64,000 nucleotides of DNA from Bdellovibrionota bacterium (lineage in GTDB: Bacteria; Bdellovibrionota_C; UBA2361; OMII01), in NCBI GenBank assembly GCA_044345405.1, contig JBIJBE010000012.1, positions 20,918-84,917 of the forward strand, in the 5' to 3' direction. The notes beneath the pieces were generated by a model. It was not told the origin of the DNA, did not search any database, and saw only the letters and a program-made list of their open reading frames with translations. This document shows positions 1 to 64,000 of this stretch, piece by piece. How positions within the stretch are numbered: the first letter of the stretch is position 1; each line of letters starts with the position of its first letter. The translations under genes and the position numbers were made by a program.

Positions 1-3000
1 TTTCCGTTGGAGTTTCCGTTGGTGTGTCGGTCGGCGTACTCGTCGCGGTTGCCGTAGCTGTCGTAGTTGGGGTTTCCGTTGGCGTCTCCGTGGCAGTATC
101 CGTCGGTGTGGCTGTCGGAGTGATCGTTGGCGTCTCAGTCGGTGTTGTCGTCGATGTTTCGGTTGCGGTGGCAGTGGGCGTTTCTGTTGGCGTCGTCGTT
201 TGAGTCGCCGTCGGGGTGGTTGTCGGTGTCTCGGTCGGCGTGATCGTCGGCGTCTCGGTCGGCGTCGTTGAAGGCGTAACGGTCGGTGTTTCCGTAGGTG
301 TAGTAGTCGTCGTCTCCGTCGGCGTCGTGGTTGGAGTATCCGTTGGGGTGCTGGTCGGGGTTTCCGTTGGAGTGGTCGTTGGGGTAGTCGTTGCAGTTTC
401 CGTCGGCGTGGTAGTTGGCGTCTCGGTTGGAGTGTCGGTAGGCGTACTCGTTGGCGTCTCGGTCGAGGTAGCTGTTGGAGTTTGAGTCGGCGTAGCCGTT
501 GGTGTGTCTGTTGGCGTCGAGGTCGGAGTCTCACTCGGCGTAGCGGTTGGCGTTTCAGTTGGAGTCGTTGTTGGTGTTTCCGTAGGCGTCGTTGTTGGCG
601 TTTCGGTTGGTGTAACGGTCGGTGTCTCAGTTGGGGTCTGCGTCGGCGTCTCCGTTGGCGTAGTAGTCGGCGTCTCAGTTGGGGTTGTGGTCGGTGTTTC
701 GGTCGGCGTTGTTGTTGGCGTTTCAGTTGGTGTCGTGGTCGGCGTCTCTGTTGGAGTCTGTGTCGGCGTCCGCGTTGGAGTGGTAGTCGGCGTCTCTGTT
801 GGGGTCGTTGTCGGCGTTTGAGTCGGAGTAGTAGTCGGCGTCTCAGTTGGCGTTGTAGTTGGCGTTTCCGTCGGTGTGGTTGTTGGCGTGTGTGTAGGTG
901 TTGTGGTCGGCGTCTCCGTTGGGGTCCGCGTTGGTGTCTCTGTCGGCGTCGTTGTTGGAGTCTCCGTCGGCGTTCGTGTCGGAGTTTCGGTCGGTGTGGT
1001 CGTTGGCGTCTCTGTCGGAGTGGTAGTAGGGGTCTCTGTTGGAGTGCGCGTTGGCGTTTGGGTTGGGGTATTTGTTGCTGTCTCCGTTGGTGTCGTGGTC
1101 GGCGTCTGAGTCGGAGTAGTGGTCGGAGTCTCAGTTGGCGTTGTGGTTGGCGTTTCCGTTGGGGTGGCTGTTGGGGTTGCTGTCGGCGTTGTCGTCGGTG
1201 TCTCCGTTGGGGTCACGGTCGGAGAGTGTGTCGGCGTTGTCGTCGGAGTCTCCGTTGGCGTTGTTGTTGGCGTTTCCGTCGGCGTCTGCGTCGGTGTCTC
1301 TGTTGGCGTCCTGGTAGGCGTCGTCGTTGGCGTTTCAGATGGTGTAGTAGTCGGTGTTTCCGTCGGCGTAGTTGTTGGTGTTTCGGTAGGCGTTGTCGTC
1401 GGTGTCGCCGTCGGAGTGCGCGTAGGGGTCTCTGTCGGCGTAGTCGTTGGGGTTTCTGTCGGCGTTCGTGTCGGCGTTTCAGTCGGGGTGGTCGTTGGCG
1501 TCTCTGTCGGAGTAGTAGTTGGGGTCTCTGTAGGGGTTCGCGTTGGCGTTTCTGTTGGCGTATTGGTTGCGGTCTCCGTTGGTGTGATGGTCGGAGTCTC
1601 AGTCGGAGTCGTAGTAGGTGTCTCAGTTGGCGTTGTTGTTGGGGTTTCAGTTGGCGTCATCGTCGGTGTCGCTGTCGGAGTACGAGTTGGCGTCTCGGTG
1701 GGTGTGGTCGTTGGCGTCTCTGTCGGCGTTGCTGTCGGTGTCTGTGTCGGAGTAGCGGTAGGTGTCTCTGTTGGCGTATTCGTTGGAGTCGCGGTCGGCG
1801 TAGTCGTGGCCGTCTCAGTCGGCGTTGTGGTCGGTGTCTGAGTTGGGGTGGTGGTCGGCGTCTCAGTCGGCGTCGTTGTCGGCGTTTCGGTCGGGGTGAT
1901 AGTCGGAGTCTCTGTCGGCGTCGTTGTTGGGGTCTGTGTCGGTGTCCGTGTTGGTGTTTGAGTAGGCGTGGTTGTTGGCGTTTCCGTTGGGGTCGTCGTC
2001 GCTGTTTCTGTTGGAGTGTGGGTTGGAGTTTCAGTCGGCGTAGTCGTTGCCGTGTGCGTTGGGGTGGTCGTTGGCGTTTGAGTTGGCGTAGTGGTCGGTG
2101 TTTCTGTTGGAGTAGTCGTTGGCGTTTCGGTAGGAGTAGTAGTCGGACTAGCTGTCGGAGTCTCCGTCGGCGTCGTTGTTGGGGTCTCGGTCGGTGTGCG
2201 TGTTGGCGTCTCAGTCGGCGTGGTGGTTGGGGTTTGCGTTGGTGTTGTCGTCGCTGTTTCTGTTGGAGTGTGGGTTGGAGTTTCAGTTGGCGTAGTTGTT
2301 GCCGTGCGCGTTGGGGTGGTCGTTGGCGTTTGAGTCGGCGTAGTAGTCGGTGTTTCTGTTGGAGTAGTCGTTGGCGTTTCGGTAGGAGTAGTAGTCGGAC
2401 TAGCTGTCGGAGTCTCTGTCGGCGTCGTTGTTGAGGTCTCGGTCGGTGTGCGTGTTGGCGTCTCAGTCGGCGTGGTGGTTGGCGTTTCCGTTGGGGTTGC
2501 CGTCGGGGTTTGGGTTGGCGTTCGGGTCGGAGTTTCCGTCGGTGTCGTGGTGGGGGTTTCCGTTGGGGTCGTGGTCGACGTCTGAGTCGGGCTAGCGGTA
2601 GGCGTATCCGTCGGGGTGCTGGTCGGCGTTTCGGTCTGGGTACTCGTTGGAGTTGTGGTCGGCGTGGTAGTGGGCGTCTGAGTCGGTGTAGAGGTCGGCG
2701 TCTCAGTGGACGTCTGTGTTGGAGTCTGCGTTGGTGTTGGAGTCTCCGTTGGTGTGGCAGTCGGTGTCCATGTCGGAGTTTGTGTCGGCGTGTTCGTTGG
2801 GGTTTCGGTCGGTGTCGCGGTTGAGGTCTCGGTTGGAGTAAGGGTGGCGGTCTCGGTCGGCGTGGTCGTTGGTGTCTCTGTAGGCGTCCTAGTTGGGGTC
2901 TGGGTCGGTGTACGGGTTGGCGTTTCAGTCGGTGTGATCGTGGGGGTCTCTGAAGGCGTCGTGGTTGGCGTCTCAGTTTGAGTAGCCGTGGGCGTCGTCG

Positions 3001-3150
3001 TGTAAGTACCTGTCGGCGTTTGAGTCGGTGTAGTCGTAGGCGTCTCCGTCGGTGTCAAAGTCGGAGTGCTAGTCGGTGTCGTAGTCGAGGTTGCGCTCGG
3101 ACTTTGCGTCGGTGTGCTCGTTACCGTGCTCGTTGGAGTCGGGGTCGGAG
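1..3150. repeat. Degenerate 12/24-bp coding tandem repeat (PTET/PTTT units)
   Basis: Continuous GT-rich, A-poor periodic sequence such as gtcgttggcgtctcagtcggc, varying at synonymous positions. Confidence 0.95.
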
Positions 3151-3433
3151 TCGCTATCATAACCACCTGAGAGCTCGACCCGAGGTACGATCCATTTCCT
3201 GACGTGTATTGCGCACTCGCTGTCGTTGGGAAGATAGCCATGGAAGCGATCATCCACGCACAGGCAATGACTAGTGCGGACGCGTCTTTGAGAATGAGAG
3301 CACCGCGCGACAGACAACACGTTCCCTTCCTCGCCGAGGAGGCGAGCAAGTTACTAGTGTGCGCGCTCTTATGAAGATAAGAGCACGGGTCCCTTGAAAC
3401 GCCCTCAGGGGGAGGGCGGGTATGATTATTCAC
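1..3433 (-). CDS. Very long exported Thr/Pro-rich repeat (mucin-like) protein, 3'-truncated by the window edge (>=1144 aa)
   Basis: Manual translation of the minus frame antisense to the R/W-rich + ORF 482..2434. GTG at 3433 follows AGGA, with an in-frame TGA just upstream. Hydrophobic stretch [21 protein letters not shown]|QY (AxA cleavage), then about 1050 aa of PTETPTTT-type repeats; no stop seen before position 1. Start codon uncertain. Confidence 0.85.
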
Positions 3434-3628
3434 TCAAGTCCTAAATCGTCAGAATGAATTCAGGGGTTTAGGGCTTTTGGGATCGGACGAACTGATCCGC
3501 CATAATATTTTCAGGGGGTTATGCGGATAGTCGTGAAAAATATGCCTCGAGGTGGGGGCAGGTGCCCCTCGAATTCACGGCGAACCAGAACGCTCTTTCC
3601 GAGGGATGGTCGATTGAAAAACCGCAAC

Positions 3629-6592
3629 CTACTGGGCCGGAAATCTCTTAATTTGAACTGGGAAGTTCGCCACGTAATCACGCGCCACCCCGAGGGTGTA
3701 GCGTACCTCGTCGACGTAGCCGCCGCTGTAGTTACTACCACCGGCTCCACCTCCCATCGTGGGATTCGTCGAGCCTGTGTTGGCGGTTGCATTATAATAG
3801 GCGCCTATCATCTTACCGCTCTCGTAGAATCGAAACCAACTGCCCTTCCGCTGAACACGTATGTGATAGAAGGTGTTGGCTGCGGGAAGAGTCCTGGACA
3901 ATATGTTCGGATACGTACTTGCGTTAAAAGACAAGTGAAAAGTAACCGCCAGGGTATTGGTAGAGACCCGCATGAAGGAGGTCCCCATGAGAGTTCGCCC
4001 CGCTGCAATAAAATTCCCCTGAACCCACCCCTCCCATGTCCAATCCGAGGAACCGACATCGAAGCGCCCATCGTTAGTAAGAACAATATTGGTATTGTTA
4101 GTAATAAACCCAGCGGATTTCGAACCGAATTTCGGATAGCTCGTCGAGATAGGATTGCCGCCTCCGGTAGAAATTGTTGCCACCGGCGTAGCCGATGAGT
4201 CAACGATAGGGCTCGCCTCCATGTGCATCAACAGCTTAACATTACTCCATTCCGGATCTGTATCATCGAACGCCTGTGTAGGCTCCGTAAAACTAAAATA
4301 GGAGCTATATCGGTCCACTCCTTTCGTAATTCGCAGCTCGTCTACCTGACCGTAGGTGTAGACGGTGCTGGCTCCTCCTATCCTAAGATTATTCGTTGAA
4401 TTGAATAACGCCGTGGTCGAATAACTGGCATTTGAATCGTGCGGAACACCATCAATGAATAGAAAAAAGATTCCATCACGCCGCGTGAATGCAACGTTAT
4501 ACCATGTATTCAAAGAAAGCGTTGAGGCCGAAGTTACTACCGCTGCGGCACCCAGCCAGGCACTACCAGTGCTTGAGCAATACACAGAGAGTATTCCCGT
4601 CGATGCTCGATTGATAACAAACGGTCCGTATCCCGTTCCCGTTCGCTGCCCGATTATTTCTGCATTTGTTGGATTCGAGGTCGGTCGATACCAAAACTCT
4701 ATGGTAAAGTCTCCCGATCCAAAATCCCAATCATTGGAATCGGCGAGATCAATGTAGTCACCTACACCATCAAAGGCTAACGCGGCGCTCCCAATTTTGT
4801 AATTACTGGCGCTTGTCTGCGTGTTGCCGTAGACGTTTACAGTTTTAGCGGAGGACGAGCTATCGACGATCGTTGTTCCTGCGTCAGCACCATCGCCTCT
4901 CAACAGAAGCACCACGTTAGACCAATACGGATCAGTTTCACGCGGCTCAGAGCGAGCTCCTCGCCCTCCCCTCGTTGAATCGCGAGTCGCCACTGTGGTG
5001 GAGGCATAGTATCGGTCGGAGAGCTTGGTGTAGGAGGACGCCACATCCCAGCTTCCTCCTCGAAGACCCACGCCAGCGGCGGTCGTTCCAGGCCAGTTCG
5101 TTGCGTTAGCGTCACCACTCGCGTCGAGTACGCCATCACCGTGAATATTGCCGTCGAACGAGCGCCCAGAGCTTGAGCCAAGGGATATGACTCGTTCCCA
5201 CACGTTACCCGAGAGATCCATTACACCGAAGAAGCCTGCTCCCGCACCCTCTCTCGTCGATGCTCCCGCGCCAAAACTTCCAACTCTCGTTGGGCCCTGC
5301 ACGTTGCTGTCATTACCATACGTGATGTTCGTTCCACTCCCGCCACGCTCACTCGAAAGACCCCCGTCTGAGATGCTCGTCGCCTGGGTAATGTTGGTAC
5401 TCCCCCACGAGTACTCTCCCGACACCGCGGAACTTTGCCCCCTCCCCGCCTTCTCAAATTCAAGCTCAGTAGTCGGTCGCAATCCCGCCCAATCAAGGTA
5501 CGCTGCCACATCTGCCCATGAGAGATAGTTCATCCCGACGTGCTCATAGGTCGCTCCACTTCCCTGATCGGGAAGCGTGGCATCGCCACTCGACCAACTC
5601 ACATTATTTCGATTCGAGAGACTATCGGTATTCTTTCCACCATTAGAGCTACCAGTAATGTCTCGCGAGGACTTTTGAGTGTTCGTGAGCGTGTTGAAAA
5701 ACTTAACCCACTGCCCCTGACTTATCTCACCCTTCATGAGGTAAAAACCGCCGAATCCCTTCGGATAGGACGCAGCCAAGGTGAACGCGGAGCCAGCGGA
5801 ATCTCCACTTCCATCTCCTGTACCTGGATAATAGTAGATGGAGGCGTTAGTTCCACTTCCGCTCGTATTGCCCGCGGAATTCGTCACGCTGAGAGCGTCC
5901 TCTGCCCCAATCCTCCATGGATCGGTGTCGGAGCTCCCCTGCTTCAATGCTGCTGACGATGTGGCGTTATCACCCGCGTAGAAGGCGCCCTCCCTCACAT
6001 ACACCATCTCGATGGCGAAGACCTGAACCTCTACTGAGGAGGTGATGTTGACACTATCGGCACCGTAGTTCCAACTCACACTGACACCAGATGGAGAGAA
6101 CGTTCCGGTACCGTCAGCACTTCGATACACGAAGACACCGACTCCGGGATTCGTGGATATGTTAAATGACGAGGAAGGATCCGCCAAACCAACCGCAACC
6201 GTCGCGCTTGAAGGACCGGAATTACCGCTGTTGTTTAACCGCGCATGCGTCCACGCGCCACTACCGACTCGATATTTGACGAATACCCAGGCGGCGTCCC
6301 AATTGCTCGTTCCACTACTGGTTCGCCAGGAGTGATCCCAGCTCAGGTTGAACGTAATCGGAACGTTGCCAGTAGCGATATCAGGGGAACCGAGAGCTAT
6401 GTTCGAAACCGAGATGCCGGTGCAGTAGGCGAGTCGTGGAGCTACCACACCCAACAGGAAAACGACTACCACGATAGCGGCCGTTATCTCTCTGACTCTG
6501 GCGACGAGCTCACTCCGCGCCACATACGACCGAGACTGTGAGTCGTGAAAGACAGTATTCGCCACTGTATCTTCGTACCCTAGTTTTTTCAT
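3629..6592 (-). CDS. Exported multidomain protein: FGE-sulfatase (SUMF1/EgtB/PvdO, C-type lectin fold) domain plus two C-terminal LamG/concanavalin A-like domains
   Basis: N-terminal hydrophobic segment. FGE motifs GLRPTTELEFEKAGRG, GVMDLSGNVWE and RGGSW. Two repeats begin DPYWSNVVLLL / DPEWSNVKLLM and contain DFTIEFW, WYNVAFTR and GQVDELRITKG. Confidence 0.85.
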   Translation of the reverse strand: MKKLGYEDTVANTVFHDSQSRSYVARSELVARVREITAAIVVVVFLLGVVAPRLAYCTGISVSNIALGSPDIATGNVPITFNLSWDHSWRTSSGTSNWDAAWVFVKYRVGSGAWTHARLNNSGNSGPSSATVAVGLADPSSSFNISTNPGVGVFVYRSADGTGTFSPSGVSVSWNYGADSVNITSSVEVQVFAIEMVYVREGAFYAGDNATSSAALKQGSSDTDPWRIGAEDALSVTNSAGNTSGSGTNASIYYYPGTGDGSGDSAGSAFTLAASYPKGFGGFYLMKGEISQGQWVKFFNTLTNTQKSSRDITGSSNGGKNTDSLSNRNNVSWSSGDATLPDQGSGATYEHVGMNYLSWADVAAYLDWAGLRPTTELEFEKAGRGQSSAVSGEYSWGSTNITQATSISDGGLSSERGGSGTNITYGNDSNVQGPTRVGSFGAGASTREGAGAGFFGVMDLSGNVWERVISLGSSSGRSFDGNIHGDGVLDASGDANATNWPGTTAAGVGLRGGSWDVASSYTKLSDRYYASTTVATRDSTRGGRGARSEPRETDPYWSNVVLLLRGDGADAGTTIVDSSSSAKTVNVYGNTQTSASNYKIGSAALAFDGVGDYIDLADSNDWDFGSGDFTIEFWYRPTSNPTNAEIIGQRTGTGYGPFVINRASTGILSVYCSSTGSAWLGAAAVVTSASTLSLNTWYNVAFTRRDGIFFLFIDGVPHDSNASYSTTALFNSTNNLRIGGASTVYTYGQVDELRITKGVDRYSSYFSFTEPTQAFDDTDPEWSNVKLLMHMEASPIVDSSATPVATISTGGGNPISTSYPKFGSKSAGFITNNTNIVLTNDGRFDVGSSDWTWEGWVQGNFIAAGRTLMGTSFMRVSTNTLAVTFHLSFNASTYPNILSRTLPAANTFYHIRVQRKGSWFRFYESGKMIGAYYNATANTGSTNPTMGGGAGGSNYSGGYVDEVRYTLGVARDYVANFPVQIKRFPAQ

Positions 6593-7444
6593 ACCTCTCT
6601 TTTTATACCGCTAAAGCTCCAAGGCTGATTACCTCGGCTAGGCGGGCCCTCTCTGTAGGTATGTATCCTCTTGAATCCCAATTGAAAAGTACGGCAATGA
6701 GCAACTCGTTTGATAGAGCGACACGGTTGAGGCAAGACATGAGGAACCGAAGCGCTTTTCGGCTCGTTCGGCCCGTTTATCAGGGGAAAAGCCCATCCCA
6801 TCCCGTCCTGCTGAGCCTTCCCTTCATTCGGGACCGGGCATGAAAACTCTTCGATTCGAACAGCGGATATCCTCCTGATTTGGGAGCCCCAAAGCTTCTG
6901 GGAACAGCAGGGTTCCCGTTGCTGCCACGCCGCTTCGACCTTTTTCCATTCACAGGCAACCGCGGACACTTGAGGGAACAGAGGATATGCCACCTCCACC
7001 CACCTTGCCGCTCACACGAACGCACACACCGAGGGTCGCCGGCCGGAGCCCCCATGAGCCCCTACGTGCGAGAGGGCGGACCGAACGCGCCGAAGAGCGC
7101 TCCGTTCGAGTCGAGCTTATCCGATTTTTTACACCGCTCATGCAGCGGGGGAGAAAGGTTCGTGAAAAGCGGAAGTAAGGGAGGTCACTGAGCCGTATCC
7201 GCCAGGGTTGTATCACCCGTCGATGCCAAAGCTTGCCAAGGTAGTGGGACGCTAGTGTTCCTACGCACCAGAGTTTTGCGTTCTCCGGTTCTCAGGGCAC
7301 GCGTGTATCTAGTGCCCGATTCCAGTCATTATTCGAGCAAATTAACCACCAATCGCGGCGTTGAGCCGTACCTCAAAGCCGTACTCTCTTGTACGCTCTT
7401 GGGGTAAGTAGCCCCGGCTCAGAGGAAAAACCCCGATGCTTAGT

Positions 7445-9898
7445 TTAGACCTGCACCCCGCTGGTAGGTGAAGCAAAAGGCTTTGTCGTACCGACGGGTG
7501 GATTGGTGGGCTCGCCAGGAACCGAGCATGTACCGTTAGAACCGCAGACCTGATTAGGCTGACAGCAATTATTTCCGGCGCTACCCTGGCAGAGCTGGGT
7601 TCCGAGCGGACACTCGAGATTTTCGGTGCATCCTCCCGCCAACGTACCGTCTCCTGCAGTACTCCATGTACAGCCCCATCCACTTGGACAACAAACATCA
7701 CCACACGCGACTCCTCCGCAGCAGCTTCCATTTGGTAAGCAAACGGCTCCAGGATCACAACAGTTTGCCGTCTGTCCATCGGGCGAGTTGGGATCGATGC
7801 TCGGCCCTGTACAGCTCGACTTTGGATACGCACATCCATCAAGCGATTGATCGGCACAGCCAGCACTTCCGTCTGAATTCCAGACACATCCAGTCGAACC
7901 GTTACCTGGACAGCAGATAGATCCACACATAATACCATTCGGGCACGGATTGGTTGTTGGGCTCGCTACTGTTGTCGCTGTAGCCGTAACTACAGGGGAC
8001 CTCGTCGCCCCCGGAGTGGGAGTCCCCGACGAATCACACGAACCGCTTCCATCCGGACCTATAGTGCACTCCCCGTAACAGCATATGTCGTTACACATCA
8101 CCCCGTTCATGCACGGGTCTACCGTTGGGGTGCTTTCTGGAGTCGGATTAAATCGTCGGACGCATGTCGCGGTTCCATCCGTGCTGACGGTGCACTCTCC
8201 TTCACAACACGCCCCGTTACACATCACTCCCGAACATGGAGGAACGGGATCTTCAGGGGTCGGAGAGTACCGTTGAACGCAGGTCGCAGTCCCATCTTGT
8301 TCGACTGAACAGTCACCAGGACAGCAGGCGCCGTTACACATGACGCCGTTCGGACAGGGGTCCGCTGTGGGGGTGGGGGTGTCATACGGAGTTGGGGTCG
8401 CCGTCACCGATGGGGTCGCGCTTGGGGTGCTAGTTTTTGTCGGGGTCGTTGTCGGGCTAACGCTCGCCGAAGGGGTCGCGGTCAGACTAGCTGTACCCGT
8501 TGCCGTAGCAGTGTTCGTTGCCGTTTGCGTTGGTGTGCCCGTCGCGGTTTGTGTGGGCGTAGTGGTCGCGCTCAGGGTTGGTGTGGTTGTGCGCGTAGCC
8601 GTTGGTGTATCCGTAGGGGGCATCGTTGGCGTCAAAGTGGCGGTCAATGTTGGTATATTCGTCGGTGTCCTGCTTGGGGTTTGCGTTGGTGTCGCAGTTG
8701 ACGTTTCTGTCGGATTCGTGGTTGCTGTCTGTGTCGACGTAATTGTCGCGGTCCGAGTCGGTGTCGTGGCAGGTGTCGCTGTTGGCGTCGCGGTCGATGT
8801 ATGCGTCACTGACTGCGTCGGAGTTACGGTTGAGGTCGCGGTTGGCGACTGCGTTGACGTTTTAGTTGGCGTCGCAGCCGCCGTAGTCGTCGAGGTACTT
8901 GTTGGAGTCTGGCTCGCCGCAACGGTAGGAGTCATGGTTACGGTATTAGTTGCTGTTTGAGTCGCCGTCTCGGTCGGAATAATAGTAGCAGTTGCCGTGG
9001 GGGTCGTTGTTGGAGTCTTTGTGGCGGTACACGTCGGTGTCTGACTTGGCGTCGCGGTCGCGGTCTGGCTTGACGTGCTTGTCGAGGTCACGGTTGGATT
9101 CTGAGTCGGCGTGTCGGTCGCAGAGCTTGTAGCGCTCGCGGTTGACGTCGGGGTGGCGGTCGGAGTTTTCGTTGGCATGGATGTCGAAGTCTGCGTTGGA
9201 GATGCCGTTACCGTCGCCGTAGGCGTCGGTGTGCAGGGCGGCGCGATTAACGTCCGCGATGAAGGGCATGCATCGCCACCACACTTCGCGGGGGAGATGA
9301 TGTTCACAGTTATGGTGTAGGGTAGTCCACATAGGATCGGATTCGGCAAGACGGACTCGGTGTACAGACAATCCGTGGGCGGTACCGGTTGTTGAAAGCA
9401 CGTCGTGCCTCCAGCGTCAGGACAGGAGTGCTTTAAGCACTCGGTGTCGGCTGGACACACGATCGGGGGGGAATCCACACAGGTCCCGTTGCCATCGCAC
9501 CGACTGTGCTGTTGGCATGCACCAGTGGCCTCACGACAAATGAAACCTGCATCTTTTGGAAAATCCCCGACCACACAAATGGCGTTCCCACCCGATTTTT
9601 CGCAAATTGACTTTGTATCCATGCACTCGCTAACGGTAACAGGGTCTGAGCAAGCGGCGCCTACCGGAATCACCTCGAGGCCTTGAAGACACCCATTTGC
9701 CAATCCAAACTGTTCAGGCCCCTGGATCATGGGAGTGGAAGGCGGCGTCGGGGGAACCTGACTTACCGTCTCAATATCCCTCGCCGTCGCTGGAATCGCA
9801 CTTGAGTCAGGAACCGGCAGAGCTCCGAAAAGGAGGACTACATAAGCTAAGAAAACGAAGACGACCGACAGGTGAGAGTAACGTATCCTCATCTTCAT
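7445..9898 (-). CDS. Exported Cys-rich protein with a central Thr/Pro stalk (disintegrin-like N-terminal Cys region, C-terminal CC-containing repeats)
   Basis: Signal-like segment HLSVVFVFLAYVVLLFGA; GFICREATGACQQHSRCDG; about 290 aa of T/P repeats; repeated C-x-x-G-V-M-C-N-x-x-CC modules. ATG 9898 preferred over the TTG at 9979. Confidence 0.85.
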   Translation of the reverse strand: MKMRIRYSHLSVVFVFLAYVVLLFGALPVPDSSAIPATARDIETVSQVPPTPPSTPMIQGPEQFGLANGCLQGLEVIPVGAACSDPVTVSECMDTKSICEKSGGNAICVVGDFPKDAGFICREATGACQQHSRCDGNGTCVDSPPIVCPADTECLKHSCPDAGGTTCFQQPVPPTDCLYTESVLPNPILCGLPYTITVNIISPAKCGGDACPSSRTLIAPPCTPTPTATVTASPTQTSTSMPTKTPTATPTSTASATSSATDTPTQNPTVTSTSTSSQTATATPSQTPTCTATKTPTTTPTATATIIPTETATQTATNTVTMTPTVAASQTPTSTSTTTAAATPTKTSTQSPTATSTVTPTQSVTHTSTATPTATPATTPTRTATITSTQTATTNPTETSTATPTQTPSRTPTNIPTLTATLTPTMPPTDTPTATRTTTPTLSATTTPTQTATGTPTQTATNTATATGTASLTATPSASVSPTTTPTKTSTPSATPSVTATPTPYDTPTPTADPCPNGVMCNGACCPGDCSVEQDGTATCVQRYSPTPEDPVPPCSGVMCNGACCEGECTVSTDGTATCVRRFNPTPESTPTVDPCMNGVMCNDICCYGECTIGPDGSGSCDSSGTPTPGATRSPVVTATATTVASPTTNPCPNGIMCGSICCPGNGSTGCVWNSDGSAGCADQSLDGCAYPKSSCTGPSIDPNSPDGQTANCCDPGAVCLPNGSCCGGVACGDVCCPSGWGCTWSTAGDGTLAGGCTENLECPLGTQLCQGSAGNNCCQPNQVCGSNGTCSVPGEPTNPPVGTTKPFASPTSGVQV

Positions 9899-10115
9899 GA
9901 TTCGAACGTAATCGTGAGAGCGCCGGGGTCCAACAAGATAAGTAAAATGACTAGAGTCATTCGCTTTTTCCCGTATCAAGGCGAGACATCGTCATGTCGC
10001 CAACAAAACTCAACAGAATTTGGAGAAATGGCACCGAGGCAAATTCGCTAAAATTAGACTTAAGAGATAACCACGCGGGAGGCGGTGTCGCAAGGCTCTC
10101 TCTACCCTACCCGGA

Positions 10116-10300
10116 TTTTCTCTGTAGGGGGGCTACTCTGTTGTTTCGTTTTTTCTCTGTAGGGGGGCTGATCTGCCCCCTCAGTTAGTACCAGCCCTGA
10201 TTTTTTTCTCTGTAGGGGGGCTACTCTGTTGTTTCGTTTTTCTCTGTAGGGGGGCTACTCTGTTACTCTGTTGTTTCGTTTCGTTGTAGGGGGGCTACTT
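10116..10300 (+). repeat. Array of five GTAG-type REP-like units (TGTAGGGGGGCT) upstream of the RAYT gene
   Basis: Core at 10123, 10158, 10211, 10245 and 10285. Copy 2 is GTAG plus the hairpin GGGGGC-TGATCT-GCCCCC. Confidence 0.85.
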
Positions 10301-10349
10301 CCTCCGCCTCTATCAGCAACTCTTCCCTCGTTTTCCCGAATAGCTACTC

Positions 10350-11324
10350 ATGGAGCAGAAGATGAAATACCACCCCCACGGGAGCGTTTTGTTTTGCACG
10401 TTTAGCCTCGAGGAAGGATTGCTACTTTTAGCTAATCCGTTGTGTCAGGCGATTGTGAAAAGCTGCCTTGCTGCAGCATGCGCACTCTACCCGGTTCGAG
10501 TCTGCCATATCATTGTGGAGGCTACGCACATCCATCTAGTGCTAGTGGTCATAGACCCCGACCACGTAGAGGCATTCTTTCGACATTTCAAAACCGAGTC
10601 AGCTCACATGATTAACCGACTCCTAGGACGAAATAAACGGACCCTATGGTGTGAGGGGTACGACAGTCCGGTCGTTCTCACCCCTACAAGAGCTTTGATA
10701 GCGATAGCGTACCTCTATGCAAATCCAGCCAAGGATAACTTGGAAACCTCCATCGAAAGGTACCCGGGGTTCTCCTCATGGAGGATGTTTCAATCAGGCA
10801 AGCTTACCCGGCAATGGAAGCGGCTCAGGCGTCCCCAGTTCACCGCTCTCACACGAGATGCCAACAACCTACGAGGATATACAAAGCTCGCTGGAGAGAT
10901 CTTAGCTGCCTCAGATGAGATGCAGACGTTTACCCTTGAGCCGAACGCGTGGATGGAAGCCTTTGGCTATCAGTCACCGGAAGAACAACGGAAAATCAAC
11001 GAGCAGTTAGTCGCACATATCAGGTTGCTCGAGGAGCGCGCTGAGAGGAAGAGAACGCAGGAGAAAAAGCGCGTATTCGGAAGAGAGCGCCTTATTGCGC
11101 AGGTGTTTGATACTACCCACCGCCCCCGACGCAAGGGGCGTCGAATGTGGTGCCTCTCAGAGAAGCGCAGTGTGCGTGTCGAATTCATTATATATTTCAA
11201 AGCGCTCATGCAGAAGGCGAGAGCAGTTCGCAAGCGGTGGAAGCTAGGGGATGTTACGGTTCCGTATCCTCCTGGGTTGTATCCACCCTCTATGCCGAAG
11301 CTGGCCAACGTGCTTGCACGCTAG
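10350..11324 (+). CDS. REP-associated tyrosine transposase (RAYT/TnpA-REP, Y1 HUH family), long form
   Basis: HUH motif THIHLVL, LW.EGY.S segment, catalytic Tyr context AYLYANPAK..L, and YPGFSS; C-terminal extension ending VPYPPGLY; flanked by repeats. Confidence 0.85.
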   Translation: MEQKMKYHPHGSVLFCTFSLEEGLLLLANPLCQAIVKSCLAAACALYPVRVCHIIVEATHIHLVLVVIDPDHVEAFFRHFKTESAHMINRLLGRNKRTLWCEGYDSPVVLTPTRALIAIAYLYANPAKDNLETSIERYPGFSSWRMFQSGKLTRQWKRLRRPQFTALTRDANNLRGYTKLAGEILAASDEMQTFTLEPNAWMEAFGYQSPEEQRKINEQLVAHIRLLEERAERKRTQEKKRVFGRERLIAQVFDTTHRPRRKGRRMWCLSEKRSVRVEFIIYFKALMQKARAVRKRWKLGDVTVPYPPGLYPPSMPKLANVLAR

Positions 11325-11380
11325 GCTCTCTATCTACCAGATTTTTGCGATCTCCGGTTCGCGGAGCATTCGTGTATCTA

Positions 11381-11747
11381 AAAACCAAATTCAGACGCTC
11401 GCATTTGTCATGAGCACCCTGTCGCCGGATTGATTTGTAGCCGATTATTCTAGGCGACCTTTCACCCGATCGTCTCTTAGCCCGGGTAAAGAGAGAAAAG
11501 ACCCATTCCAGGCGCTCGCATTGTCATGAACACCTTGTCGCCGGATTGATTTGTAGCCGGTTATTCTAGGCGACCTTTCACCCGATCGTCTCTTAGCCCG
11601 GGTAAAGAGAGAAAAGAGAGAAAACCAAATTCAGACGCTCGCATTTGTCATGAGCACCCTGTCGCCGGATTGATTTGTAGCCGATTATTCTAGGCGACCT
11701 TTCACCCGATCGTCTCTTAGCCCGGGTAAAGAGAGAAAGAGAGAAAA
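11381..11747. repeat. Three tandem ~120-bp structured repeats downstream of the RAYT gene
   Basis: Copies start at about 11381, 11501 and 11621. Copies 1 and 3 are essentially identical and exactly 240 bp apart; copy 2 is slightly diverged. Confidence 0.95.
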
Positions 11748-11896
11748 CGCCTCTCGATGGTATTCAAAAAACCAGCTCATGAATGATGAAATGTCACGCC
11801 TCTATGAACCCTAATCATATCCCCTAAAGAATAGGTGGCACCTTTTGGACGTGAACTCGCCACCACCACTCGACGTACGATAAGGAAGGAGTTTCC

Positions 11897-12229
11897 ATGG
11901 GGGGAGCTATATCAAATTCAGTGCATCTGTTGAATTCACTGGCTCTTGTGACAGCCGTGCTTGGGGATGAGAGGTCGGTCGTTAGATCAGTAGAGGGGCA
12001 GAGCTTCCATTTGAGTTGTTTGCCTCCTTCCTTTGGTGGTGGCTACCTTCTCAGCAGCTTTCCTGATACGCAAGGGCACACCATAAGCTTTGAGATCGCG
12101 CCTGATGGAGTTATGAGAGGGTCTTCGGCAACAGTGGAGTACAAAGGACTTACAAGCGAAGAGGCCAAGCCTACCGAGCCCCAGATGCTCGCAATCTTAC
12201 GCGCCATGCAGGATACCCGTCGTCCCTAG
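11897..12229 (+). CDS. Hypothetical protein (110 aa)
   Basis: ATG preceded by a strong RBS (AAGGAAGGAG); no recognisable motif. Confidence 0.55.
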   Translation: MGGAISNSVHLLNSLALVTAVLGDERSVVRSVEGQSFHLSCLPPSFGGGYLLSSFPDTQGHTISFEIAPDGVMRGSSATVEYKGLTSEEAKPTEPQMLAILRAMQDTRRP

Positions 12230-12306
12230 TGAAAAGGGAGCTAAAAGGGGACGCTTCCCTTTTTCCAAGTGCCATGTACCAAGGGGGCAGGTGCGAAGCC
12301 CATCCA

Positions 12307-12423
12307 CTAGTACCCTGTTCCTTCATTCAAACTTAATGAAACGTTACTACCTGCGGAGTAAAGCTCGGAAAATCAGATAATCAGCAAGTAGTTACAAGGT
12401 TAGTTCAAGGTACAGGGTACCAG
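12307..12423. mobile_element. MITE/REPIN-like element, copy 1 (17-bp terminal inverted repeats)
   Basis: Left CTAGTACCCTGTTCCTT, right AAGGTACAGGGTACCAG; internal sequence homologous to copy 2. Confidence 0.7.
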
Positions 12424-12496
12424 CGATATACCAGCGATATGGCCGGCCGAAGCGTAGCGGCGGTCCGCGCCCACGCACTGGTTACTACCAGAGAGT

Positions 12497-12745
12497 TTAG
12501 GATGGGGAACCGCTCTCCAGGTAATAGACCATCCTTTCCAATGGTTCTAGGTTTCCGCCTTGGACAAGGCTAGCCGGGCTTTTGCCTTGGAATCGTTCGT
12601 TGTCTCGAAAGAACCAGTCTTTAATCCCGCTTGCACTAACACAATCGGCGATCCTTAAATAAAGATTGGGGTCGGCATAGACTCCAAGCTCTAGATACCA
12701 TCTCGGAACTTGTTCTTGAGGCCGGCTCTGAGCAGTTGGCTCCAT
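12497..12745 (-). CDS. Small protein resembling the MbcA/ParS/Xre antitoxin C-terminal domain (DUF2384)
   Basis: RBS AGGAGG; WFFRDNERFQGKSPASLVQGGNLEPLERMVYYLESG fits the W...N..L.G..P..L...G.......L...E.G pattern. Confidence 0.65.
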   Translation of the reverse strand: MEPTAQSRPQEQVPRWYLELGVYADPNLYLRIADCVSASGIKDWFFRDNERFQGKSPASLVQGGNLEPLERMVYYLESGSPS

Positions 12746-12819
12746 ATTCCTCCTATATCAATTTTGAAGGTCACCTTCATCACAAGCTCCTATCCATCCA
12801 CTGGTACCCTGCCCATCCA

Positions 12820-12925
12820 CTGGTACCCTGCACCTTCATTCAAACTTAATCAGATGTTTATACATGCAGAGTAACGCTCGGAAAATCAAATAATCAGCCA
12901 GTAGTGACAAGGTACAGGGTACCAG
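12820..12925. mobile_element. MITE/REPIN-like element, copy 2
   Basis: Left CTGGTACCCTGCACCTT, right AAGGTACAGGGTACCAG (16/17 complementary); partial duplicate of the left end at 12794-12812. Confidence 0.7.
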
Positions 12926-13051
12926 CGATATCCATTCACGAGCGAAGCAAGTGAAAGAACCCTGCAGCGAAAGCACCAATTGTGTTGGGGTGAACCCCCG
13001 ATCAGGGGGAGAGGGGCGAAGCCCCTGGACGCAAGCGTCGAGCGGGAAATA

Positions 13052-13127
13052 TGGTGGGCGCTGCAGGGATCGAACCTACGACATTCAGCTTGTAAGGCTG
13101 ACGCTCTACCAACTGAGCTAAGCGCCC
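13052..13127 (-). tRNA. tRNA-Val (anticodon TAC)
   Basis: GGGCGCTTAGCTCAGTTGGTAGAGCG-TCAGC-CT-TAC-AA-GCTGA...GGTTCGATCC...AGCGCCCACCA; 76 nt with encoded CCA. Confidence 0.97.
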
Positions 13128-13310
13128 GCTTTGATGACAGAAAGGGAACCTTTCCGTCGCGAGAGTGGGGAGATTACCGATCCAGGATTACAAAGTCAAC
13201 TGTGGCAGCTCATGAATAACACCACAAATGTTAGGCACTTATGGAAAATTAGCCCCATCGCCGGATGGCACAATACCACCGTACCGGTGAGAGGGGCGAT
13301 TATGGAATTG

Positions 13311-13361
13311 AACAAAGAGAAAGGCCCCGAAGACTCCCCTTTCAGGAGCCTCCAGGGCCTT
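13311..13361 (-). terminator. Intrinsic terminator after lon
   Basis: Long imperfect hairpin AAGGCCC...GGGCCTT followed by TTTCTCTTTGTT on the minus strand. Confidence 0.7.
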
Positions 13362-13383
13362 ATCTCTTGAGGAACGGCACCTC

Positions 13384-15846
13384 TTAGTGAGCTACGATGC
13401 TCGCGCTTTGACCTTTCTCATCGCGCTGCTCGCGGTCACCTTGCTCATCCTTCTTCTTCTCATCAGCGAAGAGAAGCTCATGACGAGCGGCGTTGGAAGC
13501 CAAGAGAGACGCGAAATCCTCAGGTCTGCGGCAACGAAGCGCCTCATACAGCACCTCATCAACGTGAGATACTGGGATGAGTTCAAGCTCGTTACGAACA
13601 GTCGCTGGGATCTCTTCGATGTCGTTCTCGTTCTCCTTCGGCAAGAGTACGCGTCGGATACCACCACGGTGCGCGGCGAGCGCCTTCTCTTTAAGTCCTC
13701 CGATAGGAAGTACGTTTCCACGAAGGGTGATCTCACCGGTCATCGCGATGTGCTTATCGATCGGAATTCCCGTAAGAGCTGACACGATCGAGGTAGCCAT
13801 CGTTATACCAGCGGATGGACCGTCCTTCGGAATCGCTCCCTCTGGAACGTGCACGTGGATATCTACCTTATCGTAGAAGTACCTCGGCAATCCGAACACC
13901 GACGCGCGTGAGCGAACGTAGCTGAGAGCGGCTCGCGCTGACTCCTGCATCACGTCACCAAGCTTACCGGTGATTTGGAGACGTCCACGACCTGGAAGAA
14001 CGGTTGTCTCGATTACGAGAAGCTCTCCGCCCTTGTCAGTCCACGCCAATCCAGTTGAGAGTCCAACCTGGTCGAGGTCCTCTGATTTTCCGAAGCGAAA
14101 CTTCGGCTGTCCAAGGAACTTCGGAAGGTTCTGCGCGTTGATCTCAACAACGGTGTCCATTCCGCGCTCTACAACCTCGATCGCCGCCTTACGAGCGAGC
14201 GTCGCGACCATTCGCTCAAGGTTACGAACTCCTGCCTCGCGGGTGTAACGATTGATGATGTCAGAGTATACCTGGTCATCAACCTTAACATTCGCGATGG
14301 TAAGCCCGTTTTCAGCGAGCTGCTTCTCAAGGAGATACTTCTTACAGATAGCGATCTTCTCAAGCTCGGTGTAACCCGAGAGACGGATGATCTCCATACG
14401 ATCCATCAACGGCTGAGGAATCGTGTGAAGTGAGTTCGCGGTCGTGATGAACATTACCTTTGAGAGATCGTAATCAGCGTCAAGGTAGTGGTCATTGAAC
14501 GAGTCGTTTTGCTCAGGGTCCAGAACCTCAAGGAGCGCCGATGACGGGTCACCTCGGAAGTCAGTCGACATCTTATCGATCTCGTCGAGAAGGAACACAG
14601 GGTTGCTGGTTCCAGCCTTCTTCAAGGATTGGATAACCTTTCCTGGAAGCGCTCCGATGTAGGTACGTCGATGACCACGGATCTCAGCCTCATCACGAAC
14701 TCCTCCAAGGGCGGCGCGAACGAACTTACGTCCAGTGGACTTCGCGATCGATTTACCGAGCGAGGTCTTACCTACTCCCGGAGGTCCGACGAGGCACAAG
14801 ATCGGCCCACGGATCTTACCAACGAGCTTCTGAACGGCGAGGTACTCAAGGATACGCTCCTTGACCTTCTCAAGGCCGTAGTGGTCCTCGTCGAGGACCT
14901 CACGCGCCTTCTCCATGTCGATCTCCTCCTTCGAGGTTTCGTTCCATGGAAGCGAGAGCATCCAGTCAACGTAGTTACGAACAACCGTAGCCTCTGCTGA
15001 CATTGGGGACATCATCTTGAGCTTGCGAATCTCCTTCTCGGTCTTCTCACGAGCCTCTTCAGGCATGTCCTTAGATTTGAACTTGTCCTCAAGCTCTTGG
15101 ATCTCGTTACGGAAGTCGTCCTTCTCACCAAGCTCTTTCTGGATCGCTCGCATCTGCTCGTTGAGGTAGTACTCCTTCTGCGTCTTCTCCATCTGCTTCT
15201 TAACGCGACTTCGAATACGCTTCTCAACTTGAAGGATCTCGATCTCAGACTTCATGTGTCCAAGGATCTTCTCAAGACGCTCCTGAGGCTCGATGCACTC
15301 AAGGATCTCCTGCTTATCTTCAAGCTTGATATTGAGCTGGACGACTATGGCGTCAGCTAGGCGAGAAGGATCCTCGATCGCGTTCACCTGCATAATCGTC
15401 TCTGGATTAACCTTCTTCCCGAGCTTCACGTAGTTCTCGAAGGTCACGTTCACAGAACGCATGAGAGCTTTAAGCTCAGTCGAAACGTCAGTGGAAATCG
15501 TGATCTCTTCAACGTCAACGAGCATGAAGTCATCCTCTCGCACGAACTTCTTAATTCGAGCGCGAGCCTTACCTTCAACAAGAACTTTGATCGGTCCATC
15601 GGCGAGTCTGATCAGCTGAACTACCTCGCCAAGTGTTCCGATGTTGTAGATATCTTTTGGTCCAGGATTGCTTGTGCGCGCGTCTTTCTGCGCGGCGAGG
15701 AGGATATACTTGCCCTCTCTCTGAGACTCTTCGATTGCGCGCACACTCTTCTCGCGACCCACGAAGAGCGGAACCACCTGCTGTGGGAACACAACAAGCT
15801 CGCGGAGCGGAAGAAGCGGGATTGGATTGTTAAGTGGTGATTTCAT
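13384..15846 (-). CDS. lon: ATP-dependent protease La (Lon)
   Basis: LON N-domain [10 protein letters not shown], Walker [19 protein letters not shown], catalytic PKDGPSAG and IGGLKEK. Confidence 0.99.
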
Positions 15847-16310
15847 CGTTTTCTCAGATGCCTATTGGCTTTGGCTTTCCCTTCCCTTCCCTCGCAGACC
15901 GCGGGATGAGTCGGGATAAACCCGTTGATTTAACTACTAGTAACCTACAACTCACGAGCCGGCCTGGATTCCAGACTGGATCGAGTTCGGCGCATGACCG
16001 GCGTTGGTCCCTCGCTCTCCCGATGGCCCAACAGCGGCTGACCAAACAGTCACATCCCGTTTGGAACGGACCGAAGAGCCCGTAACCCTATGAGACTGAC
16101 TAGAGAATCTCAGCGCCTATGAATAAGATGCTAGTCGACGCCTAGAAAAATCACAATAATGAAGCGGTAGTAGAAAGATTCTTTCTCCCGGTGAGGCTGG
16201 CATTTTCTCGATCAGCCAGGCAAGCGAACTCAACGTATGGGAAAGCTCAAAAAACTTAGATTTTTGACCGATTTTTCGGCGTGTCGCACCCTGTCGAAAA
16301 ACAGCTCGCG

Positions 16311-16341
16311 AAAAAACAAAACGGCTTTTGAAAGCCGTTTC
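16311..16341 (-). terminator. Intrinsic terminator after clpX
   Basis: AAACGGCTTT-CA-AAAGCCGTTT hairpin followed by TGTTTTTT on the minus strand. Confidence 0.7.
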
Positions 16342-16392
16342 ATGGTTCCTTATACTCTATCTCCCCAACCGATCTGAGGGGGCATTTCGGGC

Positions 16393-17652
16393 TTACGCTG
16401 ATTCGGCGTGCTGATACACGATGAGGGGTTTCTCACCCTTCGTTACCGTATCCTCGGAAACGATAACCTCTTTGATATCCGGCTCGGATGGAACCTCGTA
16501 CATCACCTCAAGCATGATGGACTCAAGGATCGCTCGAAGTCCACGGGCTCCCGCTTTTCGCTCGATCGCCTGCTTGGCGACGGCAAGAAGAGCACCTTCG
16601 GTGAAACGCAACTGAACATTCTCCATCTCGAAGAGCTTCTTGTACTGCTTCGTAAGCGCGTTCTTCGGATCCACGAGGATCTTAATAAGCGCGCTCTCAT
16701 CGAGGTCGTTCAACACCGCAATCATGGGGAGACGTCCGATGAATTCTGGAATGAGTCCGAACTTGAGAAGATCCTCAGGTTGCACCTGCGCGAGGAGCGA
16801 CGCTGCCTCTTTCTCCTTCGAAATCTTCTGGGTCTTTACGTGAGCGCCGAAGCCAAGCTTCTTTTCGCCAACGCGACGACGGATGATATCCTCAAGTCCA
16901 ACGAAGGCTCCTCCCACGATGAAGAGGATGTTGCTCGTATCAACCTGCAGAAACTCTTGTTGAGGGTGCTTACGACCACCCTTTGGAGGCACGCTCGCCA
17001 CCGTTCCCTCAAGCATTTTGAGGAGAGCCTGCTGAACACCTTCACCGGAAACATCGCGCGTGATCGATGGGTTCTCAGCCTTCCGCGAGATCTTGTCGAT
17101 CTCGTCGATGTACACGATCCCTCGTTGAGCCTTCTCAACGTCGTAGTCCGCGTTCTGAAGAAGATTGAGGATGATGTTCTCAACGTCCTCTCCAACGTAC
17201 CCAGCCTCGGTAAGAGTGGTCGCGTCGGTGATCGTGAACGGAACTTGAAGGATCCGAGCTAGGGTCTGCGCCAAGAGCGTCTTACCCGTACCAGTTGGTC
17301 CGATCAAAAGGATGTTAGACTTCGCGATCTCAACATCGCTCTGGGAGCCCTTAATTTCAAGGCGTTTATAGTGGTTGTGTACCGCTACCGAGAGAGCGCG
17401 CTTGGCGAAATCCTGACCTACAACATACTGATCAAGGAACGCCTTGATGTCCTTGGGCTTCGGAACCTTGGACTGCGCCGGAAGAACGCTCTCGGTCTCA
17501 ACCTCCTCCGCGATGATGTCATTGCAGAGGTCGATACACTCGTCACAGATATAGACTGACGGACCAGCTATGAGCTTACGAACCTCTTCCTGCGAACGAC
17601 TGCAGAAAGAACACACGAGGGTATGTCGTCCTTTGTCTCCCGACTTGCTCAT
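16393..17652 (-). CDS. clpX: ATP-dependent Clp protease ATP-binding subunit ClpX
   Basis: Zn finger CSFC...[37 protein letters not shown] and LGF loop. Confidence 0.99.
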
Positions 17653-17672
17653 CCGTCATCCTCCTTGAGGGG

Positions 17673-18275
17673 TTAGTCTTTCTTCGCCTCAACAACGCGT
17701 CGCTCGAACACATCATCGATAAGTCCGTACTCCTTCGCCTGCATCGAGGTCATAAAGAAGTCGCGGTCACTATCCTCCGATACCTGTTTAACGGGCTTAT
17801 TGCAGTGGCGCGCCAGAAGCTCTGTGAGCTCTTGCTTGATGCGCAACATCTCCTTAGCGTGGATCTCAACGTCAGAAGCCTGACCACTAAAACCACCAAG
17901 AGGTTGGTGAATCATGATTCGAGAATGTGGGAGAGCCGCGCGCTTGCCCTTTGCTCCACCGGCAAGAAGAACAGCGCCCATGCTGGCTGCCTGTCCAACA
18001 CATACGGTAGCCACATCTGGACGGATGTACTGCATCGTATCGTAGATCGCCATGCCAGCGGTGACGACACCACCTGGGCTGTTGATGTAGAGGAAGATGT
18101 CCTTCTCTGGGTCCTCGCTCTCAAGGTGGAGAAGTTGCGCGATAATGAGGTTAGCGACCATGTCGTTCACCTCGGTACCAAGGAAGATAATTCGCTCTTT
18201 GAGAAGGCGGCTGTAGATATCGTAGGAGCGCTCGCCCCGCCCTGTCTGTTCAATTACGAATGGAATATACGCCAT
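17673..18275 (-). CDS. clpP: ATP-dependent Clp protease proteolytic subunit ClpP
   Basis: [40 protein letters not shown] and MIHQP; start reassigned to ATG 18275. Confidence 0.99.
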
Positions 18276-18468
18276 GGAAGAAAACCCTTGAGATTGCGGC
18301 TTACTAGACGATGGGGAACTTAGCACGGGGCGACACCGGTAAAAAGACCTAAGTGTCCCTTCACCCAGCAAAAACCACCCCTCGCCACAACTTGGTTAGT
18401 TGAGAGAGTTATACACAATTAAAAATCGGAGGTAGCACGAAATGTGAGAAACGCGGGGAGAATCTGAA

Positions 18469-18492
18469 GGCTGGCGGAGTTCTCCGCCAGCC
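18469..18492. terminator. GC-rich hairpin immediately after tig (terminator or mRNA stabiliser)
   Basis: GGCTGGCGGA-GTTC-TCCGCCAGCC perfect 10-bp stem; weak U-tract. Confidence 0.5.
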
Positions 18493-18506
18493 CGGAGAGG
18501 GACGGC

Positions 18507-19838
18507 TTACTTAGCCTTCTTTCCCTTCTTCTCAGCCTTCTCACCTTGCTCGGCGTTGGCAGCGTCCACGTACTGAACGGTTGTCTTCGCCATCAGGTGC
18601 TCGAGGATCTTGGTGCGTCGAACCTCAAGCAAGAACGACATGATCCGGCTCTTGTCGAGCAACGCCTTGCGAGTCGCCTCTACAGTGGATCCGTTCTGTT
18701 CAGCTATCCGCTGTATCATCTTGTCGCGATCAGCCTCTTCAACTTTAATCTCCTCAGTCGAACCGACACGGTCGATGATGATAGCGCAACGAATGCGGTT
18801 GAGGGCAAACTCCTCGAACTGCGCGCGGAATGGGGTAATATCGATGGTCGATGGATCAACGTCACGACCGGAGAACCCGTATCGAGCCACAATTCCACGA
18901 ATCTCCTCATCAACAAGAACCTGGGGAACCTTGAAAGGGTTCTCCTTCACAAGGAGGTCAAGGAGAGCGCCCTGGGCCTCATTCTTCACATCCTCATCAG
19001 CCTGCTTGGTGAGCTGCTCTTGAATCTTGCCCTTAAGAGCATCAACCGTCTCAACATCAAGACCCAAGGTCTTCACGAGCTCGTCCGTAAGCTCAGGCAT
19101 ATTCTTGGTGAAGATGCCGTGGAGGGTAACCTTGTACACAAGGTTCTTTCCAGCCATCTCTGGATTAGCGTGCTCAGCTGGAGCAACCACAGAGATCTCC
19201 TTCGAATCGTTGACCGTCATGCCAGCGACCTGAGCCTCAACGTCAGCCGAGAGCTTTCCAGCTCCGAGCTCATCAACGAACGGCTCTGGGCGGGAGAACT
19301 CACCACCATCGGCCTGAATCGAAACTGAGAGAGCTACAACATCACCCTTCTCAGCGATCTTCCGATCCTCAATCGGCTTGAGCTCCGCTCGCGCCTCGCG
19401 CAAACGCTCAAGGGACTCAGCGATCTCCTTATCGCCAACGACTCGCTTCGTTACCTCAACTGAACGATTGAGATAGTTCCCGATCGTTGGTTGTGGATAA
19501 AGAGCGACCTTCGCGGTGAACTCAAGAGCCTTAGCTGGCTCCATCTCCTTGAGATCAACTTCTGGCTCGCCAACAACCTCAAGCTTGTGTTGCTCGAACG
19601 CGCCACGGAGGCCTTCATTGATCAATCGGTTCGCGACATCGTAACGAATGCGGTCGCCCATCAGACGCTCAACCATGTGCCGAGGAACCTTTCCTGGTCG
19701 GAATCCCTTAATCTGCGCGGTTTTACCAACACTCTTTACCGAGGTCTCGTACTCCTTAGCGACGCGCTCTTGAGGAACGGTCACAGAGATCTGCTTGGTT
19801 ACTTCATCGATATCTACAACTGACGACTGAAAATCCAT
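18507..19838 (-). CDS. tig: Trigger factor
   Basis: Ribosome-binding signature GFRPGKVP; 443 aa; canonical tig-clpP-clpX-lon order. Confidence 0.96.
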   Translation of the reverse strand: MDFQSSVVDIDEVTKQISVTVPQERVAKEYETSVKSVGKTAQIKGFRPGKVPRHMVERLMGDRIRYDVANRLINEGLRGAFEQHKLEVVGEPEVDLKEMEPAKALEFTAKVALYPQPTIGNYLNRSVEVTKRVVGDKEIAESLERLREARAELKPIEDRKIAEKGDVVALSVSIQADGGEFSRPEPFVDELGAGKLSADVEAQVAGMTVNDSKEISVVAPAEHANPEMAGKNLVYKVTLHGIFTKNMPELTDELVKTLGLDVETVDALKGKIQEQLTKQADEDVKNEAQGALLDLLVKENPFKVPQVLVDEEIRGIVARYGFSGRDVDPSTIDITPFRAQFEEFALNRIRCAIIIDRVGSTEEIKVEEADRDKMIQRIAEQNGSTVEATRKALLDKSRIMSFLLEVRRTKILEHLMAKTTVQYVDAANAEQGEKAEKKGKKAK

Positions 19839-20269
19839 CTTAACTCCGAATCTATGTGAACCGTGGCTCTGGGGGCTTGATGGTCACTTGCTGCGGCAAG
19901 GCACTCCCAACCAGACTCTACACGCTCATCTGCTTACTCTTACCCAGGTCATGTAACTCATCGCGGCCGCAGTAATTATTGCAACGAGGACCGCGATTAT
20001 ATATGCTCCCCGCGGGTTTATAAAGCCAACCGGGAAGGAAAAGGTGCCTCCAACAGGGCGCCTACATGGAGGGGTCGCCAGTTGGCGATTCCCGACATCT
20101 CGAAACGGTCTGGCTCGTTTTGCACGGTTCTAGGGAGAACGCCACGTAACCTACCCTAAACGTTATTAAAAAAATCGCAAGAACGTCGAAAGGCGCCTCG
20201 CTTAGGTACCTTCCCACGAAGCCAGCGCTTCGAGGAAGCTCTCCTCATCATCGAACAAAGTACCCTCAT

Positions 20270-20351
20270 GCGGGGGTGGTGGAATTGGCAGACACGCCAG
20301 ACTTAGGATCTGGTGCCGCAAGGTTTGGGGGTTCAAGTCCCCCCTCCCGCA
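20270..20351 (+). tRNA. tRNA-Leu (anticodon TAG)
   Basis: GCGGGGGTGGTGGAATTGGCAGACACG-CCAGA-CT-TAG-GA-TCTGG, long variable arm, GGTTCAAGTCC; CCA not encoded. Confidence 0.96.
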
Positions 20352-20378
20352 TACCTCTTTTCTGACTCAGCCTACTCT

Positions 20379-20620
20379 TCGGTTATCCAGGTATCGCTAT
20401 TCCCTCGTGAACGTGCACGTGCTCGTAAACGTGAACGCACCCGAAAGAGATGAACATCCGGCATCGATATCCCCATGCATGCAGACCACTAGACCCTATC
20501 GGTTATCCAGGTATCGCTGTTCCCTCGTGAACGTGCTCGTGCTCGTAAACGTGAACGCACCCACGAAAGAAATGAACATCCGGCTGGATATCCCCATGCA
20601 TGCAGACCACTAGACCCCAT
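20379..20620. repeat. Two tandem ~120-bp repeats downstream of tRNA-Leu
   Basis: TCGGTTATCCAGGTATCGCT... at 20379 and 20499, near-identical; each contains GTGAACGTGC(A/T)CGTGCTCGTAAACGTGAAC. Confidence 0.93.
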
Positions 20621-20658
20621 GCCTACAGGGTCATGAGGCTAAACCTATGAACGAGAGT

Positions 20659-20786
20659 CGTTCACGTTTCCGTTCACGTTCACGTTCACGTTCACGTTTA
20701 CGTTCACGTTCACGTTCACGTTTACGTTTACGTTTACGTTTACGTTTACGTTTACGTTTACGTTTACGTTTACGTTTACGTTTACG
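20659..20786. repeat. Hexanucleotide microsatellite (CGTTCA/CGTTTA) x21
   Basis: Counted 21 units across 20659-20784; the last 11 are perfect CGTTTA. Confidence 0.97.
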
Positions 20787-20812
20787 GAACTATACGTGCT
20801 AGCTGCCGTTCA

Positions 20813-21331
20813 CTAATGCAACCCAAATTCCATCGAAAGATACTCCTCAAGTGGAGTGAGGTCGTGGTCCGCGAGGCGGACAACACCGTTGCGGTCGATG
20901 AACACGACGTACGGTATGTTCCTTCCCTTTAAATTAACGAACGCGTCATCGTAGGAATCGTTCCCTGAAAAGATGTGGGTCATGCTCTTCAAGCCCTGCT
21001 CCTGAATCCGGCCCTTCAGAACCTCGAAGTCCTCATTCTTGTCGATGCTTACCGCGATGAACTCCATATCGGCTCGTCTCGAATAACGACGAGCGAGCGT
21101 CTCGTACCGCTGGATCAGGGAGCGAGAGTAGGTACACCAGGTCGCCCAGAACACGATACACACATTCTTTCCACGATAGGAACTCAGCGGCACCTCAGAA
21201 CCGTCAAAAAACATCAGGCGCGCCTCGGGTGCCTCATTACCGATCATCTCCTTGCCCTTGGCGTCCATGGCGGAGCAACCGCTCAACACCACAATCAGGA
21301 TCGCGAGAAAACTAGAAAGAAAAGATCTCAT
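20813..21331 (-). CDS. TlpA-family thioredoxin-like lipoprotein (CxxS variant)
   Basis: Lipobox LSGC; LSSYRGKNVCIVFWATWCTYS; cis-Pro motif IPYVVFIDRNG. Confidence 0.88.
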   Translation of the reverse strand: MRSFLSSFLAILIVVLSGCSAMDAKGKEMIGNEAPEARLMFFDGSEVPLSSYRGKNVCIVFWATWCTYSRSLIQRYETLARRYSRRADMEFIAVSIDKNEDFEVLKGRIQEQGLKSMTHIFSGNDSYDDAFVNLKGRNIPYVVFIDRNGVVRLADHDLTPLEEYLSMEFGLH

Positions 21332-21479
21332 GGCATTTCCACACAAGGAGAGGGAAACCTCTCGACTACATTATCACATCCGTAAAGCTACTTGATTACG
21401 GCCGGAAAAGTAACCCCCATAGAGAATATCGGTTACTGCGGATAGCGCACTCTCCGCGAACACGTTACCTGCTCGATTC

Positions 21480-23924
21480 TCATGACGCGCGTTCTTTCAC
21501 CAAGGAGATCTTCTCCTCGTACACAGCGCGCACCCGTGGATCTGTCTCATCATCGTAGCTCTGGGAGATCAACTTCAAGAGCATGATATCGTTCACCTTG
21601 GTCAGGCTCGACACCGCCGCAACGCGCACAGGGGCCGAAGGATGACCCAACAGATCAACGATATCGAGCTGGTCCATCGAATCACTATACCGCCTCAATA
21701 GTATCTCAATCACCTCTGGAGGCGCTCCTCGAGTGAGCTGCCGGAGAAACTCTTGGCTCCGGGGGGCGTCTCGCACAACATCAAGCTCACTATTGAGAAC
21801 ATCAGCGCCAACAACATCTCGCAAGTCAATCGCGGCCACGACACCGGCGAAACGGGAGCTATCATTCCCATACGAAGATCGAACAAACTCCATAATCTTG
21901 GCGACGTAAGGATCCGCGATCGGCTTCGCGCTCAAGGCGTCAAAGGCGGCCCGCTTTAACGAGGAGCTCGAAGCTGTGAGGACCGTGGCCTCAAGAACAC
22001 GGGACGCCCCCTGTCCGTACCACTCGTCAAAGAGTCTTACATCGTCCATCGAGAGGTTTCCGAGAGCTCCCGACACCATCGCCGTCCGAAGGCGCTGTCT
22101 CAGCGCGGCTGACCGTCGCAGCTCCCTGAGAAAGACGGCGCGTCCACCAGGGATACTCTGCCTTCGCTCCGCTATTTGCGCGGCGGTGGAGACCTCTGGC
22201 CGCCCTTGCCGTCCCAACTCCTCAAGGAGCCATACGACGTCACTCGCGGGAATCTTCTCCTGCATTGCCACGATATCCTCCGAAAAGAGATCATGCACGT
22301 CGGGCAGAAGCAGCATTAATGCGTACGGGTTATGCTCGCCCCCATTCGCGATACCCACCTGTTCAGCGACCGCCTTGGCGAACAGTCCCCGATACGCTTC
22401 CGCGTCCCCAGTATCCAGCGCGCTCGCCGCGGCGAGAATACACGCTACACGTGGTGATACTTGATATAACCGCGCAAGCTCCTCGAGACGGGAATTACTT
22501 GACAACGCGGGATCCAATAAACGAAGAAATGGGCGGGATCCCTCATCTCCGCCAAAAGTCGCTGGCTCCTTCGCGTCCTGCATTTGTCCAAACACCACGT
22601 CCGCGGTTCGCCCTAATCCCTGTCGTCGCGCCCGAAAGGTGAGGACCTTTTCAATCTCGAGGCGTCGAGCGGGATCCGGCGCTTGAGATAGCAATTCGAT
22701 TATTTCCTGATACGCCGTTGGGGAGTCAGATTGGTACAATGCGGTGAGCCTCGTAGTGTCATCGTCTCGCTTTGTCACCTCAGCGACCTCGCGGCTTTCA
22801 AGGGCGATCGCCCCGGCGCGCCCGGCGACGTAGGAATAGAGAAGAAATCCCAGGGCGAAAAAGTTGAGAAAGGCGAGGAGAAGGACCCGACTCGGGTTTC
22901 TAAAGAGACCGACGACATCCCCGGCGAGAGATACTATCCGCTGCGGTGACACAAGGTCACCGAGTGATAATCCAGGACGTCCCCGAGAATCGAAACCACC
23001 GCCGGTTGGAGGCTCCGTTCCTGACTCCTCGTCATCATCCTCACGCCCCTCCCTAAAGCCCTTAGCTTTTCCTTGTGCCGGGGACTCTAACTCTTCTCGA
23101 GCGGCCGCCTGAATTTTCGCCGCATCCCCCACCTCAGGCCGATCCTGAGCCTCCCCTTCTCCTGGCTCCGTTGGCTCTTCGTCATCCCGAGGAAGGCGCG
23201 TGAGAGTCGCGGAATCGTGTTTTTTGCGAAGCTCCTCAGACGCGGTGGATTCCAGAAGCCCCTTAAGCCACGAAGGCGTCGCCTTCGATTCGACACTCTT
23301 CTCGTTAACCGGCACAGCGCACAATCCCTCACCAAGTCGAGCGAGCGCGTACGCGTCCACCGACGCCGTTTGGGTTCCACCGTTACGCTGCTCTGACGGC
23401 CGAAACGCTATGTATCGGTTGCGATTAAAATCCTCATCCTCTTGCTCCAACGCGACATCACCAAGAACCGCGAAAAGCGATACTCCTCCCCGATCGTTGA
23501 GGAGAAAGGAATCAAGACAGAGATCCCCACACGTAATTCGACGCTGGTGGAGCGAATCAACTATCGCGGCACACGCGTCGAAACGCTCCTCAATCTCATC
23601 GGCTGATGACGCGGGACAATCGATCTTGCGCCCATCATAGGCTCGAAGAACGGCGAATCCCCGATTGTAGCAGTCAATTCCACACGACAGGATAGCCTCA
23701 ACTCTGGGAACTCTCCGCAACGCCAAGAGCCGCTCCTGGAAGCGCCCGATCTCCCCGACCCGTAACGGACCACGAGTGCGCCATACCGTCACCTCGCGCC
23801 CCGTCACCGTATCAACGGCGCGATACGCTTGCGCGGTGAGCGTGCCAGCGACCGGTCCCTGAAAGTCGAACCGGTCCTCGAGAGAACCGCTCATTTTTTC
23901 GAAATCGTTCGACTGATGCTCCAT
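21480..23924 (-). CDS. Membrane protein with an N-terminal degenerate Ser/Thr kinase-like domain and C-terminal helical/HEAT repeats
   Basis: YRAVDTVTGREVTV, SLHQRRITCGDL, RPSEQ and SVDAYALA follow kinase subdomain order; TM VLLLAFLNFFALGFLLY; HEAT-like LLGHPSAPVRVAAVSSL and DETDPRVR. Confidence 0.7.
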   Translation of the reverse strand: MEHQSNDFEKMSGSLEDRFDFQGPVAGTLTAQAYRAVDTVTGREVTVWRTRGPLRVGEIGRFQERLLALRRVPRVEAILSCGIDCYNRGFAVLRAYDGRKIDCPASSADEIEERFDACAAIVDSLHQRRITCGDLCLDSFLLNDRGGVSLFAVLGDVALEQEDEDFNRNRYIAFRPSEQRNGGTQTASVDAYALARLGEGLCAVPVNEKSVESKATPSWLKGLLESTASEELRKKHDSATLTRLPRDDEEPTEPGEGEAQDRPEVGDAAKIQAAAREELESPAQGKAKGFREGREDDDEESGTEPPTGGGFDSRGRPGLSLGDLVSPQRIVSLAGDVVGLFRNPSRVLLLAFLNFFALGFLLYSYVAGRAGAIALESREVAEVTKRDDDTTRLTALYQSDSPTAYQEIIELLSQAPDPARRLEIEKVLTFRARRQGLGRTADVVFGQMQDAKEPATFGGDEGSRPFLRLLDPALSSNSRLEELARLYQVSPRVACILAAASALDTGDAEAYRGLFAKAVAEQVGIANGGEHNPYALMLLLPDVHDLFSEDIVAMQEKIPASDVVWLLEELGRQGRPEVSTAAQIAERRQSIPGGRAVFLRELRRSAALRQRLRTAMVSGALGNLSMDDVRLFDEWYGQGASRVLEATVLTASSSSLKRAAFDALSAKPIADPYVAKIMEFVRSSYGNDSSRFAGVVAAIDLRDVVGADVLNSELDVVRDAPRSQEFLRQLTRGAPPEVIEILLRRYSDSMDQLDIVDLLGHPSAPVRVAAVSSLTKVNDIMLLKLISQSYDDETDPRVRAVYEEKISLVKERAS

Positions 23925-23932
23925 TCCGTTTC

Positions 23933-26053
23933 CTACCGTCCAGCCAACGTCCACATTCCAATTTGCTGCACAGACACACTCGGATCCAACTCCTCAAAGG
24001 TCGTAACGAACAACGAGTGCTTGGTCATTCGGGTAATCGAAAGGACTTTTTCCTTCACCTCATTAGAGCAGAGGAGCGCGATCGGAAGAATTCCCTGCTC
24101 TAGGGTCGGCTTCAAGACGTTCGAGAGTCCCTGCATAAGCGCGTCCAGCACCGGTGCCTCTACAGCCACCGGCAATGATTTATTGTTAAAGTCGGCATCC
24201 TGGAGCGTTCGTTCAACCTCATCGGAGAGAGATACCACATGAAGGCTTTGATGAGACCCAAGGAATCTTCGAAGAACCTGGCGCCGACGATTTCCACGAA
24301 GGTGCCGTACCACCTCTTCAACCTCAACACCGGCGTCATCGTCAATCGAGACGCGATGGGCGGAGCAATAGGAGGCGACGCCCTCAATGACTCCGCGGAA
24401 GTCTCGAATACTAACCCCCTGCCTTACGAGCTCATGAAGCAGCTCCGTTAGTCGTGGCACCGATACGAACTCTTTACCGAATCCCTCTGCTATGAGTCCC
24501 GGGTGGCGCTTTTCGATCTGTCGTAACAATGAATGCACATCGGTTACGGAAAGAAACTCCTCGGGATGTCGGAGACTAAAGCTCGCCACACGAAGGGAGA
24601 TGTACTCGAAGAAATCGTAGCTACGCACCGTTCCAGCGTCTAGGATGCCCCGTATCTGCGGCGTGTTCTTGGTCCAGAAGACCCGATGACCTGAGATAGG
24701 ATGATCCTCCTCTTTGATCACAGGAAGCCCTAGCACGGCTGCCTGACAACTCGACACCTCCACAAGGAGCGCGTCCGCGGCGACGGTCCCAGACACCATC
24801 TCAACACCTGAATGAGACACCCGATATGAAGACGGCGCGAGTAGATCGTTGTGCCCTACGTTAAGGTCGGGCAGAACCATACCTACATTGGCGTGAAACG
24901 CTTCATTGAACTGTTCCCACGACTCCGTGTACCGCTGAACCTGCGCCCGATACGCTTTGAAGAGGACGGTGTGATCGAGCTCTAAGCGAAGGGCACCATC
25001 ACCAATCTCACTAACTCCCCGTTCGTGACGCACCTCGGATCCCCCTCCGGCGCGCCGGTATTCCCCAGCGATACCGCTCCGAACAGGAAGCTCACGCTCC
25101 TTCCTCAGAAGTAAAAGACCCGCGGCAACCGCCGTCGCGGCGACAAGCAGGAATGGCGCAGCCGGGATGCCGGGCATGACGGCGAAAACAACCAAGATAA
25201 GCGCGGTCACTAAGAGAGTGATCGGTTGAGAGAATAGCTGCGCGCGAAGATCAACTCCAAGAGTCGAGGTCTCCGATGAGGACACACGCGTCACGATGAT
25301 ACCAGCGCAGATCGAGGTTAGAATACTCGGAATCTGTGTCACGAGACCGTCACCCACGGTAAGCACGGTGTATGTCTGCGCCGCGTCAGAGAATGAGAGC
25401 CCTGACGCGATACCCATGTAGATACCACCCACGATATTCACCACGATGATGAATATGCCCGCGACCGCGTCGCCCTGAACGAACTTCATCGCTCCGTCCA
25501 TCGAACCGTAGAGCTGAGACTCAAGTCTCAAGTGGTCGCGTTTCTGCCGTGCCTCCTCGGCTGAGATAACTCCAGCGCGGGCGTCATTATCAATAACCAA
25601 CTGCCGTCCAGGCAACGCGTCGAGGAAGAACCTCGCGGCGACCTCGGACACGCGGGTCGCGCCTTTGGCGATTACGATGAAGTTTACGATGGTAACGATC
25701 GAGAAGATGATGATTCCAACGACCACCTCTCCGCGAATAAGGAAGGTACCGAAGGATTCGATCACTCGCCCAGCGTCTCCCTGACTGAGAATAAGCCTTG
25801 ATGAGGCCACGTTGAGCCCGAGACGGAAGAGCGTACTCAAGAGCAGTACCGTCGGGAACGTGTACAGGGCCGCGGAGTTGGCGACGTAGAGACCAACGAG
25901 CAGGAGAAGGATCGAGAACGAGATATTGAGAACGAGAAGGATATCGAGAAGCGGTGTGGGAAGTGGAACGATAAGCATCGCCGCGATGGCGATCACGAAC
26001 GCCAAAAGAACGATCTCCGAGTACCGCATCCGTCCTGAGAGTAATCCGATCAT
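23933..26053 (-). CDS. sctV: Type III secretion export gate protein, FHIPEP family (SctV/LcrD/FlhA), closer to the injectisome type
   Basis: FPTVLLLSTLFRLGLNVASSRLIL, FIVIAKGATRVSEVAARFFLDALPG, ESQLYGSMDGAMKFVQGDAVAG, LTVGDGLVTQIP and VSIRD; 706 aa from ATG 26053 with an AGGAG RBS. Confidence 0.92.
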   Translation of the reverse strand: MIGLLSGRMRYSEIVLLAFVIAIAAMLIVPLPTPLLDILLVLNISFSILLLLVGLYVANSAALYTFPTVLLLSTLFRLGLNVASSRLILSQGDAGRVIESFGTFLIRGEVVVGIIIFSIVTIVNFIVIAKGATRVSEVAARFFLDALPGRQLVIDNDARAGVISAEEARQKRDHLRLESQLYGSMDGAMKFVQGDAVAGIFIIVVNIVGGIYMGIASGLSFSDAAQTYTVLTVGDGLVTQIPSILTSICAGIIVTRVSSSETSTLGVDLRAQLFSQPITLLVTALILVVFAVMPGIPAAPFLLVAATAVAAGLLLLRKERELPVRSGIAGEYRRAGGGSEVRHERGVSEIGDGALRLELDHTVLFKAYRAQVQRYTESWEQFNEAFHANVGMVLPDLNVGHNDLLAPSSYRVSHSGVEMVSGTVAADALLVEVSSCQAAVLGLPVIKEEDHPISGHRVFWTKNTPQIRGILDAGTVRSYDFFEYISLRVASFSLRHPEEFLSVTDVHSLLRQIEKRHPGLIAEGFGKEFVSVPRLTELLHELVRQGVSIRDFRGVIEGVASYCSAHRVSIDDDAGVEVEEVVRHLRGNRRRQVLRRFLGSHQSLHVVSLSDEVERTLQDADFNNKSLPVAVEAPVLDALMQGLSNVLKPTLEQGILPIALLCSNEVKEKVLSITRMTKHSLFVTTFEELDPSVSVQQIGMWTLAGR

Positions 26054-26066
26054 GCGTCCTCTCCTC

Positions 26067-26999
26067 TTACTCCATCGCCTTAAGAAGGGTTCGCCCGAAA
26101 CCGACCAAAAGGATGAACAGGAATCCAGCGAACACGAGAGCAACTGGCGCGGTCGCCGCGAGCTCCAGTTTTTTAATTTTTTCCTCTACCTTCGTCTCAC
26201 GTTCGGCCGACACCGACTCAGAGAGATCCTGAAGCTGCTTCGAGATCTCTCCTCCGTATCGAGCCACCTGCGCGAGCGCTTTGAAGGAGTGCTTCACCTC
26301 ATTACTACCCGACTGTCTGCCAACCTCATTGAGAGCGTCCTGCAAACTCACTCCAGACTTGATGTAGGCCTGGGCGAACCGAAGAAGTTCGGTAACAGGG
26401 TTGTGAGAATCGCGCTCATCCGCCATCTGCACGACCCGCGCTAAGCACGGACCGATATCGAGGGAGCTACTGACGCCGATAGAGATCTGCTCGATGACGA
26501 GCGGAAGATAAAAAGTGATATCCTCCTGACGTAGCTTTATCCATTTATCAAGTCGCTTGAGGGGAATATATGCTCCGAGCATACCTCCCACGGCTCCATA
26601 CAAAATAGCGCTGGCCGGATCTCCACTCATCGATCCATACCCGGCACCGAGAAGTCCCAACGCGGATGGCATGACGACTTGAAGCCGTCGAAAATCTCGT
26701 CGCTGCTCCTCAGAGAAGAGTCCCGCTTGAAACATCCGCTCATCCAGGGTGAGAGACCTCTTCTTCCCCCCACCTTTTTTCGCGGCGAGCCTGGAGAGGA
26801 TCTCGTCCTCAGCGCTTCGAGACTCGTCCGAGAACTCGTCGGAGCGATCTCCCTCTATTTCGTTATCATCTGAATACCTCTGCCCCATCAAGGCGCGAAG
26901 GTTGTCTCGCTGCTCAAGGGCCTTGAGGTATCTCACGCCATAGTAGGCGGCAACCGCCAGAATAATTGAGAATATAGGGATGAGAGTCCAGTTATTCAT
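26067..26999 (-). CDS. tadC: Tad pilus inner-membrane platform protein TadC (T2SSF family)
   Basis: N-terminal TM, two central TMs, T2SSF domain, single C-terminal TM; follows tadB. Confidence 0.85.
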   Translation of the reverse strand: MNNWTLIPIFSIILAVAAYYGVRYLKALEQRDNLRALMGQRYSDDNEIEGDRSDEFSDESRSAEDEILSRLAAKKGGGKKRSLTLDERMFQAGLFSEEQRRDFRRLQVVMPSALGLLGAGYGSMSGDPASAILYGAVGGMLGAYIPLKRLDKWIKLRQEDITFYLPLVIEQISIGVSSSLDIGPCLARVVQMADERDSHNPVTELLRFAQAYIKSGVSLQDALNEVGRQSGSNEVKHSFKALAQVARYGGEISKQLQDLSESVSAERETKVEEKIKKLELAATAPVALVFAGFLFILLVGFGRTLLKAME

Positions 27000-27005
27000 A
27001 GTCCC

Positions 27006-27992
27006 TTACACCCTAATCTTCGTAACCTGCATCACCCAGTACATGCCGATCATGATCATGGTAAGGCCTCCTTGAGCTACCTTAGCCGCGACCGGATCGG
27101 TCCAGGTGACGATAACGCACTCAGGCCACGCCAGGTACAAGTACGCCTCTAACGAGAATAAGATCCCGAGAATGAAAAGGATGGAGCCGCGCTGCAAGCC
27201 AACTGCCGCTTGGGCTGACGCCCGGAAATACTGACGCTTTCGAACCTGACGAGCCAATCTGTCCACCGTCTCTGATAGGTTACCACCGACACGACGACTA
27301 AGAAGGAGAGATTGAACGAACAGTTCGATCTCAGGATGGTTTACGTCCTCGCCGAAGGAGCCGATCGAACGCTCCTCGCTAACCCCCAACCGAAGTCGCT
27401 CCAACATCAGTTCAACCTCTTGTCGCACAAGAGACGCTTCCTCAAGATTGACGGCACACGCCTCGAGCGCCTGCATCGGGTTCAGTCCAGTCTTGAGCAT
27501 ACCCACAAAGCTAAGAAGGAATTGCGGAAAATCCCTGTCGAAGCGCTTAAAGCGCGCCTTGAGACGATTATTAATGAATGCGTTGACAACCAGCGGCCCT
27601 ACCGTAAGAGCCATGAGTTGAAGCAAGATATAGAAGTATTGGCGCGCGATAAGGAACGCGCCAATGCTAAGCACTATCTGCGCTACCGCGAACACGAAGG
27701 GCGGTATGTGCGAGAGCTGGGCGAACTTGAGTCGCTTCTGAAGAGTCAGCTTGTTATCAGAGCTGGGGGCCATGCCCTCATCCTGCCCTTCCTCACCCGA
27801 ACGTCCGTTGGTGGTATAGGTGAAAGCTCTTCTCTCGCCAGCCGCGTCCTCATCTCGCTGAGCCGCAACCATCTCTCGGATACTCTGTCTGATGGCGACG
27901 TCAGAGCTGACGCCAAAGCCGATCACCCCCCGCGCCATGTAGGCGACGAGACCCAGTAAAAATATGGCGGGGATAACGAGCCAGAGAGTCAT
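27006..27992 (-). CDS. tadB: Tad pilus inner-membrane platform protein TadB (T2SSF family)
   Basis: F...FPQFL......LKTG...MQAL and RRVGGNLSETVDRLARQVRKR; follows the ATPase. Confidence 0.88.
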   Translation of the reverse strand: MTLWLVIPAIFLLGLVAYMARGVIGFGVSSDVAIRQSIREMVAAQRDEDAAGERRAFTYTTNGRSGEEGQDEGMAPSSDNKLTLQKRLKFAQLSHIPPFVFAVAQIVLSIGAFLIARQYFYILLQLMALTVGPLVVNAFINNRLKARFKRFDRDFPQFLLSFVGMLKTGLNPMQALEACAVNLEEASLVRQEVELMLERLRLGVSEERSIGSFGEDVNHPEIELFVQSLLLSRRVGGNLSETVDRLARQVRKRQYFRASAQAAVGLQRGSILFILGILFSLEAYLYLAWPECVIVTWTDPVAAKVAQGGLTMIMIGMYWVMQVTKIRV

Positions 27993-27995
27993 ACG

Positions 27996-29531
27996 TTAGC
28001 CTTTCCCTCCCGGACGAACAGGCGGGCCAAATGTTATCTCCTTCGGGGATTCACCGAGGTGAATCCCATCCGCCTTGAGCTGCTCGTCGAAGTTACTTGT
28101 CCAGGAATCCACTCGCCACACCGGACGTTGTCCCTGCTTGATCAGCGTGAACATCGGACGCACCTGGATCTGCCCCTCAACGAAATGGCCAACCTCGATT
28201 ACCTCGGCGATGCGAGGCTTACCGGTCGACTTCTCACGAATGAGCCACACGATGGAGTCGACCGCGAGCGCAATCTGTTGTCGGATGATGTCGATGGCGA
28301 CTGATTTTTGAGCGCGGCCTAGCAAACTCTCCAGGCGGACGAGGGTCTCCCGCGCGTTTCGGGCGTGGATCGTCGACATTCCAACATGCCCCGTTTGCGC
28401 GCTCTCAAGAAACGCCTCCGCCGAGAAGGGAGTTCTCATCTCACCAAGGATTACTCGGGTTGGGGTCATTCGAAGGGTTGTCTTGATGTGCTCCTGAAGT
28501 GTCACCTCTCCCATCCCTTCGGCGTTGGCCGCTCGAGAAACGAGCGATCGGAAAAACGGATGCGCGAAATTCAACTCAGGGGTATCCTCGACCGCCACGA
28601 TAGACTCATCGGGTCCAAATTGAGTCGCCAAACATTTGATCAGCGTCGTTTTACCTGTTCCGGTCTCGCCGGCGACCATCATGGTTGCCAACCCGCTTCG
28701 GATCAGGCACGCGAGGTAGTTTACGATCAGCGGAGGCGCTACTTGATAAGTAACGATGTTCTCAAGGGCGACCTCTGACATTCGAGGAACTCGGATACAC
28801 AAAAGAGGGCCGCGCTGTCCGCACACGCTCTCATGAACGGCGCATAGTCGAGTTCCGTTCGGAAAAGATCCGTCCACGGTGTGCTGCGCCGTCGTTAAAG
28901 ATTTCCCGAGGCGAAGGAGGAGTCGATCCAGGAACGTCACATACGCTTGGTGATTCGGCCAACTCAGTCCGGTCAGCTCACTAACCTTTCCTCGTTGGAG
29001 AACAACGGACTTGTAGTCATAGACGTGAATGTCGGTTACCTCTTTGTTGTCAACGAGAGGTTGAAGAACGCCCCATCCTACGAGGTCTTTTTGGAGTGAG
29101 AGAATGATGTTCGCGCGTTCGATATCATCGAGGGTCTCTCCTCGTTTTTTCAGAACCTTGTCCACAGCGCCGGCGATAACCTTCTCGGTCATCGCTGGAT
29201 TGTTCATCTGTTGTTGAAGGGAGAGATCGCTTCCCAGTTCTCGGCGAACTTCACGCATGACGATCGAAGCTGTCTGGGATAGCTCGGCACTTCGCGCGAT
29301 GGGCGGTTTAGCGGCGGGGCGAATTTTTTCAGGCGCTGGTTGAATTACCTCAGCGCTGTTTTTTTGAACCGCGGGAAGCGAACCAGGATTCGCCGGTGGG
29401 TTCGCGGGCGCTTTGCCCGGAGCTACGGCGGGGGCAGGCGTTGACTTGAGTGGTGCTATTCGAGTTTGCGTGCCTCGCGCGGAGAAGATCCCGAGCAAGT
29501 CTTCCTTACCGTCTTTGTCCGAACCAGCCAT
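27996..29531 (-). CDS. tadA: Tad pilus assembly ATPase TadA/CpaF
   Basis: GWGVLQPLVD.EVTDI, VDGSFPNGTR, Walker A GETGTGKTT, VEDTPEL, LRMTPTRVILGEMR and TGH..STIHA. Confidence 0.95.
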   Translation of the reverse strand: MAGSDKDGKEDLLGIFSARGTQTRIAPLKSTPAPAVAPGKAPANPPANPGSLPAVQKNSAEVIQPAPEKIRPAAKPPIARSAELSQTASIVMREVRRELGSDLSLQQQMNNPAMTEKVIAGAVDKVLKKRGETLDDIERANIILSLQKDLVGWGVLQPLVDNKEVTDIHVYDYKSVVLQRGKVSELTGLSWPNHQAYVTFLDRLLLRLGKSLTTAQHTVDGSFPNGTRLCAVHESVCGQRGPLLCIRVPRMSEVALENIVTYQVAPPLIVNYLACLIRSGLATMMVAGETGTGKTTLIKCLATQFGPDESIVAVEDTPELNFAHPFFRSLVSRAANAEGMGEVTLQEHIKTTLRMTPTRVILGEMRTPFSAEAFLESAQTGHVGMSTIHARNARETLVRLESLLGRAQKSVAIDIIRQQIALAVDSIVWLIREKSTGKPRIAEVIEVGHFVEGQIQVRPMFTLIKQGQRPVWRVDSWTSNFDEQLKADGIHLGESPKEITFGPPVRPGGKG

Positions 29532-29824
29532 AGTAGATCCCTCGCAGTAGAAACAGCTATCCCACTCACCTCATCGGCGTATTCTTGAGCAGGGATTAGA
29601 AAAACCCGCCAAAAAACAGAAACAGAACAGTGATTTATCAAACAACATTCCTCAGCAAGGGCTCGGCTGACGGTATCGGAGCGATTGTGGATGATGCGCG
29701 CCCGATCAGAGGGGGAACCGGGGAATGGCTGACAAGAAGGCTTTATCTCAGAACTGAGCCCCTAAGCCCGTTCGTGCACACAGAGGTACCAGGATAGGAG
29801 TTTCTACTACGAACTATGGCGAGG

Positions 29825-30721
29825 TTATCGCTGGGGCTTGTTTGAGCCCACGGAGTCCTCAGGCACAAGCTTACCACCTATAATGAGGTAGTTACGCCCC
29901 CCGAAGGTGATTCGCCCCTCCCTTGGGGGCCCCGAGACGGCTTGGGGTGTCGCCAAACCAAACACAGCGTCGAGGGTCACTGTCTGACTATCAGCAGACT
30001 CAACGGTGTCCTCGTCTCCACGCAGGGCGAGACTCATGACACCCGCTGTAGAGGCGAGCTGTATCTTGGTTGCCTCCTCAACGGTAACCATGATGGTGAT
30101 AGTTGTCGATCCCGCGCCTTTGACTGCCCGCGTACCACCGACCTTACCGGTCGAGAGAACCTTCGCATTCTGAGCGAGAAGCGTTATGACCGGCTTGTTA
30201 GATATTTGCGAAGCCAACATAACGTCCACCTTAGCCCCAGCTCGAACCCATCCCTCGACATTCGACACGTCATCAACGGAGACCGATACGGCTCTGAAAC
30301 CCTCGGGGATATTAGCTTGTATCTCATTCACCGGAGCTTTCGTGGTGATGTATTCGGCAAGAAGTGGCTGACCAGCCGCGATAAACGAGGCCGCGTACGC
30401 TCCCCGAAGCTTCTCAAAACTCGTAACGACCGACGCGCCACCACTAATAACAGGCCGAGTCTCCTTCTTGAATCGAGAGGGATCCAGCGGCGTACCAGGC
30501 TCGATCTTTTCGGTAGCCACGAGACAATCGACCAATTCGACCACGGGCGCGGGCAAAGGTGTTGGGGTTGGAGGGGCAACAGGCGCCTGTTCGACCGACA
30601 TAGATTGAACGACGAAAATAGCGCCTACGATCACAAGCAACGATGCGCCCAAAAGAGCCACACGCAGCGGCTCGTTTCCCTTTTTCCGACTAAAACCGCC
30701 TGCGGGTTTGACTGGAGGCAT
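29825..30721 (-). CDS. cpaB: Flp pilus assembly protein CpaB/RcpC
   Basis: TM anchor, SAF domain, IPEGFRAVSVSVDDVSNVEGWVRAGAKVDV, QNAKVL and SLALR. Confidence 0.93.
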   Translation of the reverse strand: MPPVKPAGGFSRKKGNEPLRVALLGASLLVIVGAIFVVQSMSVEQAPVAPPTPTPLPAPVVELVDCLVATEKIEPGTPLDPSRFKKETRPVISGGASVVTSFEKLRGAYAASFIAAGQPLLAEYITTKAPVNEIQANIPEGFRAVSVSVDDVSNVEGWVRAGAKVDVMLASQISNKPVITLLAQNAKVLSTGKVGGTRAVKGAGSTTITIMVTVEEATKIQLASTAGVMSLALRGDEDTVESADSQTVTLDAVFGLATPQAVSGPPREGRITFGGRNYLIIGGKLVPEDSVGSNKPQR

Positions 30722-30850
30722 CTAGTTCTCTCTGGGGTCTTGTGCTTGTTGACCAAGCGAAGGAATCAATCGCGAAAAACTGGTAGTGGCAATGCCGACC
30801 TGAACAGGTTAGCTCCCGGTACCAGACTCAAAAAACCGCGGATAACCCCG

Positions 30851-30895
30851 AATAAAAAATGCTGACGGCACTCTCGTTGTACTCGAGTGCCGTCA
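30851..30895 (-). terminator. Intrinsic terminator/stabilising hairpin after flp
   Basis: Perfect 11-bp stem TGACGGCACTC/GAGTGCCGTCA followed by GCATTTTTTATT on the minus strand. Confidence 0.75.
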
Positions 30896-30919
30896 TGCTG
30901 AAACCAAAGACAGGTTCAG

Positions 30920-31099
30920 TTATCCGGTGATCTGATTGCTCAAGGCGCTGAATTGCTGGCTAATTGTATTTCCGAGGCTTCGGATAGCTACGATAGCGAT
31001 GATTGCGATGAGCGCCACAAGCAGCGCGTACTCAACCAACGAAGCTCCCTTCTCAGCCTTCTTCACGCTCTTTGCCTGCTCTACCTTAACTATTTCCAT
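30920..31099 (-). CDS. flp: Flp/Fap-family pilin (Tad-type)
   Basis: Prepilin site KG|ASLVEYALLVALIAIIAI with the E5-Y6 Flp motif; GGAG RBS before ATG 31099. Confidence 0.95.
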   Translation of the reverse strand: MEIVKVEQAKSVKKAEKGASLVEYALLVALIAIIAIVAIRSLGNTISQQFSALSNQITG

Positions 31100-31168
31100 C
31101 TTTATCTCCATAAACAAAACGTAGCTCAGTTGGGCAAGTGGGGCCTGCGCACGAAGCTGTAGACATCT

Positions 31169-31197
31169 ATGCTAAACACGAAGGGAAAATCGAGCAA
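31169..31197 (-). promoter_or_regulatory. Putative sigma70-type promoter for flp
   Basis: TTGCTC-N17-TAGCAT about 70 bp upstream of the pilin ATG. Confidence 0.45.
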
Positions 31198-31215
31198 GCG
31201 GTTTTTTGTAGGGGC

Positions 31216-32484
31216 TTAACCTACGGTACCATCTCGCTTTCGCGAGAAGATACGCTGGAACCACCTTGGGGCCCCTGCCTCCCCCGAGACGTCAGCCTCG
31301 GGAGCCACCTCTCCCGCTTCAATCTCTCCCAAGAGACCTAATTCCTTAGCCGCCACTTCGAAGGTTTGCCGAATCGCCTTTCCACCCATACTATAGAGCG
31401 TTTTACCACTACCTGGCCAAAGGGTTCCCTTGGTATCCCTCGGCAAGGGAGCCATTCGCCACGGTCGATCGCCCAATCTATGCGCCGGCTCAAGCTCGGC
31501 AGCAATCTGCTCAACGCTTGAGATCGCCCCCGCCGTGGGATTAACGAGGAAGCAAATCCGCTCAGGACTGCCCACGACCGATTTAACGAAGGAGAGAAAG
31601 AGGTCAACGGCGGTAACGCCCAGAACGGAGTCATCGATCACCACCAGAACGATATCGGCGTTCCGTATCAACGCTCCGGTCGCCGGCCCTAATCTACCGG
31701 CCGTATCGATGATGACAACATCGTTATCAGCCCTTGCAACTTCAGCTATTCGCTGGGCTATGGCCATACTCTCCGTGTGACACACGAGGTCCATGGACTC
31801 CGCTAAACGATCGGGGGTCGTAAGAACCGCCACATCGTTACTAATTGGAATCACGGCTGTCCTCAGGGTGTCTCGATTTATCTCCTGCTCTCCGCTCACC
31901 CACCCGCTCACGACCCGCGCCTCGTCGCCGCTCACCTTGAGCGCCCGACTGAGGTCTCGAGTCTCTACGTCGAGATCCCATATTAATGTGCGTCGCCCGA
32001 ACTGACCACAAACGTCGGCAAGGGCGGCCGCTACCGAAGTCGCGCCGACGCCACCTTTCGCGTGAGCGACAACAACAACTTTACCCTCATGAGTTCGCCC
32101 TTCGCGGCGAAACTCTGTATTGATCGCGACAAGCTCTTGTAGAAAATCAAGTGGACTTCCACCTTCAGGGAAGACCTTGCGAACCCCTGCCGAGTGGGCG
32201 AGTCGAAACGCGCCACCACCGTAGGCGTCATCAGTGACAAACATGATCAATTGGGGGCGAGGTGAGAGTGCGTTAGCTTGATGAGCGAGCGCCAAACCCG
32301 CTTCGCCCATACCCGAACCTATCACCACCACATCAGCGTCAGCGGCACGGTCAGCGAAATCCTTGTCGCTAACGAGCTTAACCTTCAGATCAAGCATTTC
32401 CAAGTCGCCCCGACTGAAGGACTCGATGCGCTTCGCGCATCGCGCTTGAGCCTCTGTTGTCTTATCAACGATGAGCAGTTTCAT
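31216..32484 (-). CDS. cpaE: CpaE/TadZ-family pilus localisation protein (atypical receiver plus MinD-like ATPase)
   Basis: MKLLIVD receiver-like start, deviant Walker A KGGVGAT, WDLD and VVIIDT; adjacent to flp. Confidence 0.85.
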   Translation of the reverse strand: MKLLIVDKTTEAQARCAKRIESFSRGDLEMLDLKVKLVSDKDFADRAADADVVVIGSGMGEAGLALAHQANALSPRPQLIMFVTDDAYGGGAFRLAHSAGVRKVFPEGGSPLDFLQELVAINTEFRREGRTHEGKVVVVAHAKGGVGATSVAAALADVCGQFGRRTLIWDLDVETRDLSRALKVSGDEARVVSGWVSGEQEINRDTLRTAVIPISNDVAVLTTPDRLAESMDLVCHTESMAIAQRIAEVARADNDVVIIDTAGRLGPATGALIRNADIVLVVIDDSVLGVTAVDLFLSFVKSVVGSPERICFLVNPTAGAISSVEQIAAELEPAHRLGDRPWRMAPLPRDTKGTLWPGSGKTLYSMGGKAIRQTFEVAAKELGLLGEIEAGEVAPEADVSGEAGAPRWFQRIFSRKRDGTVG

Positions 32485-32496
32485 CTTTTGACTCTC

Positions 32497-33888
32497 TTAA
32501 AAATGCCATTTAGCTAACAACGACGGAGCAAACAACTTGAGAAACATAAAGCCACACCCGATACCTACTGCTGCCGCGAAGATAAGCACAAGGATTTCAC
32601 CCCAGTGAGAATCCTTTTCACTGTTTCGGCGCGGCCCGCTTCTCGAGCGCGCAGGGCGGAACTCCGCGGACCTCTCCTTTACGTTAGCCTCTTGGAAATT
32701 AGACACAAGAGGCTCTGACGCGGAATAGGGAACATCTGTTTCAACAGGGGCGTTACTGAGTGGCTCCTCGAGCCCACGACCCTCACTTACGCGAGACCGC
32801 CCCGCCACCTGATGGGAGTGGTTGGCATACCCCTCTGGCTCAACGCTCCGCATACCAACGTTTGAGACGCCAGCCTCTTCAAAGCCTCCCCGAGAATCCT
32901 CTCCCTCTCCGTGAGAGCTCCGCATCATTCCCGCTCGCTCTCCATCACTGACCGCCTCTGAGGGAGTAGCGCGTCGTTGAGAAACCGAGGATGAGTGTCC
33001 GGCGTTTCCTGGGGAAACCACAACCCCGCCATCGAGATCCATCTCTACCGCCAGACTCTGCAAATCGCGAAACATGTCGATTGACGCTTGGTATCGCTTC
33101 TCTGGTTCTCGCTGCATCGCCTTCAGGATGATTCGATCGAGCTCTGGTGGGCATTCCTCGCGCAAAGAGCTAGGCGGAGCTGGATCTGTCTTAAGACGCT
33201 TCGTCATGGTCGCGTAGACGCTCTCGCCCTTGAATGGAGAATCTCCGGTTACCATCTCATACGCCAAGATTCCAAGCGCGTAGATGTCGGACCTCCAGTC
33301 GACCTGAGATTTTAACATATACTCGGGCGCCACATAGTCTATGGTCCCGACCACGCCTCCGTGCTCGGTCAACTTAGGTCCGTGGCGATTACGAGCTATG
33401 CCGAAATCCGCGATCTTTACGTTCCCCTCAGCTGTAAGAAGAATATTTTCCGGTTTTAAATCACGGTGCACTATCCCCGCGTCGTGAATCGCCTGACACC
33501 CGGCGGACATCTGGCTCAGGATCCGCATTATCTCTGGGATCGGAATCCGCTCATCCGAACCGAGCTTCGACGCGAGATCTCCACCACCAACGAATTCCAT
33601 CGTATATGCGACAAAGTCTCGATCCGTAAGGTACTCGTAGGCTCTCACAACATTGGGATGCGATACCTCATACGCGGCAAGGATCTCATTCTTGAATCGC
33701 GCCGCCGCGACCTTATCCGTGGCGACCTCCGGGAACAACACCTTCATCGCGACGATCTGGCCTTGCAGCACCTGATTCTTACACGCGTACACCGATCCCA
33801 TACTGCCGGAGCCGAGGCACTTCACGACCTCGTACTTCCCGCCAATGACGGCACCCGGTTGTAGGTTTATGGTGTGCTCTTCACTCAT
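32497..33888 (-). CDS. Hanks-type Ser/Thr protein kinase with a C-terminal membrane anchor
   Basis: GSGSMG, VAMK, HRDLKPEN, DFG, YVAPE and SDIYALG all intact; terminal TM. Confidence 0.96.
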   Translation of the reverse strand: MSEEHTINLQPGAVIGGKYEVVKCLGSGSMGSVYACKNQVLQGQIVAMKVLFPEVATDKVAAARFKNEILAAYEVSHPNVVRAYEYLTDRDFVAYTMEFVGGGDLASKLGSDERIPIPEIMRILSQMSAGCQAIHDAGIVHRDLKPENILLTAEGNVKIADFGIARNRHGPKLTEHGGVVGTIDYVAPEYMLKSQVDWRSDIYALGILAYEMVTGDSPFKGESVYATMTKRLKTDPAPPSSLREECPPELDRIILKAMQREPEKRYQASIDMFRDLQSLAVEMDLDGGVVVSPGNAGHSSSVSQRRATPSEAVSDGERAGMMRSSHGEGEDSRGGFEEAGVSNVGMRSVEPEGYANHSHQVAGRSRVSEGRGLEEPLSNAPVETDVPYSASEPLVSNFQEANVKERSAEFRPARSRSGPRRNSEKDSHWGEILVLIFAAAVGIGCGFMFLKLFAPSLLAKWHF

Positions 33889-33900
33889 ACAAGCGGACGA

Positions 33901-35133
33901 CTATCCCTCCTCCACCTCGCCAACGACGAGGAGGACATGAAACTTTCGATCTCCAAAGAACAGTACGTCCCCATGAGACAAGGAGCTCTTCTCGCCTGAG
34001 AGGAACTCCTCTTCCCTTTGACCGACACGTTTGACACGAGTGCCGGACTCAGAGAGTTGATCCAAAACCTGCAGACTACCGCCCGCGGCTACTCGCATGA
34101 TGGCGTGCATTGGAGAAACGGAATCTCCGACAACAACGAGACAATTTCCCGAATCCTCGCGTTGATTCGAGACCATGAGGCGCCCCTGGCGAAGCTCCAC
34201 ATACGTTCCGTTCGAATCATGGTCATAGGTCACTAGAAATCCAACGAGCGGTGACTCGCTCTTCCAGTAAATCTGATCTCGTGGTTCGCTCATAAGCTCA
34301 GCGTCCGGCGCCTCTTGATAGGTACTCGTTTTCAGTTCAGATGGAAAAACCTGCCCCTCTCTAGATTGGACCGCCGGCGCCGCCGTTTGATGGAGCGAAG
34401 GTGGAATTATGAGGCGCTCGTTCGGCACGGCCCTCTCATCCTCTCGCACGGCCGTTGGCGTCGGTGGGGACTCCTCGACGACGGGATCGAGATTCGGCAC
34501 ATCCTCAAAGGTGTCCTCAAGGTCACTATCACTGAGAACCGGGGACGCCTCCGCCGACATTTGCGGATCTCGCGGCTCCTCTTCATGCTCCATGGCGGCG
34601 AATGGATCAAAGAGGTCGGTCGCGACAACCTGGACGGGCGGATTGAGGATCCCAGAGGGAGAGCGTACGATCTTCGGGGCCGCAACCTGAGCTGACGCGG
34701 CAGGAGGCGGCTCAAAAACATCAAGCACTGATTGGAAATCATCATCAAGCCCCAGATCCCTCATGAGGGTCGATGAAGCGTCTTTCGAGCCGGATTCCCC
34801 CGCGGTGACCCGCTCGACGGTCTCCTGGGCTTCGGTAGCTCTGGTATCCTCATGCATAGTCCCAAAGATCTCATCAAGGCTCTGGAAATCATCATGGTGA
34901 GAGACTGGCGTGACAAACTCGTCCTGCTCAAGAGTATCAAGTCCGAGCGGATCGAGATCTCGCGCGTGAGGTTCTCCGCGAGAACCAAGCGGCTCGATAG
35001 GAGTAGCCCGCTCAACAGTCGCGCCGAGCGTGGAAACCCGTTCAGCTCCGATAATCATAGTGCGATTGCGAGCCCGCGTTCCCGCTGGAAGGCCCTTATC
35101 TCCGCTCCCTGGTCGCCCTGTGTCATCTTTCAT
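33901..35133 (-). CDS. Protein with a long acidic disordered region and a C-terminal FHA-like domain
   Basis: LVGFLV, VSPMHA, DQLSESGT and LSHGDVLFFG match FHA strand spacing; located between phosphatase and kinase. Confidence 0.75.
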   Translation of the reverse strand: MKDDTGRPGSGDKGLPAGTRARNRTMIIGAERVSTLGATVERATPIEPLGSRGEPHARDLDPLGLDTLEQDEFVTPVSHHDDFQSLDEIFGTMHEDTRATEAQETVERVTAGESGSKDASSTLMRDLGLDDDFQSVLDVFEPPPAASAQVAAPKIVRSPSGILNPPVQVVATDLFDPFAAMEHEEEPRDPQMSAEASPVLSDSDLEDTFEDVPNLDPVVEESPPTPTAVREDERAVPNERLIIPPSLHQTAAPAVQSREGQVFPSELKTSTYQEAPDAELMSEPRDQIYWKSESPLVGFLVTYDHDSNGTYVELRQGRLMVSNQREDSGNCLVVVGDSVSPMHAIMRVAAGGSLQVLDQLSESGTRVKRVGQREEEFLSGEKSSLSHGDVLFFGDRKFHVLLVVGEVEEG

Positions 35134-35145
35134 AAGCAGCTCCCT

Positions 35146-36144
35146 CTACAAATTCCTTAAAACCCTGAGATAGAAAAATAGTGCCACCGCCCCCAAAGAC
35201 GCCCCCACGGCGACGATGCTCGCGGTCACCATGTGGTAAATGAGGGAACGCCGCCACCAATCCCCGATTCGGCGGCTTCGCTCCCGACTCGCGATCTCTC
35301 GTCCCCAGGTGGGGGATTCCTCAGTTCGCAGATGCCCGTGAAGGGGAATTATTGAGATCGTTATGTTGTCGAACCCTCCCCTAGTATTCGCGAGCTGAAT
35401 TAACTCGGCGCACGCTTTGCGAGGAGCCAGCACAGTGACGATTCGACGAATCTCCTCCTCACTGACCAAGCTGTAGAGACCATCGGAGCACAGAACCAAG
35501 AGGTCAGACGCGCCTCCCCGCTCCAACGGCCAGATCCAATATCGATTCACATCGACCGTCACATCAGGAGAGGAACCAAGACATTGCGTGAGCACATGGG
35601 ACCGTGGATGCGTCAACGCCTCTTCTCGGGTTATCTCATTTCGGTCAACGAGTTGCTGCACATACGTATGGTCAACGGTGAGTTGCTGGATGCCTTCCTC
35701 GTGAACAAGGTACGCTCGCGAGTCCCCGACATGCGCGATGGCTACCGCGGAGTCCTCTATCAACGCCCCAACGATGGTGGTCCCCATCTCCTTGAAACGT
35801 TGACTCTGGCGGCGAAGCATGATCGTTCTGTTGGCTTCCTCGCAGGCGTTTCTCAGCGCTTCAACAACGTCCCCGTGATGTTCGGCCGTTAGAAATCTTC
35901 GAACCGCGTCAACACTGATCTGCGCGGCGAACTCTCCACCCTCCGCACCTCCCATTCCATCAAGCACGAGGAAGCACACACCCCGCTCGGTAGCGATCGT
36001 CGCGCACCTATCCTCATTCTCGGAGCGCTCAACTCCGACGTCGCTCATGGCGGCATGAACGAGCGGCTCGTCGATGACGGGGCTCGCGCGCTTGCGCTTA
36101 TTTTTGCTCGACTCGCTCTGTGCTTGCATTACGTTGCGGTCCAT
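35146..36144 (-). CDS. PP2C-family Ser/Thr phosphatase (Stp1/PrpC-like) with a C-terminal TM
   Basis: SDVG..R..NED, LDGMGG, MGTT, HVGDSRAY, LTVDH, LCSDGL and GGFDNIT. Confidence 0.95.
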   Translation of the reverse strand: MDRNVMQAQSESSKNKRKRASPVIDEPLVHAAMSDVGVERSENEDRCATIATERGVCFLVLDGMGGAEGGEFAAQISVDAVRRFLTAEHHGDVVEALRNACEEANRTIMLRRQSQRFKEMGTTIVGALIEDSAVAIAHVGDSRAYLVHEEGIQQLTVDHTYVQQLVDRNEITREEALTHPRSHVLTQCLGSSPDVTVDVNRYWIWPLERGGASDLLVLCSDGLYSLVSEEEIRRIVTVLAPRKACAELIQLANTRGGFDNITISIIPLHGHLRTEESPTWGREIASRERSRRIGDWWRRSLIYHMVTASIVAVGASLGAVALFFYLRVLRNL

Positions 36145-36537
36145 TCAAGTCACGGGACTCATTCATCGATCCAGTCTCAACGAGTGAGGTGACGGAGCCC
36201 ACCGGCGCCGTCCGCGCAAACACCCCTGGATCGTTAAAAGTTTCCCTGCGTTGGGGGTCGGCACGAATCAAAAGGGGCTAAATAGTTTAAGGCCCTTGAG
36301 CTACGGAAAACCTCTAAAAATAACACTGGTTTGAGAAGAGTCGGTTCGCCGTCGCGATATCGATATCGGAACGCATAGGGCTTCGAACAGAAAACACAAA
36401 CAATCTTAGGCTATTGTCGCGATACAAGCGGTTCCCCCGCAAGGAGATGAGCCGTTCGCCCTTTGCGCTTCCCAAGCCGAGTGCCCTATAACCCTCACCA
36501 GAACATCGTCTATAAACCAGCTGATTGAACCACTCTC

Positions 36538-36771
36538 GTGAACGCATCCACCCCGCAAAAACTCTCGTTGCTGCTCCTCTGTTTCGTCGTTATCGCGTTA
36601 CTTGCTCCCTATGCGGGCTGCAACGGGCTCACCGTTGAATCAGATAGTCCTCCTACCCACTCAACAAGCAAGCAGGAGCGAATCGCTCCCTCCCGCACCG
36701 CGCGATCTACGGATAAGATTCCAAGAGGGAATCAGCCGCTGGACCAAATCGAGGATATCTTGTCGAACTAA
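36538..36771 (+). CDS. Putative small lipoprotein
   Basis: Hydrophobic N-terminus ending YAGC (lipobox-like); fills the gap before pduO. Confidence 0.45.
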   Translation: MNASTPQKLSLLLLCFVVIALLAPYAGCNGLTVESDSPPTHSTSKQERIAPSRTARSTDKIPRGNQPLDQIEDILSN

Positions 36772-36943
36772 CGCCACAACCTCCCCTAAACCCGAACAAA
36801 AACGGCAAATAAGCCCACCGAGTCGAGAGATACTCCGGTCCATGGATGGGAACTTATCGCTGTTTATGTGATAGAATAACTCATCGACGCCGCCCATCGG
36901 AGCAACGACTACACCGAGGCCCTAGTTTTTCCAGCGAGAAGAG

Positions 36944-37531
36944 ATGGTAACCCTAAATAAGATCTATACGAGGACGGGAGATGACGGAACCACAGGTCTC
37001 GTCGGTGGAGCTAGAATAAAGAAGAACGCCATCCGCGTATCGGCCTACGGCGATATCGACGAACTCAACAGCCACCTTGGGTTGTGCGTAACGCTGTGCG
37101 TCGAGAGCATCTTTCAACCTCTGCGCGACAAACTCACGATCATTCAAAACGAATTATTCGATATCGGCTCAGAGCTCGCGTCACCCGCGGGAACAACGAG
37201 TCCCTCAATTCCCACGACGACCCCACCACAGGTAGATCGACTGGAGAGTTGGATAGACGAGCTGAATAACTCCCTCCCTACTCTGCAATCGTTCGTTTTG
37301 CCGGGCGGTACGCTCCTCAACGCGCATCTCCATATCGCGAGAACCGTATGTCGTCGGGGCGAACGAGCGGTATTGGAGCTGCACGAGTCGGAGCCCGTCA
37401 ACGAGCACACACGACACTACCTCAACAGATTAAGCGACCTGCTGTTCGTCATGAGTCGCTCCGCCGCGACCTTAGCTGGAAATAAGGAATTCCTGTGGGT
37501 GCCCGGCGCGTCAAGGCTCGCAAAGCCTTAG
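36944..37531 (+). CDS. pduO: ATP:cob(I)alamin adenosyltransferase, PduO type
   Basis: KIYTRTGDDGTT, YGDIDELNS, QNELFDIG, FVLPGG, ARTVCRRGER and YLNRLSDLLF. Confidence 0.95.
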   Translation: MVTLNKIYTRTGDDGTTGLVGGARIKKNAIRVSAYGDIDELNSHLGLCVTLCVESIFQPLRDKLTIIQNELFDIGSELASPAGTTSPSIPTTTPPQVDRLESWIDELNNSLPTLQSFVLPGGTLLNAHLHIARTVCRRGERAVLELHESEPVNEHTRHYLNRLSDLLFVMSRSAATLAGNKEFLWVPGASRLAKP

Positions 37532-37542
37532 TGGAGAAAAAA

Positions 37543-37992
37543 TCACATCGAGGGGCCAACCCCGAGCCGATGGGTGAAAACGAGTCCACCACCAAGATAA
37601 CCAACGAAGAGCGTCAACCCGAGCTGCACGATGAGGGTGACGCTGTAAAGGAGCGAAAGAACCCTCTTTCCATGGGTCGCTCGCGCCTCCAGCCATGCGA
37701 ACGTCCCGAGAAGGAGCGCGTTCACGAGCAAGAGACGTCCGTAGGCATGATGAGTACCGAGCGCGGCTTGAACATGCGTGGGAAGATCCCCCAAGGGACT
37801 ACTCGCTTGATACCCCGAAAAGAAGGCGAAGCTGGAAGAGAGAACGACTGCGAGGATCGCCACACTTCGAGTAGCTCCCAGATAGTGACGCCATCTCGTT
37901 CCCGTTCTCGCGAGCTCAACACAGCAGAGCATCACGATAAACGCGAGAGGCATACCACTCAGGGGAGGGTGAAGAGCTACCATGCAGAGCAA
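37543..37992 (-). CDS. DUF2231-like four-TM membrane protein
   Basis: N-terminal LHP....P motif, conserved His residues, C-terminal GYLGGGLVF.H..G. Confidence 0.7.
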   Translation of the reverse strand: MLCMVALHPPLSGMPLAFIVMLCCVELARTGTRWRHYLGATRSVAILAVVLSSSFAFFSGYQASSPLGDLPTHVQAALGTHHAYGRLLLVNALLLGTFAWLEARATHGKRVLSLLYSVTLIVQLGLTLFVGYLGGGLVFTHRLGVGPSM

Positions 37993-38043
37993 ACTTTGTG
38001 ATACGAGCGCGCCACGATGTCACGCTTCGCAAGCATCGTAGCC

Positions 38044-39195
38044 TTACGCCGAGCGTTTGAGAAGGACCACCGTAACGTCATCGCGAATAAGCCGTTCACC
38101 CCGGAAGGTATCAAAGGCGTCGAGAACGGTGCGCAACATATCAGCGCTCGACTGCTCCGCGGAGGTACCGCGCAACGCCGTGGCCAGTCTATCGATTCCA
38201 AACGCCTCTCCTGAGAGGTCCTGCGCCTCGGTAATTCCGTCAGTAAACATGATGAGGGTATCTCCGACCTCAAGTCGATCCTCACAGAGTGAGTAGGTTG
38301 AATCCTCGAAGAATCCGACAGCGAAACCCTCTCCTAGCAAACGCGCCACCTCGTTGGTGGCCCGTCGCAGCCGCAGCGCGGGCGGGTGTCCCGCGCGAGA
38401 CCATACAAGCTGTCCCGTCGCAGGGTCGTACAACAAGCTTCCCATCGTTACAAATCGACCTTGCGGTATCTGAGGCGCGAGCAAACGATTCATCCCTTCA
38501 AGCAGCTCATCTGGCCGCTCCTTGGCGGCCGCTGTCATAGCGAGTTTCGCCATACTTCCAATGAAAGCGGCGGAGAGCCCGTGTCCAGACACATCCGCGA
38601 TCTGAAGAGAGATCCGCCCTGAGCTGCTCGTGTTGGCGAAGTACCAGTCCCCTCCCACCTCATCGAGAGGCTGATACGAGACGGCAAGCTCCATGCGCGG
38701 GTCACGCGGAAGGACACGAGGCAACAAACTTTCTTGAATAGCGCGCGCTTCGTCGAGCTCCTTTTTAAAGCGGGAGTTATGGTCACGGAGATTAGCGTTA
38801 ATCTCAGCGAGGCTACTCTTCTTCTCGTCGGTACCGGCGATCTTCCTTAGGCGCAAGGTGAGCGCGATTCGACTTGCCAGCGCGCCTACCGAAAAGGGTG
38901 GATGTACAACCTCAACCGCGCGAGCGAGGTCTTCACTCTGCTCCGCGTCCAAAACATCATCAGAGATACACACGATAGGAACGGAACGAGTATTCTGTTG
39001 CGCTCGAAAGAACGCGCATATGCCGTTCGGGTCATCGATCGCTCGACAGTCGATAAGAATGAGATCCATTGAGCTCTTAGAAACAGCTTCCGAAAGCGAC
39101 ACGCCCTGATGTGGCTGGGTGATTGAGTAGCCCAACCTATTGAGAAATGTGGGAAGGGTGTCGTTGTCCCCTCCAAGAAAGAATATCGAGTCCAT
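38044..39195 (-). CDS. RsbU/SpoIIE-type PP2C phosphatase with an N-terminal receiver-like domain
   Basis: ARAIQESLLP, EVGGDWY, IADVSGHG, AGHPP, FTDGITEA and DDVT; N-terminal DLILID. Confidence 0.92.
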   Translation of the reverse strand: MDSIFFLGGDNDTLPTFLNRLGYSITQPHQGVSLSEAVSKSSMDLILIDCRAIDDPNGICAFFRAQQNTRSVPIVCISDDVLDAEQSEDLARAVEVVHPPFSVGALASRIALTLRLRKIAGTDEKKSSLAEINANLRDHNSRFKKELDEARAIQESLLPRVLPRDPRMELAVSYQPLDEVGGDWYFANTSSSGRISLQIADVSGHGLSAAFIGSMAKLAMTAAAKERPDELLEGMNRLLAPQIPQGRFVTMGSLLYDPATGQLVWSRAGHPPALRLRRATNEVARLLGEGFAVGFFEDSTYSLCEDRLEVGDTLIMFTDGITEAQDLSGEAFGIDRLATALRGTSAEQSSADMLRTVLDAFDTFRGERLIRDDVTVVLLKRSA

Positions 39196-39340
39196 GCGCC
39201 GTTCCCTATCCCTCTGGAAAGCCCCAGGCCTCTGAGGTGTCGGCGTTTTTCCTACCAACCTCGAGATTTGCGGTCGCTATTACCCTCTTTTTCAGACTGG
39301 ACGGGAGATAGTCGTTGTAACTACCTGAATAATCGGCCGG

Positions 39341-40615
39341 CTAGCGCGCACCTTCACCCCTCGGGGCGACGGACGGCGCTGCCTCACCTCCGCGAAGCGG
39401 GACGACCGGTTTGAGGTTGTACCAAAGATAGAGATTATCCATTCCTCGCAGCGCTTCGTCGGTCTTGTGTGATTTGAAGGCAAGGTACAATTTCACCGGC
39501 CCGGCCTGCGACGGAAAAGTCCCTCGCAAGAAATCGCCATCGGGCGCGAGCGAAACCTTTTCGATTCGGGCGCTCACAACCTCCATGCCGGTCTGCGTGG
39601 CCAGTGAGAACGCATAGGGGTTGAATCCTCGAAATTTATAAACGGGATCGGAGAGATCTAGGACGACCGATATCCCTCGGTCTCGCACCTGGTAGCTCTC
39701 AACTTTGATGCTCGCGGCCGGCTCCACACTAAAACCTTGAACGAGAGCGCCGATGATAACGCAGAGCGCGACCACAAATATCCTTACGCCACTTCGCGGG
39801 GAGAGCCAATTGAACCGACTCGCTCGGCCTTGCGCCTCCAGCGTTCTCAATCGTTGGTGACGATACGGATCAAGACCCGCCGCACGCCACACCGACTCAT
39901 CGATACATACGAGCGCCAAGGCGAGGCCGGTGTATGTTGAGAGGACCCAGAAGAGCCCTTCGGCCGCCGACGCCGCGGTCGCCCAGAACAACGAACGGCC
40001 ATCAGGCGCGGGATACCAGAGCAGTCCTACCACCAGTGCTGTGACCGCCACCGGCGCGATAAGCGAACGGACAGCGGCCAATGGCTCCCGGCGTCCGAGA
40101 TCGATGGCGGCGCCGCACGAGTCTCGCAACGTTCCACCAAGAAGTCCAAAGGTGGCGAAGTAGAAGTAGAAACGAAAACTCCAAAATACGGCGCAAAAAA
40201 AGAGGAAGATAAAAAACGGCGAGGCCCAACTCAGGCTCGCAAAGGAGGCCCCGACCATCGGAAGTGTGAGAGCTCCCCACACGACCAACCCCGCCGCTAT
40301 GATCCGCAGAGCGGCGAGGAAGGGATTCACCAAGCTTCCCTTGACGTGTTCAAGCTTCCTACGCCACCGCAGGACGACAGCGCTGATGACCACGAGTTGG
40401 ATAACGCGATCGAGGAGCACCACTCCACCGATCTCGATGAAGCTGGATGGAGAGCTGAGGCTTTGCGCGATAGAGGCAAGGGCGAGCACGCCCAGGATCG
40501 GGAGAAGAAGGGGGATATCGTTCCGAAGCATCCCGGCGGCGATAGCGAACGGATCGAGATCGGCGGAAACGCCACGAGAAGGCTCTCTCTGTTGTTGCTC
40601 GTTGGACATGAACAC
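39341..40615 (-). CDS. Multi-pass membrane protein of unknown function with a C-terminal soluble domain
   Basis: About 7 hydrophobic segments; fills the gap in a co-oriented run. Confidence 0.7.
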   Translation of the reverse strand: MFMSNEQQQREPSRGVSADLDPFAIAAGMLRNDIPLLLPILGVLALASIAQSLSSPSSFIEIGGVVLLDRVIQLVVISAVVLRWRRKLEHVKGSLVNPFLAALRIIAAGLVVWGALTLPMVGASFASLSWASPFFIFLFFCAVFWSFRFYFYFATFGLLGGTLRDSCGAAIDLGRREPLAAVRSLIAPVAVTALVVGLLWYPAPDGRSLFWATAASAAEGLFWVLSTYTGLALALVCIDESVWRAAGLDPYRHQRLRTLEAQGRASRFNWLSPRSGVRIFVVALCVIIGALVQGFSVEPAASIKVESYQVRDRGISVVLDLSDPVYKFRGFNPYAFSLATQTGMEVVSARIEKVSLAPDGDFLRGTFPSQAGPVKLYLAFKSHKTDEALRGMDNLYLWYNLKPVVPLRGGEAAPSVAPRGEGAR

Positions 40616-40825
40616 TACCGGAAGCGCTCGGGTTTGAGCGCTTTGTAACGATGGTCATCCTAGACCAAGGCTGAGTTAGGCTCAATCGAGCAAAAATAAC
40701 AATGAAACAGGGGATAACGTGAAGAATTTCCCCGACTCCCCCTCTCATCGAGCTCTTTGTAGAAAAAATCCAAATTTTGAATTCCGCGCAAAGAGAGCAA
40801 CAAGAAGGGAAAACGGTGAGCTCCC

Positions 40826-41116
40826 TTATTGGAACCAGGGAAGCTCGGTTTCAAGATTCTTGAGAACGTCTCGCAATCCGATACCCGATGGAGCGATCAC
40901 AACACCACCGTCGACTTGTCGCGCTATCTTACCGAGCATCTGCTCCTGCTCGGACTCAGATCCCGCAACCTTCACCTTCTTGACTCGATCTGCTCCCAAA
41001 AGTTCAAGGTCCTCTTCGAGAATGTCCTTCTCCTCCGCCAAGATGACGAGGCGATGGCCATTGATATTGACCAGAGCTGGCTTTTTACCTGTGTAGGGAA
41101 CGAAGAAATTATTCAT
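40826..41116 (-). CDS. Hypothetical protein (96 aa)
   Basis: ATG 41116 with a GAGGT RBS; this start avoids overlap with the upstream lyase. Confidence 0.65.
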   Translation of the reverse strand: MNNFFVPYTGKKPALVNINGHRLVILAEEKDILEEDLELLGADRVKKVKVAGSESEQEQMLGKIARQVDGGVVIAPSGIGLRDVLKNLETELPWFQ

Positions 41117-41174
41117 ACGTACCTCAAGGTTAATCACGCGAGTCCCACATTTCAACTCCGAACCCGCTATGTTT

Positions 41175-42119
41175 CTACGACATTTTCTTCCCAGAGAGCC
41201 TCCATGCTTTGTAGACGCCGCTGGACAAAGAAGCTCCAACGATTGACTCCGCTAACTCAGCGGCATGACACAACTTCTCAAGATCGAGCCCGGTGGCGAC
41301 ACCAAGCGCATGACAGAGATACACAACATCCTCCGTCGCCACATTTCCAGACGCGCCCGGTGTGAAGGGGCATCCACCGAGCCCTCCTATCGAGGTCTCA
41401 AATATCGACACACCCTCACATAGTCCAGCGTACACATTCGTCACGCCAAGTCCCCAGGTGTTGTGCAGGTGCAACGAGATCGGAATACCCAACGGCCGCA
41501 ACAGCTGGATACACGCTCGAACCGAGTTGGGGTGCGCGACTCCTACCGTATCCGCGAGACATATCTCTAAGAGAGCTTCTCCCCTCGTGGCGAGCGCGTC
41601 ACGGTATCGTTCAACGAGCCTCAACACCGCGTCCGGCTTTACCGCCCCCTCGAATCCACACCCGAACGCCGTCGAGACCATTAAACCGTGAACCCGTTTT
41701 CCTGATCTATGAAACTCGTCACACCACATCGGGACCGAGGCGAGCGCATCATCGATCGTCGTGTTGTTGTTGGAGCGCAGGAAACTCTCGCTTGGCGAGG
41801 AATAGAGCCATCCCTTGTTTCGCAGCGCGCCACTCGCCTCGGCTCGCTGAAACCCCTTAATGTTGAGATATAACGCGGAGAACGAGGTCCGGGAATCACG
41901 TGGGAGTGCCGCTACAAGATTCTCTGCGTCAGCCATTGAGGGCACACGATCGGGACGCACAAAGGCGGTCACTTCTATCTCAGAGAGACCTGCTTCAACC
42001 AGCGCGTGAATGAGCTTGAGTTTTTGCTCGGTCTCAAAGAAACGGGGAAGGATTTGAAAGCCCTCGCGAGGACCTACTTCTCGGATAAGAACAGATGACG
42101 GAAAAGCTTGAGCTATCAT
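41175..42119 (-). CDS. Hydroxymethylglutaryl-CoA lyase family protein
   Basis: EVGPREGFQ, AFV.P..VP.MAD, LADTVG, HLHNT, GGLGGCPFTPGASGNVATED. Confidence 0.92.
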   Translation of the reverse strand: MIAQAFPSSVLIREVGPREGFQILPRFFETEQKLKLIHALVEAGLSEIEVTAFVRPDRVPSMADAENLVAALPRDSRTSFSALYLNIKGFQRAEASGALRNKGWLYSSPSESFLRSNNNTTIDDALASVPMWCDEFHRSGKRVHGLMVSTAFGCGFEGAVKPDAVLRLVERYRDALATRGEALLEICLADTVGVAHPNSVRACIQLLRPLGIPISLHLHNTWGLGVTNVYAGLCEGVSIFETSIGGLGGCPFTPGASGNVATEDVVYLCHALGVATGLDLEKLCHAAELAESIVGASLSSGVYKAWRLSGKKMS

Positions 42120-42213
42120 CTACGATGTTTAGCGATCGCGTCACGCGTCGGCGCGACTACGTGAGATCACCACCTACGTTGAGTGTACCTCACACGCGGT
42201 CAGGCTTCATAGG

Positions 42214-43476
42214 TTAATTCATACCGGATACGGAAAATTCCTGTCGCTCCAGTCGAGCCGCCATGAGCCACACGATGCCAGCGAGGATCATCCCAAGTGT
42301 CGTCAGTTGCAATCCGAGCGCAAGAGCTCGCGCCTCTGGCATTCCCATCGTGCCAATAAGAAGATCCGCGACCTGACCGATCAGAACCGGAGCGAGCGCC
42401 GCGCCGAAAAGTTGAATGGCGAAGATAGTGATGCCCTGGGTGAACGCCTCAAGACCGTTCGGCGCGCGGGCGACGAGTACCGAGTTGAGCGGCGCGGTTC
42501 CCGCGAAGATCGTAATCTGCGCGACGAAGCACAACACAAAGAACATATAGGAAGAGGTAGAGAGAAACGCGATGGAGAGGAAGGGAACGCCAATCAAGGT
42601 CGAGATCGCGACAAAGAGAAGGAGTCCTCGCACCTGCATCGCCGAACCCTTCACGAGACGGGAGGCGAGTTGTCCACCCCCCAACGCGCCCACAAATCCG
42701 GTCACCGCGAGGTTATACCCGAACGACTTCGCGGCATCCTCCGGCATGAGACCAAGACTCGCCACATGTCGGACCACGAACATCGCGACCCCATTTAACG
42801 CGAATGTTTGAAGGATATAGCCAAGGATAGAGAGACGGAGAACTCTTGCCGCGCAGATCGCCTTAATCCCCTTCATGAAAGAGGGTCTCGGCTCCTGCAG
42901 AGCGCGAGCTCGATCCTCCTTGGCGACGAGCAGGAACCCAAGCGGCAGAAGCAATCCTGGGATAGTGGCGAGGAGGAACACCTGTCGCCATCCCCACGTA
43001 GCGGCGAGCTGACCACCAGCGATATATCCGAGCGCTGAGCCAACGGGTATCGCCACATAAAAAATTGAGAGCGCTGAATTCAACGCCACCATGTCTTGAA
43101 CTCGCCCCTTGAGGAAGCTCGGAACGATTGCCCCGAAGCTCGCCTCTCCGACGCCGACTAGCATCCGCGCCAAGACGAAGAAAAGGAATCCAGTCGCGAG
43201 CCCTGTGAGTCCGGTACAAAGACTCCACGCGACCAGGCCGAGCGCCATCAGGATTCGGCGATCCACGCGATTATCGAAGAACCCGAAGATCGGGGAGAAG
43301 ATGGTGTAACCAACAACGAAAGCCGAGGCAAGAAGCCCCGACTGTTGATTGCTCAGTCCAAACTCATTCTTGAGAAACGGCTCCACCGCTTGAACGATGT
43401 ATCGGTCAAAGAAATTAAGGATGTTGATGAGCGTAAGAAACGCGATGAGCCGATACGGGAGTTTGCCCGCGCTCAT
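42214..43476 (-). CDS. MFS transporter, spinster-like
   Basis: INILNFFDRY, ARMLVGVGEASF and FYVAIPVGSALGY; about 12 TMs. Confidence 0.9.
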   Translation of the reverse strand: MSAGKLPYRLIAFLTLINILNFFDRYIVQAVEPFLKNEFGLSNQQSGLLASAFVVGYTIFSPIFGFFDNRVDRRILMALGLVAWSLCTGLTGLATGFLFFVLARMLVGVGEASFGAIVPSFLKGRVQDMVALNSALSIFYVAIPVGSALGYIAGGQLAATWGWRQVFLLATIPGLLLPLGFLLVAKEDRARALQEPRPSFMKGIKAICAARVLRLSILGYILQTFALNGVAMFVVRHVASLGLMPEDAAKSFGYNLAVTGFVGALGGGQLASRLVKGSAMQVRGLLLFVAISTLIGVPFLSIAFLSTSSYMFFVLCFVAQITIFAGTAPLNSVLVARAPNGLEAFTQGITIFAIQLFGAALAPVLIGQVADLLIGTMGMPEARALALGLQLTTLGMILAGIVWLMAARLERQEFSVSGMN

Positions 43477-44300
43477 TACGACTCACTATCCCCAAGATTC
43501 GTAAGGAACCGCTGCTGACTTGGATACTTCGCTCGCAACGCCTCAGCGAGCTGTTGCGCCTGCGCCTTCTCTGGCTCAGACACAGCTATCATCACCAAGG
43601 TATTAGCCGCTGGAACCGCGGCGAACGAGCCGCGCTCAGCGAGCTTCACTAACTGCTCACGAGCGAAGGCGCGATGCGCGTCAGAATCGATCAACGCGCG
43701 AGCCAAACCGAACGAGAGAAGCTCGGCCATAAAACGCTCTGACGACTCCGGCTTTCCGACCTGCTCCCATGATGAGTTCGCGAGGGCGTCTCGGGTCTTA
43801 TCGTAATTCTTCAATCGAGCGGCGAGGAGTCCGCGATAGAGCTCCTTGAGGGTATTGAATGGAGCCGACGAATCGAGCGATTCAACCATCAAGGTAACCT
43901 TATCCTTGAGTTGATCAACCTCCTTGGAGGTCGTATCGATCTTCGCGGTGATCTTTGCCTTCTCCGCGGCATCGGCCTGCGCCGCCTCTTCCGCTCGAAG
44001 GGTGAGAAGAGCCTCCTCTTTGGTCACAAGCTGGTGATAGCTCTCTTGAACCGAGCTCAACACAGCTGTAGCCGCCGAACGCTTTTCCAGCGCCACCGTT
44101 GTGAAGCGATTGTACCCCAACATGCTCGCGCCGATGGTGAGAAGCACAACGACGATAGTTCGCCAGTGTTTAACAACCCAACGCGCGAAGGGGTCATTTT
44201 GCGCCGCCGCGGCGATAGCCGGATCCTCAAAGAGATTACGAGAGGGGGCACGGGGCTTCTCGCGCTGAGATTGCTCGTTCGTTACTGGTGTGGTCGACAC
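43476..44300 (-). CDS. Single-TM helical periplasmic protein (YfgM/TPR-like)
   Basis: ARWVVKHWRTIVVVLLTIGASMLGY followed by an Ala/Leu/Glu-rich helical region; GTG 44300 chosen; TAATG overlap with the MFS gene. Confidence 0.6.
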   Translation of the reverse strand: MSTTPVTNEQSQREKPRAPSRNLFEDPAIAAAAQNDPFARWVVKHWRTIVVVLLTIGASMLGYNRFTTVALEKRSAATAVLSSVQESYHQLVTKEEALLTLRAEEAAQADAAEKAKITAKIDTTSKEVDQLKDKVTLMVESLDSSAPFNTLKELYRGLLAARLKNYDKTRDALANSSWEQVGKPESSERFMAELLSFGLARALIDSDAHRAFAREQLVKLAERGSFAAVPAANTLVMIAVSEPEKAQAQQLAEALRAKYPSQQRFLTNLGDSES

Positions 44301-44383
44301 AACTAAACCTCGATACCTAGACACTGGAAATCTACTCCGTTTCGTAGCAGAGGAACCCCCAAAAGTACAGGCAGAAGGTTGTC

Positions 44384-44965
44384 TTACATCTTGTACTTGA
44401 AGTCGTCGGGATCCAGCTGGCTCAGGATCTCCTCCCACTTAGCCTTATCAACGGCCTGGAAGTCACTCGATGAGGACTCCCCCTCCACGGCCTCATCGGC
44501 CGCTGCCCCCTCTCCCTCACCGGAAGATTGTGGGGTGGCCTCTCCCTGTGAGGCGAAGGCGATCTTAGCTTGGTCAAGAACCTGTTGGGCAACGTAGATC
44601 GGAGCGGATGCTCGCAATGCCATCGCAATGGCGTCACTAGGACGAGCATCCAGGACGAAGGCCTTATCCCCTTGACCGAGTATCAGCTCGGCAAAATAGG
44701 TGGACTCGCGGAGTTCGGTAATCACAATCCGTTGAACGGTCATGCCGAGCTGTTGCAAGAGATCATAGAAGAGGTCGTGGGTGAGTGGTCGGGCCATCGC
44801 GATCTGCTTGATGGCGCTCGCTATCGAGGTTGCCTCAGTTATCCCGATCCAGATCGGTAGTGTAACACTGCCGGTCTCATCTTTCAGCACCACGATGGGG
44901 GCCTGTGTTGTTGGGTCCATGACCAACCCACCAACGAACATCTCAATAGCAGCCTCTTGTACCAT
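44384..44965 (-). CDS. Bifunctional nuclease family protein (DUF151)
   Basis: LPIWIG..EA..I, RPLTHDL, DARPSDAIAMALR and L..L.PDDF.YKM terminus. Confidence 0.93.
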   Translation of the reverse strand: MVQEAAIEMFVGGLVMDPTTQAPIVVLKDETGSVTLPIWIGITEATSIASAIKQIAMARPLTHDLFYDLLQQLGMTVQRIVITELRESTYFAELILGQGDKAFVLDARPSDAIAMALRASAPIYVAQQVLDQAKIAFASQGEATPQSSGEGEGAAADEAVEGESSSSDFQAVDKAKWEEILSQLDPDDFKYKM

Positions 44966-45105
44966 GGTCGAAAATCCTATCCGGACGGAATCCTTATCAC
45001 ACGTCCCGCATAGTATACCCTTGGAGAAGGGTAAGGGGCACGGGAAATTTTAGACGGTAAACCAGGAGAAACTAGCATTTAGGCCACCGAAGGCGGTCGC
45101 ACCTT

Positions 45106-45226
45106 GGGAGAGCGACCATTCCTCCCTCGACTCTGCTCGGGACTGGTCGCTCGCCGAAAATGTGGCGTATCGCAAAATACCTTTATCGCCGGTTCTAACG
45201 CGGCGGTCAGGAATGACCGCCCTCCC
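45106..45226. repeat. GGAG-type REP doublet (REPIN-like), copy A
   Basis: GGGAGAGCGACCATTCC[21-nt insert]TGGTCGCTC ... GGCGGTCAGGAATGACCGCCCTCCC in inverted orientation; homologous to 53365-53458. Confidence 0.8.
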
Positions 45227-45242
45227 GGGGCGTTACCCGCGA

Positions 45243-46640
45243 CTACCCCTCGATCTCCCCCACCAACGTATACCGCTTGCGGCCGATAATCTTCGCCTTC
45301 ACGAGCGATCCTAACGCGAGCCCTTCATACGGTTTGGTGAAATTCACGACCAAATTTTGCGAGATGCGGCCCTGAAAACACCGCTCATCCATTCGATTGT
45401 AGTTATCGATGAGCACCTCAGCGGTCCTACCAACCCACTGCTCAAGTCGGGCGCTCTGAATTTGCTCCTGCTTCGCTTGAAGGAACTGAAGTCGGCGCAA
45501 CTTCTCCTCATGCGTAATCAGCTCAGGCATCTCCGCGGCGGGCGTGCCTGGCCGAGGGGAGAATGCGTATGAATAGCTCAGGTCAAACTGAACGATATCC
45601 ATGATCTCAAGAGTCTGCTGAAAATCCTCCTCAGTCTCGCCAGGAAAGCCAACGATAATATCAGTGGTGATCGCCATATCAGGAACTCGGGACTTAAGGT
45701 CCTCGATGATCTTGAGGTACTTCGCGCGACGATAGTTGCGGTTCATCAATTTTAAGATCCGATCACTTCCAGATTGGAGTGGCATGTGGATGTGTCGACA
45801 CACCTTCGGATTTGAACTAACACACTCTATGAAATCAGCTCGAACCTCTTGAGGATGGGGACTGATAAACCGAATGCGTTCCACGCCATCAATAGCCGAA
45901 ATCCTCTCAAGAAGATGCACAAAGGAAACGCGAGGAGAGAGGTCCAATCCGTACGAATTGACGGTCTGTCCTAAGAGAAAGATCTCCTTACTTCCCCGGT
46001 GCACGGCGATACGCACCTCACGCTCGATCTCCGCGAGCGCGCGGGAAACTTCGGGACCACGGGTGGTGGGAACGATGCAATACGTGCAGCTCTTATTGCA
46101 GCCACGACTGATCGAGATGAAAGCTGTCACGTTGCTCGTCTTGCCGTTCGTCGCGGGATTCGAATCAGCGAACCCCAACGGCAACTCCTCCCAATCCTCG
46201 CGGTAGTTGACCGCTACCTGAGGCGGCGCGCCCTTCTTTCGTAGTTGGATCAGCGACGGCACGAGCGAGAGGTTGTGCGTTCCAAAGACGATATCAACGT
46301 TACGCCCCTTCTTGAGGATCGCCTCGCCCTCTTGTTGCGCGACACATCCACACACACCCACCATCATCTTCGGGTTAGTGGCCTTCAACGCGCGCATCTC
46401 GCCGAGCATACTGTAGAGCTTCTGCTCCGGCTTCTCTCGCACACTGCAGGTGTTGATGAGCACAAGGTCAGCTTTCTCGGGGGCATCGACAGGGTGATAG
46501 TCTTTCTCGAGGATCTTGTAGAGCTTTTGCGTATCGTGCTCATTCATCGCGCAACCGAAGGTGCGGATGTACACTCCCTGCGTCGCCTTTTCATCAGACG
46601 ACTCCGGCCGATTTTGTTCCGATTCACACGATGACGACAT
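45243..46640 (-). CDS. miaB: tRNA-2-methylthio-N6-dimethylallyladenosine synthase MiaB
   Basis: TFGCAMNEHD, NTCSVREK, GCVAQ, radical SAM GCNKSCTYC, TTDIIVGFPGET, SPRPGTPAA and TRAM domain. Confidence 0.96.
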   Translation of the reverse strand: MSSSCESEQNRPESSDEKATQGVYIRTFGCAMNEHDTQKLYKILEKDYHPVDAPEKADLVLINTCSVREKPEQKLYSMLGEMRALKATNPKMMVGVCGCVAQQEGEAILKKGRNVDIVFGTHNLSLVPSLIQLRKKGAPPQVAVNYREDWEELPLGFADSNPATNGKTSNVTAFISISRGCNKSCTYCIVPTTRGPEVSRALAEIEREVRIAVHRGSKEIFLLGQTVNSYGLDLSPRVSFVHLLERISAIDGVERIRFISPHPQEVRADFIECVSSNPKVCRHIHMPLQSGSDRILKLMNRNYRRAKYLKIIEDLKSRVPDMAITTDIIVGFPGETEEDFQQTLEIMDIVQFDLSYSYAFSPRPGTPAAEMPELITHEEKLRRLQFLQAKQEQIQSARLEQWVGRTAEVLIDNYNRMDERCFQGRISQNLVVNFTKPYEGLALGSLVKAKIIGRKRYTLVGEIEG

Positions 46641-46699
46641 AACGGAGGCTACTTACACGATGAGCGCCCATCGACGCAGGCGCCTCTCGCGCCGCGAAC

Positions 46700-47563
46700 C
46701 TACTCGGAACGGAACGACGCGATACGCACTACCGGCTGGGGAGCGATGGTCGTTGAAACGGGCACAGGTTTGTCCAACGACAGCTTAAAGCGCTGGGAGG
46801 AGCCTGGCGACAATCGCAAGTTAGGGACCTCCACGCGCTTCTCATTCTCAAGAATTTGGCTGTTCAAATCAAGCGTATCGGTCGGGGCAAACCCGGCCAA
46901 AATGACCACATCCTTAATAGTTGCGGTACCAGAATTGAACATTTCCCCCGTTATCGTGAACCTCACGACACACTCGTTCGGGCTCGAACAGCTCTCCGTG
47001 GGAACTCGATGAACCTCTAAATTCCGCAAGGCGATAAACTGCTTAGGTTCGGTTTTCTCCGCTGGTGCGCTATCGGCTGGAGAGAACGGAGCAGCCTCTT
47101 TGCCCCACAACACCTCAAGTTGGTAGCTCGTAATACCCTTGAGCGGCATGGAGAGGGTAAACGGCTGAGCCACCCCCTTTTCGAGGGTCAGAGGGCCCTT
47201 TTTCTCAGCCGGGCCACCGCCCAGCACATCCTTCATATTATGAAACGACACTCGCTCCTCTCCCGCTTTATCGAGCGCGGAGAGACGAACGACCACCTCC
47301 GACGCTGGCTTTGTTGCCTTCGGGATGATACGGCCTTTGACGACGAGCTTCTTTCCGTCATTAACCTCGTCAACGACCTCGAGAACAAAAGGGGTAACAT
47401 CTGGGTCAATACCGGCGGTGGCTTCGATAGGAACGCTGCCCGCTCCCTGGGTCTTCGCCTTCGGACCAAACACCGCGCACCCACTGATCAGAGCGGCGAG
47501 CGCACACACGCGCGTTGCGTGCCATAGAGATCCGAAAATGAACGGGGAGAGATCCGTTACCAC
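46700..47563 (-). CDS. Hypothetical lipoprotein
   Basis: Lipobox-like LISGC; beta-rich; abuts the upstream gene with a 0-bp gap. Confidence 0.7.
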   Translation of the reverse strand: MVTDLSPFIFGSLWHATRVCALAALISGCAVFGPKAKTQGAGSVPIEATAGIDPDVTPFVLEVVDEVNDGKKLVVKGRIIPKATKPASEVVVRLSALDKAGEERVSFHNMKDVLGGGPAEKKGPLTLEKGVAQPFTLSMPLKGITSYQLEVLWGKEAAPFSPADSAPAEKTEPKQFIALRNLEVHRVPTESCSSPNECVVRFTITGEMFNSGTATIKDVVILAGFAPTDTLDLNSQILENEKRVEVPNLRLSPGSSQRFKLSLDKPVPVSTTIAPQPVVRIASFRSE

Positions 47564-48031
47564 CTACCCCTCGTTTACCGCGCGGTCAATTAATTTCCAG
47601 GAGCCTGAACCCCAGGTCCATCGCTGCTCCTCCGTGCGCGTATTCACAACATACACAGGCACACGATAGAATTTCGTCTTAACTTGAACGGTCGCTTCGC
47701 GAGCCCCATCACCCCAGACTACGTTGGTAACTTTTGTATCAACGATGCGCTCCTCTTCAGAGGTGTCCTTGAATTGAGGAGCGAGCTTAAGCTGACTCTC
47801 AGGAGCGACATAACTAGCCGCCTCTGTGGCGTTTCCCCACACGATAGCGGCGTTGAATCCCTTGATCTCTTTATCGAGGAGCGCCATACGGTCCCCCTCG
47901 GTCGCCCCGACCTCTTTGAACGCTTGAATAAAGGGAACTAAAACGCACCCAGAGAGCGCAGTAGACGCCGTCATCCCCGCGATAAGCGTTACCAGTCGAG
48001 CGATACTACCAAGCCCCACGCGCCCCATCAT
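47564..48031 (-). CDS. Hypothetical lipoprotein
   Basis: Lipobox LSGC; 0-bp gaps to both neighbours. Confidence 0.72.
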   Translation of the reverse strand: MMGRVGLGSIARLVTLIAGMTASTALSGCVLVPFIQAFKEVGATEGDRMALLDKEIKGFNAAIVWGNATEAASYVAPESQLKLAPQFKDTSEEERIVDTKVTNVVWGDGAREATVQVKTKFYRVPVYVVNTRTEEQRWTWGSGSWKLIDRAVNEG

Positions 48032-48364
48032 TTACTTATTCTCCCCCTGCGGCGCCGCTTCACTCGGCGCTGACTCGGTCGATTCTTCTGGGTTCACCAG
48101 ATTTACGATAAACTTTTTGAGACGCTCAATATCGCGACGCGCCAGGTAACTTCCATGCGAACGGTCGGGCATAGCTTCTTTAGGCATGGCGGCTTTAACA
48201 GCTGGGATCACATGCTCACCTTGAATATCCTTAAGCATCTCCTGAAGGATAACCCTGTCCGAATCGGTGGGCGGAGCAAGGCGATGTCGGATGTCGTTGG
48301 CAGCGACGAAAACGGTCGAACCGGCAAAGAGACAGATCATCAGGAAGAGCGCCATGTTTCGCAT
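48032..48364 (-). CDS. Hypothetical exported/membrane-anchored protein
   Basis: N-terminal hydrophobic segment; abuts the downstream gene. Confidence 0.6.
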   Translation of the reverse strand: MRNMALFLMICLFAGSTVFVAANDIRHRLAPPTDSDRVILQEMLKDIQGEHVIPAVKAAMPKEAMPDRSHGSYLARRDIERLKKFIVNLVNPEESTESAPSEAAPQGENK

Positions 48365-48419
48365 GGTTGAAGGTTAGATCAGAGACGGGCTTCTGGAAAG
48401 GATGCAATCCGCGGAGGTC

Positions 48420-49823
48420 CTAGTAAGCGTTCCGATTTCGAAACCCTCTGAAGACGGTCATCCACACTATCTTGAGGTCAAGGATCAGGGACCAATTCTC
48501 AATATAGTAGAGATCGTATTCAATTCGCTTATCGATAGATGTGTCGCCCCGCCATCCATGAACCTGCGCCCATCCGGTGATACCCGCTGGCACCTTGTGT
48601 CGGAGCATGTATCTCGGAATCCGTCGCCGGAACTCCTGGATAAACACAGGCCGCTCGGGTCGCGGTCCGACGATCGACATGTCCCCTTTCAATACATTCA
48701 GAAGTTGCGGCAACTCATCGAGACTTGTGGAGCGCAGGATTCGACCCAACGGGGTTACTCGGTTATCACCAGGGGTTGTCCACCCTGGCCCCTGACTCTC
48801 AGCGTTAGTGTACATCGTTCTAAACTTCACGATGCTAAATCGACTTCCGTCGAAGCTGACACGCTCCTGCTTGAAAAGGATCGGCCCTCGAGAGGTGAGT
48901 TTCACGAGGAGGGCGATAAGGATCATAAACGGAGAGAAGACGAGTAACGCCGCGCACGCCAACACAAGGTCTACCACCCGTTTTGTGAAGAGGTTGATGC
49001 CATCTAGCGGGCACTCTTGGAGGCTGATGACCGGAAGTCCTTCAAATTCCTCAATCGCCCCACCCAAGCTGGCGAACTGGTAGAGGTCTGGAACGATCTT
49101 AATATCAACAATGGAGTCCTTGAGCTGCTCCATGATCGACGGAAGCATCTGATGATCTTCGAGGGGCAACGCGACAACGATCTGATCGATGTCGGTGCGA
49201 CCAACGAAATTTCCAACATCCTCGTAACGGCCAACCACGGGAACCCCTCCGGGCCCCCGCTTCTCATCTCCACGCTTCGACAAACAACCGAGGAGCTGAA
49301 CACCCAACTCCTGATGTAGTCGGACTCTGCTCGCGAGATCACCAGCTACCTTTCCAGCGCCAACGATCACCATATAGCGCAGGTTGTATCCCTTGCGCCG
49401 CAACTCGCGTAGCAGAAAGCGAAGAGATGAGCGCTGAACCACGGTAAAGAGGGTGGCGAGCGCCCAGAAGTATACGAACACGAGACGAGAAAACTGAACG
49501 CTCTTCTCTCGAAAGAGGTAGGTGATCGAGATAAGCAGGAGAATAGCGAGCGCATTCGCGTTAATCAGAACCCACAGCTCGTGCGTGCGTCGAACACCGC
49601 GCATCGGGCGATAGAGTCCCATGCGACGGAAAACGAAGGCCCAGATAAGCCAGATAAACACCGTCATCGAAAGGTAAGGAGCGAACTCCGGCACGCCCTT
49701 CTCGACCGGAACGATATCGGTCATGAAACGGAGACAGTAGGCGACAACCCACGCGGCGCTCACGACCGCGAGGTCGGCGACCATAAAGAGATATTCAAAT
49801 AGTTGTCGCCTCTGCTTAAGCAT
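48420..49823 (-). CDS. wcaJ: Undecaprenyl-phosphate glucose phosphotransferase (WcaJ/WbaP family)
   Basis: 4+1 TMs, [42 protein letters not shown] and DLYYIENWS; ATG 49823 in a TAATG overlap. Confidence 0.9.
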
Positions 49824-51040
49824 TATACCCCGTGCTTCGCCCCTACCGCGGTCGCTCGCTCCACACCCGTGGGCTGGGTGGTCTTCCGCAATCCGACCTC
49901 TTCTAAAAATGAGGCCCACGCCGCAAAAAAGTGGTCATAACTGAACCGACAAGCTCGATTCTTGAGCGTGCCAGCAGAAAAACTTCCCTCAACCTTGCAA
50001 AACGTTCGCACCGTTTCAACAAGCGCGGAGACATCGCCACACCTCTCCTTAGGTACAAATACACCGGTGTGCTCGGTAGGGACAAGGTTGGACCCTAACC
50101 AGGGGCGCCATCCAACGACAGACTCCCGCAACCCCCCGGCATCTATACCGATCACAGGACGACCGGCGGAGAGGCATTCAACTGGGACGATTCCGAAATC
50201 CTCGATACCGGGGAAGATAAGCGCTCTACACCTTCGGTAGCACTCCCATAAGAAAGCTTCGCTAACACGACCGAGCACGCGAACAGTTGGTCCCGCGATA
50301 GTTTCAAGGATCGCTTGCTCGGGGCCTCCACCAACGATCCAGAGGGGCTGCCCGAGTTCGTTAAACGCCTTCACCGCGACATCGATCTTTTTGTAGGGAA
50401 CGAGCGCGCCCGCGCACAGAAAGAACGGCTCGGGATGGCGCTCAAAGAAGGCTCGCTCATCTGGCGTGAGCTCAAAAGAGACCTCATCACTCATTCGCAC
50501 CGGAGGCGCGATGACCGTTGAGGAGCGCCCGTAAAATTTTCGAATTCGCGCGCTAATGAAGGTGCTGATAGCGATAAAATGGGAGACACGCCGAGCCCCA
50601 TTGGTGTCCCAGCGACGCAACACCGTGATGAGTGGCAACGCGCAGAGATACTTCACGCCACGCAGGTATGCCGCCGCTTGATCCCAGATGTAGCGCATCG
50701 GCGTAAAGCAGTAACACACGTGTGGGACTCCCTCCGGCACACGCACGTTCTTCGCGGCGGCGTGACTGAGAGAGACCACGAGATCGTATCCGGTAAAATC
50801 GAACGAGCGGGCCGCGAGGGGATAGAGCGGGAGAAACGCTTTGTAGAGCTTCTTAATTCCTGGAATACTCGAGAGAAAGGAGGTGACCTTTACCCGAGCA
50901 TCGATCATCGTCGATGTCGTCCCCGGAACGTGCACGAGGGTAAAGATATCCGCGTCCGGATAGATGCAGAGGAAAGCCTCAAGGCATCGTTCACCTCCTC
51001 GCATCCCCGTCAACCAATCGTGTACTAACGCTACTCTCAC
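49823..51040 (-). CDS. Family 4 glycosyltransferase (WbaZ-like)
   Basis: MRVALVHDWL...GGER, YCFTPMRY.WD and EDFGIVPVE. Confidence 0.92.
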   Translation of the reverse strand: MRVALVHDWLTGMRGGERCLEAFLCIYPDADIFTLVHVPGTTSTMIDARVKVTSFLSSIPGIKKLYKAFLPLYPLAARSFDFTGYDLVVSLSHAAAKNVRVPEGVPHVCYCFTPMRYIWDQAAAYLRGVKYLCALPLITVLRRWDTNGARRVSHFIAISTFISARIRKFYGRSSTVIAPPVRMSDEVSFELTPDERAFFERHPEPFFLCAGALVPYKKIDVAVKAFNELGQPLWIVGGGPEQAILETIAGPTVRVLGRVSEAFLWECYRRCRALIFPGIEDFGIVPVECLSAGRPVIGIDAGGLRESVVGWRPWLGSNLVPTEHTGVFVPKERCGDVSALVETVRTFCKVEGSFSAGTLKNRACRFSYDHFFAAWASFLEEVGLRKTTQPTGVERATAVGAKHGV

Positions 51041-52197
51041 GACGCGCTCCTCGCCGAAAGTATTCGCTCGTACTCCGACTTTACCATCGAGGCTACCTTC
51101 GCGCAGGAGTAAAGTTCGAGATGCGCGTGAGGCACGAGTCGAGCCGAAGAATTAGCTTTACGCAGCCCCTCTCCTATGGCGTTCGACAAACTCCCAACAG
51201 AGAAGCTATCCGCGACGGTGTCTTGTTCACCCACCAACTCAAGCAACGCGGGGACGGGACGACACACGACGGGCGTTCCCACAGCTTGCGCCTCAACAGC
51301 GGGAAGGCAGAACCCCTCGACGAGGGAGGGAACGATTAAAGCGCGAGCGCCACGCAATGAGCGACGAAGCTCGCCGTCAGAGAGCGAGCCGACGACGCGA
51401 ACTCCTTCATTGGCTTTGAGGAGAGCTTCACCCTCTGGGGAATCCACGAGATAGTGAACTCCAAATCCGGCGAGAACAAGTGAAGGGCACTGCGTGGCGA
51501 AATCGGTCCACCTCCGGCCCTCGCGGAACTCCCGGTACGCCGCCAAGAGGTCCGACAATCCTTTGTGCGGCTTGGTGTTCGAGAAGATCGCGAACAGATA
51601 CGGCAACTCGTCGTCATTATGAGCTACGTCTTGAGACCCGGCGAGCACACGTGGAGAGATCGCGTTCGGTATATACTGAATCTTCGTTTCGCTTGCGCCT
51701 GTCAATTCGCGCAGACCCGTGCGCGTATGCCGACTCACGGCTAAGACGGCATCAGCTCTGCGCACAGCGGAACGAATTAAGAACTTGGCAACCGATGGAT
51801 ACCAGAACTTCTCAGGATGTGTGATGTGAATAAGATCGTGGACCGTTACCACCGTTGGAATCGAAACGCGGTACGGAAGCATGTAGTGCGGGGTGTGAAA
51901 GATATCGTAACGCGAGAAATCGATCCTCGACGGCATAGAGAGCATCTCGTCGATGGAATAAGGACTCGCGGGATCCCACAACCACTCGACCTCTCCGGCG
52001 TACTGAACATCGCGACACCGCTCATCACCATAGAGCACGGTGATGGAAACCCCTCCGACCTCAAGAAGGCCGCGGATCAAATTGTCGGTATACACACCGA
52101 TACCGCCGTCCTTTAACTTGCGGCCATCAAGCAGCAAGCGAATAGGACGCGCGGTCGATCTATCAGAGAATATTAGTTCGCGGCTTTTCGCTTCCAC
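51037..52197 (-). CDS. Family 4 glycosyltransferase (mannosyltransferase-like)
   Basis: GGIGVY, VVTVHDL, KPHKG and PSLVEGFCLPAVEA. Confidence 0.92.
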   Translation of the reverse strand: MEAKSRELIFSDRSTARPIRLLLDGRKLKDGGIGVYTDNLIRGLLEVGGVSITVLYGDERCRDVQYAGEVEWLWDPASPYSIDEMLSMPSRIDFSRYDIFHTPHYMLPYRVSIPTVVTVHDLIHITHPEKFWYPSVAKFLIRSAVRRADAVLAVSRHTRTGLRELTGASETKIQYIPNAISPRVLAGSQDVAHNDDELPYLFAIFSNTKPHKGLSDLLAAYREFREGRRWTDFATQCPSLVLAGFGVHYLVDSPEGEALLKANEGVRVVGSLSDGELRRSLRGARALIVPSLVEGFCLPAVEAQAVGTPVVCRPVPALLELVGEQDTVADSFSVGSLSNAIGEGLRKANSSARLVPHAHLELYSCAKVASMVKSEYERILSARSAS

Positions 52198-53162
52198 GGT
52201 GCACTGCCATCTACATCAAGGCCCGTAAACACTCGTCGGACAACGTAGGTCTTCTTGTTCTGCGACTCGTAGTAGGTTCGCGCCAACACCTCGGCGAGGA
52301 GACCGAACACCATGAATTGCATGCCGATGATAATCATCATCACACCAAGGGAGAGCAATGGACGGTTGCCCATCGGAACGCCTTGGAACATCCGTTGGAA
52401 GGTCAGCACGGCGAGAAGCGCTGTGCCGAACAAGCCGGAAAGGGCTCCAACGAGACCGAAGAGGTGAATCGGACGCTTCGAATACCCGAGTAAGAACTTC
52501 ACGGTGATGAGGTCAAGCACCACTCGGATCGTTCGGGAGATTCCGTACTTCGAGGTGCCGAACTTGCGCTCACGGTGATTAACGGGAACCTCAACGATTC
52601 TCGCTCCCATCTCATTCGCGAGCGCTGGGATAAATCGGTGCATCTCACCGTAGAGGCGAAGACCACGCGCGATATCACCAGTCATCGCTTTGAGGGTGCA
52701 ACCGTAATCGTGAAGACGAACGTCCGTGCAGTACGAGATGATGCGATTCGCGATCATGCTTGGGAGACGCCGACTGATAAACTTGTCGCGTCGAGCTTTA
52801 CGCCATCCACACACGAGGTCGTATCCCTCATCGAGCTTAGCGACCATCTGTGGAATCTCTTTCGGATCGTTTTGAAGATCGCCATCGAGCGCGATAACGA
52901 TATCGTACTTGGTGTGATCAAATCCTGCGGACATCGCGGCTGTCTGGCCGAAGTTGCGCCGGAGTTGAATAAGTCGAAGGTGCGGATCGTTGCCTGCCGC
53001 CTCAAGGAGGGTCGCTACCGTGGTATCGCGAGAGCCGTCATCAACGTAGATGATCTCGTAGGCCATGCCGGTTGTCTCAAGTACACCAGCAACCTCTCGG
53101 AATCCCTCAGCTACGTTCTCTTCCTCGTTATAAACTGGAATTACGACCGATATGCCTCGCAT
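52173..53162 (-). CDS. Family 2 glycosyltransferase, polyprenol-phosphate type (ArnC/GtrB/DPM1-like)
   Basis: SVVIPVYNE, VDDGSRD, RNFGQTAA, DGDLQNDP, GEMHRFIP and two C-terminal TMs; AGGAGG RBS. Confidence 0.93.
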   Translation of the reverse strand: MRGISVVIPVYNEEENVAEGFREVAGVLETTGMAYEIIYVDDGSRDTTVATLLEAAGNDPHLRLIQLRRNFGQTAAMSAGFDHTKYDIVIALDGDLQNDPKEIPQMVAKLDEGYDLVCGWRKARRDKFISRRLPSMIANRIISYCTDVRLHDYGCTLKAMTGDIARGLRLYGEMHRFIPALANEMGARIVEVPVNHRERKFGTSKYGISRTIRVVLDLITVKFLLGYSKRPIHLFGLVGALSGLFGTALLAVLTFQRMFQGVPMGNRPLLSLGVMMIIIGMQFMVFGLLAEVLARTYYESQNKKTYVVRRVFTGLDVDGSAPWKRKAAN

Positions 53163-53364
53163 ATCCCTCCTTGGAAAAAATACCGCGCCAAATAGTACCA
53201 CACCGGAAATTCTAAACACAGCGCCCGGGATTTTTTCCGGGGGGCGGAATGGGGCGGCTAACGTACCAATATAACTAGCAAAAGGATTGAGCGATCAAAC
53301 GGCGGGTTAAAGTGAGGGGTGGGACGAAGGGGTCATCTTGGCGACGGGGTTAGCCCCGTGACGA

Positions 53365-53458
53365 GGGAGGGCGGTCATTCCTGACCGCCGTGTTGGATTC
53401 GGCGGCGAAGGTTACTGCGGCTCCACACCTTCCGGCGACCAGGAATGCTCGCCCTCCC
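53365..53458. repeat. GGAG-type REP doublet (REPIN-like), copy B
   Basis: GGGAG-GGCGGTCA-TTCC-TGACCGCC and inverted GGCGACCAGGAATGCTCGCCCTCCC. Confidence 0.82.
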
Positions 53459-53549
53459 CCGTCCCGTCCCCTCTTCCCCCATGACACCCCGCCCCTCCTC
53501 TTGATAACTTCCCGAGAGGAAACGATACCGTCCCAGGATTCAAAAACCC

Positions 53550-54413
53550 ATGACCACCGAAACGGCGCCCCACCCAACCCACGAACACCAAACCTTCCTT
53601 CGCTCCATCCCCCTCTTCTCCCTCCTTGACGAAAGCGAGATCGCGGCACTTCACGGGGTACTGCGGGAGCGAACAATCCCGTCGGGGGCGGCGCTCTTTC
53701 ACGAAGGCGAGCAGGGAGACTCTCTCTTCATCGTTCAGTCAGGAAGCGTTGAGATCTACGTCAACGATTACGAGGGGAAAAAGCTGATTCTGACCACCTT
53801 GTCGAGCGGCGATATCTTCGGCGAAACCGCCGTGTTTGACCCGGGCCCCCGTTCGGCCAGCGCCACCACGACTGAGGAGAGCTCAGTGTGGGAGTTCCCC
53901 CGCGCCGCGTTGCTGGACTTTCTACGAGCCAAACCTGAAGCGAGCATCAACCTCCTCGCTATGGTTTCACGACGTCTTCGCGAGGCAGATCATCTCTTGA
54001 TGGGTCGCGCAACCGACAACGCCAACACCGCCTTTGAGAGCACTCTTGCCCTGCCACAACGGATCGCTAACTGGATCGCTGACTTCAGCGGCAGCATGCC
54101 GTTCCTAGCTATTAACGCGCTTATCTTCCTCGCATGGATCGTGATCAACGTTGAACTTATTCCAGGAATCGCGGCCTTCGATCCGTATCCGTTCGGATTC
54201 CTCACGATGTCGGTATCCCTTGAGGCGATATTCTTGAGCATCGTGGTTCTCCTCGCGCAAAATCTGAACTCGGCGAAGGAGCGCGTCAGAAATGATATTG
54301 AGTATGAGGTGAACCTGAAGGCGGAGCGAAAAGTAACCGAGCTACATCGGCGCATCACGCAGCTCCATAACGATCTGGGTCGGCGACTGACGAGGCTTGA
54401 GGAGCGGCACTAG
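53550..54413 (+). CDS. Cyclic-nucleotide-binding domain plus DUF1003 membrane protein
   Basis: LFHEGEQGDSLFIV.SG, GDIFGE and PRSASA; FDPYPFGFLT..VSLEAIF. Confidence 0.92.
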   Translation: MTTETAPHPTHEHQTFLRSIPLFSLLDESEIAALHGVLRERTIPSGAALFHEGEQGDSLFIVQSGSVEIYVNDYEGKKLILTTLSSGDIFGETAVFDPGPRSASATTTEESSVWEFPRAALLDFLRAKPEASINLLAMVSRRLREADHLLMGRATDNANTAFESTLALPQRIANWIADFSGSMPFLAINALIFLAWIVINVELIPGIAAFDPYPFGFLTMSVSLEAIFLSIVVLLAQNLNSAKERVRNDIEYEVNLKAERKVTELHRRITQLHNDLGRRLTRLEERH

Positions 54414-54440
54414 CCTCTCAGGAACGGACGGCGCCATTCC

Positions 54441-55442
54441 CTAGTCAAATGACCGGCCCTTCACACACGTTCTTGGCTCCTCCAAGTCTATGATGGGAAC
54501 ACGCTGAGGATGCTCACGACGAATCGCGTCACAGTACTGATTTACAAGTGGATTCGAATCGATATCGTTAACCCATCCAGATTGATACGCCTTGAGCATC
54601 TGAATGTATCCTTCGACGGGCAGGGAATCGGGCACACTGGGGTCGAGGCGTCGAATGGCGATGCGGAGGTGGTAGACAGCCGCTTTCCCCTCCTCAAGAG
54701 GTGGTTGCACATACGGCGCGTCAATTCCCTCATATCCTCGCTTCTTCCAAAAGCTCAACCTCTGCCGGGAAGAAACACCGGACTCAGCGTCAAAGGCTAA
54801 AAGCTCGGGTGACATCGCGTGAGGATCGTTCTGTTCGGCGATAGCTACCTTAACGCCCCACGCTCGCATCAGCTCCTCGGTGTGGGCGAGCAGGGTCCGT
54901 CCGAGGCCTTGCTGCCGCTCGCTTTGATCCACGTAAATATGCTCAACAGCGACAAACAGACCTATCTCAGGGTGATTCGATTGCAGGAGAGTAAAATGAC
55001 AGGCACCAAGAACCCGCTTGCCTTCTAAAACCGCCACCATATCCCATAGTGGAGCCTCCTTCTTTAGATCGCGCAAAAGGCCCTCGGGAGATTGAATCTC
55101 ATCAGGATCAGGAAACGCCTTCACGTACACATCGTAACAATCGTTGAAAAGCTTCATGGCCCTTTCAGGATCGCTCTGGAGGACGTGTCGAATGCTAACA
55201 GCCTCAAACTCGCGCTGAGGTTCAACCGAGATTGTCCGCGGAAGCACCAAGGATACGTCACCGAGCGAAAACGTAGCGGCGAAAGCTTCCTCCCCGAGGA
55301 TCGCCGGAAGCCCGTTCACGGTAGTTCCAGAAGTAAAAGAAATTCTCTCGAAACCGGCACTTGTGTTTTCCGTTAGAGAACATCGAAGTCCATTATCTCC
55401 GCCATGGAAGTTAGAAGATGGATCAGGAGAAACAAAGGTCAT
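54441..55442 (-). CDS. GNAT-family N-acetyltransferase
   Basis: HIYVDQSERQQGLGRTLL acetyl-CoA motif; R..FW...GY and PYVQPPL. Confidence 0.8.
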   Translation of the reverse strand: MTFVSPDPSSNFHGGDNGLRCSLTENTSAGFERISFTSGTTVNGLPAILGEEAFAATFSLGDVSLVLPRTISVEPQREFEAVSIRHVLQSDPERAMKLFNDCYDVYVKAFPDPDEIQSPEGLLRDLKKEAPLWDMVAVLEGKRVLGACHFTLLQSNHPEIGLFVAVEHIYVDQSERQQGLGRTLLAHTEELMRAWGVKVAIAEQNDPHAMSPELLAFDAESGVSSRQRLSFWKKRGYEGIDAPYVQPPLEEGKAAVYHLRIAIRRLDPSVPDSLPVEGYIQMLKAYQSGWVNDIDSNPLVNQYCDAIRREHPQRVPIIDLEEPRTCVKGRSFD

Positions 55443-55847
55443 GCTGGACTTTCCCTCGGGGATAGAAAGGAACTCACAAAAGACGACAAACGTTAGCACA
55501 GGTCAAAAACCTTAATCTAATTCGATTCGCTCGTTTGAGAAATCGTACGTTGGGCATCGTTTCACGATGTCAGGTCGTCACGCATCAGATCTCGCGGTAG
55601 TCAGAAAATGCCGATTTTTCGCGGCGCGTTGGGGAGGTCAGATTCGGCGCCTCACCTCCACGACAAATCCCGAGCGATCGTAAGGATGGCAATTAGGTTG
55701 TTTCTGTCGGGAATGGTCTCCAAGTGGGGCAAGATAGCTGCCGTAAGGAGACACCCCACACCTTGAACGGAATAACCATCTGATAGATCGTATCCCCTCC
55801 ACGACCTAGGTTTTCTAACGGACTAGTAGGTATAGAGAAGCCAAGCC

Positions 55848-56444
55848 ATGAATCCTGGAGTAGATACAAAGTTTGTTGACCTCACCACATCCTCGGTGCG
55901 TAGGGCTGGCGTATTCGCCACTCTCGTCGCGGCCGCGCTCGGCAGTGAGGGATGCGCGTTAGCGCCCAAACATCCAACGTTAGTTCCCTCGAGTCCTCCA
56001 GCCACAGCTCCGGTCGCGCCCATCTCGGCAACGTTCCGAGAGGCTCAAAAGGCATTCGATCTCGCTGAGAAGATGGGCTTTCAACACTCCGCCTACATCG
56101 ATTCGACGGGTCACCACCACTCAAGCCTTAAGGGTATGCGCGAGATGTCCCTGGGCGATGGGCCACAAACGAGACGCTCATTCTTTGATAATTTCGACGC
56201 GACCTTAAAGCACAACGGCACGGAGACGACCTTCAAGATGGGCGCGTTCACCGACTGGCAGGAGGCACAGGCGCGCGAGTTAAAGAACCGCCCGGACGTT
56301 CAAGGGAGGCTCAAGATTCCAGGAAGTGGACTGCTCTACTCCGTAGAAGGGAACGCGTTCTTCATTTCACCGGTCGGCGGACAGGTACAGGTTACGAGAC
56401 TTAATCCAGTTCAGCCATTCTTCCCGGGGGAAACTGCTCGCTAG
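55848..56444 (+). CDS. Hypothetical, possibly exported protein
   Basis: ATG ORF with a hydrophobic segment then SEGC; convergent 4-bp overlap with the next gene. Confidence 0.55.
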   Translation: MNPGVDTKFVDLTTSSVRRAGVFATLVAAALGSEGCALAPKHPTLVPSSPPATAPVAPISATFREAQKAFDLAEKMGFQHSAYIDSTGHHHSSLKGMREMSLGDGPQTRRSFFDNFDATLKHNGTETTFKMGAFTDWQEAQARELKNRPDVQGRLKIPGSGLLYSVEGNAFFISPVGGQVQVTRLNPVQPFFPGETAR

Positions 56445-57586
56445 CGAAGTGACGCGAGAAGGGTCTCGTACCGAGACACGACAGCGTCCCACGAATACTG
56501 TGAGAGCGCGCGAGCGCGTGCCTTTTCTCCGTATTGAGCGACGAGATCCGCGTTCGCGATAACCTCACCCATAATCTGAGCGAGCTTTGAGAAATCGTTC
56601 TTAGGGTACGAAAGCGCGGCGTCGCCGATCACCTCAAGGTTCTCCGGCGTTCCGTTCGCAATCACACAATTTCCGTAGGACATCGATTCAACGAGCGCCG
56701 GATGGGTACCACCGACCTCGGTCGCCTGCACGTAGCAGTAGCAGTTGCTTTGGAACTCCTCGTACGCCTCTCCGAATTGGAATCCGGTGAATATGACGTT
56801 CTGCGAGGCGGTCGCGCGCAGCTTCGCCTTGTACTCCTGCGCGTACGGCGCGTCACCAACGATAACGAGGGGCATATCGGTGTTGAGTTGGTTGTATGCC
56901 TGAATAACTCCGAGCGCGTTATTCTCCGGCTCGAGTCGACTGACGTAGAGGATGTACCCTCTGCGCTTGAGTCCGAACTTCGCGAGCGCTTCCCCTGGTT
57001 GCCGGACAACTGGATGAACGCCGTAGGGGATAACCTCCGACTCACATCCATACGTGTCGCGGTAGTAATCCGCGATCACATCAGCGTCTGACACGAGACG
57101 TGTCGCGAGCGCCACCGAGGCGCGTTCCCCAAGGAGGTACCACGCCTTGCCGAGCTTGTTCCACTTTCCGCGATCTCGCTCAATCCCATCAACGTTAATG
57201 AGCAACGGAGTTCGTTTAACTTTTAAGATCGGCGCGAAGGGGCTGTTCGCGGCGTTACACAACAGGATTCCGTCATAGCTCTGAAACAGCGAGTCGATAA
57301 ATGTCGTAAGTCCACTGAGCGGCGTCTCAAGATACTTATGAAAGATGGTGGGGACCTGTCTCCGATGAACGCCGCGATAGTCCTCGAGCGCACCCCACCG
57401 GTCGAGTAAGCCGCATCTGCTATAGACCGTTACCGAGTGTCCGCGCTCAACAAGCCGAGTAGAGAGCTGCTCCGCGAAGGTCTCAAACCCCCCGTACCGC
57501 GCGGGGATACCACGTGTCCCCATCAGGGCGATGCGCATGGACGGAATGGTGGAGATCGATTCGCTCATTGGGTCGGTTTCTACCAC
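56441..57586 (-). CDS. Family 4 glycosyltransferase with a DUF1972-like N-terminus
   Basis: MRIALMGTRGIPARYGGFETF, INVDG, RLEPENN and EVGGTHPALVESM; true start may be a downstream ATG. Confidence 0.92.
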   Translation of the reverse strand: MVETDPMSESISTIPSMRIALMGTRGIPARYGGFETFAEQLSTRLVERGHSVTVYSRCGLLDRWGALEDYRGVHRRQVPTIFHKYLETPLSGLTTFIDSLFQSYDGILLCNAANSPFAPILKVKRTPLLINVDGIERDRGKWNKLGKAWYLLGERASVALATRLVSDADVIADYYRDTYGCESEVIPYGVHPVVRQPGEALAKFGLKRRGYILYVSRLEPENNALGVIQAYNQLNTDMPLVIVGDAPYAQEYKAKLRATASQNVIFTGFQFGEAYEEFQSNCYCYVQATEVGGTHPALVESMSYGNCVIANGTPENLEVIGDAALSYPKNDFSKLAQIMGEVIANADLVAQYGEKARARALSQYSWDAVVSRYETLLASLR

Positions 57587-57733
57587 TGAATCGGACCGGG
57601 TGCGAGAGGCGCCGCCCCTTGAAATTGCCCCCTTCCGCCCTGGGGCACCGATGTGTAGACTCTCGACAGCGGTCGATTAGGAGACTCCAGCGTAGACGCC
57701 GGATCCTCCCAATCGTCTGAGCGGTACTGAGGA

Positions 57734-59227
57734 ATGAGAGGGAAACCATCTCGGAAGCCATCTCGCAGTACAGTACGCACCGGCCCATGGGGAGCCGCAT
57801 CGGCTAGCTCATCTCTTCACTCTGATGGAGGCGATTCACCGGGAGTCCTCTCATTCACCTACGACCCCGAAACAAGCTCCGTGACCCGAAGCACCCCGAA
57901 TGCTCACGAGGTACTTGGGGTTCCTCAGCAACACCTCTCCATTCACGGAGCGCTCTTCCTCGCATACGTTCATCCTGCCGATCGATTTAGCACTGAAGTG
58001 CTTCTCGATGCGGCTCTGCGAAACGGCACCCCGTATGTAGCTACCTATCGGTGGATCCGCCCTGATTCAAATGAAGTGCGCTTCATTCATTGTCGCGCGT
58101 CAAAGGAGGCGGGGACGGGCCTGTTTAAAGGCATCCTTCTCGACATCACCGCCGAGACCCCTACGTTACGAGCTGGGGGGGAACTTGCCCTCGGAATAGG
58201 CGACCTCCTGAAACACCTCTCCCTTCCCGGATTAACGCTCGACCAGGAGCTAACAATTCGCGCGGTAAACCTTGAGGCCCACCACCCGTCGCTCTATCTG
58301 GGGGTTTCGGACCTGGACTATGACAAGCTGAGGCCTGGCGCCCCTCTCTTGGATTGCGTTCGAAACACCGAGTCTCAAAGTCAGCTTCGAACGACCCTCG
58401 AAAAGCTCCTCTCCCCTGACGCGCAGAACCTCTCCTTTAAAGCAGATGGATTCGAGACTATGGCGCTCCCTCTTCGAGGGGAGGGTATCTCGCACGGTAT
58501 CGCGATCTACATCCTCGACAAACGAACTGAACAAAAGGCTCTTGAACACATCAGCACCCTCGAACACGAACTACGCCACATTCAAGGGATGAGACAGTTC
58601 CGCGCTCGTATCGCGGCGGCGACACAAGAGATCGCTGGCTACGGCGCGCTTATCACTAGACACTCGCGAAACAATCCACTGTTAGCCGCCATCAGCGACT
58701 CCCTCCATCAATCGATCCGAGAGCTAGCCGCCACAACCGACCAACTTCATCCACGCGAATCCTCAGCCTCCTCACCTCTTCAACGCGCGTCACGACGACG
58801 AAAGGGCACATCTCCCCTTACCTTGGCTCGAAATCCCTCCGCTCAGGTACTCTTCGCATCAGAGTCTCCTCGATGCTCCACATCTCACGCACTTGCTCTC
58901 CGAGAAGCGGGAGTACCCTGCGCGACCGCTCCCCTAGAGGAACACGAGATCACAGCCCTCGTGAGAACAGCGCTGCGAGTCGATGTCATTATCATCGATA
59001 CACCGACTAACGAGCGGGGATGCACACCTTTGATCCGGCGCCTAAAACGAGCGGCGCCTCACATCCTTATCATCTGCCTCGCCTCCAATGACATGGCAAC
59101 GCAGACCGCCCTTCTCCGCGCGGGGGCGGTGACGGTTCTTCCTAAGCCCGCGACGATCCGAGAGCTTGAAAGGGCTGTGCGCAAGCTCTTGACGCTCCGA
59201 GAATCACCAACCGCTCTGAACCTTTAG
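57734..59227 (+). CDS. PAS-domain protein with a C-terminal receiver-like domain (degenerate hybrid sensor)
   Basis: FLAYVHPADR...YRWIRPD (PAS_3-like), coiled coil, VDVIIID...AGA...LPKP. Confidence 0.7.
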   Translation: MRGKPSRKPSRSTVRTGPWGAASASSSLHSDGGDSPGVLSFTYDPETSSVTRSTPNAHEVLGVPQQHLSIHGALFLAYVHPADRFSTEVLLDAALRNGTPYVATYRWIRPDSNEVRFIHCRASKEAGTGLFKGILLDITAETPTLRAGGELALGIGDLLKHLSLPGLTLDQELTIRAVNLEAHHPSLYLGVSDLDYDKLRPGAPLLDCVRNTESQSQLRTTLEKLLSPDAQNLSFKADGFETMALPLRGEGISHGIAIYILDKRTEQKALEHISTLEHELRHIQGMRQFRARIAAATQEIAGYGALITRHSRNNPLLAAISDSLHQSIRELAATTDQLHPRESSASSPLQRASRRRKGTSPLTLARNPSAQVLFASESPRCSTSHALALREAGVPCATAPLEEHEITALVRTALRVDVIIIDTPTNERGCTPLIRRLKRAAPHILIICLASNDMATQTALLRAGAVTVLPKPATIRELERAVRKLLTLRESPTALNL

Positions 59228-59272
59228 CCACGTCTCTCACCTGTAGCATCGGATAACCCCCGTTTTTAGTGA

Positions 59273-59301
59273 GTGCGTGCGGGTTTCTCTCAGGCTATAA
59301 T
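59273..59301 (+). promoter_or_regulatory. Putative sigma70 promoter for the RNB-domain gene
   Basis: GTGCGT-N17-TATAAT ending 12 bp before ATG 59314. Confidence 0.45.
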
Positions 59302-59313
59302 GAAAGTATCGAT

Positions 59314-61284
59314 ATGGTATCCAGAAGCTCCCCTCATAGAGCTACCGAAACCGGAGTGCCTCCAGGAACGCCGCAGGATATCGCGCCTTCCGCGGCTCCC
59401 GCCGCCAGCTCGAGCGGGCCCGACCTCTCGACGCTTCCGCTCGCCCCACACGCCCCGCTCGATAAACAGCTCACCCTTCCCCCGAAACCTAAAAAGCCGA
59501 AAAAGCCCAACATCATCGAGGAGATCAACAAAACCCTCCCCGCGGGTTTTGAGCTTCACCGCTCCTCCCGATTTCAGCTTGGAAGCAAGCTCGAGATCGT
59601 GATGCTTAAGATTCAGGTACCTCCACACCTAGAGCCGAAATTGAAGGAGTGGCGGCAAGGGCTTGAGGATAAGTTCCCCCTCACTTCAATCTTCATCAGG
59701 CGGGTCACCGTAGACCAAAATCTATCCAATCATCTTCGCAGCCAATTCCGAGATCAGGAGGTCATTACTGACGACGCGCGTCCTCGTCTAGCCCACATGA
59801 TCGATCACCTGTGTGGAAAGCCCCCACCTCCGGCTGTGAAAACTCGGGGGATCATTCCGTTCCGAGAGAACTTCCAGAACATCCCCTTCATCGCGATCGA
59901 CAGACCTGAGGTCCTCAATCGGGAAGACCTTATCTATGGTGAGCGTAAGCAGGACGGCACCCTTGTCCTGAAGGTCGCGATTATCGATATCACCGATTAC
60001 ATCCTGCCGGGGAGTGAGCAGGATAAATACGCGCTCCGTGTCGGGAATGACTACTACGGCAGAAACCGCTCCGTCTCAACGATCGGCACAGAGCTCTCGC
60101 AGGACAAAGGAAGCTTCAAGCTTGGTGAGATCCGTCCGGCGTGGGTCGCTGAGATGCGAATATCACCAAAAGACGGCGTCATCAACAAATCCTTCAGGAT
60201 CCGCCGCGCGTGGGTGCGAAACCACGCGAACGTGAACCCCGAAGAGGCGTTCGACGTCAAAGCCCAACCTGAGATCGCGCACATCATCTCGGCGCTCGCC
60301 GACATCACCCGTCATCTTGAGCAGCAACGCATAGCGAAATCGAAGATGATCGCGATCGACGCGGAAGGTACCACCAACCGAATCGTCGCTGAAACGATGA
60401 TCGCTGCGAACGAGCAGATCTCTGAATACATCGAGAATAAACTTAAGATCCCCGCGGGCTATATCGTTCACCAGGAGCAAAGCGTTGAAGATCACGAATC
60501 GTGGATAACAGCTCTCCACGAACTCGGAATACCCGCGACCATGGAGGATTTCACCGATCCGTGGAGCACACTCGGCATCTTACGAAGCCTCGAGGACCAC
60601 AACTCTCCCCTCGCCCGTTCCCTTGAGAACAATATCCTGGATGTGACGATGGTGAGGTCTGTGGTCTCTTCCCGAAAAACTCAACACAAGGGACTCAGAC
60701 TGAACGGCTACACACGACTCAAGCCACGTGAGGCGCTCGGAATATTGAACCAACTCGCTTTAGACGCTGCTTTTGTTGGACTTCCACTCGTGAGCGGCGA
60801 GGAGACAGATCGGCGCCTTCGCACCATTAACGACAATCGGTGGAAGCGGGACGAGAAACACTACAAGCTTCGCTTCCTGGAGATGCTGGAGGAGAAGCTC
60901 TCCCTCGTTGGACACCTCTTCCTGGCCGAGGTCTCTCAGATCGATCAGAAGGTCGTATTCTACAAAGATGGAGAGCCGATCTCGCTAGCTCCGGGCGTAC
61001 ACGAGATGCCGAGTGCTGATGTGTCGGCTGAGTGGGAACGCTATCTCAAGCGATCGGTCACCTTTGCGGAGCTTCCGTATCCGTTGCCGCCACCACTCCT
61101 CGATGGCGTTACGGCGAAACTCGAGAACGGAACCATCAACGTGCAGGTGGAAGGGTTCTCGAAATGGGGAATTATGAAAGACACCAAGGGGCTTGAACTC
61201 AAACCGGGAGATCCCGTGGCGGTTATCCTAAAAGGCTTTAATCTCAAAGCGGCGCGATTTGAGTTCGAGGTCACGACGCTGTAA
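59314..61284 (+). CDS. Divergent RNB-domain (RNase II/R family) protein
   Basis: FIAID...EDLIY, L.VAI.DIT.YI.PGS..D..A, ETMIAAN, H.GL.L..YT and an S1-like C-terminus. Confidence 0.78.
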   Translation: MVSRSSPHRATETGVPPGTPQDIAPSAAPAASSSGPDLSTLPLAPHAPLDKQLTLPPKPKKPKKPNIIEEINKTLPAGFELHRSSRFQLGSKLEIVMLKIQVPPHLEPKLKEWRQGLEDKFPLTSIFIRRVTVDQNLSNHLRSQFRDQEVITDDARPRLAHMIDHLCGKPPPPAVKTRGIIPFRENFQNIPFIAIDRPEVLNREDLIYGERKQDGTLVLKVAIIDITDYILPGSEQDKYALRVGNDYYGRNRSVSTIGTELSQDKGSFKLGEIRPAWVAEMRISPKDGVINKSFRIRRAWVRNHANVNPEEAFDVKAQPEIAHIISALADITRHLEQQRIAKSKMIAIDAEGTTNRIVAETMIAANEQISEYIENKLKIPAGYIVHQEQSVEDHESWITALHELGIPATMEDFTDPWSTLGILRSLEDHNSPLARSLENNILDVTMVRSVVSSRKTQHKGLRLNGYTRLKPREALGILNQLALDAAFVGLPLVSGEETDRRLRTINDNRWKRDEKHYKLRFLEMLEEKLSLVGHLFLAEVSQIDQKVVFYKDGEPISLAPGVHEMPSADVSAEWERYLKRSVTFAELPYPLPPPLLDGVTAKLENGTINVQVEGFSKWGIMKDTKGLELKPGDPVAVILKGFNLKAARFEFEVTTL

Positions 61285-61486
61285 CGCGGGAATTTCCTCA
61301 CCGATCCCGCACACCTTTGAAACACGCGGAAGAGAGGGTTTGATCCGCAAGGGGAGTCGTAGCGACAAAAAATCTGAAAGTCCTGACTGACAGGACTGAT
61401 ACTACGCCTTAGTCATGAATTTGCTTAGCCGATTTCAAGCGCATATACTCGCCTCACAAAGGCCGACTGTGTAGGACAACCTCTCT

Positions 61487-61810
61487 ATGACTCACTTACC
61501 CCTTCCATTCCTTGAACGTCTTCGAGCCGAGGGAAAGGCACCAAAAGGGGGCGTTGCCGGTGATTTCTCTGAGATTAAACATTCTCTTGAGTTGAGTCCC
61601 CACGAGAGGCTAGACGCGCTCCTCAATCTTCAATGGGATCATCCCTTGGATTCCGCTGTTATGACTTCTATCCGAGAGATTGCGGGAGAACATTCGCGAG
61701 CGACTATCCTGACCGCCGCCGAGTGTGTCCGAGAGAGGAACAACGGCTCTCAGCCACGAGAGATAGCAGTCAACGCCTACTCGGCTCTCGTCGCCAACCT
61801 TAAAAGATAA
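61487..61810 (+). CDS. Hypothetical protein (107 aa)
   Basis: ATG ORF with AGGA upstream, in an otherwise empty gap. Confidence 0.5.
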   Translation: MTHLPLPFLERLRAEGKAPKGGVAGDFSEIKHSLELSPHERLDALLNLQWDHPLDSAVMTSIREIAGEHSRATILTAAECVRERNNGSQPREIAVNAYSALVANLKR

Positions 61811-61891
61811 CGAACGCACTTTTAAATGACATTGTGGTCGAAAGCCCTTTCTGAATTGGAAAAGTTTGGAAGTCGTGGTTGACACGACTTC

Positions 61892-63697
61892 CTATTTGTA
61901 GAACGCCGCCCAGAGCCAATGCGCGTGGTCACAATTGATTCCATTACCTCCGTCGTGAACAAGAAGTGAGACGGAGGTCGCACCTCCAAGTTTAACATCG
62001 ACTACCTCTGGCTCAGCGCGAGGTCCCATGACGGAACTCTTGAAGAGTGTCTCTCCTCGATCGTTTTGAACCTCAAACTGCACGGCGGCTTTATCGCAAC
62101 CCCGAACATCCGGAGAGAGGGCCACAAGGCTTCGAAAGCCCTCCATGGCGTTTGGAACGGCGAACGTGATCGAGGCTCGCGAATGCATCCCGAGACCCTT
62201 AGGAACCGTTATACCGTTGACCATGAGTGGTCCCTCCATCGCCGACCTATCTCGCTGGGCAGCTTTAAAGGTAAATGCCTGGGCCGTTGGGACCAGATCA
62301 CTGAGGTATACAACCGGCTTGGAGTCATCAAAGGTTACAAGGTACGGATGGAACAACCGAGCTAATTTATCCTTATAAACTTTGGGCGCATCCCCATTGT
62401 ATGTCATGTTCCACTCAAGCGTACTTCCCATCGTCGTCACCGCGGAGGCGACGGCCAGCAGCGAGAGGAGAGCGAATCGCTTAGCGGAAAATGAGCCGCT
62501 CGCGATCGCGATCAGCGTGAGAAGGGAGAGGAGTGGCACGATATCTCCAGCGTACCTCTGTGTCACAAAGAGATAGGACATGACCAGCAGAGCTTCAGCG
62601 AGAAGACATACCGAATAGAGCGCGAGAATGGGCGGAACACGGCGGGCGAGGATCTGAACAAACCCACAAACGGCCAGAATAACCAGCCACACGGACCCAA
62701 TTGAGAGAGAGAGAGTTTGCTCCCGCCATCCTTGCATGAAGAGATCCGGGCGGTAGGATTCCGTCGTCGCGAGCCGAACGAATGGTAGGGAGGGAGAGAA
62801 GAAGTCCGGAACGATTCCAAAATAATTGCGGAGTGATGACGGAATTCGAAGGAGGTTAAACTCTCCGCCTATCTTGCTGGGATCAAGATAAAAGTAGCGG
62901 TAATCAAGAAACACGAAGGGAGCCTCGAACCGCTGATAATTATACCAAAGCTGAATGGCCCAGGCAGCCACCACTGGAGTGAACAGGAGCGCTCGCATGG
63001 TGATTAGCCGAAGACCACTTCGGCGTAATCGAAATCCCCGAAAAAAGAGCACCACAGAGATGAGACACATCGGAAGGGAGAAGGTAACACGAGAGAGCAA
63101 CGCTACTGAGAAGGCTATTGAGAAGATCATGAGAGCCCGCTTCTCCTCGTCCGGGCGATACGCCAGGAGCGTGATAGCGGCGAGCCCCCACAACCCACCG
63201 CTCACCCCCCAGAGGATCGCTTCGTGATATATGCGCCCGCACGAAACCAAGTAGAGAATAGGGGTCCCGAGACCGAAAGCGACGATCAGAAGGCACTCGG
63301 CTAAGGTTCGTTGTCGTTCCGACAGAAGTGGATTAGCTTTCAAGGCGATGCGCGACGCGAAGCCGAACGCGAACGTGCTGAGCGTCGCGGCCAGGAGACA
63401 CGAGATCCGCGCCCATTGGCCGTAATGTCCCGGCCACACGGCGTTAAAGACAACACGCAGAAACGCCGGCAAGGGACCGAAATACGGGTATACCTTCCCC
63501 TCTCTCTGCAACCCCTCCCATTTTATCGTGGCTGGATTAATGTCCGCTCTCCCCTGGAGTAAGCGCTCTCCGAGGGAATCAAAACTGGAGCTCAACCATT
63601 CCGAGCCCAACAGCTCCCAGGTTCCGTACGTGACGAACCAGGCGTGCACCATGGCGACACAAAGATACGCGGCTGTGATGATGAAAGCTCGCTTCAC
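61892..63697 (-). CDS. Polytopic membrane protein (GT-C-like) with a C-terminal NPCBM/NEW2 carbohydrate-binding domain
   Basis: About 11 TMs, YPYFGP.P and QRY; C-terminus YLSDL...KGLGMH...DGGNGINCDHAHW. Confidence 0.8.
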   Translation of the reverse strand: MKRAFIITAAYLCVAMVHAWFVTYGTWELLGSEWLSSSFDSLGERLLQGRADINPATIKWEGLQREGKVYPYFGPLPAFLRVVFNAVWPGHYGQWARISCLLAATLSTFAFGFASRIALKANPLLSERQRTLAECLLIVAFGLGTPILYLVSCGRIYHEAILWGVSGGLWGLAAITLLAYRPDEEKRALMIFSIAFSVALLSRVTFSLPMCLISVVLFFRGFRLRRSGLRLITMRALLFTPVVAAWAIQLWYNYQRFEAPFVFLDYRYFYLDPSKIGGEFNLLRIPSSLRNYFGIVPDFFSPSLPFVRLATTESYRPDLFMQGWREQTLSLSIGSVWLVILAVCGFVQILARRVPPILALYSVCLLAEALLVMSYLFVTQRYAGDIVPLLSLLTLIAIASGSFSAKRFALLSLLAVASAVTTMGSTLEWNMTYNGDAPKVYKDKLARLFHPYLVTFDDSKPVVYLSDLVPTAQAFTFKAAQRDRSAMEGPLMVNGITVPKGLGMHSRASITFAVPNAMEGFRSLVALSPDVRGCDKAAVQFEVQNDRGETLFKSSVMGPRAEPEVVDVKLGGATSVSLLVHDGGNGINCDHAHWLWAAFYK

Positions 63698-63809
63698 TAC
63701 TCGATCTTCGGAAAGATTAGCCCCGCGGCACAGGGCATGAAATCAAAAAACAACGGCTCTCTAACGCTCGCATGGGTACGGGTAGGACCGCCAGCCCGAA
63801 CCTGCAGCA

Positions 63810-63846
63810 GACACCAACCTGACATCTGGAACCTGACATCTGGAAC
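63810..63846. repeat. Short 14-bp (2 x 7) tandem repeat
   Basis: AACCTGACATCTGG x2 plus partial copies. Confidence 0.6.
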
Positions 63847-64000
63847 ACCCTACTTTTCTCCACAACTTTTGGCGTTCTTTTCCGAAAAGTGGCTATGCCA
63901 CGAAACAATCGCGCCTTCTCAGACAATACTATCTACGAGATCATCCCTCGGACTCGGGACAGGCTGCCCATGCCTCCAACCCAGACCTCAAATGAGCTTA

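Follow-up and report, generated by a model that had tools for sequence, protein, structure and literature searches.

A type III export gate gene within the Tad pilus operon of uncultured Bdellovibrio-like bacteria

Canonical Tad/Flp pili are encoded by loci such as tad of Aggregatibacter and cpa of Caulobacter, and the H1-T6SS of Pseudomonas has a threonine-phosphorylation pathway made up of the kinase PpkA, the phosphatase PppA and Fha1. Nearer to the locus studied here stands Myxococcus, in which the Kil pilus recruits a needle-less T3SS* and the two co-localise, as described in Herrou 2025 (PMC12075869). Seef 2021 (PMC8460266) describes Kil as having an ATPase with an N-terminal FHA fusion, KilF, a short secretin, KilC, and KilA, with no second ATPase, and its discussion mentions the T6SS threonine-phosphorylation pathway. 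According to a 2025 review (PMC12428579), the co-occurrence of Kil and T3SS* is apparently restricted to one myxobacterial suborder. We found no published description of a Tad operon carrying an SctV gate in the literature.

Such an operon lies in the window, by which we mean the whole stretch of 64,000 nucleotides that was analysed. Judging from gene order and sequence conservation, its gate gene is a fixed, strongly conserved member of the Tad operon across a group of uncultured Bdellovibrio-like bacteria.

The operon and its Tad components

The operon consists of eleven genes, all on the minus strand, in the order PP2C-FHA-Ser/Thr kinase-CpaE-Flp-CpaB-TadA-TadB-TadC-FHIPEP-membrane pseudokinase/HEAT. 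A preliminary description had named them in this way from the bare sequence, with the FHIPEP gene called sctV, and Pfam supports each assignment. They are given below in order of transcription, followed by the neighbouring gene downstream.

35146..36144, minus: PP2C-type Ser/Thr phosphatase, 332 aa, the cluster's first gene (Pfam PP2C_2 67.3 bits, PP2C 59.2 bits)
33901..35133, minus: FHA-domain protein, 410 aa (Pfam FHA 20.1 bits, just below the cut-off of 20.7)
32497..33888, minus: membrane-anchored Hanks-type Ser/Thr kinase, 463 aa (Pfam Pkinase 183 bits)
31216..32484, minus: CpaE/TadZ-like ParA/MinD-family ATPase, 422 aa (Pfam AAA_31 52 bits; CbiA, ParA and BcsQ matches)
30920..31117, minus: Flp prepilin, 65 codons as listed (Pfam Flp_Fap 38.9 bits, above the cut-off of 32.2)
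29825..30721, minus: CpaB/RcpC periplasmic pilus-assembly protein, 298 aa (Pfam RcpC 67.7 bits, and SAF)
27996..29531, minus: TadA/CpaF-type secretion ATPase, 511 aa (Pfam T2SSE 108.8 bits)
27006..27992, minus: TadB platform protein, 328 aa (Pfam T2SSF 47.4 bits)
26067..26999, minus: TadC platform protein, 310 aa (Pfam T2SSF 54.1 bits)
23933..26053, minus: Tad-linked FHIPEP ('type B'), a paralogue of SctV/FlhA, 706 aa (Pfam FHIPEP 576 bits, profile positions 2-656 of 657)
21480..23924, minus: membrane pseudokinase, 814 aa (kinase-fold profile match; weak C-terminal HEAT_2 match, 21 bits)
20813..21346, minus: thioredoxin-fold (AhpC/TSA/TlpA-like) protein (Pfam AhpC-TSA and Redoxin; lipoprotein-type signal with LSGC)

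The first four genes, from the PP2C gene to cpaE, are each 12 nt apart, and the sequence bears out the very short gaps reported earlier at the other end of the operon: 3 nt between tadA and tadB, 6 nt between tadB and tadC, 13 nt between tadC and the FHIPEP gene, and 8 nt between the latter and the pseudokinase gene. The 13-nt gap holds a GAGGAG ahead of the ATG at 26053 and no promoter-like site was found in it, so nothing there points to an independent promoter separating the gate from tadC, an outcome that the preliminary description had considered damaging. Wider gaps separate cpaE from flp (98 nt), flp from cpaB (198 nt) and cpaB from tadA (293 nt), the last two leaving room for internal promoters. 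A 213-nt contig from one RNA library covers 30930-31138 in the flp region, and a 211-nt RNA-library contig, 100% identical, bridges the tadB/tadC junction (26915-27125); no transcript spanning tadC and the FHIPEP gene was seen in this one RNA library, whose contigs are short and may include DNA carry-over. We infer that the operon is co-transcribed.

The thioredoxin-fold gene lies 133 nt from the pseudokinase gene. A thioredoxin match adjoins the pseudokinase gene in locus L011 and in 21 of the 40 loci at order and class level, none of these being among the eight loci from other orders; its downstream position is conserved within the order, and it may belong to the unit as a twelfth gene. The other 31 window ORFs of at least 150 aa gave no match to further flagellar or type III families. 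The earlier statement that the 64 kb hold no other flagellar or injectisome gene is thus correct for the window, but not for the genome.

The hallmarks of a Tad/Flp system are in place: the TadA/CpaF ATPase, TadB and TadC in three adjacent genes, a Flp pilin, CpaB/RcpC and a CpaE-type ATPase. Flp has the G/ASLVEY motif followed by a hydrophobic helix; its true start may be a later ATG than the one listed. CpaB has an N-terminal transmembrane helix (21-39) and reaches 124 bits against NCBIfam pilus_cpaB (TIGR03177; cut-off 71), while TadA, with 57-84% identity in related loci, scores 208 bits against the NCBIfam TadA family, below its cut-off. The N-terminus of TadA is proline-rich, with no FHA match at E <= 0.01. 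For CpaE, the 54 bits against NCBIfam CpaE_hom_Actino are under the model's cut-off and place the protein at the level of the ParA/MinD family only; its synteny is conserved. The genome has no Tad-type secretin (CpaC/RcpA), its only two Secretin matches being a PilQ-like protein with AMIN/STN domains beside PilN (contig C34) and one beside T2SSF genes (C61), neither near either Tad locus. No prepilin peptidase (TadV/CpaA) was found in the window, the sole Peptidase_A24 match in the genome being a 323-aa frame on C19, and neither TadD nor TadE/F/G was detected in the locus.

Conservation of the linkage and identity of the gate

The preliminary description had proposed a genetic coupling of the Tad operon with the type III gate, to be checked by the adjacency of the two in relatives. 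In 29/29 loci of the same genus or family, the gene immediately upstream of the FHIPEP orthologue is tadC. The same holds for 38/40 loci sampled elsewhere in the order or in the class's other orders, and the two exceptions are cut contigs. The pseudokinase gene follows in 28/29 and 33/40 of these loci, respectively. Over the 69 loci, the median estimated distance from tadC to the FHIPEP gene is 43 nt, and 41 of them have a gap of at most 50 nt. The adjacency is real and tight, and far from being a peculiarity of one genome, with its short gaps it holds from genus to class, down to an FHIPEP identity of 33%. This suggests that these bacteria assemble and employ the pilus together with a stripped-down secretion machine. 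One could object that Tad systems and type III systems are not related to each other and that in most bacteria each works alone, and that the type III half of the present system has split from the Tad operon within the order with no obvious loss, as would be expected of two independent machines lying side by side or merely co-expressed. A chance neighbourhood, however, would not survive at such divergence, and the gate and the pseudokinase have remained within the Tad operon at every assessable locus; we consider a neighbourhood without joint function improbable.

The gate is neither a typical SctV nor a typical FlhA. Against the NCBIfam model for SctV (TIGR01399), whose threshold is passed by 60 of the 63 external SctV scanned, it scores 562 bits with a cut-off of 692, and against that for FlhA (TIGR01398) 515 bits with a cut-off of 772, failing both equivalog thresholds. 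In two trees, Tad-linked FHIPEP form a clade of their own with a support of 100, outside the FlhA clade and outside the clade holding 51 of the 52 sampled SctV. At the deepest level, the tree does not settle the order in which the FHIPEP clades branch.

That uncertainty at the base, together with a genome that is flagellated (FlhA, FlhB, FliP, FliI/FliH), is what might be said for a spare FlhA serving flagellar assembly or regulation. Yet the genome's true FlhA sits beside FlhB on contig C9 and reaches 841 bits against the same FlhA cut-off, six FlhA rows make up a separate clade with a support of 100, and the window has no flagellar gene. We give this explanation almost no credence, and the grouping of the gate with ordinary FlhA, which had been named beforehand as a possible objection to the proposal, is not seen in the trees.

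The type III half and the possible role of the gate

In relatives, the gate and the pseudokinase are the beginning of a longer series. In G018 and G011, the pseudokinase is followed by two FHA/Yop-YscD_cpl proteins, SctJ, a FliJ/YscO-like protein, SctQ, SctR, SctS, SctT, SctU, a small protein and a TPR protein; in G030 the operon runs past the pseudokinase up to SctQ, with SctRSTU elsewhere in the genome, and in G057 and G058, of the same order, the type III half is a separate locus. Cognate SctRSTU are present in all these relatives. In the genome studied here, the type III half lies on a separate contig from the window (C76:64119-70066) and comprises two FHA/SctD-like proteins, SctJ, an SctO-like protein, SctQ, a small protein and a TPR protein; the matches are weak and at family level (YscJ_FliF 37 bits, FliMN_C 51 bits, two FHA/Yop-YscD_cpl), and a conserved 82-aa protein has no Pfam match. 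Neither this half nor the clusters of G018, G011 and G030 contain a family match to an SctC secretin, an SctF needle or a translocon. The deep relatives' cluster is also without an SctN ATPase, which leaves TadA as its only ATPase gene; the present genome has a single non-flagellar SctL-SctN pair, unlinked.

These findings correct the preliminary description in two respects. It had spoken of a lone export gate, but the genome has three FHIPEP genes (the true FlhA, a second non-flagellar one and the Tad-linked one) as well as a complete flagellar export set and, besides it, a second non-flagellar set of type III genes. Nor is the gate short of type III partners. With the SctD-like proteins, SctJ, the SctO-like protein, SctQ and the TPR protein on C76, and their counterparts following the pseudokinase in deeper relatives, the simplest reading makes SctV part of a needle-less type III module that is linked to the Tad operon; SctV need not act with the Tad platform alone.

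What the genome has lost is the module's own SctRSTU. On C76, SctQ is directly followed by the small protein and the TPR gene; the genome contains only two FliP-family and two FlhB-family sets, and the SctR on C78 falls outside the clade of SctR from Tad-linked modules. The module's own genes could thus not furnish a canonical export channel. SctR, SctS, SctT and SctU of the module are likewise missing from the closest relatives, G083 and G079, while the majority of genomes in the lineage have kept three FliP genes, indicating that the module's own SctRSTU is usually retained.

The loss raises the question of whether the gate gene is a decaying relic on its way to becoming a pseudogene. Its frame, however, is open over 706 codons, and it keeps 71 of the 78 universally conserved columns (those at least 95% conserved across 57 FlhA and SctV rows), the seven changes being conservative; in the membrane domain, the charged and polar core residues are all retained. 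Across five genomes without a third FliP gene, dN is 0.06-0.10 with synonymous sites saturated, and SctQ of the same module shows a constraint equal to that of the gate. By these measures the gate is full length and under strong constraint, and we regard decay as very improbable.

A bolder explanation turns the loss into a clue. In a true chimera, the FHIPEP ring would be built into the Tad machine as a structural element that also couples energy, for example as an ion-driven or docking ring by TadB/TadC, and would work here without SctRSTU; the pseudokinase would be the adaptor between filament motor and gate, and the other type III parts would be accessory. The gate has indeed stayed with tadC and the pseudokinase while the rest of the type III half moved away within the order, the sub-clade has deleted SctRSTU cleanly around an intact and constrained gate with its membrane core preserved, and the deep relatives' cluster offers no ATPase gene besides tadA. 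Against this, the module's own SctRSTU is usually kept elsewhere in the lineage, the layout that looks ancestral is that of a complete export core, another SctRSTU set in the genome could be shared, and in known systems the assembly of SctV reportedly depends on SctRST. Were it true, this lineage would have combined the motor of a type IV filament with a type III export gate into a genuine chimera, but on balance we find this unlikely.

We think it fairly probable, instead, that the window carries the Tad half of a two-module envelope apparatus typical of the lineage labelled Bdellovibrionota in public records. The first module would be a Tad/Flp pilus motor made of CpaE, Flp, CpaB, TadA, TadB and TadC; the second would be a needle-less, secretin-less export complex derived from a type III system, with its gate, of a distinct FHIPEP/SctV lineage, and its dedicated membrane pseudokinase encoded by the last genes of the Tad operon, and with the remainder, from the FHA/SctD-like proteins to the TPR protein, ancestrally placed directly downstream and now on C76. 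The gate may use SctRSTU borrowed from the second non-flagellar system of the genome, or it may be a docking or ion-conducting ring that does without them. By analogy with Kil and T3SS* of Myxococcus, we infer that the two modules would act jointly.

Putative phospho-control genes and comparison with known systems

The machine is probably under phospho-control. As in a T6SS-like switch, genes for a kinase, a PP2C phosphatase and an FHA protein stand together at the head of the operon, and by this analogy their products most likely switch assembly or firing via threonine phosphorylation. The motifs of the Ser/Thr kinase are intact (GSGSMG at 26, VAMK, HRD at 141, DFG at 161, APE at 187) and a hydrophobic helix lies near its C-terminus (432-450). 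The FHA protein has an acidic, disordered-looking stretch of some 300 residues at its N-terminus and the FHA domain at its C-terminus. The latter region is 35% identical over 103 aa to FHA465 of C76, which has FHA and Yop-YscD_cpl matches, and on this likeness the operon protein and the SctD-like FHA protein belonging to the type III half are paralogues. There is one FHA protein in the operon and two on C76, and two in the contiguous clusters of relatives; in the deeper relatives L152 and L155, the matching FHA gene lies downstream of the pseudokinase.

The pseudokinase combines an N-terminal dead kinase fold, an acidic linker, a transmembrane helix (347-365) and a C-terminal helical-repeat (HEAT-like) domain of about 450 aa. 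A profile of 33 orthologues matches StkP, PknA and PknB with E = 7e-27 to 1e-22 (StkP 7e-27), and these active Hanks kinases are also the closest sequence matches found for it. The beta3 Lys is W48, HRD has become CGD (132-134), the loop Lys is replaced by C and the Asn by S, and the Asp of DFG is lost. We also considered the 814-aa protein as an active Hanks-type kinase and rejected the idea, the fold being supported but the catalytic residues replaced.

Set against known systems, the locus resembles canonical Tad loci in its Flp with a G/xxxxEY motif, CpaB/RcpC, CpaE/TadZ-like ATPase, TadA/CpaF, TadB and TadC. It differs from them in lacking CpaC/RcpA, TadV/CpaA, TadD and TadE/F/G, in the order cpaE-flp-cpaB-tadABC, and in starting with PP2C-FHA-kinase and ending with a type III gate and a pseudokinase. 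The gate shares with SctV and FlhA the full-length FHIPEP architecture and the conserved membrane-core residues; unlike them, it misses both equivalog cut-offs, forms its own clade, and is encoded after tadC rather than with sctRSTU or flhB, in a genome from which the cognate SctRSTU are missing. As in the H1-T6SS, the genes of the putative target machine are accompanied by those for a membrane Hanks kinase, a PP2C phosphatase and FHA proteins, but that machine would here be a Tad/type III hybrid, and there is an additional membrane pseudokinase.

The differences from Kil, in so far as the available part of its description goes, concern several components: TadA has no detected N-terminal FHA domain whereas KilF is FHA-fused, a CpaE/TadZ gene is present where Kil has no second ATPase, the locus has no secretin or prepilin peptidase while Kil has its short secretin, and the membrane pseudokinase has no named Kil counterpart. 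The Tad-linked gate also falls in a separate clade from the sampled SctV of Myxococcota. On the other hand, both systems are rich in FHA domains, and both pair a Tad-type motor with a type III basal complex without needle, translocon or secretin, as far as can be read from the genes here. In Myxococcus the two clusters are separate; here the gate gene is part of the Tad operon itself, with the whole export core following it in deep relatives.

The Tad cluster and its export-gate gene

Eleven genes, all in the same orientation on the minus strand, occupy positions 21480–36144; they are listed with their Pfam assignments.

Genes of the Tad cluster (Pfam)
35146–36144, minus: PP2C phosphatase
33901–35133, minus: FHA protein (20.1 bits, slightly below the cut-off of 20.7)
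32497–33888, minus: Ser/Thr kinase (Pkinase, 183 bits)
31216–32484, minus: CpaE/TadZ-like ParA/MinD ATPase
30920–31117, minus: Flp pilin
29825–30721, minus: CpaB/RcpC
27996–29531, minus: TadA/CpaF
27006–27992, minus: TadB
26067–26999, minus: TadC
start ATG at 26053, minus: FHIPEP gate (576 bits, profile positions 2–656 of 657, full-length)
start ATG at 23924, minus: pseudokinase (weak C-terminal HEAT match)

The gate is a 706-aa paralogue of SctV and FlhA, and the pseudokinase an 814-aa membrane protein. With their genes starting at 26053, where GAGGAG precedes the ATG, and at 23924, the gaps along tadA, tadB, tadC, the gate gene and the pseudokinase gene are 3, 6, 13 and 8 nt; the junction sequence thus returns the same values that the preliminary description had claimed. 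The first four genes of the cluster are spaced by 12 nt, and wider gaps lie between cpaE and flp (98 nt), flp and cpaB (198 nt) and cpaB and tadA (293 nt).

The RNA data came from the contigs of a single riverine metatranscriptome run (5% of words), which gave three short pieces: a 211-nt contig identical to 26915–27125 over the tadB/tadC junction and a 213-nt contig on flp, either of which may stem from DNA carry-over, and an unrelated record. Among these few short pieces of a single run, no contig lay over the tadC–FHIPEP junction. The scan for regulatory sites performed at chance level: it called 7 promoter-like sites where 7.6 were expected, and 25 terminator-like sites where the expectation was 16.6 ± 4.7; read with that limit, it placed neither kind of site at the tadC–FHIPEP or the FHIPEP–pseudokinase junction, and an independent promoter separating tadC from sctV, named earlier as evidence against their coupling, did not appear.

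The kinase of the cluster has the GSGSMG, VAMK, HRD, DFG and APE motifs and a membrane helix at its C-terminus. The profile of the pseudokinase family, built from an alignment of 33 members, matches StkP, PknA and PknB over its first ~300 positions (E = 7e-27 to 1e-22); in the family the beta3 lysine is replaced by Trp, HRD by CGD and the catalytic-loop Lys and Asn by Cys and Ser, and the Asp of DFG is lost. A single hydrophobic helix (residues 347–365) stands between the dead kinase domain and ~450 residues of helical repeats, which by analogy with Hanks receptor kinases would lie on the periplasmic side. A complex prediction of the cytoplasmic domain of the gate (residues 335–706, alignment A2) with pseudokinase residues 1–270 (alignment A1) scored 0.00, which bears on neither side.

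About 2 kb upstream of the cluster, at 38044–39258 on the minus strand, lies a gene for a second PP2C-family phosphatase, of the SpoIIE type (154 bits), separated from the Tad cluster by a divergent cobalamin adenosyltransferase gene. An ordinary proteostasis cluster with trigger factor, ClpP, ClpX and Lon occupies 13384–19838 (minus), and 53550–54413 (plus) encodes a cyclic-nucleotide-binding domain fused to DUF1003, a membrane domain whose function is not known. A minus-strand ORF at 2–3433, which runs off the window edge and exceeds 1144 codons, is built nearly throughout from Thr-Pro-Thr-Glu/Thr repeats; the underlying DNA arrays have periods of 12 to 252 nt. Pfam gave no match for this ORF, which accounts for the extreme GC and AT skew in the first 2 kb.

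Conservation of the tadC–gate linkage

A public pattern search, taking one genome per species, returned 80 loci, and TadC adjoins an FHIPEP gene in two of them (L011 and L012) and not in the other 78. These two, from MAGs labelled Bdellovibrionota and Bdellovibrionales, are the nearest loci, and the former, at 62% identity, shows the same complete gene order, kinase through thioredoxin. The number is this low because such a search picks up nothing beyond close relatives or the best-conserved motifs. We also searched 124 whole genomes of the window's phylum-level group, all from one class, most of which have three FHIPEP matches. Of the 90 other genomes in the order, 83 contain a match to the gate, either a best hit with E ≤ 1e-115 or a shorter fragment of 54–92% identity; the remaining seven are 55–93% complete.

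The genes flanking these loci, checked by tblastn, keep the adjacency of tadC and sctV that the preliminary description had proposed to follow across related MAGs. Within the same genus and family, TadC is immediately 5' of the gate in 29/29 loci and the pseudokinase gene follows in 28, the remaining locus stopping at a contig edge. A wider set of 40 loci, 32 of them further order-level ones and 8 from other orders of the class, has TadC in this position in 38, the exceptions being one contig of 2.9 kb and a locus at a contig end, and the pseudokinase in 33; six of the other seven loci end near the FHIPEP gene, and in the seventh, L142, tblastn found no pseudokinase match after the gate. Most of the wider set carries the complete series of kinase, CpaE, CpaB, TadA, TadB, TadC, FHIPEP and pseudokinase. 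The gap between tadC and the FHIPEP gene, an estimate since starts were set by alignment, has a median of 43 nt and is at most 50 nt in 41/69 loci and at most 150 nt in 56/69.

One orthologue is unusual: at L096 (G081:C153) the FHIPEP frame has 808 codons and the match to the window protein stops at residue 658, with ~450 nt of other in-frame sequence before the pseudokinase gene, which points to a rearrangement at this locus or to an assembly error.

Type III partners and the lineage of the gate

The gate had been described as lone. This holds within the window, where no flagellar or type III family was found among the other 31 ORFs of at least 150 aa, and fails genome-wide: the assembly (3.59 Mb, 85 contigs, 99.4% complete) has three FHIPEP genes and a second export core. 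The FHIPEP gene on contig C9 adjoins FlhB and, at 841 bits, passes the NCBI equivalog cut-off for FlhA (772). The one on C18 encodes a 637-aa protein whose C-terminal half is divergent; the gene series there is sigma factor, SctJ, SctQ, unannotated gene, FHIPEP, TPR. The third is the window gate, which stays below both equivalog cut-offs (SctV, 562 bits against 692; FlhA, 515 against 772). The second non-flagellar export core, on C78, comprises SctI-like, an unannotated gene, SctR, SctS, SctT and a SctU interrupted by a gene for a 1030-aa GAF/PAS histidine kinase; the C18 and C78 layouts are found again in two relatives, G011 and G057. There are only two FliP-family and two FlhB-family sets in the genome, FliI and FliH on C32, and one unlinked SctL–SctN pair on C22.

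Two of these loci deserve a remark. The split SctU (C78, L009:439-4853; also L183 of G011 and L196 of G057) occurs in three genomes from two orders, each time as an N-terminal membrane part and an 85–126-aa C-terminal piece with a gene for a ~950–1070-aa GAF/PAS histidine kinase between them. The C22 locus (C22:42800-45200; L211:4807-7485) holds orphan SctL-like, SctN-like, 174-aa and 90-aa genes between murJ and an agmatine deiminase gene, and its SctN-like protein is the sole non-flagellar type III ATPase, though the genome has two non-flagellar gate genes.

In three genomes of other orders, G018, G011 and G030, the gate has type III partners nearby, as Pfam showed for the DNA downstream of the pseudokinase gene. 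The first two continue with a protein of two FHA/Yop-YscD_cpl domains, a C-terminal FHA/YscD-like protein, SctJ, a FliJ/YscO-like protein and SctQ, and then with SctR, SctS, SctT, SctU (matching just the N-terminal two thirds of its family profile), a small protein and a ~130-aa TPR protein; in G030 the run reaches SctQ, and SctRSTU, the small protein and the TPR protein are elsewhere in the genome. Pfam gave no match to SctN, SctL, secretin or needle families in the three clusters. These genomes and G057 each have three FHIPEP types and three FliP genes; G058 (82% complete) has two of each. In the window's own order, G057 and G058 carry this type III half as a separate locus, and a search with their proteins located it in the own genome at C76:64119-70066, where Pfam confirmed two FHA proteins (FHA448 and FHA465), SctJ, a 174-aa protein in the SctO position, SctQ, a conserved 82-aa protein and a TPR protein. 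NCBIfam gave no name to the SctO-like protein, FHA465, TadC, Flp, the FHA protein of the window or the pseudokinase. A gate working only with Tad was rejected as the primary reading, the type III partners being present on C76 and contiguous in G018 and G011.

SctR, SctS, SctT and SctU are absent from the C76 half, where just 11 nt separate SctQ from the 82-aa gene. The SctR proteins of the Tad-linked module form a clade (support 95/94) that excludes the C78 SctR, which falls closest to the second-system SctR of G057. Relatives G083 and G079 share the SctRSTU deletion, and G075, of the same genus, has kept SctR about 1 kb past SctQ; most of the lineage has three FliP genes, and the window's closest relatives (G079, G080, G081, G083 and G086) have two.

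The small protein encoded towards the close of the Tad-linked type III half (82–98 aa, motif P-F/L-x-A-L-L-P ... M-L-x-x-V-L-x-W-L; no Pfam match for the 82-aa form) is always followed by a gene for a ~130–180-aa TPR protein (C76, L203:9379-10066; L173, L174, L192, L197, L201), even with SctRSTU deleted. The two resemble a chaperone paired with its substrate or subunit.

On the Tad side, the own genome has no Tad-type secretin: one secretin, PilQ-like with AMIN and STN domains, sits beside PilN on C34, and another beside T2SSF genes on C61. The only prepilin peptidase gene is on C19. A second Tad-like locus (C1:1825-7355, L210) has CpaE-like, a small ORF, CpaB, TadA, TadB and TadC in the same order and no secretin, with two unannotated genes and then a response regulator/hybrid kinase pair instead of a gate.

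The ancestry of the gate was approached with two trees. The first, computed quickly under LG+G4 from 87 rows, takes the lineage's own FlhA as root and lets same-genus rows stand for the window gate; it separates FlhA (6 rows, support 100), the Tad-linked type (25 rows, 100), the second-system type (4 rows, 100) and 51 external SctV (99). The second, a quick PMSF search under a site-heterogeneous model with 41 rows including the window gate, recovers the four clades with support of 100, 100, 100 and 98; it joins the Tad-linked type with SctV at a support of just 22, too low to set the order of FlhA, the two non-flagellar types of the lineage and SctV. As the clades are separate in both trees, the Tad-linked gate is a distinct FHIPEP lineage, neither ordinary FlhA, a grouping that the preliminary description had said would count against its proposal, nor nested in the sampled SctV, those of Myxococcota included. 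A flagellar paralogue was likewise rejected as the primary reading, given the 515 bits against the FlhA cut-off of 772 and the position outside the FlhA clade. The external FHIPEPs, 63 of 74 loci being scanned, all have SctV as their best-scoring family, 60 of them above its cut-off.

The gate has also remained constrained. An alignment of 6 FlhA, 51 SctV, 26 Tad-linked and 4 second-system sequences has 78 columns in which the FlhA and SctV rows are conserved to at least 95%, and the window gate keeps 71 of them; the seven changes (T85S, V105L, M152L, R383N, E545Q, L581V and R667K) are conservative, and all conserved charged residues of the membrane core are kept. Among five genomes without the third FliP, its dN is 0.06–0.10, less than that of TadC (0.12–0.20), with SctQ of the same module under similar constraint; synonymous sites are saturated (dS >2) and the ratios are rough.

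A two-module apparatus and its known counterparts

The best-supported reading is a two-module apparatus, made of a Tad/Flp motor and a type III-derived complex that has neither needle nor secretin. The gate of the type III-derived module and a dedicated pseudokinase would be hard-wired into the Tad operon, under a probable switch formed by the kinase, phosphatase and FHA protein. The gate and pseudokinase stay with tadC even where other parts have moved or been lost, and the comparative evidence suggests a Tad/type III partnership that is old, selected and wider than thought. Since the gate is still constrained after the loss of its own SctRSTU, it may either borrow the core of the second system or have a role that needs no such channel. 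The sub-clade is a natural experiment that bears on whether an SctV-type protein can do its work in the absence of an SctRST core of its own, and the type B (Tad-linked) gate, the pseudokinase and the FHA/SctD-like proteins are nominated as candidate linkers of the two modules.

A full-text literature search, supplements aside, found no published description of an sctV/flhA-type gene in a Tad operon. The closest parallel is Myxococcus, where the Kil pilus system recruits T3SS* and co-localises with it (PMC12075869); the proposed apparatus would work in a similar way. It differs from Kil as characterised by Seef 2021 (PMC8460266), having no FHA-fused ATPase and no short secretin but a CpaE, and the sampled Myxococcota SctV and the window gate fall in separate clades. 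For contact-dependent bacterial predation, a 2025 review (PMC12428579) calls it unresolved whether, and how, Kil and T3SS* form one larger complex, and states that the two seem to occur together in a single myxobacterial suborder only. Beside that system stands an independent, phylum-sized lineage with Tad and type III systems written into a single gene cluster.
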